Below are positions 1 to 56,885 of a stretch of 56,885 bases of DNA, in pieces. The position numbers and the translations under genes are program-made. The notes beneath the pieces were generated by a model. It worked only from the letters and a program-made list of their open reading frames with translations, did not search any database and had not been told where the DNA came from. The stretch lies in the sequence record DRR723986_44686, one strand, 5' to 3'. Numbering within the stretch: position 1 is the stretch's first letter; each line of letters opens with the position of its first letter.

Positions 1-95
1 GCTCACCCATCCGGATGATAGCCTCCGGAATCCATTCATAAATAAACCAGGAGTAAACTCCATTAGAATCGTGGAAGTACCACAATTATTCACCT

Positions 96-1307
96 CTACT
101 TAGCTTTTGAATTGGCATGGTAATCATCGACCACTTGCTGATAATAGGAAATAAATTGAGGGACAATTTTTTTATCGGAAAAGCTTTCAATCACCTGCTG
201 GACGGCATTTTTTGATATTCTGCTTTTTTCCTGAAGGGGTAAATTCAGCACTTTTTCTATCAGGTGGGACAGGGTAACAGCATCTTTAGGTTGGATTAAA
301 AATCCAGTTTCCTGATCATCGATTAATTCACTCATTCCCCCTTCAGCACTGCCAATTACCAATGCGCCGGAGAACATAGCCTCTAAAGTAACCAAACCTA
401 AGGCTTCCCAATGGGAAGGAAAAACAGCAATGCTATGTGACTCATAGATGGTGTTTAATTCTTTTTTTGTGATATGCCCCAAGAATTCACACCATTTCTC
501 GTCTTTTAATTCCTGCTGGAGATTTTTGCCATAGCCACCCAATTTACCTGCAATGGTCAAGGTGAGATCAATGCCCTTACTTTTAAGGATCTTGCAGGCT
601 TCCACCAGTTCCCCTACACCTTTTTCATACGAAACAGTCCCAACGAAAAGGATCTTGGTCGAAGCCAAGGACTCTTCTGTGCGCTGAAATTGCCACTTTT
701 TGAGATTGATAGGATTGTAGAGTACGTTGATTTTATCGGCTGGAATATTGAAATATTTGGATGTCCAATCTTTCAGGCTATATGAGCATGAGGTAAGATA
801 ATCTGCGCTTGACAACACCCTCTTTTCAAAATAGCCCGTGAAAAAATTAGGTATAAGTTTCGGCCTAAATTTAAAGACACCACCATTATTCCGATCGAGC
901 AAACTAGATGTTTGTAATCTATAAACAACGGGAAAATCAAAGTTTTTGAAAAAGACAGACTCAGCTCCAAATTCAGATACTTCCAGTACATCTACGTTTT
1001 TCAGCTTTAGGACTTCACGTAAAACTTTTAAGCGATAGGAGAAGAAGCGGAAGAAAATCCTGAACTTCTTCATGGTAATCATACCTGGTTCGACCTGCGG
1101 AATGATAAAGTCCCCACCCTCTAAATTTATTTTTGTGAAATTGCCTTCAACCTCAATTGAATTTGTTCTAGTATCATCTGAGGCAGTAATTAACGTCACT
1201 TGATGTCCATGATCCAATATCATAGAGATAAGATCGTGAAGATAAGTAGCAATGCCTCCTCCCCTTTTGGAGTTATGATATTCCCTTGATACAAAAACTA
1301 TATGCAT
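96..1307 (-). CDS. Glycosyltransferase family 4 (GT-B)
   Basis: N-terminal GGIATY loop; C-terminal EALGLVTLEAM (E-x7-E) motif typical of GT4. Confidence 0.9.
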   Translation of the reverse strand: MHIVFVSREYHNSKRGGGIATYLHDLISMILDHGHQVTLITASDDTRTNSIEVEGNFTKINLEGGDFIIPQVEPGMITMKKFRIFFRFFSYRLKVLREVLKLKNVDVLEVSEFGAESVFFKNFDFPVVYRLQTSSLLDRNNGGVFKFRPKLIPNFFTGYFEKRVLSSADYLTSCSYSLKDWTSKYFNIPADKINVLYNPINLKKWQFQRTEESLASTKILFVGTVSYEKGVGELVEACKILKSKGIDLTLTIAGKLGGYGKNLQQELKDEKWCEFLGHITKKELNTIYESHSIAVFPSHWEALGLVTLEAMFSGALVIGSAEGGMSELIDDQETGFLIQPKDAVTLSHLIEKVLNLPLQEKSRISKNAVQQVIESFSDKKIVPQFISYYQQVVDDYHANSKAK

Positions 1308-1332
1308 GATTTATATACGTCGTTCTAAGATA

Positions 1333-2463
1333 TTACTTATGATTAAGAATACCAGATGCTATTCTATTTGCCACTTTTTCGGGTGAGTACTCTGCCTCAA
1401 TTTCTATAGATGCTTCTCCCATTTTCTGAAGATTTTGAGAATGGAAAAAATCCAACATTTCGAGAATTGAACTCTCTTGGAGTACATCAAAGACTTTACC
1501 ATTCACACCGTCTTTGACTAGTTCGGGGTAGCAGCCATTATAAATTGTAGTCGCTACGGGTAATCCGCACGCCATGGCTTCCGGAACAACCAAACTCCAA
1601 TTATCTTCCAAAGTAGGCATGACAAATACATCAGCAGAGGAATAATACTCATGAATATGGTCATAGTCCACGTGTCCAAGAATCTTAATAGACTCTGTAG
1701 ATGAGTACAACTCTTCTATTTGAGTTTTCAATTCCCCATCACCGATAAGTACCAAAGTATCATCCGGGTGGGTGCGAGCGTGGATGAGCCAAGCCTCACA
1801 GAGTTCCAGAATTCCTTTTCTATGGATGAATTGGCCTACAAATAAATAGTTTAATCCGGATGGCTTCACCTCTGAATTATTTTCTGCAAGATTATCGGTA
1901 CGTTTAGCAAGGTTGGCGCTATCTGCAGACATACAGCCTTCGATAATGGGTTTAGTACCTGCATTGATATCCGTTTTGAGGTAATCAGTGGTCAAGCTCC
2001 CATTTGCTAAATACCCATCAACAAATTTGCTGACCAAGTTTCGGTATTTTTTCCTCCAGTAAGGGCAATTTCGTTCGGTATGGTGAGTTCGTTCATAAGC
2101 AATCCATAAAGGGATGTTATTGGTTTTGGCATAAAAAGCCACTAAAGGTGTCCATTGAAAGAACCCTTCAGCTATCACTATATCCGGCTTAATTTCTTTG
2201 ATTGCTTTCAGCAAACCACGCTGAATAGGGACTTGAACCCCTTGATTGGAGAATTCCCCAAGTTTACCAAAGTTCAGAAAACGCTCTCCTTCCATACCAT
2301 GAGAATTTGGTCCCAGGGCCTTTTCGACTTTTCCAATAACCCTCTCCGGGATGCGGTTTTTAGAGTATAGCAGATGAAAATCACCTTTCAAGCGCTTATT
2401 CAACTCCTGATAAAGTGGGACTCTGTAATCTAAAAAGGAGGGATTAACCCAAAGTACTCTCAT
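1333..2463 (-). CDS. Glycosyltransferase family 4
   Basis: FVGQFIHRKG and DNWSLVVPEAMACGLP motifs. Confidence 0.9.
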   Translation of the reverse strand: MRVLWVNPSFLDYRVPLYQELNKRLKGDFHLLYSKNRIPERVIGKVEKALGPNSHGMEGERFLNFGKLGEFSNQGVQVPIQRGLLKAIKEIKPDIVIAEGFFQWTPLVAFYAKTNNIPLWIAYERTHHTERNCPYWRKKYRNLVSKFVDGYLANGSLTTDYLKTDINAGTKPIIEGCMSADSANLAKRTDNLAENNSEVKPSGLNYLFVGQFIHRKGILELCEAWLIHARTHPDDTLVLIGDGELKTQIEELYSSTESIKILGHVDYDHIHEYYSSADVFVMPTLEDNWSLVVPEAMACGLPVATTIYNGCYPELVKDGVNGKVFDVLQESSILEMLDFFHSQNLQKMGEASIEIEAEYSPEKVANRIASGILNHK

Positions 2464-3398
2464 TAACCTGATTGATAAATTTTAGAAATAAGCTTTTTGG
2501 AAATAGGAACAGGCAATATAGAAATACCTAGAAGTATGATCAATTTAAAACGTTCACCAGAATAGCTATAGGACTGGAGTAATTTTCTGCGTGCATGGGA
2601 GTTTTTTCCAACTTCAAGAAGTAATATACCTTTATTTTTCAACCATCGACCAAGGTAAAGGCTATAGCCTACTTTGCCTGCTTGCAGTGCAAAAGGCAGC
2701 AGTTCAAGCATCTCCCTTCCTACAGGATCATTATCAGTTTCGCGCAAGGTAGAGGCACCTTCATTAGCGCTATGGAAGATGTACTTACCCAAAGGTCGGG
2801 TGGAATAAGCTAATTGATGACGAAGCATCAATCGGGTCCAGGTAATCAGATCTTCTCCAGACTTTATCCCCACAGGGAATCCACCTACTTTAACCAGAGC
2901 TTCCTTATGAATAGCAATGGCTGAGGAATTAATAGGTGGATGAGATGCTGCCGCTACCTGGAAGTAATTTTCTACTACTCCTTGGTTCTCATTAAATTGG
3001 ATATGATTGATGGTAGCCGTCTCAGTTTTACCAGAGAGGTAGAAAAAGGTATAGGAAGTAGCAAGTACTTTCTCTTTAGGAAAAAGCCTATTTAAATATC
3101 TGATTTCTTTTAAGAACTCCTCGTCCCATTGATCGTCCGCATCCAAAAAAGTAACCCATTCATAAGATGCCTCTTCTACTCCTCTATTTCTTGCTGCAGA
3201 GACTCCCTGATTAGACTGGCATATCAAGCGAATCAAAGGGTTGCTCAGCTGTCTCACCAATTCTCTGGAAGAATCCTGACTTCCATCATCGACCACTATC
3301 ACTTCATCAGGCTTTTCGATCTGATTGAACACAGAATTAAGTGTCTGCAATATTGTGTCCTCTTTATTGAATAAAGGGATAATCAAGGAGATCTTCAT
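2463..3398 (-). CDS. Glycosyltransferase family 2 (GT-A)
   Basis: ISLIIPLFNK, VVDDGS, GVSAARN, FLDADD and GED motifs; TAATG 1-nt coupling to the next gene. Confidence 0.92.
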   Translation of the reverse strand: MKISLIIPLFNKEDTILQTLNSVFNQIEKPDEVIVVDDGSQDSSRELVRQLSNPLIRLICQSNQGVSAARNRGVEEASYEWVTFLDADDQWDEEFLKEIRYLNRLFPKEKVLATSYTFFYLSGKTETATINHIQFNENQGVVENYFQVAAASHPPINSSAIAIHKEALVKVGGFPVGIKSGEDLITWTRLMLRHQLAYSTRPLGKYIFHSANEGASTLRETDNDPVGREMLELLPFALQAGKVGYSLYLGRWLKNKGILLLEVGKNSHARRKLLQSYSYSGERFKLIILLGISILPVPISKKLISKIYQSG

Positions 3399-3400
3399 CG

Positions 3401-4624
3401 TTATAAATAAGCAAGCCCTCTTTTGCTTGCAGAATAGGTAATACCAATCATTGCAAAGAAATAATTGGGAAAGAATATTGTGTATTTAAGAATATTATCT
3501 GAATACATGAAGAATAAAAACCCAACGAAGAGCGTGAGGGTGGAACCGATCAGCACCTTAAAAAGGGGAATAGTATCTTGAATATAGAACTTCATCAACT
3601 GAATAAAGGTAACAGCAAATCCAGCTAAAAGGCATATTAAGCCAAGCCAACCGTAATTATACCGTACTGATAGGTAATCATTATGAGCTTCAGCTGAATC
3701 CTCTCCAGCCAATTCACTTAAAACAGCATTGTCCGATCTAGGACCGTTTCCAAAAATGGGATTTTTGGCTAAGCCAGGCTCCAATCCTAATTGCCATGCT
3801 GTTCTTCCGTTTGTATTAAGCCCACTACTACTCTCATAATAGTTGATACTCAAGTCAGAAATCTCTCCTTTGCCATCGTAAAAGGTTTTCTTTTGAAAGG
3901 ATTCAGAGCTAAAAACTATGGCAAACATGACCAAACCTAAGAGCGCATATGGGATTTTGGAGGAGATACTTTCATTAGAAAAGTGAATTACAAAAGAAGA
4001 AACAAATACCAAAATGGCCATTCGAGTTACAGACAAAAATGGCATCAGGAATAAGATCATGAATATTATCAAGTATTTTTTATCACCAAATACATAATAA
4101 ACACCAAGGGAGACGGTGGCCATCACATACAGCAGCATAGGAGTAGAAGCCATGTGAGGAGAATATCCCGTAAGGACTTTATATACCACAAATAACAAAA
4201 ACACAATAATTATCAGCCTTGCAAACTGCTGAAACATCCAAAACAATTTAGGCCAGGAGTAAGTAAAGGAGGAAGCGACTATACCTATAATGATAGGAAG
4301 AACATATTGAATGGTTAGCTGTAATCCTATAATTGAAAAATCAACGGATAGGGCTATAATCAGGTAAAGTATCCAGAAGATCCAATTTACAAGAGGGAAC
4401 ATTGGCCTATCACTCATGGAAAACAATAGGTAGATAGAAACCAACAAGCAGATAATCCAAGAAATCCCAGTCCAGTTGAATCCGAAAAATAATCCTGGAA
4501 GTATAGGGATTATCGAAGTCAAATAAGGAAGAAAAGAACAGAAAAACAGTGTGTTAAATAACAGTTTAAAGTTCTTATCCGGGATTTCCGTCCTAATACT
4601 GAAAAAGGTTATTAACTGTTCCAT
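3401..4624 (-). CDS. O-antigen polymerase/ligase (Wzy_C family) membrane protein
   Basis: About 10 hydrophobic segments; periplasmic loop with GRTAW, PIFGNG and AHNDYL motifs. Confidence 0.8.
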   Translation of the reverse strand: MEQLITFFSIRTEIPDKNFKLLFNTLFFCSFLPYLTSIIPILPGLFFGFNWTGISWIICLLVSIYLLFSMSDRPMFPLVNWIFWILYLIIALSVDFSIIGLQLTIQYVLPIIIGIVASSFTYSWPKLFWMFQQFARLIIIVFLLFVVYKVLTGYSPHMASTPMLLYVMATVSLGVYYVFGDKKYLIIFMILFLMPFLSVTRMAILVFVSSFVIHFSNESISSKIPYALLGLVMFAIVFSSESFQKKTFYDGKGEISDLSINYYESSSGLNTNGRTAWQLGLEPGLAKNPIFGNGPRSDNAVLSELAGEDSAEAHNDYLSVRYNYGWLGLICLLAGFAVTFIQLMKFYIQDTIPLFKVLIGSTLTLFVGFLFFMYSDNILKYTIFFPNYFFAMIGITYSASKRGLAYL

Positions 4625-4695
4625 TCAGAGGAAAATAATATTGCTGAGTTGTAGCGTTTCAAATGAGGTTTAATAATGCGCAATTTAGAAGGAAA

Positions 4696-5847
4696 TCATG
4701 ATGAATTAGACATTAAACTGTAAAGCTTCCCAATACTTTTATGGTAATCCTCAAAATCAAAACGGCTTTTAATAGACTCCTTTGCTGCCCTGGCCAATTT
4801 CATTCTTAGGTCTGAATCCTGAATAAGGAGCAACATATTTTCCATCAGAAGTTGGGAATTTCCCACGGGGAACAGCAAACCAGTTTCACCATGTGTAATC
4901 ACTTCAGCCAGCCCAAAGGAATCTGATGCGATGACTGGTTTTCCCACGTACATAGCTTCAGCAGCATATAAGCCAAAGGCTTCAAAGCGAGAGGGCACTA
5001 CTACAATATCCAGGTTTGAAGTATTGGGTACTACCTCAAGCGGAGGTAATTTCCCCAGGAATTGGACATCTTCAGTCAAGGCTAACTCCTGCACTAGGTT
5101 CCGTAATCTATTTTCATCCTCTCCTTCCCCGTATATAAGCAGCTCCATGTCTGCGCTATACTCTTTACGAAGGAGGGAAAAGGCATGTATTAATACATCC
5201 ACTCCTTTTACATAATTAAGCCTACAGACGGTTCCAATCCGAATTTTCTTGCTTGGGCTTGCTACGTGTAGCTGGGAAAGTTGAAAATCTATCTGTTCCG
5301 TATCCAGTGAATTGTAAATAGTGCAGTGTTTAGGAGCTTTAGTATAGGACTTTTTTAGAGAAAAAAGGTGACTATCACCAAACCAAGACTTCTCTGTGCT
5401 GAGGGATACAGAAAGAAAGGTAGTACAAGCAAAAGAGGCAACGTTCAAAATTAAGCCTGAAAATCTACCGTGCGAAGCTGTTTTGGGTTGATGGACAGTG
5501 GCTAGCACTTTCTTTATTCTTGCTAATCTGGCTGAGACAATTGGTAGGGCCCCAGGTGCTACGTACTGCACATGAAATATATCGAAGTTGTATTCCCTTA
5601 GTTTGGATGCAAGTGATCGTATAAAAGAGAGTGCTCCTATAGCTCTATCCCATTTCAATAGTGTGACTGTGGCTCCGAGATTTTCGAATTGTATGACCAT
5701 TAAAGGATCATACTCAAAGTAACAGATCACATTCACCTGATAATCATCCAGAATCAGCGACCTCACAAGGTTCAAGGTTTGGATCTCTGTGCCTCCCACT
5801 AATAAGCAGGGAATCCCTACACCTACATTTACTGCTTTATTGGACAA
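4696..5847 (-). CDS. Glycosyltransferase family 4 (TTG start)
   Basis: GGTE loop, RLNYVKG, EAFGLYAAEAM; start overlaps the upstream gene end. Confidence 0.88.
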   Translation of the reverse strand: MSNKAVNVGVGIPCLLVGGTEIQTLNLVRSLILDDYQVNVICYFEYDPLMVIQFENLGATVTLLKWDRAIGALSFIRSLASKLREYNFDIFHVQYVAPGALPIVSARLARIKKVLATVHQPKTASHGRFSGLILNVASFACTTFLSVSLSTEKSWFGDSHLFSLKKSYTKAPKHCTIYNSLDTEQIDFQLSQLHVASPSKKIRIGTVCRLNYVKGVDVLIHAFSLLRKEYSADMELLIYGEGEDENRLRNLVQELALTEDVQFLGKLPPLEVVPNTSNLDIVVVPSRFEAFGLYAAEAMYVGKPVIASDSFGLAEVITHGETGLLFPVGNSQLLMENMLLLIQDSDLRMKLARAAKESIKSRFDFEDYHKSIGKLYSLMSNSS

Positions 5848-7081
5848 GGCTTTTCAATAAATCTGATAAAATAATTGTCTGATTTTTTCGGGTAAAGAAT
5901 TCCGGATTAGAATCCACTTTCGTGGGCCAACTACCTTTTCGAAAATCTTCCACAGCAGCGAGCAGATAAGCTTTCATTGCTTTGACAGAACTAATTGCAA
6001 CGCCAAAGTGATGAGTCTCTATAAGTTCTTGCAATTCTGCCCCATCCCCTGGAACGCAAACAATTGGTTTTTGCACCCCTGCATATTCGAAAAACTTGGT
6101 CGTCAAAACTCCTTCTCTTCCCTGATTAGTAATAAGCAATAGGGCCTGGCTACTTTTCATAATTTCCACTACTTGGTCCATAGAAACCCGGGGAAAGAAC
6201 TGAACAAATTTTTTATTTTCATCCGTAAGATAGCCCGATAATTTTCCTTGGTCCACGCCGTAAAAATTAATCTTGAGATCATTGCTGCCTAACTCCCCTT
6301 CTTCAGATAACTCAGAAAGTGCCTGAAACAAAATCGCTGGGTTGTGATACCAATCATTCAAAATCCTTCCGAGATAAGAGATGGTGAAAGTTGAATCGAG
6401 GATATCTGTGGTTTCGGAGTGTGTAGGTTTAAAAATTGCATCATCGTATCCATTGTAGATGACTTCTGTTCTTTTACTCAACTTATCCTCTAAGATTTTT
6501 TTATGGAATTGAGAAACAGTGGTGATCAAATCTGCCTTTCTATTGGTAAAATGCCTCCTCCAAAGCATTCTGATCAGATGGACTTTTTCTTGAAGAGATC
6601 GTTTGTCAGCTTTTTCCTGTTCATAGATATCCCTGAAGTCAACTACAAATTTGCATGAGGCTTTTTGGGCAAGCATTTCACCAAGTGTAACTCCCCATTG
6701 GTCAGGAACAGAAGCCAGAATTATATCGAAATTTTGAGTTTTAATTAATTCCTCACCAACGGGAATTGCTAGATCTAGGAAGCCGGGAGGTGAGGAATAC
6801 TCAGGGTAGAAAAAGTCTCGAAACTTTCCAATCCAATTCCTTTTACCGATATATTCATGCTCCGATGGGTTAGTAATTCTAATAATTTTATCCTGAAGGG
6901 ATGGAGGTAAATCGACCTGCATCCCAGAATCCATCACAGGATCTTCTGTAGGGATAACCCTAGTGATCACCCAAACCTCCCAACCCAAGAGGGTAAGGTA
7001 TTTTGCAAACATGGTGGTACGCACTCCTCCTACAAATGCCTGAGGAGCGAAAGAGGGACTAATAATTAAAATCTTACCCAA
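5837..7081 (-). CDS. Glycosyltransferase (GT4-like, TTG start)
   Basis: KILIISPSFAP, VVDFRD and TKFFEY..QKP motifs of a GT-B subfamily common in capsule loci. Confidence 0.8.
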   Translation of the reverse strand: MGKILIISPSFAPQAFVGGVRTTMFAKYLTLLGWEVWVITRVIPTEDPVMDSGMQVDLPPSLQDKIIRITNPSEHEYIGKRNWIGKFRDFFYPEYSSPPGFLDLAIPVGEELIKTQNFDIILASVPDQWGVTLGEMLAQKASCKFVVDFRDIYEQEKADKRSLQEKVHLIRMLWRRHFTNRKADLITTVSQFHKKILEDKLSKRTEVIYNGYDDAIFKPTHSETTDILDSTFTISYLGRILNDWYHNPAILFQALSELSEEGELGSNDLKINFYGVDQGKLSGYLTDENKKFVQFFPRVSMDQVVEIMKSSQALLLITNQGREGVLTTKFFEYAGVQKPIVCVPGDGAELQELIETHHFGVAISSVKAMKAYLLAAVEDFRKGSWPTKVDSNPEFFTRKNQTIILSDLLKSLVQ

Positions 7082-7120
7082 AACCGTGTTAACAATTCTA
7101 AATCAAGATGAGAAATGCTT

Positions 7121-9559
7121 TTACTTCTTCTTCCCAAGAAGACGGCCAAGTGTCCCTGGTTTATCATCCTGATAGTATCCATAATCCTTTCCATAGCCAT
7201 AGCCATAACCATAGCCATAGCCATAGCCATATCTATGATCCACCTGGAAGTCATTAAGGACAGTATAGATTTTCTTCAACTCTTCCTTCTCTCTAAGGCT
7301 TTCTACAACCTTGATATTTGATTTTTCAGAGTATTTATGTCTGAATACAAAAATATTAATGTCAGAATATTTAAAGAGTTCTTTAGTCTCAGATACCAAA
7401 CCAACCGGAGGGCAATCCATCACTACTATATCGTAGGTCTCTTTAATTTCCACCATCATTTTGGCAAAAGAATCCTGAAGGATAAGTTCTGCTGGATTTG
7501 GAGGAACAGAACCAGAAAGCAGAATGTCCAAATTCTCGAAATTGCTACTTTTAACAGCATCTCTCCAATCCATTTTCTTACTTAGCACAGTACTAATCCC
7601 AACTTTGTTCTCCATCCCAAAATCATCGGCAATTTTAGGTTTCCTTAAATCCAATCCCATTAGTAAGACTTTTTTACCAGAAAGGGCATAGACTGAAGCC
7701 ATATTAATGGCACAGAAAGTCTTTCCTTCACCTGATATGGAAGAAGTGAAGAGGATTACAATTTTACTCTTGTCAGGAATCAAGTAAGACATATCAGATC
7801 TAAGTGATCTGAAGGATTCCGTCACCCCAGATTTAGGGCTTTCCAATACAACCCGGGAATGATCTAGGTTTCCTTTGCCTATTATGCCGAGAAATGGAAT
7901 GTCTAAGTGTTTTTCAAGGAAACGAGGATCATCTACCTTATTATTAAAATAAGATTTGATAGTTATAAATAAGAAAGGAATGCCTAAGCCCACAAACAAA
8001 CCTATGATCAAGTTGATCGATTTTTTAGGGAATACTGGAGCCAAACTGGATCTTGCTGAATTCAGTATCGAATTTTTAGGGAAATTAGATGCTTTGGTGA
8101 TCTCGGCTTCGTAGAGTTTTTCTTGAAGATAAACGTAGATAGACTCATTTATCTCAAACTGTCGCTGGATACCAACCAGCTTTCGTTCTGTGGCTGGAAG
8201 CTTATTGATCTCCCCGTTTATTCCATTGATACGGGAAGTAAGTTGAGCAATATTGGCTCTAATATTTGAGATTGCAGAATTCACATTCTCTGACAATACT
8301 TTTCTTGTATTCTCAATTTTTAGGTTTGCTTCTACTATCGCGGGATTCTGGTCAGAGAAACTAGCTGTAAGTCTGGTCTTTTCTGATTGAAGTTGAATCA
8401 AATTGCCCACCAAAGTAGTAAGCAAGTTATTCTCCATATCAGCAATAGATGGAGCCATTAAAGCATCAAAATCTTCTCTATCGAGATACTCTTTCAATTG
8501 ATTGTAATACCTAAGAGAAATTTCAGCCTTAGCACGTTCATTTTCAAGTTCCAACAAGCTCTCATAGACTCTTGAACCTTCCTCACTGAGGTTGAATATT
8601 TTGTTGTCTGTACGGTACTGCTGTAATCTATTTTCAAAAAAGGTAAGGGAATCTGTAATTCCACTAAGTTGATTTTGAATAAATAAGATGGTGGCATCTG
8701 ATGCTCTGTTTTTTTCCGCCAGTTCTCTATCCAGATAGGCATCCATCAGATTATTCAGGTAGTTTTCTCCCCTCTTTCTAATACCTGAATGAAGCGATAA
8801 GGCTAAGATCGAAGATTGTTCGTCCACTAATTGAACGGACAAGTCATTTGCCATACCCAAAGCCAAGGATGGGGTATCAATAATTTTAAAGTAAATCTCT
8901 TCACCTGGCAATGCTCCTGCATTCTTAATCGTCATTTTACTGAAATCATTGACAATTAAGGAATCAAAATAATATCCACGTTCGAACATGGTCATATTGC
9001 TCAAAGTGGTATTATAAAAGGGGTCATTAGGATTGTAAACAGACATTCCATCTTCTGCGACTTCAAGCTGAAATTGCGTGTCATCTATCACAGTAAGCTT
9101 AAATAATCCACCTACAATTTGTGGGTGCTTCCAGTCTACTTCCAAAAGTACAGGAGTATTGCCATACACCTGGGTTTTCTGGAAGATCCCATCTCTATAA
9201 TACGAAACATTAAAATTAAGGTCCTTCAAGGCTTCTTCTGCCAGGAAGAAAGACTTTAAAATCCAGACCTCATTTTGGGTATTCATTTTACTACTCCCAA
9301 GCCCCGCAGAGCTAAATAGGTCTGCAGTGATATCAGGCTTTTCTTCGTTGAGAATTATGGTACCCCGAATCTGGTAAACAGGCATCGCGTACTTATTAAA
9401 AAGAAACGCAATAGCTACGCAGAGAATTACACTAAACAAAAACCATTTCCAGTATTTTGTATAGTTGATTATAATTGCCCTTAAATCAAATTCTTCATTA
9501 GACTTAGAAATTGAAAAAACAGGGTAATTAAACTGATTATTCGACGGAGAGGTAGACAT
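7121..9559 (-). CDS. wzc: Polysaccharide co-polymerase / tyrosine autokinase (PCP-2a)
   Basis: Two TM helices flanking coiled coil; ESFRSLR, Walker A TSSISGEGKT, DLRKP, Walker B VVMDCPP; C-terminal YG-repeat tyrosine cluster. Confidence 0.95.
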   Translation of the reverse strand: MSTSPSNNQFNYPVFSISKSNEEFDLRAIIINYTKYWKWFLFSVILCVAIAFLFNKYAMPVYQIRGTIILNEEKPDITADLFSSAGLGSSKMNTQNEVWILKSFFLAEEALKDLNFNVSYYRDGIFQKTQVYGNTPVLLEVDWKHPQIVGGLFKLTVIDDTQFQLEVAEDGMSVYNPNDPFYNTTLSNMTMFERGYYFDSLIVNDFSKMTIKNAGALPGEEIYFKIIDTPSLALGMANDLSVQLVDEQSSILALSLHSGIRKRGENYLNNLMDAYLDRELAEKNRASDATILFIQNQLSGITDSLTFFENRLQQYRTDNKIFNLSEEGSRVYESLLELENERAKAEISLRYYNQLKEYLDREDFDALMAPSIADMENNLLTTLVGNLIQLQSEKTRLTASFSDQNPAIVEANLKIENTRKVLSENVNSAISNIRANIAQLTSRINGINGEINKLPATERKLVGIQRQFEINESIYVYLQEKLYEAEITKASNFPKNSILNSARSSLAPVFPKKSINLIIGLFVGLGIPFLFITIKSYFNNKVDDPRFLEKHLDIPFLGIIGKGNLDHSRVVLESPKSGVTESFRSLRSDMSYLIPDKSKIVILFTSSISGEGKTFCAINMASVYALSGKKVLLMGLDLRKPKIADDFGMENKVGISTVLSKKMDWRDAVKSSNFENLDILLSGSVPPNPAELILQDSFAKMMVEIKETYDIVVMDCPPVGLVSETKELFKYSDINIFVFRHKYSEKSNIKVVESLREKEELKKIYTVLNDFQVDHRYGYGYGYGYGYGYGKDYGYYQDDKPGTLGRLLGKKK
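7191..7232. repeat. Hexamer tandem repeat (CCATAN)x7 encoding the Wzc Tyr-Gly cluster
   Basis: ccatag ccatag ccataa ccatag ccatag ccatag ccatat read directly. Confidence 0.9.
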
Positions 9560-9565
9560 TAAGGA

Positions 9566-10402
9566 TTACTTTGTAAGGTTTAGCACCAAGGCTGCAAAAG
9601 TAAATAGTGTGATCAACAAGGTAAGGGTTTGAGCGGCATTTTCGCCTGCACCTACTTCTCTTACTTTGAGTGGTTCTGCATAGAGCTGATCATTAGGTCG
9701 AATGAAATAAAAATCGCTAGTAAGAAGGTCCCGGTCATTCAAATTGACATCATAGATTTCACTTCCATCCGCAAACTGACGAATAAGTTTGATCTGATCT
9801 CTATTAGCGAGTACGGTAAGATCTCCGGCATTTGCAATCGCCTCAAAGATTGTCATTCTATCTTGAAGAACCACATATTTTCCGGGAGCACGAAATTCCC
9901 CCAATGCACTATATCTAATACCACCCAATTTTACCTTCACAAAAAAGTCTCCTTTGATATAGGTTTTGAGATCATTTCTGATTTGTTCTTTTGCCTCGTC
10001 AATGGTAAGATTACCTACGTTGACTTTACCAAGAAGTGGGATATCAATGAATCCATCTCTATCCACAGTGTATCCAGTCATATAATACACATCTCCTCCA
10101 CCCTGCCCAGGTTGCATTGCCATGGTTTGGGTGCTTTCAAAACTATTCAGGCTAAAACCTTTTCGAAGAATTTCATCATTCGTCAGCACATGCACATCCA
10201 CAATGTCATTGTACTGAAGACGATAGTCTATCATATGATGAGGTATTCTTTTTCCTAGTGCCAAACTTTCATCATTCTCTTCATTCTGGAGATAAAGCAC
10301 CTTTTTGTTGGAAATGCAGGAAGTAATTAATCCGAAAAAGCAAATAATTAAAAGTATCCTATAGGCATAATTTGCTCTAAAGAAATGGTTTGAGTTATTC
10401 AT
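9566..10402 (-). CDS. wza: Polysaccharide export outer-membrane lipoprotein (OPX)
   Basis: Lipobox ITSC; YTVDRDGFIDIPLLG poly_export motif; SLBB segment GEFRAPG; C-terminal helix; directly upstream of wzc. Confidence 0.92.
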   Translation of the reverse strand: MNNSNHFFRANYAYRILLIICFFGLITSCISNKKVLYLQNEENDESLALGKRIPHHMIDYRLQYNDIVDVHVLTNDEILRKGFSLNSFESTQTMAMQPGQGGGDVYYMTGYTVDRDGFIDIPLLGKVNVGNLTIDEAKEQIRNDLKTYIKGDFFVKVKLGGIRYSALGEFRAPGKYVVLQDRMTIFEAIANAGDLTVLANRDQIKLIRQFADGSEIYDVNLNDRDLLTSDFYFIRPNDQLYAEPLKVREVGAGENAAQTLTLLITLFTFAALVLNLTK

Positions 10403-10435
10403 ATTTATAAATGTGTAACAAATTTGAGTGCAATA

Positions 10436-13400
10436 TTATCTAATTAAAATAAAAACACCAGAAGTTTCTCCTTCAAAACCTCCTCTACTTCTATAATTTC
10501 CTTTGTAAACGTAATTCCCATTCATGGCTGGCTTACCACGGAAGGTGCCATCCCAGCCTTTATCTTCCAAAGTATTGGATTCATATATGAGTTCTCCCCA
10601 TGTAGTGAACACATATACTTTCAATTCTGCAAGACCTCTATGCTTAGGGAAGAAAAAATTATTTTTGCCGTCAGTACGGTCTGGAGTGAATGCATTAGGG
10701 AATTTGATATCAAAGCTATCAATAATTTCAAGTTCCATTAATTCAGAGCTTTCACATCCAAGATCATTCCATGTTTTGAGTATGACTACAAAAGTACCAA
10801 TTTCGTTATATGTATGAGACGGCGAAGCTTCAGTGGAAGTATTTCCGTCACCGAAGTCCCACTCCCATCGAACCGGATTACCTTGGGAAAGATCTTTAAA
10901 CATTACTTCATCCCCAATACCAACCTCGGCATTAGTGACTGGCTGACCAGGCACTACTTCGATATCATATTCAAAAGAAGCTACAAGTTCTTCTTCGGCA
11001 ATTCTAACCAAAATCCTCTCTGTTGCAGTGTAGCAATCGGAATTTTTCTCCTTCATTCTAACCTTATATATGCCTGTTTCGGAAACGTTAGAAATCTCAT
11101 CCACCTTCATTTTATTACCATCATTATCCAGAACCTCATAATCATAGGTATCTGGGTCATATCCATCAATGTAAAGTGATAGATCAACTGTTTGAGTTGG
11201 GTCGCAAACTAACGAAGGGTTGCTTGTTCTTAAGGTAGGAATGGATTTGACTGTGACTACAGCTTCTGAAAGATCCCTGCTGCAGGCAGCATTAAGATCC
11301 AATTCGGCAAAGTAGCTATACGGTGAATTAGCTAAATTCAACCCTTCAATAGTGAGTACCCCCTTAGCTGTAAGGTTATAGGAGATATTTCCTTCAGTAC
11401 TATTTCCAAGAGGAATTTCATCCAGTCCATCGCTGTCTTTGAACCATGAGAACGTAAGACCACTACCCTGACCGCCCTGTACCCGAGGTGTAAGTATTGC
11501 GATATCACCTTCACAGATGGTTTGATCATCTGTTACTACTTTCAGCGGCTCATTTGTGATGGAAAGACCATCTTCCTCCACCGAGCATTGGTTCGCATCT
11601 GTGAGTGTTATATTGTAGGAACCTAGAGGTAGATTATCGATTGTAAAATCATTACCAGTCCAAACAATAGCTGAGGATGCAATCGGACCATCAGATCCTA
11701 CTACAGTTAAGTTGTAAGGGGCAGTACCTCCAGTAGCTGTTCCAAACAACCTACCGTTTGGACTTAGGCAAGTAGCTCCAATGGCGGTCAACCCTTCTAT
11801 TTCCAATGGTGCAGCAGGGCCAAGTATTGTAAAATTGCCTACCTCCACAATACAGCCGCTCGTATTTTGCGCCCTCAACGAATAGGTGCCTACCGCAAGC
11901 CCCTCAATTATAGAATTAGGATAGGAAATAAACGGACCTCCGTTCAAGCTGAATTCTAGCGTCTGATTGTTCGGAATATCCAACTCCAAACTTCCTCCAT
12001 CTCCATAGCATAACTCAGGAATAGGATTCACCTGAACTTTAGGATTACCAAACACTTCTATAGAAACTTCTTTTTCATCGCCTGCGCATATTCCTTCCCC
12101 TGATACAGTCACCCAAAGTTTGAATGGAGCATTATTGACTGTTACTCCCTCTAGAATCAAATTTCCTTTACTATCCAAGTTGTAAGTTATTCCATTTATT
12201 ACCTGGCCATCTGCGATCTGGTTGGCAGCGCTGACTGAGCTTGTGTACCAATTAAATATTGCGTTTGTATTAGCAGGATTTACCGTAGGAGTAATGGAAA
12301 TAGGGTTACCATCGCAGCTAGAATAAACTGGATCTACTATAACCTCGGATGGGCCATTATCTACAGTAACTGGCGAGGACAAGGTATAAAGACAACCTTC
12401 TGCATCGGTAATACCAAAGGTATAAGTGCCTTGACCTAATTGATCAAAGGTATAGGTCAGGTCAGATGTAGTTTGTGTAAGTTCGGTACCATCAGAAGAG
12501 GTAAGAGAAATGTTATATGGAGCAGTTCCGCCTTCCCATTCAAAGCTCAGGTATCCATCTTTCAATCCACAGGCAGCATTTTTGGAATCCACTAGAGAAG
12601 CCTTAATTTCCAAAGCAGGCTCGATGCTAACTGAAAATATCTGAGAACAAACAGCTCCTTGGGCGTCGATATCGTAATCTCCAGGAGCAAAAGTGGCCGC
12701 TGCTAATTCTGTAGCGGTATAGGATGTGCTTCCGATTTGGAATAACATACCAGGCTCTACATCTCCGGAAACTATGATTTTACCATCTGCAGCTTGAAAA
12801 CAGCTTTCTTTTTCTCCTGTAAAAGTGAGTTTAGGGAATTCAGATACTTTGAATGTAACCGGTATTTCTACTCCTGTACATTCCACAAATAAATAGTAGG
12901 TGTATGTTCCAGCTGGGAGGCCATCAATTTCAAGAGTTGAGTTCACAAAGTTAATTGGATCAACTATAATGGTATAGTTGATAGACGGATTATCCGGGTC
13001 TGGACCATCTTTGATTAAACCACTTTGATTTGGATTTTTATACCAAGCAATATTGGTTCTCGCTGAAGGGGCATTAGGATCCCCTGGCATGTGTACCGCT
13101 TCAAGGCTCACTAGCTCTCCAAAGCATACCTGAGCGGGTGGAGTGATAGTATACACTGGATCCGGAGCTATTTTTATTTCAAATTCAAAGATTTCTGAGC
13201 AGCCTTCAGCATCAGTTACGGTAAGGAAGTAAGTTCCCGCAGCGAGGTTTTCCACTTTAGAAATAGTACCGGAAACTGGCGCTCCTGTAGGAGTATCTTT
13301 GGTCCATTGATGGGTGTAATTACCCCATCCTCCAGAAATAATAACGTCAAAAATCTCCCCATTATCCTGTCCACAACTGGCCGCAAAGGTATTGTAATTA

Positions 13401-16400
13401 TCCAATGCAATAGGCCCTGCAGGTGTATCTATAACAAAATCTTCAGTAAACAAGCAACCGTCTGCTTGATTAGAATCACGCATGGTAAGGGTGTAATCAC
13501 CAGCCGGAAGATTCTCAAACAAAGGCTCTGACTGCCAGTTATTCCCATCTATACTAAACTCAAAAGTTTCGCTTCCTCCACTATAATTCTCCACTTGAAG
13601 AGTACCATTAGCATCTCCAAAACAGATAACAGGAGTTGGGGCCAAGGTCGCTGCAAGCGGAGCCAATACCTCCACGCTAGCCTCAGAGTCTACGGAACAG
13701 ATATCTACCCCACCTAATCTAGCATAATATGAATAGTTGCCCGTGGTAAGTCCAGCCACGGAAAGGCTAAAGTCTGGCAGTATTGTATAGCTTGTAGCTC
13801 CATCTTGATCTCCTGAAAGAATTTCTTGGCTGTAATTAGAATCCTTGAACCATCGTAAAGTATAAGCGGCCCCAGGAGGTGCTATAATGTCGGGAATCAG
13901 TACAGCTGATACACCGGCACAAATCTCTTGTGTTGTCGGAGTAACTTCTATTTCTATTCCATCATTGTTGGTCAAAGTGATTAATGGAAGCTGCTTCTCA
14001 CATGCATTGCTGTCTACTGCCTTGATATCATATTGCCCAGGCTCCAACTTGGATACGGTTATTACCGTGCCTGCCTCAGATGTATTAAAATCAGCCAGTG
14101 GAAGATTGTTAATTGTAATGGCATAGGAAGGAGTACCTCCTTGGAGGTCAAATGAAATAACCCCATTAGCTGCTCCACAGGTAGGGTCTTCCTGAGAAAT
14201 TAAGGTAATAACTAGCTCGGGGGTAGGTTCAATTGTTTTAGTGATTTGCTGCAGGCATCCTGTAAGTTCATTTTTCACTTCAATGATATAATCTCCGGCT
14301 GGTAGTCCTATAAAGGAATTTGAGGATGGATCAAATGAGGCGGAATTCCCTTGAATCGAATAAGAGTAATCAGGCGATCCACCAGAAACCAGTGAAAGAC
14401 TTCCGCTCGCATCTCCAAAACATAATGGAGAAACAGGTTCAAATTCCGTCGCTGGTATTGGATTGACAGTTAAGGTGACAGGAATAGGATCCAGCTGACA
14501 ATTATTAAGGATGTCAGGCTTTAGATAAAACGTGTAGGTAGCGGCAGAAGCAATATTACTTACATCAAGTTGTCCATTGCCTGAGTTGACATTAAAGGTA
14601 ATTCCAAGTGTGGAATCATCGCCAGTTAGAATTTCATCTGTTGCTCCTGCGTCTTTAAACCAGCGGAAAACCGGAACTGCGTTTGGAGTACCAGGGTTTA
14701 CTTGGGTAGGAATAATTGAGGTTGATTCATTTATACAGATTTCATCATCTTCCAGTGTGTATTCAGGTAAAATCTGAGCTATTAGGTCAGGACTCTGCTC
14801 AACTGGACAGCCATTTTTATCCTGAACCAGTATAGTATAAGTACCTTCCGGAAGATTCTCTACTAGGAATGAATTTGGAGTTGATTCAGTTGGGTTAAAT
14901 GTACTTAGAGCAGTCCCATTGATAGTAATGGTGTAGCCTCCAGCAGCAAGAGGGGTTCCTCCAGAAACTTCAAATGCCAACTGCCCATTGTCAATACCAC
15001 AGGAAGGATCTACTTCTTGAGTCACATTTAAGATGAGTTGCTCCGGGTCTACCAGTTGCACCTCAATGGTATTTTCGCATTGAGTGGCAGTATTTCTTAC
15101 TCTGATCGTATAATCACCCTCAGTAATTCCAGTATTAAATAGAGGACTGGACTGATACCCTGTCAATCCGTCGATCATGTACTCAAAATCTGAAGGGCTT
15201 CCGTTAGTTACATTTACTTCTATCAGGCCATCACTGCCTCCAAAACAGGAAGCTGACTGAGCTCTGACAATTTCTATAATCGGGAGTGGATTTACAGTAA
15301 TTGTGGCTGGCAAAATCGGCAAATCACACACTACTGGGCTGGATACACTTACAGGATCAATTGAAGGTTTGAAATAAACCTCAAATGTTTGCAAGACATC
15401 AGAATCCGGGAAATTTGAGGCAGTTAAAGTACCATTTGCAGGGTCAACTGTGAAGGTGATTCCCCAAGGATTAGGATTTGCCCCACCGATTTCTTGGGTA
15501 GCAGCTGGGTCTGAATACCATTTGTATTGGGTAGGAAGACTTGGAGTTCCAGCGACAAGAGTATTAACCCCAAGAGAAGCAGTCTGTCCAAGACATACCG
15601 TGGCATTGAAAACCTCAAAGACCGGCAAAATTTGAGGAGATATCGTTTGATCAGAACTTATCTCACATCCTTGTGCATCTTTTAGAGTAAGTGTGAGTGT
15701 ATATGGAGAAGCCGAAGAAACCAAGTTAGTAACTTCAAAAACATCATCTCCGACTTTAGTTACTGCTGGTGGAGTAGCTTCAGGATAGCCCGTGATAGAA
15801 ACAAATTCATATGACCCATTGCCGCCTTCGACCATCCATGAAATAGATCCATTATCCAGTTCACAACTAGGATCTGAATATGCAGTTACATTTAATTCTA
15901 AGGTATTGTCAGGGCCTAGAATTTCAAAATCATAGCTCTGCTCACAATCAGGATTATGTGAGGTACCAACGACAGTATAGTTACCTTTGGACAAGCCTTC
16001 AAAAAGTCCGGTAGACTGAACTGGTCTTAGCTCATTTCCACTTTCATCTAAGAGCGTGTATTCATTCAAGACCTCGTTTCCTCTTCTGAAGACAATGTCA
16101 ATACTTCCCATATTTCCCAAGCACCAATCATTCTGCACTATAGGTGGATCATTTGTGACAGCGGGATGCACGGTGACGGTAGCTGCAATTTCCAAATCTC
16201 CCAAAATGGAGCAAAAATTTTGATTTCCGGAACGGTTCTCCTCCAGCTCTACATAATAATTATAGGTGAAAGGATTTCCTGCCTGGGAGAGTAAGCCCTC
16301 AATTATCAAATTTCCAGAGGCACTAATTTCATAGATAAAACCATCTGCAGCAGGAGTACCTGGATTTGAAACTATTGGTTGAGTTTTTCCTGCATCCTTA

Positions 16401-18271
16401 TACCATAAAAATTTCGGGGTGGCTCCATTAAGGTAAATAGGATCTACTTGAGGCACAATAGTTACTGTTTCCCCTTCGCAGACTACAAAAGTATCCTCAT
16501 CCACCGTGACCGGGGTACCTAGCTCATCTTCTATTATCGGAACTGCTAACCTGTCCTCACAATAACCACCTGATCCATCTTCGAGGGGATTTCTGATGAC
16601 AAGTACATATTCACCTAGGTTAATGCCATCCAGTTCAAAGGTAACTGCATCCCCGTCACTTACTACATTACCAATAACGACACCCTCTCCCAGGTTAGTC
16701 TCAACACCAGCAGTATTTGTGTATAACCAGAAGTGCTCAAATCCTGGGACTAAATTCCCAACTTCCGCTGTGATTTTTCCATCATTTTGACCATCACAAG
16801 TCGGAAGTTCAATGACAGGATCAGAAAGGAATTCAGGAATTGGGTTAATGATTACGACTAATTCTTTTGGCTTAGAAGTTAAGCCGTAGCTATCAGTCAC
16901 CGTGTAATAAATTTTAGACCTTCCGGTAGCACCTGCGTTCGGGGTAAAAACTACCTGAACCCTATCACGCAAATCATCAAAATTGCCGTCGTTTAAGTCT
17001 TCAATTGTAGCTTCGAAAGTTCCTAAGCTTGTTGGAATCGGATCCAAATCACTGATACAGGACTCGCAAATCGGGGTTAGACCACATTGGGTATGATCAA
17101 TGTCTGATGAAAAAGTATTCCAAGGTGCTGATGGGTTATTTAGGTCCAAACCATCCTCATAGAGCTGAATACATTTAATGTAAGCCTTATCAGAACTTTT
17201 AAGATCTACATCTATAAATATTTCAAGCTCTTCATCGACACATGTTCTATAAAACTCATCGGAGGCTACTGGTCTTTGCGCTTCCTCTACTTTAGATACA
17301 TCGACTGCCAGATTTCGAATTTCATGGAAGTTTTTGTTTTCACCTGTAGCTGCAGAAAAACCTAATTTAATGTTTTCAGGTGCGTCAAAATTATAGTGGG
17401 TTGGGCCAATAACCCGATATACCGTACCTCCTACCCTGATATCTACTGTCAAATCATAGCCTACATCAGGACGTGGAGAAAGATTGACATATACCTTTCT
17501 ATATTCAGGGTCTGCGCAGGTAAGTCCAGGAAAAGGTCCTGTATCAATAGGAAATTGGTCAGCAACAGGCCTTGGCGCTATATTAACTTCTTCGTAATCG
17601 AAGACCTTATAGTCATCAATCTCCGGACCCCTAATTCCGACAGTATGAGGATATCTCATAAACCCAGGGAGTTTTGGGTTTGGTCCTAATCCATTTGGTT
17701 TATTTGGAGGCGTAGACTCCAAGCTGATAAAATTACCCCATTCATCTAGTGCAACGCCAATGTAAGCTCCAGATAATCCGGGATGAGTCACAGCTCCTTC
17801 GATTCGTGGAGCATAACCTAATGATCCTCCAAACCCTCCAATGTTAAAAGGTAGGGACGGTGGTAAATCTCCATATGCCCCATCAAACATAAAGAACACA
17901 ATGCCGTCAGCACCATCACCACCATAACTTAAGTATTCAAAAGAAACCTGAATACCATATTCTGGAGAGAAGGGCAAATCAAGGTATACATAGCCATCCT
18001 GATATTGGTTATTTCCCGTTAGCCTAATAGACTGTCCAGTAAGTGCGGTAGCTAAATTACCAGGACCGCTACCATTACCAAAAAGTGTAACATCTGGTCT
18101 TTTAATATCATTTATAGTCCCGATAAACGGCTCACAGTAAGGATAACCCTCTCTAGAAATAGATACCTGACCCTTCACTGAGCTCGGTAAAATCAGGAAA
18201 AGAATACTACTTATCCAGAGGAAGGTGGAAATAACACTGAACGATATATACCTGCTAACTAATTGGTTCAT
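10436..18271 (-). CDS. Giant SprB-like T9SS type-B substrate adhesin (L-type lectin, Ig/SprB repeats, PKD, gliding-motility CTD)
   Basis: Signal peptide; lectin-like GADGIVF..GGSLGY..GVALDEW; Cys-containing SprB-like repeats; PKD WEWDFGDG; CTD FPNAFTP..WGELIY..WDGT..G.YVY. Confidence 0.88.
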   Translation of the reverse strand: MNQLVSRYISFSVISTFLWISSILFLILPSSVKGQVSISREGYPYCEPFIGTINDIKRPDVTLFGNGSGPGNLATALTGQSIRLTGNNQYQDGYVYLDLPFSPEYGIQVSFEYLSYGGDGADGIVFFMFDGAYGDLPPSLPFNIGGFGGSLGYAPRIEGAVTHPGLSGAYIGVALDEWGNFISLESTPPNKPNGLGPNPKLPGFMRYPHTVGIRGPEIDDYKVFDYEEVNIAPRPVADQFPIDTGPFPGLTCADPEYRKVYVNLSPRPDVGYDLTVDIRVGGTVYRVIGPTHYNFDAPENIKLGFSAATGENKNFHEIRNLAVDVSKVEEAQRPVASDEFYRTCVDEELEIFIDVDLKSSDKAYIKCIQLYEDGLDLNNPSAPWNTFSSDIDHTQCGLTPICESCISDLDPIPTSLGTFEATIEDLNDGNFDDLRDRVQVVFTPNAGATGRSKIYYTVTDSYGLTSKPKELVVIINPIPEFLSDPVIELPTCDGQNDGKITAEVGNLVPGFEHFWLYTNTAGVETNLGEGVVIGNVVSDGDAVTFELDGINLGEYVLVIRNPLEDGSGGYCEDRLAVPIIEDELGTPVTVDEDTFVVCEGETVTIVPQVDPIYLNGATPKFLWYKDAGKTQPIVSNPGTPAADGFIYEISASGNLIIEGLLSQAGNPFTYNYYVELEENRSGNQNFCSILGDLEIAATVTVHPAVTNDPPIVQNDWCLGNMGSIDIVFRRGNEVLNEYTLLDESGNELRPVQSTGLFEGLSKGNYTVVGTSHNPDCEQSYDFEILGPDNTLELNVTAYSDPSCELDNGSISWMVEGGNGSYEFVSITGYPEATPPAVTKVGDDVFEVTNLVSSASPYTLTLTLKDAQGCEISSDQTISPQILPVFEVFNATVCLGQTASLGVNTLVAGTPSLPTQYKWYSDPAATQEIGGANPNPWGITFTVDPANGTLTASNFPDSDVLQTFEVYFKPSIDPVSVSSPVVCDLPILPATITVNPLPIIEIVRAQSASCFGGSDGLIEVNVTNGSPSDFEYMIDGLTGYQSSPLFNTGITEGDYTIRVRNTATQCENTIEVQLVDPEQLILNVTQEVDPSCGIDNGQLAFEVSGGTPLAAGGYTITINGTALSTFNPTESTPNSFLVENLPEGTYTILVQDKNGCPVEQSPDLIAQILPEYTLEDDEICINESTSIIPTQVNPGTPNAVPVFRWFKDAGATDEILTGDDSTLGITFNVNSGNGQLDVSNIASAATYTFYLKPDILNNCQLDPIPVTLTVNPIPATEFEPVSPLCFGDASGSLSLVSGGSPDYSYSIQGNSASFDPSSNSFIGLPAGDYIIEVKNELTGCLQQITKTIEPTPELVITLISQEDPTCGAANGVISFDLQGGTPSYAITINNLPLADFNTSEAGTVITVSKLEPGQYDIKAVDSNACEKQLPLITLTNNDGIEIEVTPTTQEICAGVSAVLIPDIIAPPGAAYTLRWFKDSNYSQEILSGDQDGATSYTILPDFSLSVAGLTTGNYSYYARLGGVDICSVDSEASVEVLAPLAATLAPTPVICFGDANGTLQVENYSGGSETFEFSIDGNNWQSEPLFENLPAGDYTLTMRDSNQADGCLFTEDFVIDTPAGPIALDNYNTFAASCGQDNGEIFDVIISGGWGNYTHQWTKDTPTGAPVSGTISKVENLAAGTYFLTVTDAEGCSEIFEFEIKIAPDPVYTITPPAQVCFGELVSLEAVHMPGDPNAPSARTNIAWYKNPNQSGLIKDGPDPDNPSINYTIIVDPINFVNSTLEIDGLPAGTYTYYLFVECTGVEIPVTFKVSEFPKLTFTGEKESCFQAADGKIIVSGDVEPGMLFQIGSTSYTATELAAATFAPGDYDIDAQGAVCSQIFSVSIEPALEIKASLVDSKNAACGLKDGYLSFEWEGGTAPYNISLTSSDGTELTQTTSDLTYTFDQLGQGTYTFGITDAEGCLYTLSSPVTVDNGPSEVIVDPVYSSCDGNPISITPTVNPANTNAIFNWYTSSVSAANQIADGQVINGITYNLDSKGNLILEGVTVNNAPFKLWVTVSGEGICAGDEKEVSIEVFGNPKVQVNPIPELCYGDGGSLELDIPNNQTLEFSLNGGPFISYPNSIIEGLAVGTYSLRAQNTSGCIVEVGNFTILGPAAPLEIEGLTAIGATCLSPNGRLFGTATGGTAPYNLTVVGSDGPIASSAIVWTGNDFTIDNLPLGSYNITLTDANQCSVEEDGLSITNEPLKVVTDDQTICEGDIAILTPRVQGGQGSGLTFSWFKDSDGLDEIPLGNSTEGNISYNLTAKGVLTIEGLNLANSPYSYFAELDLNAACSRDLSEAVVTVKSIPTLRTSNPSLVCDPTQTVDLSLYIDGYDPDTYDYEVLDNDGNKMKVDEISNVSETGIYKVRMKEKNSDCYTATERILVRIAEEELVASFEYDIEVVPGQPVTNAEVGIGDEVMFKDLSQGNPVRWEWDFGDGNTSTEASPSHTYNEIGTFVVILKTWNDLGCESSELMELEIIDSFDIKFPNAFTPDRTDGKNNFFFPKHRGLAELKVYVFTTWGELIYESNTLEDKGWDGTFRGKPAMNGNYVYKGNYRSRGGFEGETSGVFILIR

Positions 18272-18299
18272 TAATAGCCCATTGTGGTGTCTTGGCTTT

Positions 18300-18339
18300 C
18301 AAATATAAGCATATACAGGATAAGGGGATTGCAAAATTA
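18300..18339 (-). promoter_or_regulatory. Possible internal Bacteroidota promoter for the adhesin gene
   Basis: Two TAnnTTTG matches on the minus strand (TATATTTG 18300-18307; TAATTTTG 18332-18339) in an 88-bp gap. Confidence 0.4.
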
Positions 18340-18359
18340 ATTTAACCTATAAAATGGAA

Positions 18360-19664
18360 TTATAGTCGTGCATCTATAAGTTTTTTGTCCAAAATGCCTT
18401 TTACATCAAAGACCACCTGACTGTCTGATTTCTGAATCTCCAGACTAGCAAATTCTTTGTGGGCGACAGCGAGAATAATCGCCGAATACTCAGTCAGATT
18501 AGGCACGTTTGTACCCGACAGAATATCGATGCCATATTCATGCCTAACTTCAATAGGGTTTGCCCAAGGATCATACACATCGACATTTATGTCGTAAGTT
18601 TTGAGTTCTTGGTAAATATCGATCACGCGTGTATTACGCACATCAGGACAGTCCTCTTTAAAGGTAAAACCCAGAATCAAAACATGAGCATCAATCACTT
18701 TGAGATCTTTTCGCATCATCAATTTGATCACTTCCGTAGCGACATGCTTTCCCATGCTGTCATTTAGGCGTCGACCAGCCAAGATGATTTCAGGGTGATA
18801 TCCCATTTCCTGAGCCTTCTGGGCCAAGTAAAATGGATCCACTCCTATACAGTGCCCACCTACCAAGCCCGGCTTAAATTTCAAGAAATTCCATTTTGTA
18901 CCAGCGGCTTCAAGTACCTCGTTGGTATCTATACCTAATAGATTGAAAATCTTTGAAAGTTCATTTACAAAAGCGATGTTGATATCTCTTTGAGAGTTTT
19001 CAATCACTTTCGCCGCTTCTGCTACTTTAATAGAGGAGGCTTTATAGGTACCGGCAGTTATAACTGTGCGATACAACTGATCTACAAATTCAGCAATTTC
19101 GGGGGTAGATCCTGAGGTTACTTTCAGAATCTTTGCAACCGTATGCTCCTTGTCTCCGGGGTTAATTCGCTCAGGAGAATATCCTGCAAAAAAGTCTTCA
19201 TTGAATTTTAATCCTGATATTTGCTCGAGTAAAGGCACACATTCATCTTCGGTAACTCCCGGATAAACGGTTGATTCGTAGATCACTACATCGCCTTTTT
19301 TTAAGTATTGTGCAATATTCTCCGATGCTTTTAGCATTGGCGTGAGTACAGGTCGATTATGCTTATCGGTAGGAGTAGGTACAGTTACTATATAAACTGT
19401 ACAATCTGCTAAATCTGCAGATTGAGCGGTGGGAAGTAATCCCTTCGGGTTTTTCTCAGAAAAGTTAGTTACTGTGACAGAACTCAGTAAATCGTCTTCT
19501 ACTTCCAGTGTTTTATCTTTGCCGGCATTCAGCTCTCCTACTCGCTTTGAATCTATATCAAATCCAATTGTAGGATATTTTTTAGCGAACTCTACAGCCA
19601 ATGGTAACCCCACATATCCTAAACCGATAATCCCGATTTTCACTTCATTCAACTCTTTACTCAT
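18360..19664 (-). CDS. UDP-N-acetylhexosamine 6-dehydrogenase (TviB/WbpO/WbpA family)
   Basis: [34 protein letters not shown] and [10 protein letters not shown] motifs. Confidence 0.93.
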
Positions 19665-19850
19665 AGTTTCTTAATATTCTATATAACTGAGTTTTAAAAC
19701 TGATTAATCACTTATAAACTCAAGATTTGTCATGACCTCTATTCTATGCACGCTCTTCGCAAATGGAATATATGCTTCTGAAGGATAACTCTGTACTGCC
19801 CTACTGGAAAAACGTTTCAGTAGGGTTCCTAAACTTGTATTTCGCTGTAA

Positions 19851-19869
19851 TGAGTACCAAAGTTACTCA
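19851..19869. promoter_or_regulatory. Palindromic operator candidate, copy 1 (TGAGTAcCAAAGtTACTCA)
   Basis: 6-bp perfect arms with a 7-bp spacer; 17/19 identical to 43288-43306. Confidence 0.72.
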
Positions 19870-19887
19870 CTCCAATTTGACAGCAAA
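19858..19887 (-). promoter_or_regulatory. Bacteroidota sigma-A promoter of operon B
   Basis: -7 box TAACTTTG (19865-19858) and TTTG -33 box (19887-19884), 18-nt spacer. Confidence 0.65.
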
Positions 19888-19928
19888 ACTAACAGAATTT
19901 GATTGATTATAAATTTTGCTTAAGTAAT

Positions 19929-21611
19929 CTACCTGTGTAGTTGATAGATTAGATTTAAAGTGCCGGAAAATGTCCAAAGTTTCTGACCAGAAGGATAATT
20001 TCTAGTTGTATTAGGAGCATCCTGCCACTGGTAATTTAGCCCTTGGTTGACTTGAACCTTGCTGCTTAGAATAAACCTATCCCACTGATGATCTACTAAA
20101 ACTCCCATACTGAAATCTATCCAGGGATACTTATCGGGATTGTCTGCAAAGACTCTATTGAAAAAATCCTGATGATTCTCAATTCGCTGAAACAAAAGTC
20201 CGATTTTATTCAAATTTGAAATCTTTGAAATTTCCAAAATTTGGGCATTTCCTCCGACCCCAATTCCTATTCCCATGGACTGTCCTTCATTTGTAAATCC
20301 CCGCACTTGATAGTGTGTATGCCAGCTGGTATTTAGGGTATTGAGTTGGGGATATCTTACATACCTGTTTACCGATTCTGCCTGCTGGACTATCTCCCCT
20401 CTCACTTGAAAATACTGTCCTTTGGTAGAGGTTTTAAAAAGTTTAGAAAAACCTAACAGGTAGGCTCTAGCATGCTCGGGGTTTAATATAAATTCTCTCC
20501 AATTGTAGCTATGATCCTGTTTGCCATACTCCGCATAGGCTTCGAAATTACCTTTGGAATTATAATACCTCAAAAAGAAGGAGATCTGTTGATCTTGGCC
20601 TTTGGAGTCGTAAACTACCGTGTTATTATTGCTAAATAGCTTCACTTTTTGAAAAGGCTCCAAAACAGGCATCCTGCCTCTAAAGTCATTTGTCACATCT
20701 TCATTGTATTGCTGAAAAGTTCTATTAAATCCAGCGAAGAAATTCGGCAAAAACACAGGTTGGTATGTAATGGAAACCCCACTTACATAGCGCCAATCCC
20801 CTCGAAAAGGCGTGGCAAATACATCATTGAGACCCTGATTTTGAGATGGAAGTATTCCCGAATCATTTGCCCGTGCCATAATTATTTCAGCCTCCAGTTT
20901 GCCAATAAATATATTGGCTGGGCGACTTGTTCTTAGAAAGAGATGCTCCATCCCTCTCGCATTGTTGCTAAAAATAAGTGCATTAAACTGACCTGGGCCC
21001 CACCAAATATTCTCAGTGGAAGCACCTACAGCTATAGGTCCCGCATTTAAACTAACATACGATTGTCCCCACCAGGCAAAGGAGTTATAATCTTCGGAAA
21101 AGCGCTCAGGATGATCTCCGAAATTCCAGTATCTGAATCGTGCAAATAGAATATTATCTGAAAAATTCTCTCCAAAACCTTGATAAGCCTTATTTTGACT
21201 AGCGACAAATTCTGGTCTGAATTGAAATTTCAAAAAGAATAATTTCCCATAAATGCCTGGCGAAAGTAGCGTCTGGGCACCAGCGCTATTCATCATGCTA
21301 AAATTCCCCCATCCAAATGGCCTATTGGAATTATACACGGAAGTGCTCAGTACAGGCAAGAGTTCCAAATGGACCTTTTTTTCAACAAATGGGACGGAGT
21401 CCTGAGTATAGAAACGATTTTGATTAAGACTCACAATAGGCCTTAATCCCAAGGAAAAGTCTTTTAACTCCTCTACACCTAATAGTTGCTGCCTTCTCAG
21501 ACTTTCCTCCAACACTGGAAATCCAGCTGGAATAGTTTGAGAAAAGGAGTTTGTGGAACACAACAGGACCACTAAACCACTAAGAATCCAGAAATAGTAT
21601 TTCAACATCAA
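19929..21611 (-). CDS. Capsule assembly Wzi-family outer-membrane beta-barrel protein
   Basis: Signal peptide; STENIWWGPG..ALIFSNNA motif; aromatic beta-strand pattern; ATG at 21608 is an alternative start. Confidence 0.8.
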   Translation of the reverse strand: MMLKYYFWILSGLVVLLCSTNSFSQTIPAGFPVLEESLRRQQLLGVEELKDFSLGLRPIVSLNQNRFYTQDSVPFVEKKVHLELLPVLSTSVYNSNRPFGWGNFSMMNSAGAQTLLSPGIYGKLFFLKFQFRPEFVASQNKAYQGFGENFSDNILFARFRYWNFGDHPERFSEDYNSFAWWGQSYVSLNAGPIAVGASTENIWWGPGQFNALIFSNNARGMEHLFLRTSRPANIFIGKLEAEIIMARANDSGILPSQNQGLNDVFATPFRGDWRYVSGVSITYQPVFLPNFFAGFNRTFQQYNEDVTNDFRGRMPVLEPFQKVKLFSNNNTVVYDSKGQDQQISFFLRYYNSKGNFEAYAEYGKQDHSYNWREFILNPEHARAYLLGFSKLFKTSTKGQYFQVRGEIVQQAESVNRYVRYPQLNTLNTSWHTHYQVRGFTNEGQSMGIGIGVGGNAQILEISKISNLNKIGLLFQRIENHQDFFNRVFADNPDKYPWIDFSMGVLVDHQWDRFILSSKVQVNQGLNYQWQDAPNTTRNYPSGQKLWTFSGTLNLIYQLHR

Positions 21612-22696
21612 AGTGATTCCAACATGTTGACGTACTTCTTATTTATAGCCTTCCAAGAATAGTTTTTACGGGCTAGTTTATACATATCCTTGGAAATCAA
21701 ATCTCTATCAAAGGTATCCAAGCACTTTAACAATTCTAGAAGCTCTTCAGCATCAGCGAAATATATCCCTCTATTAAAAGTAGTTTCTCTATTGTAATTT
21801 ACACCGAAGGCAATAATAGGTAGGGCTAGATACATGGCTTCCACTAAGGAAGGATTGGTGCCTCCTGCACTATGCCCATGCAAGTAATAGTGGCAATTGG
21901 ACCTAAGTACATTGAGCTCCGCACTGGTATAGATTGGGTTATATAGAATTACATTTTTCTTTGTCGAATATTCCTCATATAGTCTCATTCCGTACTCACT
22001 GGAATTCCAATTACCAACGATTACATAAGGAATGGAAAGATCGTTTTCAGAAAAAACTTTTAGCTGCAGTTCAATATTATTTTCCGGCTCTATTCTGCAG
22101 ACCGTAAAAATATAGGGCTCATTTATAAACGAGTATTTCTTTTGGTACAAGGATGTTTCTACGGGAGTCACATGGTTGGCCCCGTAGGCGATTAAATGTG
22201 ATTCCTTTCCATATTCCTCGAGCACATAATCGTAGATATGCTTGTTGTCAGAAATGATCGCGTCGGAATACCTCACCGCCAATGATTCAGAGAATTTCAA
22301 AAACCTTTTGGCCAAAGCTCCCCACTTGTCTCTCTTCCATTCCAGTCCATCTATATGTGTAATTATTTTGGCACTGGTAAAAGGCCTAATAAAAGGGATA
22401 GTGATAGCTCCTGAAACACCTAAAACCAGAATGTAATCAAAGCCTTTAATTGATTTCCAAAGGGATATTGAATCATATATGACACTTTGAACCCCATTTG
22501 CCTTTAGGTCAAGGTACTCCAGTTTCGCACCTTTATATGTATCCATTTTCTCCGGATAGCTATTGCTCTGGCAGTAAATGGTAATATCATAGAATCTAGG
22601 AAGCAGGTCCAGAAGATATTCCACCAAAGTCTCAAATCCGCCGTAGTTAGCCGGGACACCTACAATGCCTACGATGGCTAGCTTTTTCTTAATCAT
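21608..22696 (-). CDS. DUF1972-type GT4 glycosyltransferase (WchF-like)
   Basis: GVPANYGGFET, DGLEWKRDKW, RIEPENN and HGHSAGGTNPSLVEAM motifs. Confidence 0.88.
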   Translation of the reverse strand: MIKKKLAIVGIVGVPANYGGFETLVEYLLDLLPRFYDITIYCQSNSYPEKMDTYKGAKLEYLDLKANGVQSVIYDSISLWKSIKGFDYILVLGVSGAITIPFIRPFTSAKIITHIDGLEWKRDKWGALAKRFLKFSESLAVRYSDAIISDNKHIYDYVLEEYGKESHLIAYGANHVTPVETSLYQKKYSFINEPYIFTVCRIEPENNIELQLKVFSENDLSIPYVIVGNWNSSEYGMRLYEEYSTKKNVILYNPIYTSAELNVLRSNCHYYLHGHSAGGTNPSLVEAMYLALPIIAFGVNYNRETTFNRGIYFADAEELLELLKCLDTFDRDLISKDMYKLARKNYSWKAINKKYVNMLESL

Positions 22697-24284
22697 TCAA
22701 ATAATTCTTCATGGTTTTCACCATATTAATCCTGTCCTTTTCGATGTTCAGTAAAAAGTAACGCGTATGAGAATTCAAGAGTTCTTTAGTTTTAGAGGAA
22801 TTTGCCATGGCTTCTACTTTCTGAACTTCCTCCAAGGCATCTTTAATAATCAAATATCTCAAAGAAACCTGACCTTCTGGATAGACAAAATGACTATCTC
22901 CGGATGGTAAATCTGAAAATATCGCCGATTTCATGATTTGTGGAGACCACAAGTTAAAAGCCCAGCGCAACATGCCATCATATCCTCTGGCTTTTGAAAG
23001 CATAATCAGGAAGTAAATATCGGTATAATTAGACGCCATCAGCATATTTGGCTGAACTTCATAGCAAGAAGTGTAATAGGTAGTTTTAAATCCCTTTGAT
23101 TTCCTTGCCGCCAGCTTCGCAGGTTCAAGGACAATATTGCTAGCTAGAGAATAATCAAAAACTAACTCCGAAAGACCTGGGCTAAATCTACCAGAATATC
23201 CAAATTTATATGCGGGATCAATTGCTTTAACGTATTTAACCAAGAGAGCAGTGCTGTTAATATCCCTTTCATCTACCCAAAAAACGGTCTTATCCATCCA
23301 GTTTTTTGATTTAAGATAGGATGCGAAATCCACTAAAAATGGATTCCAAAAATCGTTGTAAGCGTCAGTTCCCGGTTCGGATTTAAAAGTTTTCACGGCA
23401 CCTGATTCCTCGTCAAAATAAAAATAGGTGAGATTCCAGGGAAAAAGGTTGTGCACGGCAATCTCCTTAGATATTCCCTTCGAAAATGCCAATTCTACGT
23501 ATTTCTCAAAGGTGGAGTAATCATAGGTGTAGGTTCCATCTTTCTTTTTTCGGATCTGAATCATCATTTGCTCCAGAGGCTTGATCGAAGTATTGTAAAG
23601 ATCGTAGAAAACTGAAGTGGTAACGACAGTCTGATTAAATCCATGGAGCTGATCAAACATTTCTGTAATCTTATTCCAGTGAGCGTCAGAATAAGGATCA
23701 AGCTTATAATAAGTAGAAATTGAAAGTGGGAATTGCCAAAAATCCATTTCGTAGTCCAGGGAGGAAAAATCCGATAACTTACGACCAATAACATTTATTA
23801 GTGCTTCTATTTTCAGCGTACTTCCATTTTGATCAAATGTAAGTTCCAGTGGATATTTACCTGGTTTTAGATTATCCGGTATTTCTATTTTAAGGAGCCC
23901 ATATGAAGTAGTGCTATCAGGCACAAAGGAGCTTCCTTGGATGAACTCTGCTCGATCAGGGAATCTTTTTTTCACGAAAGTCCCTTTCTTTTTGGTAGCG
24001 CCACAGTTACCTCCAGAGATATCCCCTTCTACTAAATGCAGCTGAACCAGCTCAGACTTGATTTTTTTTGAATCCGTTTTTATCTCAAAATTGAGCACTT
24101 TGGTTGAATCTCCATTAATCAAGAAAGGCAAGATAAGGGATTCATTTCTCCATGCCTTTACCTCAGTTTTATTTGGAAGCATAGTTCCGAAATCCTCGAA
24201 AGAGGTGAAATGCCCGCTTAGTTGTGCTTGTGCGCAATTTCCAAAAGCCAACCAGGCTACAAAAAATACCAATGTTTTTTTCAC
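22689..24284 (-). CDS. Exported GH123-like (DUF4091) glycoside hydrolase, putative beta-N-acetylgalactosaminidase (GTG start)
   Basis: Signal peptide; DFWQFP, YDYSTFEKYVE, WVDE acid pair, GMLRWAFN, GDSHFVYP..SLR. Confidence 0.72.
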   Translation of the reverse strand: MKKTLVFFVAWLAFGNCAQAQLSGHFTSFEDFGTMLPNKTEVKAWRNESLILPFLINGDSTKVLNFEIKTDSKKIKSELVQLHLVEGDISGGNCGATKKKGTFVKKRFPDRAEFIQGSSFVPDSTTSYGLLKIEIPDNLKPGKYPLELTFDQNGSTLKIEALINVIGRKLSDFSSLDYEMDFWQFPLSISTYYKLDPYSDAHWNKITEMFDQLHGFNQTVVTTSVFYDLYNTSIKPLEQMMIQIRKKKDGTYTYDYSTFEKYVELAFSKGISKEIAVHNLFPWNLTYFYFDEESGAVKTFKSEPGTDAYNDFWNPFLVDFASYLKSKNWMDKTVFWVDERDINSTALLVKYVKAIDPAYKFGYSGRFSPGLSELVFDYSLASNIVLEPAKLAARKSKGFKTTYYTSCYEVQPNMLMASNYTDIYFLIMLSKARGYDGMLRWAFNLWSPQIMKSAIFSDLPSGDSHFVYPEGQVSLRYLIIKDALEEVQKVEAMANSSKTKELLNSHTRYFLLNIEKDRINMVKTMKNYLND

Positions 24285-25348
24285 GGTCGAAATAGTTTTG
24301 AGATTTTTGATTCAAAAATCGTTCTTGAAAATCCTCTCCGTTCGATCGCTGCGCCTTCACTTAACTTCTTCCAATATGTAGGCTCAGCAACCATCTTATT
24401 TATTTCCGAAACAATTTCGGACAATTCATTATAATTGATCTGGTATCCATTAACGCCATCTTTGACCAATTCTGTAATCCCTCCCACTCTTGGCACTATG
24501 GCAGGAAGGTCGTAGTGCATTCCTTCCAGAATAGTCATCCCAAAGGTCTCCACCCATTTATCGGGATGAGCAAGGTTCAAAATTAAAGAAGCATTTGCAT
24601 AAAAAGAATGTACATCCTTATTTACTGGGAATATTTGAATATTCACAGGTAAGGATTCATTAGCTATAAACCGATCTACTTCGCGTTTGTCATCACTCAG
24701 TACCAATGTGAAATTCACAGCAGGCATTTGCTTGGAAAGTGTCACAAACTCAGATATCCCTTTATATGGTCGCAAAGAAGCCAGCATCAATACTTCAAAC
24801 GCTTTCGGGTTCTTCGTAGTATTTTTGGCTTTAGTTTCAAATTCCTTGGTGACGCAATTGTAAATCACTTGAACCTTTGCCCCTCTCAATTTAGGGTTGG
24901 TTTGTAAAAATCTGGAGACTACAATTACTTCAGAAGAAAATGTACGGACCACCCAAAACAAGAAATTGCTTAGAAGTTTGGGGCTAATTTCATATTCATG
25001 TACATGGGTAATTACTCTTTTGCCCAACAATCTTCCCATTAGAATAGCTCCAAAAGGTAGGATCGTATTGATGTAATAGATGCCATCAGCTCTCTTATTC
25101 TTTACCAAAAGTTTAATGGATAATAAGAATTGGCTGAAAAAGAAGGAGAAAAGCGTCAGGATTCTATGCTCAGATCTACGATAAAAGTTAGTCTCAGAAT
25201 CCAAATCAGATAAAAACCCTTCCGTATTACTGGTATATAACTTCACTTCAAATCCATCTTGTTTGGCAGTATTGATCACACTGGACAAGATCTGCGGACT
25301 ACCTGTGAAGTTATTAAGAAGGTGAAAGAATACGATCTTCTGTGGCAC
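24281..25348 (-). CDS. Glycosyltransferase family 4 (GTG start)
   Basis: HLLNNFTGSP, HVHE, LRPYKG, ETFGMTILEGM. Confidence 0.87.
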   Translation of the reverse strand: MPQKIVFFHLLNNFTGSPQILSSVINTAKQDGFEVKLYTSNTEGFLSDLDSETNFYRRSEHRILTLFSFFFSQFLLSIKLLVKNKRADGIYYINTILPFGAILMGRLLGKRVITHVHEYEISPKLLSNFLFWVVRTFSSEVIVVSRFLQTNPKLRGAKVQVIYNCVTKEFETKAKNTTKNPKAFEVLMLASLRPYKGISEFVTLSKQMPAVNFTLVLSDDKREVDRFIANESLPVNIQIFPVNKDVHSFYANASLILNLAHPDKWVETFGMTILEGMHYDLPAIVPRVGGITELVKDGVNGYQINYNELSEIVSEINKMVAEPTYWKKLSEGAAIERRGFSRTIFESKISKLFRP

Positions 25349-26471
25349 TGGTAGATTTTGAATTTAAAATGATAAGGAAAACAGTAATCATCAAATAAAG
25401 TGTGGTAGCATAAAATTCATGCGTAAACTGCTGTGCTATGATAAATATGTAGAAAAACATAGCTGCGTAGAACACTTTATTTCTGATGAAGAAGAGAACT
25501 GACATAAGTAGCACGGCTGCCAAATATGCCATATACCCAATGAATCCGTAGGTATAGAGAAGCATAGAAGTTCCATTTTCAATATAACCTGTGCGGTAAA
25601 CAGTAGTTCTTGCAATGACATCGTCCACCATATTATTACCATGACCGATGAGGTATTCTTTCCAGCTAGAAAAGTCAAAAAAGGAAATCCTGAAAGCTTG
25701 GAGCAGGTCTGCTCGTGAATTCAGCGTATTTACGTTAAAGATTAATTTATTGATGAACTCAAAATAATAGATGTAAAATAAGGCAGCGAATACGACAGTC
25801 AGAATGAATATTTTCCTGTGTTTGAAAAATAGGATGAGGTAGAAAATCACGAACGTGTTCCTGTTGAACGTTAGCATTAGCCCAAGAATAGCTACCCAAA
25901 AGGCTAAAGAATCCAACTTACTGTCTTGCTTATTTTCCTTCTTCCAATAGTAAATCAAAAACCAGCTAATCAGCAGTGTTCCATACGATTGTACGGTAGT
26001 AGTCAATCCTTTGGCCGCATGGAGAAAGGGTAATCCCTTGTCATACATTGGATGTACATGGGAGTTCAAACCAACCAAATAACTGCTAAACACATACAAA
26101 ATACCTATGCAGATATGAAGAAATAATGCCCAATACAGGATATCCAGGAATCCTTCCTCTTCAGCAGCCAAGCCAGCAAAGAATAATCCGAGGACCGGAA
26201 AGAATATGATTAAGGAAGAATCTGGAAGGTTTAATAAATATGGAAGCAAAAAGTAAGAAGCTAACCCAACGATTGGAATAAGAAGGTTAGTAGAAATTGC
26301 CTTTCCCATAAAAATTTGATGGAATACCAGTAAGGCTAACACGCCCAGCATGGCAGCTTTGTCCAAGGGTAAACTGATCAGTTTAGAACAGGAAATTAAG
26401 AAAACGAATAGGATTAATCCCGCTTTCCCGATAGTTCGGGTGGATGAAATGGCTAACCCCCGGCTATTCAC
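25314..26471 (-). CDS. Putative Wzy polymerase (multi-pass membrane protein, GTG start)
   Basis: About 10 TM segments; FNRNT, SR..L..A, IGHG and ENG motifs; position among GTs downstream of wzx. Confidence 0.65.
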   Translation of the reverse strand: MNSRGLAISSTRTIGKAGLILFVFLISCSKLISLPLDKAAMLGVLALLVFHQIFMGKAISTNLLIPIVGLASYFLLPYLLNLPDSSLIIFFPVLGLFFAGLAAEEEGFLDILYWALFLHICIGILYVFSSYLVGLNSHVHPMYDKGLPFLHAAKGLTTTVQSYGTLLISWFLIYYWKKENKQDSKLDSLAFWVAILGLMLTFNRNTFVIFYLILFFKHRKIFILTVVFAALFYIYYFEFINKLIFNVNTLNSRADLLQAFRISFFDFSSWKEYLIGHGNNMVDDVIARTTVYRTGYIENGTSMLLYTYGFIGYMAYLAAVLLMSVLFFIRNKVFYAAMFFYIFIIAQQFTHEFYATTLYLMITVFLIILNSKSTSATEDRILSPS

Positions 26472-27747
26472 CTATCACCTCCTTGATTTGTTGTAGCTGA
26501 TTAAATCTAGAATACTGTTGAATTTTTGACTTTGAGGATTCCTTTAATGCAAGAGCTCTTCCTGATGCATACAATTCCCGAATCAATTCAATTTGCTCCA
26601 AGCACTTTTCTGCTGAATTAGCAAAGAAACCTAACTCCACTTCAGTCAGCATTTGCTCCATGATGTCATGATCAGTTGGGCAAAGCAACACTGGTTTCCC
26701 CAGGGCCATGTATTCATACAATTTACTGCTTGGGATACCCTTCATGTTTCCATAGGCCATAGCCAAAAAAGCATGGGATTTCTGCAAAGCAATAATAGCT
26801 TCTTCTCTTGGCAATCTTGTAGTGACTTTGACGTAGCGTTTCAATTCCTCCGGCACCAAGCTTTCTATCCGTTTTCGTTCTTTTACATCATAGCCAGCCC
26901 CCAGGAAAATAAGCTGAAATGGTCTTCCTGCAGTATGTGCTAACTGCAAAGCAGCGATAATATTCGTTACATCCTGAGATGGATAGACAACCCCACTGTA
27001 GGTAATAGTAAATTCGTTTGCACATGGCTGAAGAGGAAGGCTTAACAATTCATCTTCAAATCCATTCTCAATAGTGAATCCTTTCTTATCGAGGAAATCT
27101 GCAATTCTTTCGGTATAAAGTTGGCTTACAGAAATAATAGCAGATGCCGTTCCCACCCATTTCTTTTCATAGTTTGCTTCTACATTAGCTATCCATTTCC
27201 GCACCCCACCACCTACTTTTTGCATCTGCAATTCATTCGTACTCCAGTCGTCTCGGTAATCTGCATACCAATTGAGACCATAAGCTTTATTAAGTGAGTA
27301 ACCTATTCTAAACAAGTAAAAAGGCTCACCCGAAATGATAGCAGAATGAAAAGTTTCTTCTTCAAGTCGTTTGCTTAGAAAAGGTAAGAAATTTGAAAAA
27401 GAGGTGAATTTCAAGGTAAAACGCGCTAAGAAGACATCTAAGAGTTTTACCAGCAAAAAGAGTGGACGATATACAGATTCGCCAAAAGCTAAATACGCTT
27501 TGTCCAATATACCCGGCCGAAAAGGAAGGTAATAAACCTCATGCGTATCAAATACCTCATGCCTTACCCTATCTCCAAGTCTAACCTTTGTATCCTGATG
27601 TGAACGGGTTTCGGAAGTCCACTCCCTAGTAACGACGGTAGGATAATAGCCAAGCCGATGCATGTTTCGAGCCCAAAAAGTAATACGCTGAGAGGGTGTC
27701 AGCGTACAGGGTGAAAAATAATTGGAAATTAGAAGTACCTTCTTCAA
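26464..27747 (-). CDS. Glycosyltransferase (GT4-like, TTG start)
   Basis: KVLLISNYF, ADYRDDW, PSSKLYEY..GKP; same subfamily as 5837..7081. Confidence 0.8.
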   Translation of the reverse strand: MKKVLLISNYFSPCTLTPSQRITFWARNMHRLGYYPTVVTREWTSETRSHQDTKVRLGDRVRHEVFDTHEVYYLPFRPGILDKAYLAFGESVYRPLFLLVKLLDVFLARFTLKFTSFSNFLPFLSKRLEEETFHSAIISGEPFYLFRIGYSLNKAYGLNWYADYRDDWSTNELQMQKVGGGVRKWIANVEANYEKKWVGTASAIISVSQLYTERIADFLDKKGFTIENGFEDELLSLPLQPCANEFTITYSGVVYPSQDVTNIIAALQLAHTAGRPFQLIFLGAGYDVKERKRIESLVPEELKRYVKVTTRLPREEAIIALQKSHAFLAMAYGNMKGIPSSKLYEYMALGKPVLLCPTDHDIMEQMLTEVELGFFANSAEKCLEQIELIRELYASGRALALKESSKSKIQQYSRFNQLQQIKEVIGE

Positions 27748-28988
27748 TCCAGCTTATTTGAAAGGGTGAATGAATTAGATAGTATATGGTTAACAAGCTG
27801 CGTATGATTATGCTGTGCTGAATAATGCTGTACCCAAAATGACCTTATGTTATTTCTAAAGTTTTCATCTCTTGTAATCCCACTGAGTAAAAACTCATCC
27901 AGTCTGGCAGCTATCACTTTGGCTGATAATCCATCCTCTATCAATACACCTGTTTCAGGTTGTACTATCTCTGGAATTCCCCCGACTGCATTAGCAAAAA
28001 CAGGAATTCCAAAGGAAACGGCCTCCATTATAGTGACAGGAATGCCTTCATAGGAGCTTAAGTTAATAAATACATCCACAGAATGTGAAGCATAAAAGTC
28101 ATGCAATTCCTCATTTAGTACTTTCCCTTTCCAATTAATTTTAAGGTTATTTCTAAGTACTGGGAGTCTATTCTTCAAGTTAGTTATCGCTTCACTAGTT
28201 CCTCCAAAATGAGACCAATGGATGGGAAGTTTAGAATGGTTCAGCACCTCAGCGATTAGGTCTACCCTTTTGAGGGGGATTAAACTGGAACAGGTAACCA
28301 CATGAAAATGGGCAGGAAAATCCACTAAACTAGTATACCCGAAGTTATCCACCCCAAGCTTGAATAGCTTCATTTTGGAAGCATTAATAGGTAAAAGTGC
28401 TTTGGCATAGTTTAGCCCATGCTCAGAAATAAAAAGCAATGAAGAAGCAGCGTCATACACCGATTTCCTAAAAGCCACTTCCCCAGATTCCTGACGTTCC
28501 TTGTATAAATCACCGCCATGGCTTTTTACAATTAGCTTTATTTCAGGATTCTCTTTTCTTAATTGAGAAGCTGCAAAGGCATTAGTATCCATCCAATAGG
28601 AATAAAGAACAAACTCATCAACCGAATTCAACTCCTTAGAAATAATTGATTTTAGGAGAAGTGAGTAGGGAATATGGTAAGTGAAATACTTTAATAATTT
28701 CCAATTCCAATTGGAGTTTTTTAATTCTGATACTAGTAATGGAAGTGTTAAAAAAAGACTCCTGAAAAAAGCAAAAGCAACCTGCTTCACTGACTTAGGG
28801 TTTTTTACTATTCTAACAGCAACATTGTCTCCTGTAGGTCTGGGCTGTGTAAAATCCCTTACAGAGGTTGGGATAATAATTACTTGATTGAAGGCTTTTT
28901 GTAGGTAAGTCAGTTCCGTAGCCAGAAATTCTTCACCGGATTCAAAAGGGAATTTCTGTGTAAGTAAAATCAAGGTTTTTGACTTCAA
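27744..28988 (-). CDS. Glycosyltransferase family 4 (TTG start)
   Basis: FPFESGEEFL, SHGGDLY, LKRVD, EGIPVTIMEA. Confidence 0.87.
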   Translation of the reverse strand: MKSKTLILLTQKFPFESGEEFLATELTYLQKAFNQVIIIPTSVRDFTQPRPTGDNVAVRIVKNPKSVKQVAFAFFRSLFLTLPLLVSELKNSNWNWKLLKYFTYHIPYSLLLKSIISKELNSVDEFVLYSYWMDTNAFAASQLRKENPEIKLIVKSHGGDLYKERQESGEVAFRKSVYDAASSLLFISEHGLNYAKALLPINASKMKLFKLGVDNFGYTSLVDFPAHFHVVTCSSLIPLKRVDLIAEVLNHSKLPIHWSHFGGTSEAITNLKNRLPVLRNNLKINWKGKVLNEELHDFYASHSVDVFINLSSYEGIPVTIMEAVSFGIPVFANAVGGIPEIVQPETGVLIEDGLSAKVIAARLDEFLLSGITRDENFRNNIRSFWVQHYSAQHNHTQLVNHILSNSFTLSNKLD

Positions 28989-30082
28989 CCCCCTACTGCG
29001 TTAAGTATTTCTTTCATTTTTACCGCAAAGTCCAAGTTTCGCCAGGCGAACTTTCTGAGTTGATTTGGAGAATATGAAAGGCAGTCCGGATTGAAATTTC
29101 TAAAGAAATCCGTTAAATCATTGATGTTTTCACGATTTGGAAGCTGTGTCCGGAAAGGAGTATTGGGAGGAAAATCAGGATCATCTCCTACCCCTATAAA
29201 AGGAATCCCTGCCGCACAATATTCTCTTGATTTCAGTTCGGAGGCGGAGTTGAGATTCTTCCTAAACAATGCCAGAGAACCAACCGCCAGATGAGCAGCT
29301 TCATATTCCTGGTATAGATGTTCTCCATCTAGAAATCCTAAAAACTGTATATACCTTTGCATGGACAAATCCTCTACCAATTCTTGAAGGCTAGTCAATA
29401 CGGCTCCATTGCCCACAATTTTTAAATGAATTTTTAGACGATAATCCTCAGAGTTGAAAATCGCCATGGCTTTTATCAATCGATCTACTCCATGCCAATA
29501 ATTCAGCGAAGCGACACATACCAAATTCAAGAAGGTTCCGTCAAATAAAGGAGCTTGCTTTCTCTCCTGAATTGCGGCTACATTAATTCCATTCCCTACC
29601 AGCAATGTTCTTTTGTGATTCCCTAAAGCAAACCAACTACCTTCTTGGGCATATTGCAGTATTTTGGTTGAAAACCAAAAAGGTACTGGACCTGATAGTG
29701 CCAGGTAGCTCACATCTTTAAATTTTCTTAGCCAGCTAGTATTTGCATTGTAAAGTTCCTTAAAGGCAACCACATTTGGAGTTGGAATGTCTAGAATGAC
29801 TTTTTTGCCACGAGATTTGGCTCTGATCAGTGCTGGAATCAAATAAAAATTATACTGACAAAGCGAGCGAATAATTAATACTTCGCCATCAAAACTGTCT
29901 ATAGCTTCTACAAATTGGGCTAAAAACCCTGGATTAGTATCCTTGATCACCAGTTCAGAGATATACCCAGATTGTTCAACTCCTTGTAAAGTCCCTACTA
30001 TCTTTTTATAAACACCTGGACTTTTATCCTTGTCTAAGGATACTAGGTAACTAATCTTTTTCTTTTGAACTATCGCTATCAT
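28985..30082 (-). CDS. Glycosyltransferase family 4
   Basis: GVYKKI, NGI, WHGVDRL and LKSREY..AGIPF motifs. Confidence 0.82.
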   Translation of the reverse strand: MIAIVQKKKISYLVSLDKDKSPGVYKKIVGTLQGVEQSGYISELVIKDTNPGFLAQFVEAIDSFDGEVLIIRSLCQYNFYLIPALIRAKSRGKKVILDIPTPNVVAFKELYNANTSWLRKFKDVSYLALSGPVPFWFSTKILQYAQEGSWFALGNHKRTLLVGNGINVAAIQERKQAPLFDGTFLNLVCVASLNYWHGVDRLIKAMAIFNSEDYRLKIHLKIVGNGAVLTSLQELVEDLSMQRYIQFLGFLDGEHLYQEYEAAHLAVGSLALFRKNLNSASELKSREYCAAGIPFIGVGDDPDFPPNTPFRTQLPNRENINDLTDFFRNFNPDCLSYSPNQLRKFAWRNLDFAVKMKEILNAVGG

Positions 30083-30107
30083 TTGATTGGCATATCCCTA
30101 GTCATTA

Positions 30108-31574
30108 TCAGGAGTTACTCATTCGTTTGGTCACCAATCCTTTCAAAAACAAAAACTCACGCTTGAAAATCAGAATTGAAACCAGCACGAAAAAACCAAA
30201 GGTTCCAAGCTTGATAAGGATAGCGTTAATTACGGAAGTATTAGTAGAAAAGTAAAATCCCAGATAAGCTACAAGAAATAAAAGGACCATAAATCCAAAA
30301 GCCCTGGTAAAATCATAAGGTATAGGATATGATTTCTGAGAGAAATAAAACACAAAAACAGGTGTCAAAAACTGAGAAATACAAACGGCAAGAGCAGCGC
30401 CATAAACTCCATAATTAGGAATCAGGTAAATATTGAGCAAGATTAAAATGACTGAAGAAACTGAATATACAATCCCTAGGGGAGCCGTTTTTTTGCTAAT
30501 TGCTGAACCCAAATCCGCAATATTGGTAAGGCCTGCAAATAAGCTACTAAACACCAAAATACTGGCGATCGTCGCTGCTCCATAGTAAGCTGGGGTAGCA
30601 ATAATCATCAGTGCCTCCAGCGAAAACAAGGAAGCCATCAAGGTGATAGACCCTATGAATAGCAAGTAAGCCAGGAGTATTTTTCCATAGGTAGCCTTTG
30701 CATTATCCTGGTGAATGATGGAAAATGCAAAAGGAGACCAAGCTTGTTGAAAAGCATTGACCACGATACCACTGAATCCAGCAATAGCGAATGCTATTTG
30801 AAAAAGTCCCAAGTCTTCATCAGAAACTTTTCCATTTAGGAAAAAAATAGCTGAAAGATTAATAATCCAAATTGATAAACTCGCCGGAAGAAAAGGCAAG
30901 CTATACTTTATCATTTTTCCCAAAAGGCTAAAATCTGAAAGCTTTATTTGCTGTAGCCAACGTTTCAAATAGTATAATGACAAGGGAACCATTAGAAGGA
31001 AGGCTACCAGCCGGGCGATGAAAGCTCCTTTCAACCCTTGATTTAGCACTAGTACGAAGACCACATTTGCAATAATCAAAAATAAGGCTTGCAAAAAGGT
31101 CAGTAAAACCGTGCTCTTAGGTTTCTTTTCAAATCTTAATACTTTGGTAGCGACCACAGTGGCCACAGAAACAGGCAATGAAAAAGCTAGGACTTGAATG
31201 TATTGTATGGATTCGTCGGAATTGTAAGCAATAAACTGAGACCAAAAAGGAGCCGTAAAAAAGAAAAAAACAGCAAAAACTACTGATATCATCAAGTAAA
31301 ACCAAAACCAGGTACTAATGATCTTCTTTCTGTAGTCGACCTCCTCAGTATCATAGAACCAACGTGCTGTAGAATTATCTAGGCTTAGGATCAAAACCAA
31401 GGCAATCAGAGAGTAAGCATTATTTACCAATCCAAAAACCCCATAATCTTCAGGAGAATACACTCGTGTATAAAGAGGTGTAAGCACTACACCCATTACC
31501 CGGGTTGCAATTCCAGCAAGACCATAAATCATGCTGTCTGATGCCAAATTCTTGATGTTTTTGATGACCGTCAT
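30108..31574 (-). CDS. wzx: Oligosaccharide flippase (MOP family)
   Basis: 12-14 TM helices; PLYTR..PEDYG N-terminal motif; LIP.YG..GAA C-terminal motif. Confidence 0.9.
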   Translation of the reverse strand: MTVIKNIKNLASDSMIYGLAGIATRVMGVVLTPLYTRVYSPEDYGVFGLVNNAYSLIALVLILSLDNSTARWFYDTEEVDYRKKIISTWFWFYLMISVVFAVFFFFTAPFWSQFIAYNSDESIQYIQVLAFSLPVSVATVVATKVLRFEKKPKSTVLLTFLQALFLIIANVVFVLVLNQGLKGAFIARLVAFLLMVPLSLYYLKRWLQQIKLSDFSLLGKMIKYSLPFLPASLSIWIINLSAIFFLNGKVSDEDLGLFQIAFAIAGFSGIVVNAFQQAWSPFAFSIIHQDNAKATYGKILLAYLLFIGSITLMASLFSLEALMIIATPAYYGAATIASILVFSSLFAGLTNIADLGSAISKKTAPLGIVYSVSSVILILLNIYLIPNYGVYGAALAVCISQFLTPVFVFYFSQKSYPIPYDFTRAFGFMVLLFLVAYLGFYFSTNTSVINAILIKLGTFGFFVLVSILIFKREFLFLKGLVTKRMSNS

Positions 31575-32716
31575 CAGGCGATGTAGAGATCACGGTAATA
31601 GTCCCGGATCTGTTCTTCCTTGAAAAGTAAGCTGATTGTTGAGCGATTGCTTTCTACATCTTCAGGTGAAAGGGGATTCAGTAAATCATCCCTTGTCATT
31701 TGGTTGTAATCAAAAACTTTGATTTTGGAGTTTGTCAACTCTATATAAATAGGGTTTTCAGGGTTGAGGAATACTTTTACCCCCATAAAAATGAGTCCTA
31801 GAATATTACCAAAAGCCTGTTGTATTTTATGGTTGAAAATAGCTACTGATGCCTCAGCGAGCTTCTGGTAGTATTTTTCACGAGGGATAAAATCCTCAAG
31901 AGTTTCGAAATTATCTCCAAAATATTGCCTTCCTAGAGACTTTACAGCCGATATGAAGGTAGGGTTACCATAAGACAAGGGGCTAAAAATGGTTACCTCA
32001 TTTTCAGGCAAAAGATGGTGGATTTTATGGTACACATCCAAATGATTGTTTTCTGGGGAACCGGAATGGCCAACCATTATTTTTCTTCCTAAAACTGGTC
32101 TATTTTTCAAATATTCCTCCGAAAACATTTCCTGCAAGGAAAGAAAGGCGAATTTTATCCATTTCGCTTTTACACCTAAGACTGACTCTGCTTCCTCCAC
32201 ATCTTTTTCAAAAATCGATGCGACGAAATCAAAATTAGAAAATGACTTTTCGAAAGTATACTTATTAGGCTTCCCTATCGCCTGAAGTACTCTATGGTGA
32301 AATGATTGCTTCCACGCTTGGACGGTTTTCTCAGGGGGCAAAGCAGCCAGCGTAGTGCTGGTGTAAGCTTTAGTGAGAAAGCTGGGATGCTTATACAAAT
32401 CTCCACTCCAAATAATCCAAATCAATTTAGCCTGACTCAAATCTTGCTTTCGACCCATTAAAAAATGACCGATAAATGGGGTATGGTAATTTACAATGAC
32501 GCGTTTGAAAGAAGATAAATCCAATAATACCGGAGCTTTTATTAGATTTTTGCTTTCTATTATTGCTATATCAGAATTTGTAAATCTTGTTGGTTTGGTG
32601 ATATCATCTACAATTACCAAATATTTATTAAGGCCTGGGAACAAATTTTCCGATCGCTTAATAATCCATTCTGTATATGGAGAATCTGGTAGAAAGACGA
32701 GGTTTTCAATGCTCAT
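31574..32716 (-). CDS. wecF: GT56 TDP-Fuc4NAc transferase-like protein (WecF/RffT family)
   Basis: IW.GDLY, VGHSG.PENNH, PLSYG and IFNH..QQAFGN motifs; adjacent to wecE. Confidence 0.75.
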   Translation of the reverse strand: MSIENLVFLPDSPYTEWIIKRSENLFPGLNKYLVIVDDITKPTRFTNSDIAIIESKNLIKAPVLLDLSSFKRVIVNYHTPFIGHFLMGRKQDLSQAKLIWIIWSGDLYKHPSFLTKAYTSTTLAALPPEKTVQAWKQSFHHRVLQAIGKPNKYTFEKSFSNFDFVASIFEKDVEEAESVLGVKAKWIKFAFLSLQEMFSEEYLKNRPVLGRKIMVGHSGSPENNHLDVYHKIHHLLPENEVTIFSPLSYGNPTFISAVKSLGRQYFGDNFETLEDFIPREKYYQKLAEASVAIFNHKIQQAFGNILGLIFMGVKVFLNPENPIYIELTNSKIKVFDYNQMTRDDLLNPLSPEDVESNRSTISLLFKEEQIRDYYRDLYIA

Positions 32717-33863
32717 ATTCTGATACTATATCCAATAAAGTTTGGGAAATATGGTCTACCTGCGCTAAGGTCAATTCCATATAAAAAGGTAGACGAATGA
32801 GTCTTTGAGAAAATAAATCAGCAAAAGGCAGTTCTCTACCATCATGGCATTCATGGAAAAATTCGCTTTTATGCAAACTTAAGTAATGAAATACAGCCAA
32901 AATCCCTGACTCTTTAATCCTCTTTAATATGTAATCACGCTGAACTTCATCTCTAGCAACGAGATAATACATATGCCCATTATTCTCAGCATAGCTAGGA
33001 ATAGTTGGGGTTTTTATTCCAGAAGAATCTAGTTTACCTTTAAAATTTGAATCGTATTGATTCCAAATTTGAACGCGTTTATGCTGAATTTCTGCCACAT
33101 GCTCTAGTTGTGCCCAAAGGAAAGCAGCTGTTATCTCAGAAGGCAAAAAGGAAGAACCAATATCCACCCATCCATATTTATTGATTTCTCCTCGGAAAAA
33201 AGAAGCTCTATTTGTCCCTTTTTCCCAGATAATTTCTGCGCGGCTAACAAATTGCTCGTCATTTATAGCAAGCAGTCCACCTTCCCCTGATGAGATGTTT
33301 TTTGTTTCATGAAAGGAAAACGTAGCTAAATGGCCTATAGAACCTAAGGGATATCTTTTCCCACTTTTGGAAGTGTAAAATGAATCTATGGCTTGAGCTG
33401 CATCCTCGATCACAAAGAGATTATGTGCCTCAGCTAGCTCCATGATCATATCCATATCACAGGCAACTCCGGCATAATGAACAGGGACAATAGCTTTAGT
33501 TTTGTCTGTGATTAGTGCTTTCAATGTACTTTCATCCATTCCTGGATGGTCAGTTCTACTGTCAGCAAATACAATTTTAGCTCCTCTGAGCACAAAGGCG
33601 TTTGCAGTAGAGACAAACGTATAACTCGGGATAATCACTTCATCACCAGGCTCAATTCCAATTAGAATAGCAGCCATCTCCAAAGCATCTGTGCAGGAGG
33701 TCGTCAGCAGTGTTTTCTTAATTTGGTATTTTTCTTCAAAAAAACTTTGGGCTAAACGAGTGTATTTCCCATTGCCAGAAAGTTTGCCTGACGCTACCGC
33801 ATCTTCAATATAGGCCAGTTCTAGCCCAGTTATATACGGTTTGTTGAAAGGAATCATATTCAA
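32706..33863 (-). CDS. rffA: dTDP-4-amino-4,6-dideoxygalactose transaminase (WecE)
   Basis: MIPFNKP, TTSCTDALEM, SFHETKN, EKGTNR, GSSFLPSE; probable true start is the ATG at 33857. Confidence 0.93.
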   Translation of the reverse strand: MNMIPFNKPYITGLELAYIEDAVASGKLSGNGKYTRLAQSFFEEKYQIKKTLLTTSCTDALEMAAILIGIEPGDEVIIPSYTFVSTANAFVLRGAKIVFADSRTDHPGMDESTLKALITDKTKAIVPVHYAGVACDMDMIMELAEAHNLFVIEDAAQAIDSFYTSKSGKRYPLGSIGHLATFSFHETKNISSGEGGLLAINDEQFVSRAEIIWEKGTNRASFFRGEINKYGWVDIGSSFLPSEITAAFLWAQLEHVAEIQHKRVQIWNQYDSNFKGKLDSSGIKTPTIPSYAENNGHMYYLVARDEVQRDYILKRIKESGILAVFHYLSLHKSEFFHECHDGRELPFADLFSQRLIRLPFYMELTLAQVDHISQTLLDIVSEYEH

Positions 33864-34045
33864 TTCGGAGTGAATTTAGCCTTCTCAGGAAGTAATAATT
33901 TGATAAAAGTTATTCCCGGTTCGGAATATCCAGTGAAGTTATGGTTTGCCACATGGGCAGAACCACTTGCTCCACTAATTATTCCATTAGAATCAGAGAC
34001 TGTAGTTAATCCCAGGTTTAACTTTTTGCATACGCTCTGATTCAT
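33860..34045 (-). CDS. 61-aa hypothetical ORF, possible gene remnant
   Basis: Exactly fills the gap; ATGA overlap with the wbpB stop; its stop lies 2 nt before the rffA ATG; no recognisable motif. Confidence 0.35.
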   Translation of the reverse strand: MNQSVCKKLNLGLTTVSDSNGIISGASGSAHVANHNFTGYSEPGITFIKLLLPEKAKFTPN

Positions 34046-35010
34046 TTTGACGAAAAAGGATGCTTGGTCAATTCACTCGCTGCCAAAGGATGATAATCAC
34101 CTTTCAGCCCAATTGGATCCATGTGTCTAATGTCGTGAACGATTTCAATACTTGGTCTTGCTTCTTCCAAACCAAATCCATTTCCATCTAAAATATGCTG
34201 GTAGCTATGGGTATGCAGTTCTGTAAATCCATCTGAAAATTCAATTTCATTACCTTCCATAGTCAAGGAGCGATAAGTTCTACCACCTCTTGCCTTCACA
34301 GCTTCTGGTAAAGTGTCTGCATTAATACTTAGGAACCAACGCACGCGAGCTTTTTCAAGCTCAAAATACCCTGAGGCACGATCATGGGTGTGGATATGTA
34401 CTACATTTTTTTTCACTTTCCCAAATACCCAGGTGAGCATATCGTAAAAATGAACGCCAATATTAGTAGCTATGCCCCCAGATTTACTTATGTCACCCTT
34501 CCAAGAAGTATAATACCAATGGCCTCTGGAAGTAATGTACGCAAGATCAATATCATAAATCTTATCCTTAAGTCCCTCTTCTACTTTTTTCTTTAACGCG
34601 ATTATTGAAGGGTGTAATCTTAGTTGAAGGATATTGTAGACTTTAGTACCATGCTCCTCTTCTACCCTGGACAGTGCTTCTATATTCCAAGGGTTAAGAA
34701 CTAAAGGCTTTTCGCAAATAACATTTGCTCCCACTCGCAATCCAAAACGAATATGAGAATCGTGAAGGTAATTTGGCGAGCAGATACTCACAAAATCTAT
34801 ATTCTTTTCTGTTCGCTTTAATTTTTCAACATGACGGTCAAACCTCTCAAATTCTGTGAAAAAATCTGCGTCTGGAAAATGGCTGTCCATTACTCCTACG
34901 CTGTCAAACTTGTCATACGCAGCCAAAAGTACGTTTCCTGTATCTTTTATGGCTTTCATATGCCGTGGAGCTATGTATCCTGCTGCTCCTATCAATGCAA
35001 AATTATTCAT
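34042..35010 (-). CDS. wbpB: UDP-GlcNAcA 3-dehydrogenase (Gfo/Idh/MocA family, WbpB/WlbA)
   Basis: GAAGYIAPRH, CSPNYLH, CEKP, SGGIATNIGVHFYD. Confidence 0.92.
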   Translation of the reverse strand: MNNFALIGAAGYIAPRHMKAIKDTGNVLLAAYDKFDSVGVMDSHFPDADFFTEFERFDRHVEKLKRTEKNIDFVSICSPNYLHDSHIRFGLRVGANVICEKPLVLNPWNIEALSRVEEEHGTKVYNILQLRLHPSIIALKKKVEEGLKDKIYDIDLAYITSRGHWYYTSWKGDISKSGGIATNIGVHFYDMLTWVFGKVKKNVVHIHTHDRASGYFELEKARVRWFLSINADTLPEAVKARGGRTYRSLTMEGNEIEFSDGFTELHTHSYQHILDGNGFGLEEARPSIEIVHDIRHMDPIGLKGDYHPLAASELTKHPFSSK

Positions 35011-35012
35011 AG

Positions 35013-35585
35013 TTACTGTTTTGTTACTTTGTTATTTTGAAGCAAATAGCGATCTCCTGTCTCTTCACATACAGCTTCACCTTGTGCATTAAATAGTAAT
35101 TTGGACCCAAATTCACTCATCCAACCTATTTGTTTTGCTGGATTACCTACCACTAATGCAAAATCAGGCACATTCTTGGTGATTACCGAACCCGCTCCTA
35201 TAAAGGCAAAAGACCCAATATTATGTCCGCAGACGATAGTAGCATTCGCTCCTATACTTGCGCCTTTCCCCACATGGGTTTTTGCATATTCAGACTTTCT
35301 GTTCACTGCACTTCTCGGATTGATCACATTGGTAAAAACCATTGAAGGACCTAGAAATACATCGTCGTCACAGGTGACACCTGTATAAACAGACACATTG
35401 TTTTGGATCTTTACGTTATTTCCCAAAACTACGCCTGGCGATACCACTACATTCTGACCAATGTTGCATCGTTCGCCTATTTTACAATTTGGCATCACAT
35501 GAGAAAAATGCCAAATTTTCGTACCAGCTCCGATTTCGCATCCTTCATCTATGTAGGCACTTTCATGTGCGAAGTAATCTTTCAT
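35013..35585 (-). CDS. wbpD: UDP-GlcNAc3NA N-acetyltransferase (hexapeptide repeat, WbpD/WlbB)
   Basis: [35 protein letters not shown]. Confidence 0.92.
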
Positions 35586-35671
35586 TTAATACTTATTTTA
35601 TGGGTAAGAGAACCTTCAAAGAAATCGATCAATCGGAATATCTACTGATTCGATTAAAGGTGTCTTCATAA

Positions 35672-36799
35672 CTATTTAAAAAAGGAATTTATGGATTCTA
35701 TAATATACTCCTGATCTTCAACCTTCATCTCTGTATGGATGGGCAGGGAAAGTACCTTTTCGCATAGCGCTTCTGCTACGGGAAAATCTCCTTTTTCATA
35801 TCCCAAATTCAAATATGCTTCCTGCTGGTGCAAGGGAAGCGGATAGTAAACCATGGAAGGGACTCCCTTTTCGGCTAAATAGCTTTTCAATTCATCTCTG
35901 CTCACTCCTTCTACTTGTATGGTATACTGATGGAAAGCATGCGTGGAATTCACTGCTCTTTTAGGAATCCTTATATGAGGATGGTCTGTAAATGCACTGT
36001 CATATCGAGCTGCAACTTCATTTCTGGAGTCAGAATATCGATCCAAGTGTTGCAGTTTTACATTTAAAATAGCCGCCTGCAGGGTATCCAATCTAGAATT
36101 TACGCCTACTATGTGATGGTGGTACTTTTTCTGCTGCCCATGATTAGCGATCATTCTCAGCTTCTCAGCCAATTTCCCGTCATTGGTAAACATTGCTCCG
36201 CCGTCTCCATAGCATCCCAAGTTTTTAGATGGAAAAAATGAAGTCGTGCCTACATCTCCCATCGTACCAGCCTGTTTTACTGTTCCATCTGAGAAGCTGT
36301 AATTGGCTCCGATGGCCTGCGCAGTATCTTCAATGACTTTGATATTATGCTTTTTGGCTACAGCCAAAATAGCTTCCATGTTGGAGCATTGACCATATAG
36401 GTGAACTGGGACTATCCCGGCAGTTTTCGAAGTTATTTTTGATTCCAGTTGAGTAATATCAAGTTCAAAAGTGGAATCAATCACATCAATGAATACAGGT
36501 ACTAAACCTAGTAAAGCAATCACTTCCGCCGTTGCTACGTAGGTAAATGCAGGAACGATTACCTCTTGCCCTGGCTGGAAACCAAGACCCATCATTGCTA
36601 TTTGCAGGGCATCTGTACCATTGCCACAAGTGACTACATACTTAGCACCGGTATAACTGGCTAAGGCATCTGAAAACTCTTTTACCTTTGGGCCATTTAT
36701 AAAGGAGGTAGTATCAATTACACCTTGAATAGCCTGATCCACTTCAGTCTTGATTGCCTCGTATTGAGACTTCAAGTCTACCATTTGAATAGAACGCAT
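35672..36799 (-). CDS. wbpE: DegT/DnrJ aminotransferase (WbpE/WlbC)
   Basis: NGTDAL, EDTAQAIGA, SFFPSKNLGCYGDGG, NSRLD; clustered with wbpB and wbpD. Confidence 0.88.
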   Translation of the reverse strand: MRSIQMVDLKSQYEAIKTEVDQAIQGVIDTTSFINGPKVKEFSDALASYTGAKYVVTCGNGTDALQIAMMGLGFQPGQEVIVPAFTYVATAEVIALLGLVPVFIDVIDSTFELDITQLESKITSKTAGIVPVHLYGQCSNMEAILAVAKKHNIKVIEDTAQAIGANYSFSDGTVKQAGTMGDVGTTSFFPSKNLGCYGDGGAMFTNDGKLAEKLRMIANHGQQKKYHHHIVGVNSRLDTLQAAILNVKLQHLDRYSDSRNEVAARYDSAFTDHPHIRIPKRAVNSTHAFHQYTIQVEGVSRDELKSYLAEKGVPSMVYYPLPLHQQEAYLNLGYEKGDFPVAEALCEKVLSLPIHTEMKVEDQEYIIESINSFFK

Positions 36800-36805
36800 A
36801 CTTAT

Positions 36806-37903
36806 TTACTGACTAATTTGGGGAAGAAGGACTCGATATATGGCATATAAAACACCCACCAAAAACCCAAGGAACATACTAAATACAATAATCAAGGGCT
36901 TATTTGGTTTACTAGGTCCTAAAGGGACGCTTGCCTTTTCCATTATTGTAAAGACTGGAGTTTCTCTTTTGAGCTGGATTGTCGATTGCTCAAGCTCTTG
37001 CTTCAGGGTGTTGTAAATATTAAAAGTAAGGTTGAACTCCAGCTGCAATTGCTCTTCTTTTGTCATTGCTCGTCTAGAAATCATTCCTTGATTTGAGTCT
37101 CTATAGGATGCTAGTTTTAATTGTGCCTCTTGGAATTTAACCTGTGCTTCATCTACTCGATCCTCAACGAATTCTAAGTTTATTTTTTGCTTTACCGTTT
37201 TATAATTGGTCACATACTCAATAAGCCGCTCCAGCACCAGTGCATTTACCTCTGCTGAAATTAGAGGCTCAGGCATTGATACATCTAACTGGATCAGTTT
37301 AATCTCATTTTCTATAGTAATTCTTTCTTTCAACTGCTTCAAAACATAATTTTCCTGTGATGTCACAGAAACATAGCCTAGTTCCACAGCTTCAGAATCA
37401 GTAGTAATTGGGCTAGCTCGGCTTATTTCATTAGATGAAAAAAGACCAATTATTCTTGCTGGAATGCTGAATACAAAATCAATCGTTTTTTTAACAATAT
37501 TTCCTGGCCTTTCTCCAGCATAATATTCCTCCAAAGTCATTTCCTTGCCTTTAGTTTGAAAGAAAAATTTCTCCTTCATGATACTTAGCAGAAAATCCCT
37601 ACTATGGATGACATCAGGGAATAATTCGGAACTCAACATCGTTTGGTCTCCTTGCATTTGAGGAAGTGAAATTCCTGCAAGACCTGCCAGAGCCCCCATT
37701 TGCCCAAATTGTCCTGAATTTTCATTTTCCTCAAGAATCACGAGGGACGAGGAAGTGAATTCTTTTGGACTAGTCGTAGCTATGAGCAAACCTAAGATTA
37801 GTCCTGCCAAGGTGAATACAAGTAATCTCTTTTTGAAAGAGAGTATTTTTTGGATTAACTCAATATAATTCAGTTCCACTTTTGACTGCTCATTTGTAGA
37901 CAT
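36806..37903 (-). CDS. wzz: Chain-length determinant (PCP-1, Wzz family)
   Basis: Two TM helices; LAGLAGI motif; coiled coil; proline-rich PSKPNK before TM2; no kinase domain. Confidence 0.85.
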   Translation of the reverse strand: MSTNEQSKVELNYIELIQKILSFKKRLLVFTLAGLILGLLIATTSPKEFTSSSLVILEENENSGQFGQMGALAGLAGISLPQMQGDQTMLSSELFPDVIHSRDFLLSIMKEKFFFQTKGKEMTLEEYYAGERPGNIVKKTIDFVFSIPARIIGLFSSNEISRASPITTDSEAVELGYVSVTSQENYVLKQLKERITIENEIKLIQLDVSMPEPLISAEVNALVLERLIEYVTNYKTVKQKINLEFVEDRVDEAQVKFQEAQLKLASYRDSNQGMISRRAMTKEEQLQLEFNLTFNIYNTLKQELEQSTIQLKRETPVFTIMEKASVPLGPSKPNKPLIIVFSMFLGFLVGVLYAIYRVLLPQISQ

Positions 37904-37946
37904 TAGAAACTTCTATTGGTAAAAATTAAATTTAAAATTACTAAAA

Positions 37947-38561
37947 TCATGATGATAATGGTTGTGCAGGAATCCCAACAAGCACAGAAGACTTCAAAAG
38001 TGTTTTGGTGACAACAGCTCCAGCTCCTACTATCATTTCATCACCTAGCTCAACTCCTGGAAGTATTACGGCTCCGGCACCTATCCTACACCTTTTGCCA
38101 ATTTTGGATGCACCCAAAAGCATAGCACCCGGTCCTATTTCGCTAAAATCACCCACAGAACATTGATGATGTACATTCGCTCGGGTATTAATCAAAACGC
38201 CCTTTCCAATGGTAGTCTCAGGACCGATAAAACTAAAAGGCATAGCATCAAAACTTGTGGAATCTCCAGATTCATTAGTAATTACGTTTTGGATTCCCAA
38301 AGCGCTACCACCTAGTGAAGTTAATAGTAGAAATAATTTTTCTCTATGAACTGGATTTCCGACTCCCAGCACAAATCTAGGATCTTCACTTAAGCTTTGT
38401 TCTAATTCAACCAGATTAAAAATCCCCTGACTTGGTAGTTCGCTATTTTCAAACTTGCTGGCGTCTTGATCAAAAAATATGATCTCAGCAGCAGGCATGC
38501 CGCTATTAATCAGCACATGATGTACTTCCAAACCATGTCCACCTGCTCCAGCAATTATCAT
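37947..38561 (-). CDS. Sugar N-acetyltransferase, PglD/NeuD family
   Basis: GAGGHG, GVGNP..R, INT..NVHH, hexapeptide repeats, GIPA. Confidence 0.85.
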   Translation of the reverse strand: MIIAGAGGHGLEVHHVLINSGMPAAEIIFFDQDASKFENSELPSQGIFNLVELEQSLSEDPRFVLGVGNPVHREKLFLLLTSLGGSALGIQNVITNESGDSTSFDAMPFSFIGPETTIGKGVLINTRANVHHQCSVGDFSEIGPGAMLLGASKIGKRCRIGAGAVILPGVELGDEMIVGAGAVVTKTLLKSSVLVGIPAQPLSS

Positions 38562-38588
38562 TTTCTATTATTCCTTAAAACATAGCAA

Positions 38589-38614
38589 TGCCCTTGAGTA
38601 TAAACCCAAGGGCA
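38589..38614 (-). terminator. Stem-loop after ugd (weak terminator or mRNA stabiliser)
   Basis: Minus strand TGCCCTTGGGT-TTAT-ACTCAAGGGCA: 11-bp stem with one G-U, followed by a broken U-tract. Confidence 0.55.
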
Positions 38615-38621
38615 AAAAGTA

Positions 38622-39941
38622 CTACTTAGAACCAATCCCGTAAGTATCAAAACCAAGGGTTCCCAAATATTTCTTATCGTAAATATTTCGGCCATCGAAT
38701 ATCACTTTGTTCTTCAATAGTCTGCCGACCACATCCCAACTAGGAATACGGAATTCCGACCATTCAGTAACCAAAAGGAGTGCATCAGCATCCACCAAAG
38801 CTTCATAAGCATCTTTACAATAGGTCACCTTGTCAAAGATGTAATGTTCCTTAGCTTCCTCCATTGCGATAGGATCGTAAGCTTTCACCGTAGCTCCCGC
38901 TGCTCTCAACTCATCGATGATCACTCCAGCAGGCGCTTCACGCATATCATCTGTATTTGGCTTGAAGCTTAGTCCCCACATCGCAAAGGTCATTCCTGAT
39001 AAATCCTCTCCGAAGTGAGCTTTTACTTTTTTGGAAAGCACATATTTCTGATCGTCGTTTACATCCTCCACAGCTTGGAGAACTCTCAGGTCATAGCCAT
39101 ACTGCTTAGCTGTTTTGATGATCGCTTTTACATCCTTTGGAAAGCAAGACCCACCGTATCCCACTCCTGGGTAGATGAATTTGTTGCCTATTCTTGGGTC
39201 AGATCCAATTCCCTTTCTCACCATGTTGGCATCGGCTCCAACCAATTCACATAGGTTGGCTATATCATTCATAAAGGAAATTTTGGTAGCCAGCATGGCG
39301 TTGGCAGCATACTTGGTCATTTCAGCAGAAGGAATATCCATGTAAATAATTCGCTCTCCGCTGAGTTGGAATGGCTTGTATAGACGCTTCATAATCTCTT
39401 CAGCTCTTTCGTCATCCACTCCAATTACAATTCTATCCGGCTTCAGAAAGTCTTCCACTGCAGCTCCTTCCTTCAGGAATTCAGGATTGGAAGCTACTGC
39501 AAAAGGAAGATCAGAAGATCTCTTATCTAGCGCTGCTTTAATCGCTGCACGAACTTTCTCACCGGTAGTTACCGGCACAGTGCTTTTGGTAGCCACTACA
39601 ATGTAATCACTCATTTTAGTACCAATCTCATCAGCCACAGCCAGTACGTATTTCAAATCCGCAGATCCATCCTCGCCAGGAGGTGTCCCTACAGCAATGA
39701 AAGCTACAGATGCACCTTGGATTGCCTCACCCAAATCTGTGCTAAATTTAAGCCTGCCACTCTTATAATTACGGACTACTACTTCTTCGAGACCGGGCTC
39801 ATAAATCGGCATAATGCCGTTTTTGAGGTTATCAATTTTCTTCTGATCGATATCGACACAGGTGACTTCAATCCCAACATCAGCAAAACATGCTCCTGAA
39901 ACCAAGCCTACATACCCGGTTCCTACTACTGCAATTTTCAT
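38622..39941 (-). CDS. ugd: UDP-glucose 6-dehydrogenase
   Basis: GTGYVG, KSTVP, SNPEFLKEG, GYGGSCFPKD, FKPNTDDMREAP, DGRN. Confidence 0.95.
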   Translation of the reverse strand: MKIAVVGTGYVGLVSGACFADVGIEVTCVDIDQKKIDNLKNGIMPIYEPGLEEVVVRNYKSGRLKFSTDLGEAIQGASVAFIAVGTPPGEDGSADLKYVLAVADEIGTKMSDYIVVATKSTVPVTTGEKVRAAIKAALDKRSSDLPFAVASNPEFLKEGAAVEDFLKPDRIVIGVDDERAEEIMKRLYKPFQLSGERIIYMDIPSAEMTKYAANAMLATKISFMNDIANLCELVGADANMVRKGIGSDPRIGNKFIYPGVGYGGSCFPKDVKAIIKTAKQYGYDLRVLQAVEDVNDDQKYVLSKKVKAHFGEDLSGMTFAMWGLSFKPNTDDMREAPAGVIIDELRAAGATVKAYDPIAMEEAKEHYIFDKVTYCKDAYEALVDADALLLVTEWSEFRIPSWDVVGRLLKNKVIFDGRNIYDKKYLGTLGFDTYGIGSK

Positions 39942-39964
39942 ATATGTTAATAAGTTTTAACTAA

Positions 39965-42625
39965 CTACGGTTTGTTGTTATTGACTATTGTTTGAACTAA
40001 AATTGCCACTGTGGCTAGACTTGATGCTAACCCAATCCATGTTGCCGGCCCCATTCTGGTTCGAATTGGTTTTTTGGGCACTACTATTTCTGCTCCAGGT
40101 TCTAGTTCAGGATAAAATTTAAGACCTAAAAAGTTGTTGGTTTTTTTGGCGTCGCCATTTGCATAGACTACATAAGTCTTACCACGTCTAGCATCTTCGG
40201 TGAAACCGCCCGCTTTAGAAATGTATTTTTTCAACTTACTTTTCTTCATAAACCTAGTAGTAGTAGGCAATAAAACTTCCCCTACCATACGGACGGTTTG
40301 TAATTCCTTTGGAATTTGAATTATATCACCTTCGAGCAGGATCAAATCCTCTTCAGATCCAGGGTTATTTAAAATAAACTCCAGATCAATTCCCACAAAG
40401 TCCTGCTCCTTCAATCTCATAGAAGTGATAGTGGAGTCTTGTCTTAGGGTATCAAAAGCCGGAGTAATTTCAAAAAGCCTTCTTTTCTGCTCAGCTTGCT
40501 CCCTTTCAAACCTCTCCAATTCATTCTGAGCGAGTTTTGTGTCAATCCTCTCAAACAAAAGTTCTTCGGCTTCATTTGTATTTCTATTTGTTTCAGGATC
40601 TAAATTCGACCGTATTTCTTTCAGTGCCTCACTTCTTAACTCTTCCTCTGTAGGACCTTTGAAATATACTGTACGGCGAATTAGACTTGCTCCTTTAGGA
40701 TAGGCATACTGGGTAATACCACCAGCGCGCATAATAACATCCGAGATTCTCTCATTCGCAGTTGATATCGCGAAATCTCCGGGATATATAACTTCTCCTT
40801 GAATTGTGATCAATTGCTCTCTTTCAAACCCTGGACTTCTTCTAATAAAGACGTGGTCAAAAGGTTGAAGTGGCTGGTTTCGCTCTTCTTCTGTTAACTC
40901 CAAATTAGGGTCTATCGACATAGTCTCAATCTGGGCTAATTTGCCAGATGCTGCATCTCTTACTCTTCGAGCTATCTCAATAGACGAGTTTGTAGCTGAC
41001 TCCAACAATCCTCCTGATCTAATAATAAGATCTCCGACTGTCATATCTGTAGCATAGGGATAAGTACCTGGATAATTAATTTCCCCGGATATTTTCACAT
41101 AGTATTCCTCCTGCACATCGTATCTGCTCGGCACGAATAATAGATCTTCATTTTTCAAAGCGATATCCTCAGCCGTTCCGTTTAATATGCCTTTCAGGTC
41201 TAGTGGCTCAGCAGCGAGTGTCAAATCTGCACTTGTACGGTATAAGGTAGCTCTTGTAGCAAATGCTTCTGGTTTAAGCCCTTGTGCTTTTTCAACTAAT
41301 CCTTTTACAGTAAGTCCGCCTTCATCCAATGAATACTCTCCTGGACGAGTGACCGAACCCGTAACTTGAACCCGGTTTGAGAATCTTTCTAATGCTTCTC
41401 CGATTAAAATTTCATCGCCATCCTTCAAGGAAAATGATCCGAATTCGCTGGAGGGCACATCAACTACCTTACGTTGATTATTTTCAATACGTCTAACAGT
41501 TACTCTATCCTGATAAGCCAAACTTGTAAAACCACCTGTATAGATATAAAGATCTTCCAGTGATTCACTAGGTTTCACTTCAAAAAGACCTTCCCTACGT
41601 ACCGGACCAACGATTTCTATCCTAGTTCCTACAGGTGGAACGATCACAACGTCATTATCCTGAAGCGTAATATTTGAACTTTGAACGCCTTTGGAGAGGA
41701 ATTCATAAATATCTACTGTGGCGACAAGTCTGCTATCCCTGTACACCTGCACATTTCTAAAAGCCCCATTTTCATTAGGTCCACCAGCGGCATACAAACC
41801 ATTAAAAACTGTAGCAAATGAAGGAAGGGTATAAGTACCTGGCTTTGTCAACTCTCCTACCATTGAAACCTTAATGGACCTGATATTTCCTAACCTCAAT
41901 TGAATGAATGTATTTGGGTTAGAACCATTCAGACCCGAGTATATTCGACCCAGTGCGGTTTTGATTCTTCCTATTGCTGCTTCGATAGTTGATCCCCCCA
42001 CCTGAATTGGCCCCACATTTGGAACAAATACTCTTCCTTCTGGATTGACGTTCAAATCATAAGACTGTTGGGAGGCACCATATACATCAAGTAACAACTG
42101 ATCCCCTGAGCCTATCACATAAGATTGTGGGGTAGGAATATTTAAACTTGGGTTGAAATTCAAATCTCGGTTGTGAAACAACTTGTAGCCGAAAATCTTC
42201 TTTTGCTTCACAGTCAGATCATAGTAGGGATCGGATCTACGAATAGAATCAAACATATCAAGTTCCGAATACCCATTGACAATTCTACCGGAAGTAGCAT
42301 CCTGCCCTACTCCATCAGACATAACTGACATTTGCAGCTCAGAGATACGCTTACTTAATTTGGCAGCCTCCAAAGCAGGCATACCTCTTTCTCGAGCTAA
42401 GGCTGTTAACTGATTTGTGGTAAGTCCATTTGCTTCAGCTCTTTTAATGATTTGCTCGATCTGAGCATCAGACAAATCATCTACTTTTAGATTTTGAATT
42501 TCAGAGAGACTTTGACTTTGTGCAACAAAAGCCATCATCAAAAAGGCCAACATCAGTAGGCAATTCTTACAATTTATCAACGTAGTGTATTTTTTCAATT
42601 GTATAATTTTCGCGTCCAAATTCAA
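39965..42625 (-). CDS. SLBB-repeat polysaccharide export protein (large OPX/KpsD-like)
   Basis: Poly_export domain (YVIGSGD..VYG) and multiple GE-x-x-PG SLBB repeats; a TTG at 42598 gives a better signal peptide (MKKYTTL...). Confidence 0.88.
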   Translation of the reverse strand: MNLDAKIIQLKKYTTLINCKNCLLMLAFLMMAFVAQSQSLSEIQNLKVDDLSDAQIEQIIKRAEANGLTTNQLTALARERGMPALEAAKLSKRISELQMSVMSDGVGQDATSGRIVNGYSELDMFDSIRRSDPYYDLTVKQKKIFGYKLFHNRDLNFNPSLNIPTPQSYVIGSGDQLLLDVYGASQQSYDLNVNPEGRVFVPNVGPIQVGGSTIEAAIGRIKTALGRIYSGLNGSNPNTFIQLRLGNIRSIKVSMVGELTKPGTYTLPSFATVFNGLYAAGGPNENGAFRNVQVYRDSRLVATVDIYEFLSKGVQSSNITLQDNDVVIVPPVGTRIEIVGPVRREGLFEVKPSESLEDLYIYTGGFTSLAYQDRVTVRRIENNQRKVVDVPSSEFGSFSLKDGDEILIGEALERFSNRVQVTGSVTRPGEYSLDEGGLTVKGLVEKAQGLKPEAFATRATLYRTSADLTLAAEPLDLKGILNGTAEDIALKNEDLLFVPSRYDVQEEYYVKISGEINYPGTYPYATDMTVGDLIIRSGGLLESATNSSIEIARRVRDAASGKLAQIETMSIDPNLELTEEERNQPLQPFDHVFIRRSPGFEREQLITIQGEVIYPGDFAISTANERISDVIMRAGGITQYAYPKGASLIRRTVYFKGPTEEELRSEALKEIRSNLDPETNRNTNEAEELLFERIDTKLAQNELERFEREQAEQKRRLFEITPAFDTLRQDSTITSMRLKEQDFVGIDLEFILNNPGSEEDLILLEGDIIQIPKELQTVRMVGEVLLPTTTRFMKKSKLKKYISKAGGFTEDARRGKTYVVYANGDAKKTNNFLGLKFYPELEPGAEIVVPKKPIRTRMGPATWIGLASSLATVAILVQTIVNNNKP

Positions 42626-42750
42626 TTTAAACCAAGTAATCCAAACCCTAATTTCTGATTTTTAATCAATTTACAAGCTATTTCGCACAGCTTCGCCCTT
42701 TCAGTCACAAAAGCGCCTATCACAAAATTTACTCTATAAACTCGGGCTCC

Positions 42751-43269
42751 CTAAGCCCCTACCTCTTTGTCGAACAAAACCAAGCCCGTAGAGACCATCC
42801 TATCAGATAGCAAGGTCAATACCACTTTTCGTTCTATCATTTCCTCTATCTTATTCGAGAGGTTCAAAATGTAGCTCTCGTTAAGGTTATCTCCGGTGAC
42901 TACTACATCTATTTTTCCTGAGTCTATGCCTTTAGATAGATCCCCAACTAGGATTACTTGACTCACCTCTCCCATTCTCTCCAGAATTTGCTCGAGCAAC
43001 TTGTCCAAACCTAGATATTTACGAATGATATCTTGTATGTTAGAGAAAAAGGGATGAGTGACATTTGCCTTGTAGGCAATTTTATTTTTATCTGATTCCT
43101 TTACTAAAATACCTGCTTGTGTTAGGTTATTCAATTCCTTGCGAATTGCATTGGTCGACTCACCAAACTCGTCAGCCAAACCTCGCAAATGACTTTGTGT
43201 TTTGGAGTTAACAAAAAACTTAACAAGTAACCTCAACCTTGTTTTTGAGGTAATTAAGGATTCAAGCAT
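42751..43269 (-). CDS. ArsR-like winged-helix regulator with a C-terminal nucleotidyltransferase-like domain
   Basis: SKTRLRLL..HLRGLADEFGESTNAIRKELNNL..AG wHTH; VILVGDLSKG....IDVVV resembles a degenerate GS..G..SDID motif. Confidence 0.78.
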   Translation of the reverse strand: MLESLITSKTRLRLLVKFFVNSKTQSHLRGLADEFGESTNAIRKELNNLTQAGILVKESDKNKIAYKANVTHPFFSNIQDIIRKYLGLDKLLEQILERMGEVSQVILVGDLSKGIDSGKIDVVVTGDNLNESYILNLSNKIEEMIERKVVLTLLSDRMVSTGLVLFDKEVGA

Positions 43270-43287
43270 AAAAATTCACTTCAATAG

Positions 43288-43306
43288 TGAGTAACAAAGG
43301 TACTCA
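43288..43306. promoter_or_regulatory. Palindromic operator candidate, copy 2 (TGAGTAaCAAAGgTACTCA), enclosing the -7 box TACCTTTG of the regulator promoter
   Basis: 18 nt upstream of the regulator ATG; 17/19 identical to 19851-19869; TTTG at 43329-43326. Confidence 0.75.
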
Positions 43307-43530
43307 ATCGATTGAAATGGAAAAACAAAAGACTGGTTTTTGAAGTCAGACTAAGAACTTTTAACTAATTTCTTTTTTTTGATTATCAGCAATAATGCCA
43401 GTCGCCTGATAGTCTTTGCATATCAGATTGGAAGACAGAAGTAGCACAATCCCTAAGATTAACTACTCCTACCTTTCTTTTCTTTCCTTATTGGAATAGA
43501 AGCGGAGATACATATTGCTTTTTATCATTC

Positions 43531-43902
43531 TCATCCCCCATAGATATTATCAGGCTTTCTTTTGAAAAGATTGCGCAACAAACTTCCTGTCAAAGCGCTA
43601 AAAGCACCCAGTAAAAATCCGAGTATACCTGTGAGAGCCAAAAGTGGCATTTCAGAACCAAACCCCATTAATTCGCCCATTTTATCAGGCAATGAACTAC
43701 CTGAAAAAGTACTGATATAGATACTTTGACCTAGCCACGCTAAGCCCATCCCTAAGCCACCTGCAAAAAAAGCCGCTACGCCGCCATTACCAATTAAAGC
43801 TGCAAAAATTGCTATGATAATCATTACAGACCAGTAAGGCAGAAAGGGGTTGAAAATGAGGACAAGTACAGCCGTGAGAAAAGTAAATAATATAAATTTC
43901 AT
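43531..43902 (-). CDS. Small hypothetical membrane protein
   Basis: 123 aa with 3-4 hydrophobic Gly-rich helices; follows the acylase gene. Confidence 0.75.
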   Translation of the reverse strand: MKFILFTFLTAVLVLIFNPFLPYWSVMIIIAIFAALIGNGGVAAFFAGGLGMGLAWLGQSIYISTFSGSSLPDKMGELMGFGSEMPLLALTGILGFLLGAFSALTGSLLRNLFKRKPDNIYGG

Positions 43903-43999
43903 GTGTTTATAATTTGTCTTTTAATTGTCACATGGAATCTCGCTGGGTTTATAATTATCCTAGTGAGAGTCGTTTGCGACCTGCTCAATTTTATAGCGC

Positions 44000-46414
44000 T
44001 TAGTTTAAATTAGTTTTGAATAATAGGCCATCTACTTGATCAGGTGTTCTCAGGTCAAAGTTTAGGTATTCACCATTTGCCCAGATGGGGATGAAATTGC
44101 TATAAAATTTACTTCCAGGGTTTCCGGATTGACCACCTGGATAAACACCAAATGCTTTGACTTCTGGTCCTAATTCCACGACCATTCTCCAGCTTGCACC
44201 TGATCTACCACTTGTAGCATTCAAAATTCCAGCACCCCCTCCTGTGTAGACATTTTCCACAGAAAATGAATTAAACTGGGGAACAAGATGCTGAATCTTG
44301 GTTCTTTTATAATTAGCCCAGGAGTAATCCCCCTCCTCTTCTTCCCATTTTGTCATAACTTCTAGCAATCCTTTGAAACCAAATTTGATGTGGGTTGCTG
44401 CAGTCTCCCTTTCAGAGGTCTTCTTATGGTCAAACACTTCACTACTCTGCTCATTTTTCATAAATAATACCGTTTGATAATAGCTTGGAAGTACAACAGG
44501 TGCTAAATTTTCTGACAAGTCCTTCCATATCTGACTGTAAGTTTCTCGCCACCAGATATAGAATAAGGTTGGTGCTTTCTGATTTGGATCTGCATAAAAA
44601 TCCCATTGCTTCAAAATAGAAATGTATTTTTTTGCGGCAGCGTCATTTTCAACATCACTCCCAAGTAAGTCCAACATAATCGGAAGGGCTTCGGAAGCGT
44701 GTAGGTAAAAATCATCAAACTGTAGCCCTTGCATATCCTCCACAGTAATATTACTCATTTCAGATAGTCTGTTGTTGAGTCTGCGATTTCGATAAAATTC
44801 GTAGCTATTATCAAAAACATAGTACGGATACGTTGAATCCGTAGGGTGCTGGTTAGCTGAGCTAACAAAACCGCGAGAAGGATTTAATGTACTTGCATTT
44901 TGTTCATTCGGAATATATCCTTGCCATTCCATTTGCGGGTCTGCTCCATCCATAAAGAATTTTCCTTGCCCTTTCCATCTCAAAGGGAATTTACCCTGAA
45001 TCCTCATAGCTATATCACCACTTTTGGATGCGAAGACAAAATTTTGAGCTGGAGCAGTGAAATTATCTAGGGCAACATTATAGTCATCATGGTTTTTTGC
45101 TGTATTTAACTTTAAGAAAGTTTTTTGCTCATTTGATCCTTCATGTACATTCCATTTTAAGGCGAAATTGACATCTTGACGGTTGGAATTGAAGGTCTTA
45201 TCATACACCACAGGTCCATAATGGGTATAAACTACAGTGTCTATTAAAGCAGGCTCACCTTTTACTTTAATTTCTTCTATTCTAAAAGTAGTCTGCTCCC
45301 ATCTTTCGCCGTATCGGTAGGCTTTTCTAGCTTTATCCTGAAAAGTAATTTTATACCAATCACGTGTATCGCGAGTTGCATTGGTGACACCCCAAGCAAT
45401 ATTTTCATTAAACCCGGAAATAACACCTAAGGCACCGGGAAGAGTGGCTCCTTTCACTGAGTGATTAGGTGTGGTCAATTGCATGGAGTACCAAAGCGAA
45501 GGAAGATTTAAACTCAGGTGGGGATCATTGGCTAAAATTGGATTACCACTTTTCGTTTTCGAACCAGATACTGCCCAATTATTAGAACCTGTACCTTCTT
45601 CTGGTTGTGGTAAAGGATCAATGACTAGTTGATCGTTAGGGTAATTAATACTATCTGGCCGGGTAACTTCGAGAGACTTAAAGTCCCACTTGTGTCCTGC
45701 TTCAATGATGGGTTCCACACCAATTGGATATTCTGGATATAATTTATCCAGCATCACATCGCCTAGAATTTTTCTCAAATTCGAATATTCCAAATCCCGA
45801 TCACCAACCAACATATCGGTCATATATTTCAACAAAAGAATGGATTTAAATGCCGTCCAAGGTTCTGGTCTATAGTTTAGGATTTTATATTCTACCGGTA
45901 ATTGTGCATCTTCTAGCTGATCGATGTATTGATTCACTCCATCCGCATAGGCCTCTAATAGGGCATACGTCTCAGGGTCGGTTTCTTGGGTGAATTTTAT
46001 TCCTTTTTCCGCTCCATATGCCAAGCCTTTTCGTCTAGTCATCCTATCTAGATCTATAGCTAAGGGTCCGACTATTTCGGAGATTCTGCCTGCAGCAGCC
46101 ATAGTCTGGAATTCCATTTGCCAAAGTCTGTGCTTTGCAGTAATGTAACCTTGAGCTCTGTATAGGTCAGCTTCATTAGCAGCAAAAATGTGAGGAATCA
46201 AGTTCTCATCGTAAACCACTTCCACTTCACTGCTTAGGTTATTGAGTTCCAGTTCATCCTCAGCCAATTCATCTTCTGAAATTGAATTTTGCCAAAACCC
46301 ATGATTAGGGTCAAGCAAAGGCGCTAAGGGCGGTATCGCACCAAAGGGAGTGGAAACAGCTACTCCAAGTGCGATAGTCAGCGCTAAAACCACTAAAAAA
46401 CCTATATACTTCAT
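44000..46414 (-). CDS. Penicillin acylase family Ntn-hydrolase
   Basis: IPHIFA, HRLWQME, GSNNWAV nucleophile site, ANDPHL, PGGQSGNP. Confidence 0.93.
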   Translation of the reverse strand: MKYIGFLVVLALTIALGVAVSTPFGAIPPLAPLLDPNHGFWQNSISEDELAEDELELNNLSSEVEVVYDENLIPHIFAANEADLYRAQGYITAKHRLWQMEFQTMAAAGRISEIVGPLAIDLDRMTRRKGLAYGAEKGIKFTQETDPETYALLEAYADGVNQYIDQLEDAQLPVEYKILNYRPEPWTAFKSILLLKYMTDMLVGDRDLEYSNLRKILGDVMLDKLYPEYPIGVEPIIEAGHKWDFKSLEVTRPDSINYPNDQLVIDPLPQPEEGTGSNNWAVSGSKTKSGNPILANDPHLSLNLPSLWYSMQLTTPNHSVKGATLPGALGVISGFNENIAWGVTNATRDTRDWYKITFQDKARKAYRYGERWEQTTFRIEEIKVKGEPALIDTVVYTHYGPVVYDKTFNSNRQDVNFALKWNVHEGSNEQKTFLKLNTAKNHDDYNVALDNFTAPAQNFVFASKSGDIAMRIQGKFPLRWKGQGKFFMDGADPQMEWQGYIPNEQNASTLNPSRGFVSSANQHPTDSTYPYYVFDNSYEFYRNRRLNNRLSEMSNITVEDMQGLQFDDFYLHASEALPIMLDLLGSDVENDAAAKKYISILKQWDFYADPNQKAPTLFYIWWRETYSQIWKDLSENLAPVVLPSYYQTVLFMKNEQSSEVFDHKKTSERETAATHIKFGFKGLLEVMTKWEEEEGDYSWANYKRTKIQHLVPQFNSFSVENVYTGGGAGILNATSGRSGASWRMVVELGPEVKAFGVYPGGQSGNPGSKFYSNFIPIWANGEYLNFDLRTPDQVDGLLFKTNLN

Positions 46415-46497
46415 CGAATCATATTTAAGTAAGGAGACGAATTTACCCTAAACCTAATATTAAAACACATATCCGTTTGCCCTTTTGGTATTTACCT

Positions 46498-46535
46498 AAA
46501 AAAAAAGCCCTCAATTTTGAAATTGAGGACTTTTT
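46498..46535 (-). terminator. Intrinsic terminator after the DUF2911 gene
   Basis: Minus strand AAGTCCTCAATT-TCAA-AATTGAGGGCTT ending in a run of 9 T. Confidence 0.85.
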
Positions 46536-46551
46536 CAGGAAATGTAATTCC

Positions 46552-47127
46552 TTAATTTATTGTAATTGGTAGCTTAAGCTTCTCCCAGCGGATAACGATA
46601 CCTGGGTTTTCAATGTCTATAGAAAGTGACTCTTGGGTGGATTCTTCCCATACAGGAGTCACGTCTACTCTTAGCACGTCATTCTTTTCATCGTATTGGA
46701 AATGACCATGTTCCAGATCCCATTCCGAATTAAAAATAACTGTCCAAGCTCCTGTTTCTTTGGGAATTGTAAATAAGGAATATTTACCTGCTTTCAACTT
46801 CTTGCCTTCAACCGTCATGTCCTCAGCTAGGTCAACATAGGAGGCTTCATTTGCACCTGTTCTCCAAACCACATTGTATGGAACCAAATCACCCCACAGG
46901 TCTCTGCCTTTTACTGCGGGAGATCCATACTGTACTTTGATTGCCTTTCCGGCAATTTGACCTTCTTTCACCATTAATGGGCTTGGTCTGGATTCTGCTT
47001 CTGTAGCTGCTTCCATGGTCTCCTCAGCTACTACTGACTCTGAAGTTTCAATAGCCTTTGGTTCACTACATGAAGCAAAAACTATGGCTAAAATTGCTGC
47101 CGATAAAATAGGATGGTTCGTTTTCAT
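46552..47127 (-). CDS. DUF2911 domain lipoprotein
   Basis: Lipobox FASC; RPSP, YGSP..KGR, WRTGANEA, YSLFTIP. Confidence 0.88.
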   Translation of the reverse strand: MKTNHPILSAAILAIVFASCSEPKAIETSESVVAEETMEAATEAESRPSPLMVKEGQIAGKAIKVQYGSPAVKGRDLWGDLVPYNVVWRTGANEASYVDLAEDMTVEGKKLKAGKYSLFTIPKETGAWTVIFNSEWDLEHGHFQYDEKNDVLRVDVTPVWEESTQESLSIDIENPGIVIRWEKLKLPITIN

Positions 47128-47478
47128 CTATTAATGTTTTGTTTTTGAATTGGCGACCCGAAAACTATCGGGAGAAATCTGGCATGAGGAATAATCCTTC
47201 CAGGGTGTAGCGACCTTCGTCATGCGCGATTTCCTAGTGGTAATTTTCTATTGAAATAAGTAATAATTGACAAAGCTGCAAAATTCAAGCCTCTATTTTA
47301 CCATTTGTAGCACAATCATTTTATGGAGAAACAAATATTCTACCTTTACCAATTAGTTAAATGATATTTTGAATTCAATCTTCATTTGGATCGAAGATTG
47401 TGTATAACGTTAAAACACGAATCACTATAATAGGGACATGATTTATTGCTTACTTTATTTCCAGAATAATTTCAATTC

Positions 47479-48522
47479 ATGAAAGTCATTACCTGGTTAA
47501 TTTTTGCCGTTACCTTAGTGTTATTTGCCAGCGTATTTATCTCTCCGGAGTATTTCAAATACGTGGGACTTTTACCTTTCTTCATTCCAGTTTTTTTACT
47601 ACTGAATCTATTTTTGCTAGTAATTCTGATTTTATCATGGAGAAAACTATACTTTTTGCCTCTACTGGCGCTAATTCTGGGCTATAAATTTTTCCTTGCC
47701 ACATTCCAGATTCATCCTAAAAATGAGAATGTTGAAGGACTAAAAGTATTGACCTACAATGCTCATATGTTCTACTATAAATCCAGTAATAAAGGGGCTG
47801 CAGACTCGAATGTATTCACCTGGCTTCAGGATCAAGAGGCTGACGTAAAAGTTTTTCAAGAATTTTACCAAGATAACACTACGCCTTCCCGAGATGCGGT
47901 AAAAATTCTGGGGAAGAATTCTAACTACAAAGTTTCGTACCACATCACAGACGGTAATCCAAAGAAAAGATCAAATGGATTGGCGATCTTCTCTAAATAC
48001 CCAATCATCAATGACGGGAAAGTATTTGATGCTCAAGGCACAAACGGGGCTATTTTCGCAGATATTTTGGTGAATAGTGATACGATTCGAATTTATAATG
48101 CACATCTGGAATCCATGCGAATTGATTCAGATGGCTTGGAAAATATCGAAGGCGTAAAGGAAAATTATAGACAAACCTTAGGAAAGCTTCAACGAGGAAG
48201 TTTAGCCCGAAGCAAGCAACTGAAGGTCCTTTTGGAGCATATGGATAACAGTCCGCACCCATTGATCTTGATGGGAGATTTAAATGAAATCCCATATTCC
48301 TATACCTATTTCAAACTGAGTGAAAATTATGATAATGCTTTCGAAAAAGCTGGGACAGGATTTGGTTTCACTTACAATCGCATACTTTTCTTTCTAAGAA
48401 TTGATCATATTTTTTCAAGCCAAAAGCTTCAAGCGGTGCAATTCAAGACTCACAGAGAGGTTGACTATTCCGATCATTATCCTGTCACAGCTACATTCAG
48501 TTGGGACGGTTTTAAGCAATAA
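47479..48522 (+). CDS. Membrane-anchored endonuclease/exonuclease/phosphatase family protein
   Basis: N-terminal TM helices; TYN, FQE, HLES, MGDLN, RIDHIF, SDHYP. Confidence 0.92.
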   Translation: MKVITWLIFAVTLVLFASVFISPEYFKYVGLLPFFIPVFLLLNLFLLVILILSWRKLYFLPLLALILGYKFFLATFQIHPKNENVEGLKVLTYNAHMFYYKSSNKGAADSNVFTWLQDQEADVKVFQEFYQDNTTPSRDAVKILGKNSNYKVSYHITDGNPKKRSNGLAIFSKYPIINDGKVFDAQGTNGAIFADILVNSDTIRIYNAHLESMRIDSDGLENIEGVKENYRQTLGKLQRGSLARSKQLKVLLEHMDNSPHPLILMGDLNEIPYSYTYFKLSENYDNAFEKAGTGFGFTYNRILFFLRIDHIFSSQKLQAVQFKTHREVDYSDHYPVTATFSWDGFKQ

Positions 48523-48530
48523 TTTTACGT

Positions 48531-50783
48531 TTATTTATTGAATTTTTGTTCCCACATTTTCTTCAAGGGCAAAAGCAAAAGCGGGAGAAGTAACATATCT
48601 GCCAATAGCGCAAAAATCAACGAAGCTGAAATCAACAAGCCTGTAAAGTGAGTTACGCCAAACTGGCTAAAAATCAGCAAACCAAATCCAGTTGTTAAGA
48701 CCACTGTAGTCAAAGCTATCGCTTTCCCGGCTTCTAGACAGGTACGCTTCAGCGCATAAATTAGGTTTTTGCCCAAGCTAAGCTCATGCTTTAGCCTGCT
48801 CATAAAATGAATGCTGTCATCTACCGCAATTCCAAAGGCAACAGTAAAAAGTATGGCTGTGGTCAATTTAAATTCTATATCCAGTAAATACATTAGTCCT
48901 AGCATCCAAATAAGCGGAATTAAATTAGGGATCAATAACAGGAATGAGATTCGCCAACTTCGAAACAAAAAACCAACAATAATCCCTACTAATAAAAAAG
49001 CGACACCAAGACCTTTTGCCATTTGCTTGGTGACTGACTTATGGCCTTTGTCAATTAGATAAGCGGTCCCTGTCCATCGAACTTTTAATAAGTCAGAATC
49101 AATTTCATTGTTTACAAAATCATTTAGTTCATCCCTTAGTTCAGACATTTTCAAAGACCCTAGATCAGGTACCCTGGAGCTGATTCTACCAGTTTTTCTA
49201 TCCTTACTGAGTACTTGCTTACCATTTAGTTCCAAAGCTTTATCAAGCCAGCGCCCCATTCGCTGACGCTGCCCAGAGGACGGAAGAGTAAATGCTTTAG
49301 GATCTCCTTGATTCTGCGCCTGATTGATAGATTTGATCAGTGTCAAAGGTGAAATTATCTTGCTATCTCCAAATAACTCATGAATTTTAGCCTCAACTTT
49401 ATCCAATTCTTTTAAGACCTCTAGGTCTAGTAAAGAGATTGCTTTGGGACCAATGGAAACAGAAATCTCTAATGGATTTGACCCTCCAAATTGCTCATCA
49501 AAGTATTCAAAATCTTTTTGAATCGGGTGGTCCAAGGGCAGGTTATCCAGTAAGTAGCCGTTTATCTCCAACTTTGAACCAAGAAAAACACAAAGTATTG
49601 TAATCCCTAAAAATGAAAGATAGATCGATTTTCTCTTTTTTAATTGCCAAGCAAAAAGCCTGTGTAAAATGTCAGGTTGTTCAACCTTTGGGATAGAATA
49701 ACTTTTAGCTATTGGGATGAGAAATAATAAGCCTGGAGAAATAAGTATTACTGCCAAAAAAATAACCAAAACTCCCAATCCAGTTGTCCAGCCAAAATCC
49801 TGAAGCGCTGGAATTGTGGTGAAATAAAGTGAAACAAAACCTAATGAGGTGGTTAATACTGTCAACCAGACAGGCATGAGCAGTTCCTTGTAAATAGCTG
49901 TGATAGCGTCCCCTTTATTTACTCCAGTTTTGAGTTTCTTAGTTAGATGGGTGAAAAAATGGATTAAAGCGCTCAAGCCAACAATCATAAAAATAGTTGG
50001 CTGCATGATTGACATTACATCGAATGGTTCTCCCAAATAAAGAAGTAAGCCAAAAGCCCATGCAACTCCAATAAGGAGTACAACTAGGGGAATAACTACA
50101 CCCCACCAAGAACGAAAAATGATAATCAGCAAGAATACCATGAGCAAGATCGAGCAACCAAAAAACAGCCCGAATTCATTTTGCATTAGCACGATAAAGT
50201 CACCTTGCGTTTGAATTTTCCCTGCTATGGCAAGTGGTTCAATTTCAAATTGGGAGAATAATTCTTTGATTGAACAATACAGTTCGTCACCAGCAACCTT
50301 GGATATATTTTGTTCATTCTTGATCAATAAGAGCAGTGCATTCCCGTCTTTCGATATCAATTGGGAACGATATTGATTCAAATTAGCCGACGTGTTGGCC
50401 AAAGATTTTTCATCAGACCAATCCAGTAATTTTCTATAGGTTAAGCCAAAAACACCAATTACCGGTTGCCTCAAGTTAAGAATGGAAATGACCGTATCCA
50501 CTTTCTCCAATTTTTGAATTTGGGACTGGATCCTATTTGCCTTTTCTAAAAAATCTAGCTTCAGTAGCTCATCCTCAGAATTGCTGAGGGCAATAAGCAA
50601 GTAGTCATTATCATTTTCAAACTGACTTTTGAAGGTATTATAGAAATCTAGATCTGTGTCATTCTGCGGAAAAAAGGTCTCAAAATTATAATTAAATTGA
50701 GGTAGAGGACGGAATATTATGAGTAAAATGCTGAGAATGGCAGCAACAGCGAGTAAAGAATAAGAGGTAGATTTTTGGAACAT
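48531..50783 (-). CDS. MMPL/RND-family transporter
   Basis: Two repeats of TM bundle plus periplasmic loop; GIAVDDSIHF motif. Confidence 0.9.
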   Translation of the reverse strand: MFQKSTSYSLLAVAAILSILLIIFRPLPQFNYNFETFFPQNDTDLDFYNTFKSQFENDNDYLLIALSNSEDELLKLDFLEKANRIQSQIQKLEKVDTVISILNLRQPVIGVFGLTYRKLLDWSDEKSLANTSANLNQYRSQLISKDGNALLLLIKNEQNISKVAGDELYCSIKELFSQFEIEPLAIAGKIQTQGDFIVLMQNEFGLFFGCSILLMVFLLIIIFRSWWGVVIPLVVLLIGVAWAFGLLLYLGEPFDVMSIMQPTIFMIVGLSALIHFFTHLTKKLKTGVNKGDAITAIYKELLMPVWLTVLTTSLGFVSLYFTTIPALQDFGWTTGLGVLVIFLAVILISPGLLFLIPIAKSYSIPKVEQPDILHRLFAWQLKKRKSIYLSFLGITILCVFLGSKLEINGYLLDNLPLDHPIQKDFEYFDEQFGGSNPLEISVSIGPKAISLLDLEVLKELDKVEAKIHELFGDSKIISPLTLIKSINQAQNQGDPKAFTLPSSGQRQRMGRWLDKALELNGKQVLSKDRKTGRISSRVPDLGSLKMSELRDELNDFVNNEIDSDLLKVRWTGTAYLIDKGHKSVTKQMAKGLGVAFLLVGIIVGFLFRSWRISFLLLIPNLIPLIWMLGLMYLLDIEFKLTTAILFTVAFGIAVDDSIHFMSRLKHELSLGKNLIYALKRTCLEAGKAIALTTVVLTTGFGLLIFSQFGVTHFTGLLISASLIFALLADMLLLPLLLLPLKKMWEQKFNK

Positions 50784-50918
50784 TAACTAATCTGAAATGG
50801 CATTTAGACCTGTTTGCCTCTCCAAGTATAATAATATTGAAGGTGGTTTGTTTTAAATCAATTCCATTTATTATCTGAACTGATTAACTTGCCGAAACTT
50901 GAAAATCAAACTTAGAAG

Positions 50919-51713
50919 ATGAAGCAATACCACGATTTGATGCGCAAAATCCTTGATGAAGGAGCTGTAAAAGGAGATAGAACGGGAACAGGAACACGGA
51001 GCATTTTCGGTCATCAAATGCGTTTTGATTTATCAAAAGGTTTTCCAGTAGTCACTACCAAAAAGCTCCACCTTCGCTCTATCATCATCGAGCTGCTTTG
51101 GTTTCTAAAAGGTGATTCAAATATCAAATACCTTAACGACAACAAAGTTTCTATTTGGAATGAATGGGCTGACGAAAATGGTGATTTGGGGCCGGTTTAT
51201 GGTTATCAGTGGAGACATTGGCCAGATGGCAAAGGCGGAGAAATCGATCAGATCAAAAACCTTATTCATCAGATCAAAACTAAACCTGACAGTCGCAGAC
51301 ATATTGTAAGTGCCTGGAACGTGGCTGATGTAGATAATATGGCTTTACCTCCATGTCACACTATTTTTCAGTTCTATGTAGCTGATGGTAAATTGAGTTG
51401 CCAGCTGTATCAGAGAAGTGCAGATGTTTTTCTTGGAGTACCTTTTAACATTGCGTCCTATGCTTTATTTACCATGATGGTGGCGCAGGTTTGCGGGTTG
51501 GAAGCGGGTGATTTCATTCACACCTTTGGAGATGCACATTTGTATTCCAACCATCTGGAGCAGGCAGAATTACAATTGAGTCGGGAGATCAGGGATTTAC
51601 CTACTATGAAAATCAATCCTGAAGTCACTGATATTTTTGAATTCAAATACGAAGATTTTGAATTGATTAATTACGATCCACACCCACATATTAAAGCTGC
51701 AGTTGCGGTATAA
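50919..51713 (+). CDS. thyA: Thymidylate synthase
   Basis: DRTGTGT, ELLWF, LGPVYG.QW, ALPPCH, YQRSAD.FLG.PFN. Confidence 0.98.
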
Positions 51714-51815
51714 TCGCTCCGAAAGAAGTTTGAAGAAATAGTTTGGCTGATGGTTAGAATTACCAGAAATAGTTAGATTTAGGTTAACTATTTTTACCAG
51801 TCACACTTACATCAT

Positions 51816-52514
51816 ATGAAACTAAACCACTTAAGTGCTTTGCTAATTCTATTAGCATGTTGTGGATGCTCTTCTGAAGAAGAGTACCCGGTAATTGAAG
51901 CCAATTTTGAATTAAAATCCGACAAAACTTTAGCCTTTGTCCCTGTGCAATTTGAATCAGTTGTAGATGGTGCTTATGCTTATTTCTGGGATTTCGGTAA
52001 TGGCACCACATCAAATGAGAAGACTGTATCTCCTATTTACGAAGAGCCTGGGACCTACACAGTAAGCTTAACTACCACCTCGCTCAATAAAGTGAAAAAT
52101 ACGGTTAGAAAAGAGGTGAAAATCGGCGCCTATTTCATCAATAAAATAACCGCAATCCCAAGAAATGGGTATTCGAATGGGGATTTGTATTTTGGAATCC
52201 AGCAAGATAAACCATCCGGCTGGATTGCGGTCGATCAGAATAAAATCCCTTTTGAGCTTAGTTCCTCAGGAGAGCCATTTCAGATCTCCACTCCAAAAAT
52301 TGCATTTGGAGGTAATAGCTTTGACTTTGGACTTCCCATTATCATCCTAGTTGATAACACTACAAATACAGAACCTGCCAACTCCTATTTACAAAGTGGT
52401 TCAGCAAAGATGGAGTTGAATGAAGAGGGAACTGCAGGAAAGATATATCTTAACTTAAGAGCTGTGGCTAAATATGATTTTGAATTAGAGTTTAGCTATG
52501 AATATATAGATTAA
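51816..52514 (+). CDS. PKD-domain lipoprotein
   Basis: Cys-rich lipobox region; YFWDFGNG..S..YEEPGTYTVSL PKD motif. Confidence 0.82.
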   Translation: MKLNHLSALLILLACCGCSSEEEYPVIEANFELKSDKTLAFVPVQFESVVDGAYAYFWDFGNGTTSNEKTVSPIYEEPGTYTVSLTTTSLNKVKNTVRKEVKIGAYFINKITAIPRNGYSNGDLYFGIQQDKPSGWIAVDQNKIPFELSSSGEPFQISTPKIAFGGNSFDFGLPIIILVDNTTNTEPANSYLQSGSAKMELNEEGTAGKIYLNLRAVAKYDFELEFSYEYID

Positions 52515-52531
52515 GTTTCTAGTATTTACCT

Positions 52532-52567
52532 AAAAAAGCCCTGAACCGTGAGATTCAGGGCTTTTTT
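52532..52567. terminator. Bidirectional intrinsic terminator between convergent genes
   Basis: AAAAAAGCCCTGAA-N8-TTCAGGGCTTTTTT perfect inverted repeat. Confidence 0.92.
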
Positions 52568-52571
52568 GCGT

Positions 52572-53141
52572 TTAGGGTGCTATCCGGTTTAAACACCTGT
52601 TTACTCCTTCCTGATCATTCCATATAAATACTTGTGAATGTCCGAAAACATCAAGAATCACGGAATAATGATCATTTGAAATAAAATAGCGATTACTATC
52701 CTCTTTAGATTTTCTGATTTCCATACTAGAAATTAAATTAGTTTTAATTTCATTAAAGTATATACCATGATCATAAAGTCTAGAAAAAAAGGCGAATGTG
52801 TGATCATTTTCACTATACGCATAAATACTCACAGGTGTCTTGCCTTCCTTCGAAACATACCTAGATATTTTATACGTACTGCCATCAATTTGAAATTTAG
52901 CAGAACAAGAAGGCAATACATGTTCCACCTTCGCCAACCTTGTTTCCCAATGTGCCTTAAAATCAAAAGAATCAACATATACACGTGGCGTAATAGAGAT
53001 TTTCTCCTTCAATTCTTTCAAGAAAGCTAATGGACTAGTAGTGGGGAATTTACCAACGTAAGATATCTTGATTTCAAAGCCATCTACAGCTATATTTTTT
53101 ATTTTATAACCTGTGAAAGCCCGAAGAATTTTATTAAGCAT
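52572..53141 (-). CDS. Hypothetical protein
   Basis: 189-aa ATG ORF ending at the terminator; no recognised motif. Confidence 0.65.
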   Translation of the reverse strand: MLNKILRAFTGYKIKNIAVDGFEIKISYVGKFPTTSPLAFLKELKEKISITPRVYVDSFDFKAHWETRLAKVEHVLPSCSAKFQIDGSTYKISRYVSKEGKTPVSIYAYSENDHTFAFFSRLYDHGIYFNEIKTNLISSMEIRKSKEDSNRYFISNDHYSVILDVFGHSQVFIWNDQEGVNRCLNRIAP

Positions 53142-53246
53142 TGTGTGGTTTTGAAAAGATTTGAAGCAATTAGTGAAGATACATTAATAGATCGACGAAA
53201 CACATTATATAAGCTATAAAAACCCTGAATTAGTTAAAATTTAGTC

Positions 53247-53287
53247 AAAAAAAAAAATGGCCTCCATTATTAATTGAAGGTCATTTT
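53247..53287 (-). terminator. Intrinsic terminator after the S9 peptidase gene
   Basis: Imperfect stem AAAATGACCT..AGGCCATTTT ending in a run of 11 T on the minus strand. Confidence 0.7.
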
Positions 53288-53299
53288 AGTAAAAATCAA

Positions 53300-56128
53300 T
53301 TATTGATTGAGCTCATATTTTAATGTCTTTCCTTTCTGCACAGCAGGCAGCCCTTCTGTCATCCAAAGAGGTGCTGGAGCTCCCTTTAGGTAATGATCAA
53401 AGAACTGACTTAATCGAACTGATAAATCCTTTCTATTTTTACGTTGTACCAAATTGTGATCCTCACCATTATATTGAAGTAACCAAGCTGGCTGATTCAA
53501 TCGCTTCAATGCCATAAACATCTCTATCCCCTGATACCACGGCACAGATCCATCTTCGTCATTATGCATGATCAGTACTGGCGTTTTGACTCTATCCATA
53601 AAAAACAGAGGAGAGTTCTCTATATAATAGACTGGTTTTTCCCAAAGAGTCCCTCCTATTCTAGATTGTGTTTGCTCGTATTGGAACATGCGGCTCATGC
53701 CAGTTCCCCATCGGATTCCGCCATAAGCTGAAGTCATATTCACTACCGGCGCACCAGCTCCTGCAGCTTTAAACATGTCTGTTTGAGTGATTAGATAAGC
53801 TACTTGATAACCACCCCAGCTCTGTCCCTGAATCGCAATATTATCAGCATCTACGAAGCCTTTGGCCACAATTGACTGAACACCTGGGATAATACAGCTA
53901 TAGGCACTTGGCCCTGGAAGTCCCAATTCATATTTGATATCCGGTACAAAAACCAAGTAGTCGTTACTGACAAAATATGGGATGTTAATCGTTGAAGCGC
54001 TAGGTGCGGGAGCTCTATAATTGTGTAAACCATCACTATTTCTCTCATAGAAATAAACCATCATTGGATATTTCTTTGACTCATCAAAATCCTCAGGCTT
54101 GAACAGTAGGCCTTGCAAAGGATCTCCATCATTGCTCACATATTCCACTAATTCCACTGACCCCCAATTAACACTGGCCTGCTGAGGATTGAGGTTAGAC
54201 ACCTTTTTAAGATTCTTAAAACTCAGATCACCTAGATAAAGGTCTGGGTTCTCTTGATAAGTAGATTTGTTTAAAATAATTTCTGAACTTTCCTTGGCTT
54301 TGGTCAGTCCGGAATAACGATTTGCTGTCATTATTAACTGCTTTGGAGCAGTTTTGCCATCAAAAGAACCAGTGAAATAGCCAGCATCTTTTGTTTTTTC
54401 ATTAAATGCAGTTAGTAATAACTGCCCTTTGGGATCGATACTACGCTCTTCTCTATCCAGATCCTGTCTTCTAAAAACTATGGAAGACTTTCTTCCTTCT
54501 CCCTGAGTCAAGTTAATAGCAGAAGAAGGATTTTCAGGGTCTATTTTCCAAATATCGAACCTATCATATACCAGAAATGCCTCATCACCAGCTAGCCAAC
54601 CCGCGTTACCATAGCTTCCAGGAAGAGATGGTGAGTCATGCAACTCTTCGTAGAATACTTCTGAGAGTTGTTTGGTGAGATTAATTTTCGATTTCTTCGC
54701 TACATCGTAAGCTACCCAGCTACTATCACGTCCATCATACCAGTAAACATACTTGCCTTCTGGTGAAATCGAAGGAAATCCTGAAGCGTCCTTCTCAATC
54801 AAGGTCTTTGAACCATCGGTGAAATCAATCAAGTACAAATCTCTACCAATCTGAATATCCCAACTGTAATTGATCCGATAAGGGGCATCTGAATAGGCCA
54901 GCCCAAAATCACGCTCTACTTTTGGTTCCAAGCTCACATTTTTCACTTCTAAATCAGCAAGTTGAGTGATTTTATCAGTGGTAAGATCTATAGCAGCTAG
55001 GTAAGAGAAACGTTCTTCCCTTCCCTTATTCTTGAGCTGCATGGGCTGAATCTCCGAATCCTGCCATCCCCAAATATCCAAGCTAACTCTTTGATCGTCT
55101 AATATTGTGGTATCACTTTCATAGCTATAATCTACGTAGTCTGGAGCTACACCAAAAAATAGGCGTTCTTCACTTTCAGAGAATTTAAGATTACCATTCT
55201 CGCTTATTCTCCCATTACTTAAAATTCCCTCAGAATCTTTTGTTACAATTTCTTTAAGATCAGCAGTAGCAGTCTTTACAAGGAAAAGTGAATGATATGG
55301 TTTCTTAGACTTTGCAGAATCATCGGTTGCTAAATATGCCAGGTACTTTGTTTTAGGTGAGAATGTTACTTCAGAATAGGAAGTCATGCCTTCAGAGATC
55401 AGTTTACTCTCCCCGCTCTCAAGGTTAAGTAGGTATAAAGCAGCATTGTCTAAGGTATCTTCCTCGGCAAGGACGTAATGAAGAAAAGCTCCATCTTTGG
55501 AGAAGCTGTATGACTTCACTCGTTCAAAATCATAGCTCAGAGATCCATCCAATTTCCTTACGTTAAGCAGTGTTCCTTCAGTCTTTTTAGGTTTTTCAGC
55601 TTTAGCGGTAGAATCATTTTCGACTTCTTTATCCACTTTAGCTTTCTCTTTTTTCTCTTTTTCAAAATGAATAGCAACCCAACTTCCAGCCTTTTCAGGG
55701 AGTGAAAATGATTTTACTCTTGGGAATTTCTCCAAACTGCCGGCTTCCATATTATAAATGAATAGGCTGTCAGTTGGCATATCCTCCTTCTTAGCCTTTT
55801 TCAATTTTAATAAATAAACTGAATCAGCCTCAGGAACTATTTTTCCCACCGCATATAAATCATCTGCAGAAAATTCAAAGGAAGTTCCTCGTGGAATAAC
55901 CTGACGGGTTGAGGGATTTTTGAAAGAAAAAATCTCCAGCCTATCATCTCCATCTTGAGGGCTGATTTGAAAACCCACCCATTGGCCATTTTTAGTTATT
56001 TTCTCAGAAGCCATTCTTTCCCAACCATCATAATCGGCATGGGTCAATGGTCTTTTCTGTTGCGCAAAAAGAATTTGCGATACCAAGAGTAACACTAAAA
56101 GTGTAGCTCCCAATTTGTGAAATTTCAT
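53300..56128 (-). CDS. S9 prolyl oligopeptidase-family serine peptidase
   Basis: Signal peptide; beta-propeller-type N-terminus; GQSWGG nucleophile, HNDEDG, EDH triad. Confidence 0.93.
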   Translation of the reverse strand: MKFHKLGATLLVLLLVSQILFAQQKRPLTHADYDGWERMASEKITKNGQWVGFQISPQDGDDRLEIFSFKNPSTRQVIPRGTSFEFSADDLYAVGKIVPEADSVYLLKLKKAKKEDMPTDSLFIYNMEAGSLEKFPRVKSFSLPEKAGSWVAIHFEKEKKEKAKVDKEVENDSTAKAEKPKKTEGTLLNVRKLDGSLSYDFERVKSYSFSKDGAFLHYVLAEEDTLDNAALYLLNLESGESKLISEGMTSYSEVTFSPKTKYLAYLATDDSAKSKKPYHSLFLVKTATADLKEIVTKDSEGILSNGRISENGNLKFSESEERLFFGVAPDYVDYSYESDTTILDDQRVSLDIWGWQDSEIQPMQLKNKGREERFSYLAAIDLTTDKITQLADLEVKNVSLEPKVERDFGLAYSDAPYRINYSWDIQIGRDLYLIDFTDGSKTLIEKDASGFPSISPEGKYVYWYDGRDSSWVAYDVAKKSKINLTKQLSEVFYEELHDSPSLPGSYGNAGWLAGDEAFLVYDRFDIWKIDPENPSSAINLTQGEGRKSSIVFRRQDLDREERSIDPKGQLLLTAFNEKTKDAGYFTGSFDGKTAPKQLIMTANRYSGLTKAKESSEIILNKSTYQENPDLYLGDLSFKNLKKVSNLNPQQASVNWGSVELVEYVSNDGDPLQGLLFKPEDFDESKKYPMMVYFYERNSDGLHNYRAPAPSASTINIPYFVSNDYLVFVPDIKYELGLPGPSAYSCIIPGVQSIVAKGFVDADNIAIQGQSWGGYQVAYLITQTDMFKAAGAGAPVVNMTSAYGGIRWGTGMSRMFQYEQTQSRIGGTLWEKPVYYIENSPLFFMDRVKTPVLIMHNDEDGSVPWYQGIEMFMALKRLNQPAWLLQYNGEDHNLVQRKNRKDLSVRLSQFFDHYLKGAPAPLWMTEGLPAVQKGKTLKYELNQ

Positions 56129-56258
56129 AGTAAAGTAGATTAGCTAATAGTATAGGACCAAGAACCCAAAAATCGCATTTTCGATAATACTTTTCGAAAA
56201 ACCGGCTATCAGGCACCCCTCAAAAGTAAATTACCCACATACTATTCACTAACCGCTC

Positions 56259-56284
56259 AAAAAAAAAGCTGGAAAAACCAGCTT
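56259..56284 (-). terminator. Intrinsic terminator
   Basis: Minus strand AAGCTGG-TTTTT-CCAGCTT ending in a run of 9 T, right after the stop at 56286. Confidence 0.8.
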
Positions 56285-56285
56285 A

Positions 56286-56816
56286 CTATTTTTGTATGAT
56301 TAGCTCAAAAGTTTCTACACCATAAGTATCGAAACCAGGAACCGGTTTACAATCAGGCAACTTTCTAAGCACATAATCAATTCGTTCATACAACCCTTTA
56401 TCTACATCGCTTAACACTTCAAATCCCATCAAACTTCCCTTGGAATTTACTTGAAGTAGAATTTTCACCTCGTCAATCAGAGCAGATTTTTTGGTTCTAA
56501 ATAAAAAAGGGGAATAACTATCTATGATATCAAGCGTATTTTCAGACCAAACCCAATGAGAATTCAAGTTGGTAGCTAAATTATTTTCCACAGCAGAAAG
56601 TGGCGTAAAAGTCAAATCTGTTGATTCACTGGTTTTTGAGGAGCTAGAAGCACTTTCTACACTTCTCAACTTCAGCTTATGGTATTCAACAAAATCATTT
56701 GTAGCGATAGCACCACCATTAGAAACCTGGGCCACTAGTGGGTTACCTGCAATAGGTGTAAACAGACAAAAAATAAGGACTAAATAACTTAAAACTCTTA
56801 GAGAGCGCATTTTCAT
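56286..56816 (-). CDS. Exported hypothetical protein with a possible TonB C-terminal-like domain
   Basis: ATG at 56816 gives a signal peptide (the ORF extends to 56867); V.ILLQVNSKG....EVL......ID.VLRKLP..KP resembles TonB_C. Confidence 0.6.
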   Translation of the reverse strand: MKMRSLRVLSYLVLIFCLFTPIAGNPLVAQVSNGGAIATNDFVEYHKLKLRSVESASSSSKTSESTDLTFTPLSAVENNLATNLNSHWVWSENTLDIIDSYSPFLFRTKKSALIDEVKILLQVNSKGSLMGFEVLSDVDKGLYERIDYVLRKLPDCKPVPGFDTYGVETFELIIQK

Positions 56817-56885
56817 AATATCGAAGTATAAAAACAAAATATGATTATCCGCAATGTTGCCAGTCACCTTAGATTCTTTGCTTAT

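Follow-up and report, generated by a model that had tools for sequence, protein, structure and literature searches.

The 56,885-nt stretch of DNA analysed here (sequence record DRR723986_44686; hereafter the window) carries two long operons, both on the minus strand. Operon A is a polysaccharide locus with the gene order wza-like, ugd, acetyltransferases, wzz-like, aminotransferases, flippase, glycosyltransferases, GH123 and wzi-like. Operon B encodes a tviB-like UDP-sugar dehydrogenase, wza-like and wzc-like proteins, glycosyltransferases and a Wzy-like protein, together with a 2611-aa SprB-repeat/CHU_C (type IX secretion) surface protein. The gene of a small putative regulator, P0001, precedes operon A, and one copy of a 19-bp palindrome lies ahead of the regulator gene (site 2) and another ahead of operon B (site 1). 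The features are listed in Table 1.

Table 1. Positions of the genes and sequence elements of the window
Feature	Position	Strand	Remarks
Operon B	96..19664	minus	
Ops-like core TGCGAAG	19755..19761	minus	degenerate; in the operon B leader; read by eye
Site 1, candidate operator of operon B	19851..19869		reads TGAGTAACTTTGGTACTCA on the gene strand
Candidate complete Bacteroidota-type promoter	19858..19887	minus	TTTG (19884-19887), 18-nt gap, TAACTTTG (19858-19865)
Operon A, polysaccharide locus	19929..42625	minus	
Ops-like leader motif	42688..42708	minus	GTGACTGAAAGGGCGAAGCTG; between the regulator stop and the wza-like gene
Regulator P0001, 172 aa	42751..43269	minus	N-terminal winged helix-turn-helix and C-terminal degenerate MNT-like domain (predicted)
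Site 2, candidate autoregulatory operator	43288..43306		gene-strand (minus) sequence TGAGTACCTTTGTTACTCA; core kept at Algoriphagus orthologues
-7 box embedded in site 2	43295..43302	minus	TACCTTTG

A first-pass annotation of this DNA had described a pair of TGAGTA-N7-TACTCA palindromes, both intergenic and both containing a minus-strand TAnnTTTG. Each of these statements was borne out: the two 19-mers and their internal octamers were found where reported (Table 1), in intergenic DNA flanked by minus-strand genes only. They are the only two exact matches to the pattern in the whole window, against a shuffle mean of 0.00 with two or more matches in 0 of 100 shuffles. When up to two mismatches were allowed, the pattern was not enriched (four occurrences in the window versus a shuffle mean of 2.40, with 20 of 100 shuffles reaching four). 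There are 18 nt between the end of site 2 and the ATG of the regulator. Site 1 follows the wzi-like ORF (19929..21611), 59 nt beyond its stop, and precedes the tviB-like ORF (18360..19664) by 186 nt, counted to the ATG.

The sigma-A promoters of Bacteroidota combine a -33 TTTG with a -7 TAnnTTTG at a spacing of about 17-21 nt. Site 1 holds the -7 box of a candidate promoter of this kind, which is the sole TTTG-N17-21-TAnnTTTG match in the window. At site 2 only the -7 box is present, the nearest upstream TTTG lying at 23 nt and hence outside the 17-21 nt range. The octamer TAnnTTTG by itself shows no enrichment in the window (65 observed, 62 expected). Scans with sigma-70 promoter and terminator models, which are ill-suited to Bacteroidota promoters, gave nothing useful at either site.

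Site 2 had been proposed to be the operator of the regulator gene, and the upstream regions of orthologous genes agree with this proposal, since the palindrome lies at a fixed distance from 30/30 orthologues in the genus Algoriphagus and 17/18 in sister genera. In Algoriphagus, the GAGTA-N7-TACTC core lies 17-21 nt 5' of every orthologue of the 172-aa protein; 26 of these cores are exact and four carry a final G, and column identity across the 30 loci is at least 90% at the core versus 30-80% in the diverging flanks. The sister genera have the site at the type-A orthologues counted above and at 15 of 22 type-B paralogues, and other families have it at 31/35 homologue loci. Pooled outside Algoriphagus, 63 of 75 homologues have a site upstream, compared with 0/75 for a reversed control and a shuffle mean of 0.055, and an independent set of homologues, mostly from Saprospiraceae, gave 69 of 80 loci (reversed control 0/80); because the genomes are related, these counts overstate independence. 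The other seven type-B paralogues and 11 independent loci had no site within the stretch examined. Across loci the arms of the palindrome are invariant and the spacer is variable and A/T-rich; in sister genera the right arm reads TGCTC (15/47 sequences). Judged by these comparisons, the palindrome is a conserved cis-element and not a chance match.

The first-pass annotation had also suggested a genome-wide scan for the palindrome. Our scans covered G001, the nearest genome (85% of sampled words common to the window), and its relatives. The exact site was present in 60 of 61 Algoriphagus genomes, with 149 sites in total versus 20 for the reversed control, and each genome has four or five site-bearing polysaccharide promoters. 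At 28 of 30 sampled Algoriphagus sites the adjacent genes encode the regulator or polysaccharide functions, and in G001 all five sites stand ahead of polysaccharide operons. The regulon of two operons originally envisaged is thus too small, although both of its sites are real. The proposal of site 1 as a second operator is supported, as an orthologous site between the wzi-like and tviB-like genes was found in 15/15 other fetched Algoriphagus genomes. By hand count, YGAGTA-N7-TACTCR occurs in 35 of 40 regulator-positive genomes versus 71 of 261 regulator-negative ones. Within the 40 genomes that have the regulator, 57 sites fit the strict pattern and 33 fit the control, which indicates that the genome-wide excess outside Algoriphagus is small and amounts essentially to one site at the regulator.

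The reported overlap with a -7 box facing the gene was likewise supported by the cross-locus comparison. A gene-directed TAnnTTTG lies within 29/64 sites and a reverse one within 0/64, and in the independent set 36 of 72 sites contain a gene-directed octamer. The overlap is common, not universal: about half of all sites have no exact -7 box. In the sister genera, 14 of 17 sites fit TTTG-N19-20-TAnnTTTG and have the -7 box within the palindrome, and the full -33/-7 pattern is seen at 5/30 class-A sites of Algoriphagus and at 6/16 class-B sites, the class to which operon B of the window belongs.

P0001 scores below the cut-offs of curated regulator families (best Pfam score 20.6 bits versus 31.6; best NCBIfam scores 16-19 bits versus 55-260), including the ArsR/SmtB models NF033788 (17.3 bits, cut-off 55) and SdpR (19, cut-off 100), and no Pfam HTH family matched it at E <= 0.001. 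Its structural model has a pLDDT of 93.8, and residues 1-70 are arranged as helix, helix, helix, recognition helix and beta hairpin. Foldseek searches showed that this N-terminal half resembles ArsR/SmtB/MarR repressors (SmtB, SqrR, AntR, ST1710 and BldR) and returned no full-length PDB match. The C-terminal domain is related by profile (2rff, E = 5e-5; MntA, E = 0.02) and by fold (MntA/MNT chains, Foldseek probability 1.0, TM-score normalised to target about 0.55) to the MntA-type minimal nucleotidyltransferases, which are HepT antitoxins. It differs from them in several respects. The catalytic G-S ... S-D-x-D motif is degenerate, the family consensus being GD-A-G-DS--IDL: GD stands in place of GS, the non-acidic K120 of P0001 occupies the position of the first catalytic Asp in the alignment with 2rff, and across the family none of the Asp residues of the domain reaches 90% conservation. 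Moreover, no HEPN toxin partner is encoded beside P0001, whose neighbours are a family-less 123-aa membrane protein and the wza-like gene, and the domain is predicted to be fused to a DNA-binding domain. Within the family, E45 and L46 are invariant and R11, R29 and S38 near-invariant. A structure prediction with two copies of P0001 scored 0.31 against a mark of 0.32, which counts neither for nor against binding.

Both operons have an ops-like element in their leader, ops cores being of the GCGAAGC or GCGTAGC type. In operon A, GGCGAAGC occurs at 42690-42697 on the minus strand, and the leader motif has the GCGAAGC core in common with the Bacteroides fragilis PSE ops, CTGCGAAGCATA (PMC11685472). 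The degenerate core of operon B lies between site 1 and the tviB-like ATG, about 90 nt from each. The operon B leader of the window lacks the exact GGCGAAGC, which 12 of the 15 remaining class-B loci have at the corresponding place (12/16 overall). We also considered whether the palindrome belongs to the ops element itself, which spans about 40 bp as described in PMC11685472. This was rejected because the palindrome and the ops-like motif are separated by a variable distance, between 34 and >600 nt, which sets the palindrome outside the element.

Our preferred reading, to which we assign a probability of roughly 70%, is that GAGTA-N7-TACTC, which in Algoriphagus is longer by one base at each end (TGAGTA-N7-TACTCA), is the operator of an autoregulated repressor on polysaccharide loci, with an ops leader downstream. 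From the predicted fold and from the conservation, orientation and position of the site and its association with the regulator gene, we infer that a dimer of the regulator binds the two GAGTA half-sites, 12 bp apart centre to centre, around the A/T-rich spacer. In about half of the sites the sequence of the left arm and spacer makes up the sigma-A -7 box TAnnTTTG, and RNA polymerase should be blocked by a dimer that covers this box. In the window, the 172-aa regulator would act through site 2 to repress its own promoter and, via read-through, operon A, and through site 1 to repress the operon B promoter. After initiation, the ops-like GCGAAGC leader probably recruits an UpxY-type NusG paralogue, which would enable RNA polymerase to traverse the long operons. 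Dimerisation or sensing may be the role of the MNT-like domain. The family, whose members join a degenerate MNT-like domain to a winged helix-turn-helix, has at least 589 homologue loci and usually heads polysaccharide loci, as their first gene, in Bacteroidota outside Bacteroidales. Viewed from sequence, this is a new candidate regulator-operator pair of phylum-wide reach and conventional in kind, an autorepressor on its own promoter being a conventional mechanism.

The same protein and site might instead act in activation, or in both directions depending on the promoter, especially at loci with a spacer lacking a -7 box or with a site 100-350 nt upstream. The full range of site-to-start distances, -18 to -350, would accommodate such a role, as would the sites ahead of nucleotide-sugar operons, which lie about 200-260 nt before the ops-like motif. 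Additionally, the forward TAnnTTTG is lost from the spacer in 6/16 class-B loci and flipped in one (L085), so promoter occlusion is not the whole story everywhere. However, most sites are separated from the ATG by 18-41 nt and contain or adjoin a -7 box, which is the position of a repressor, and no activator-type spacing to a separate promoter was seen. We consider this alternative unlikely.

Adjacency alone cannot name the binder, and another factor might recognise the palindrome, the regulator gene being merely the first gene of the regulated operons. A NusG paralogue is encoded directly downstream of the regulator in 3/13 other-family loci, a fourth locus having it two genes farther along, and Algoriphagus has a second regulator paralogue whose sites have half-sites identical to those of the first. 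Against this, the site tracks the regulator gene across the genomes counted above and lies immediately 5' of the regulator start in three orders. Moreover, half-site and recognition helix are both conserved, with the invariant and near-invariant residues named above, and the variable distance to the ops-like motif separates the palindrome from the element described for UpxY. A different binder is therefore a decidedly improbable explanation.

The palindrome could also work as RNA or as single-stranded DNA, that is, as a hairpin in the 5' leader that controls stability or translation or acts as a pause signal. The 31-nt pieces around the two sites fold at -4.5 and -8.7 kcal/mol, with z-scores of -2.7 and -3.1 in longer context, and the TGCTC right arm of the sister genera still permits a G-U pair, in the sense strand alone. 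Yet no compensatory change is found within the arms: only the outermost pair varies, with six compensated and seven broken cases, and the covariation term is -0.3. The extended hairpin folding in the window is not conserved and was discarded, the consensus fold retaining a 6-bp stem only. The left arm would not be transcribed if the embedded -7 box is used, and in some loci 3-6 nt separate the end of the site from the ATG. A search of the whole window against Rfam returned no family at gathering scores, and near site 2 it gave two matches at chance level (E = 0.63 and 3.7). Arms that stay constant while the spacer varies argue for sequence recognition rather than folding, and we regard a leader hairpin as very improbable. 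That the palindromes arose by chance, or represent a common promoter sequence with no dedicated binder, has next to no probability, for although TAnnTTTG is common and the pattern with one or two mismatches is not enriched, two exact copies were reached by none of the shuffles, the pooled and independent loci stand against zero in the reversed controls, and the arms are invariant despite lying outside the -7 box.

What is understood of the control of capsule and exopolysaccharide synthesis in Bacteroidota comes mainly from gut Bacteroides, where it involves invertible promoters, UpxY and UpxZ. In a literature search confined to non-subscription journals, we found no described regulator of such loci for marine or soil Cytophagales, Flavobacteriales or Saprospiraceae, and no paper on the present regulator family or its operator, which agrees with the earlier statement that no operator was described for this family. 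A bolder possibility, which we put forward tentatively and think doubtful, is that the repressor is the master initiation switch of surface polysaccharide in Cytophagales, Flavobacteriales and Chitinophagales. Control would then have two tiers, the repressor on the -7 box and subsequently UpxY/ops antitermination in the leader, and the MNT-like domain would sense a nucleotide or nucleotide-sugar, such that precursor supply gates transcription of the locus. If true, this switch would be the counterpart, outside Bacteroidales, of what invertible promoters and UpxZ are in gut Bacteroides. The preferred autorepressor reading offers a simple and testable code, in which one 17-bp motif and one small protein would make polysaccharide regulons predictable from sequence alone, and efforts to engineer or de-repress exopolysaccharide production could start from it. 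It would also tie the control of initiation to the recently described control of elongation by ops and UpxY.

Several known systems resemble the proposed one in part. Like the ArsR/SmtB and MarR autorepressors, P0001 is a small winged helix-turn-helix protein with a palindrome on its own promoter and its gene first in the operon. In contrast to them, its C-terminal half is MNT-like alpha/beta rather than the alpha5 of ArsR or the dimer helices of MarR, it stays under the family cut-offs, and its putative targets are polysaccharide loci. A closer parallel in Bacteroidota is AusR, a GntR/FadR-type repressor of the alginate loci of Zobellia galactanivorans, whose operator motif was derived from a comparison of promoters across flavobacteria and includes the -7 box TAnnTTTG (PMC7641319). 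P0001 would resemble it as a repressor with a conserved operator over the -7 box, whereas AusR belongs to another protein family, has an operator of TKGT-N2-3-ACMA pairs and controls catabolic instead of biosynthetic loci.

With the UpxY/UpxZ/ops system of the Bacteroides capsule operons, the loci share a 5' leader with a GCGAAGC-type core before long polysaccharide operons (PMC11685472). Unlike that system, the palindrome lies outside the ops, and the regulator of the window is neither UpxY nor UpxZ. Identification of P0001 as UpxZ was rejected, as it matched no UpxZ profile, nor did it match UpxY, and none of the 32 ORFs of the window contains a NusG domain. Here neither invertible promoters nor an UpxY per locus were seen; one UpxY-family NusG paralogue is encoded elsewhere in the nearest genome, G001 (C6), where it matches NF033644 with 152 bits versus a cut-off of 100.

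The first-pass annotation had claimed a 19-mer at each of two places, site 1 and site 2, and both were found there (positions in the table). They are the only exact matches to TGAGTA-N7-TACTCA in the 56,885-base window, and two exact matches were reached in none of 100 dinucleotide-preserving shuffles (shuffle mean 0.00). Allowing up to two mismatches gave no enrichment in the window (4 observed, 2.4 expected); the signal of the palindrome is confined to exact arms. Every gene near either site lies on the minus strand. Pfam and NCBIfam searches revealed two long polysaccharide operons: operon A, in which the regulator comes first and is followed by wza-like through wzi-like genes, and operon B, which contains the tviB-like gene, a gene for a 2611-aa SprB-repeat/CHU_C surface protein, and wza-like, wzc-like, glycosyltransferase and Wzy-like genes. 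The 2611-aa protein is apparently a type IX secretion cargo and is embedded in operon B, and thus an adhesin-like protein would be co-transcribed with polysaccharide export genes.

Positions of the features discussed (L, fetched loci; G, genomes; C, contigs; G001, the nearest genome)
Feature	Sequence	Position	Strand	Remark
Regulator ORF	window	42751..43269	-	172 aa, first gene of operon A
Site 2	window	43288-43306		palindrome end to regulator ATG, 18 nt
Site 1	window	19851-19869		between wzi-like stop and tviB-like gene, 186 nt 5' of tviB-like ATG
wzi-like gene	window	19929..21611	-	
tviB-like UDP-sugar dehydrogenase gene	window	18360..19664	-	
2611-aa SprB-repeat/PKD/CHU_C protein	window	10436-18271	-	between tviB-like and wza/wzc-like genes
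ops-like leader motif	window	42688-42708	-	between regulator and wza-like gene
ops-like leader motifs	G001 L165; L167	11136-11196; 10225	-; +	5' of ugd and MBOAT operons
Region with four sites	G001 C3	about 41,600 to 113,700		window coordinate = C3 coordinate minus 70,368
Site with flipped spacer	L085 (G064:C1:538091-543109)	2501-2519		
NusG paralogue gene	L170	5516-5989	-	other Bacteroidota families
NusG paralogue gene	L177	5420-5944	-	other Bacteroidota families
NusG paralogue gene	L178	5316-5885	-	other Bacteroidota families
NusG paralogue gene	L173	2747-3322	-	other Bacteroidota families
PF05635 gene	L166	2-370	+	
PF05635 gene	L167	12668-13039	+	
PF05635 gene	L046	722-1108	-	
Wzc-like protein	L004 (G001 C8)	1-264	+	(YG)n tail at its end

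The structure model of the regulator is confident (pLDDT 93.8, pTM 0.86). The N-terminal half resembles ArsR/SmtB/MarR-type repressors and the C-terminal half resembles MntA/MNT nucleotidyltransferases; no solved chain spanning both halves was found, and the protein reaches no curated family model in Pfam or NCBIfam. In an alignment of 53 diverse homologues, E45 and L46 are invariant and R11, L15, F19, L28, R29, S38, N69, G87 and G126 are near-invariant, with most conserved positions in the N-terminal half. In the alignment to 2rff, a non-acidic position stands where S-D-x-D has its first catalytic Asp, and GD replaces GS; the MNT-like domain is thus unlikely to be an enzyme.

Window homologues at 90% identity or more bear Algoriphagus names. 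Orthologues of the regulator are encoded in 37 of 38 good-quality Algoriphagus genomes, and a second paralogue (45-50% identity) in most of these 38. The first-pass annotation had made its proposal depend on conservation upstream of orthologues, and the core GAGTA-N7-TACTC indeed lies 17-21 nt 5' of the ATG in all 30 fetched orthologue loci (protein identity 74-100%), 26 times exactly and 4 times with a final G. In a MAFFT alignment, identity is at least 90% throughout the palindrome, as in the coding region, and 30-80% in the flanks. Of 61 Algoriphagus genomes, 60 contain exact sites, 149 in total, versus 20 for the reversed pattern. Among 15 sites selected, not at random, for lying 16-32 kb from a site at a regulator orthologue (class A) on the same contig, all occupy the wzi-like/tviB-like intergenic position (class B), 119-267 nt 5' of the tviB-like start. 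When site context was classified in 30 Algoriphagus loci, one per genome, sites were found at the regulator (14), tviB (5), the paralogue (2), MBOAT (1) and ugd (1), between DegT- and PglD-like genes (1), and 5' of a nucleotide-sugar operon with an ops-like motif (4, two by Pfam scan and two by layout and motif only); the remaining two are apparently chance, with G/C-containing spacers and unrelated genes, one within an ORF. Small genes for the 23S rRNA-intervening sequence protein (PF05635) recur within these polysaccharide operons or as their leading gene, and in one case such a gene separates a palindrome from the paralogue regulator.

G001, which has 85% of sampled words in common with the window, was scanned genome-wide for TGAGTA-N7-TACTCA in place of the window's own genome and yielded 4 exact sites, or 5 with the outer bases relaxed to Y and R; a one-mismatch scan of this genome gave no excess (14 versus 23 for the reversed control). 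Two sites are the counterparts of sites 1 and 2. The others lie 5' of a 168-aa paralogue of the regulator, 5' of an MBOAT/glycosyltransferase/ABC-transporter operon and, on another contig, 5' of a ugd-manC-gmd nucleotide-sugar operon. One region of at least ~72 kb, a polysaccharide "super-locus", holds four of the five sites together with both paralogues of the regulator and numerous glycosyltransferase genes. In many Algoriphagus genomes the two paralogues share a contig, with 55 to 140 kb between them.

Of 118 genera sampled within the same family, 46 have regulator homologues, as do 40 of 301 genomes sampled across the phylum; in one large family, 0 of 64 genomes has any. Beyond the genus, GAGTA-N7-T[AG]CTC lies upstream of 17/18 orthologues from sister genera (type-A), 15/22 second paralogues (type-B) and 31/35 loci from other families; in the pooled set the count is 63/75, with 0/75 for the reversed control and a shuffle mean of 0.055. 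An independent set of named genome records, mostly Saprospiraceae but also Mesonia, Crocinitomicaceae, Salibacteraceae, Lewinellaceae, Cytophagales and Chitinophagales, gave 69/80 (control 0/80), and for 3 of the 11 loci without a site the available upstream stretch was shorter than 260 nt. By hand count the strict pattern (YGAGTA-N7-TACTCR) occurs in 35/40 regulator-positive versus 71/261 regulator-negative genomes. The genome-wide excess outside Algoriphagus is small (57 sites versus 33 for the control in the 40 regulator-positive genomes) and is essentially the single site at the regulator. As the genomes are related, these counts make the loci look more independent than they are. The ~60-120 nt immediately upstream of many type-B paralogues (L107, L110, L112, L113, L115, L118, L119, L129, L160 and L162) are filled with C/A-rich short tandem repeats, whose unit varies by genus (for example CCAACCACC, CACTAT/CACTAATCA and TCGGAACATC).

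At the 64 sites outside Algoriphagus, the invariance of the arms follows from the search pattern itself. T or C is favoured at the left flank and A or G at the right flank, and A/T makes up 84% of the spacer, which is rich in T when read on the gene strand (259 T versus 118 A). TAnnTTTG, the Bacteroidota -7 box according to PMC7641319, is made up of the left-arm TA and spacer bases, in the gene direction at 29 of the 64 sites and in the opposite direction at none; it is present in forward orientation at 36 of 72 sites of the independent set. The start codon lies 18-41 nt downstream of most sites, so that a site typically spans the -7 element together with the likely point of transcription start. 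With the -33/-7 spacing of Bacteroidota promoters, complete TTTG-N19-20-TAnnTTTG was found at 14/17 sister-genus class-A, 5/30 Algoriphagus class-A and 6/16 class-B sites, site 1 among the last. Class-B arms are fixed while the spacer drifts (flipped in L085, without TTTG in L086 and L088), and therefore selection acts on the arms. In L085 the 7-nt spacer is exactly reverse-complemented relative to other genomes and the site lies within a 20-bp perfect inverted repeat, CGCTCTATTTCAAATGAGTA ... TACTCATTTGAAATAGAGCG, which looks like a palindrome-mediated flip removing the forward -7 box.

Taken together, we propose, with a probability of roughly 0.7, that a regulator dimer sits on the two GAGTA half-sites and would thereby block the -7 region both at its own promoter and at that of operon B. 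Further Algoriphagus polysaccharide promoters would be blocked likewise, and polymerase, once released, would gain processivity at the ops-like leader. A repressor that acts on its own promoter follows classical logic, for which AusR is a Bacteroidota precedent; the protein architecture, the operator and its occurrence in three or more orders, in every case with polysaccharide loci, are new. The earlier statement that no operator is described for this regulator family agrees with our full-text literature search, subscription journals lying outside it, which found no description of the family or the motif.

That the same protein instead activates from the palindrome, or has a dual action, is unlikely, and that the palindrome has another binder is less likely again. 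Slightly lower still we place an RNA hairpin: the hairpin at site 2 is weak (-4.5 kcal/mol), and the consensus fold of 47 aligned class-A leaders retains no pairs beyond the six of the arms (covariation term -0.3). Of those six, four never vary, one has 15 one-sided U-A to U-G changes, and only the outermost shows compensation (6 compensated, 7 broken), a pattern that appears to fit sequence recognition better than structure. Chance is barely credible, given the shuffles of the window and the reversed controls of the pooled and independent sets.

A second conserved motif, GTGACTGAnnGGGCGAAGC(T/C), lies downstream of the palindrome in many leaders, at a widely varying distance. It is present in 12/16 class-B leaders and 12/63 loci outside the genus; the class-B leader of the window is without exact GGCGAAGC and has only TGCGAAG at the matching place. 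The GCGAAGC core matches ops of the B. fragilis PSE operon, CTGCGAAGCATA, and UpxY recruitment sites are presented in PMC11685472 as multipartite elements of about 40 bp. The one UpxY-family NusG paralogue of G001 is encoded well away from the polysaccharide loci, and therefore one antiterminator may serve several operons. This antitermination layer is of a known kind and separate from the palindrome. Of 14 loci fetched from other families, 13 were scanned; clear polysaccharide genes follow the regulator in 12 of these, and a NusG paralogue and a transaldolase-family gene in the thirteenth. The NusG paralogue comes directly after the regulator in three of the 13 and two genes on in one more, which suggests that a regulator and antiterminator cassette may head the locus in other Bacteroidota families. 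In L170, the NusG paralogue gene adjoins that of the regulator homologue with an overlap of a few bases.
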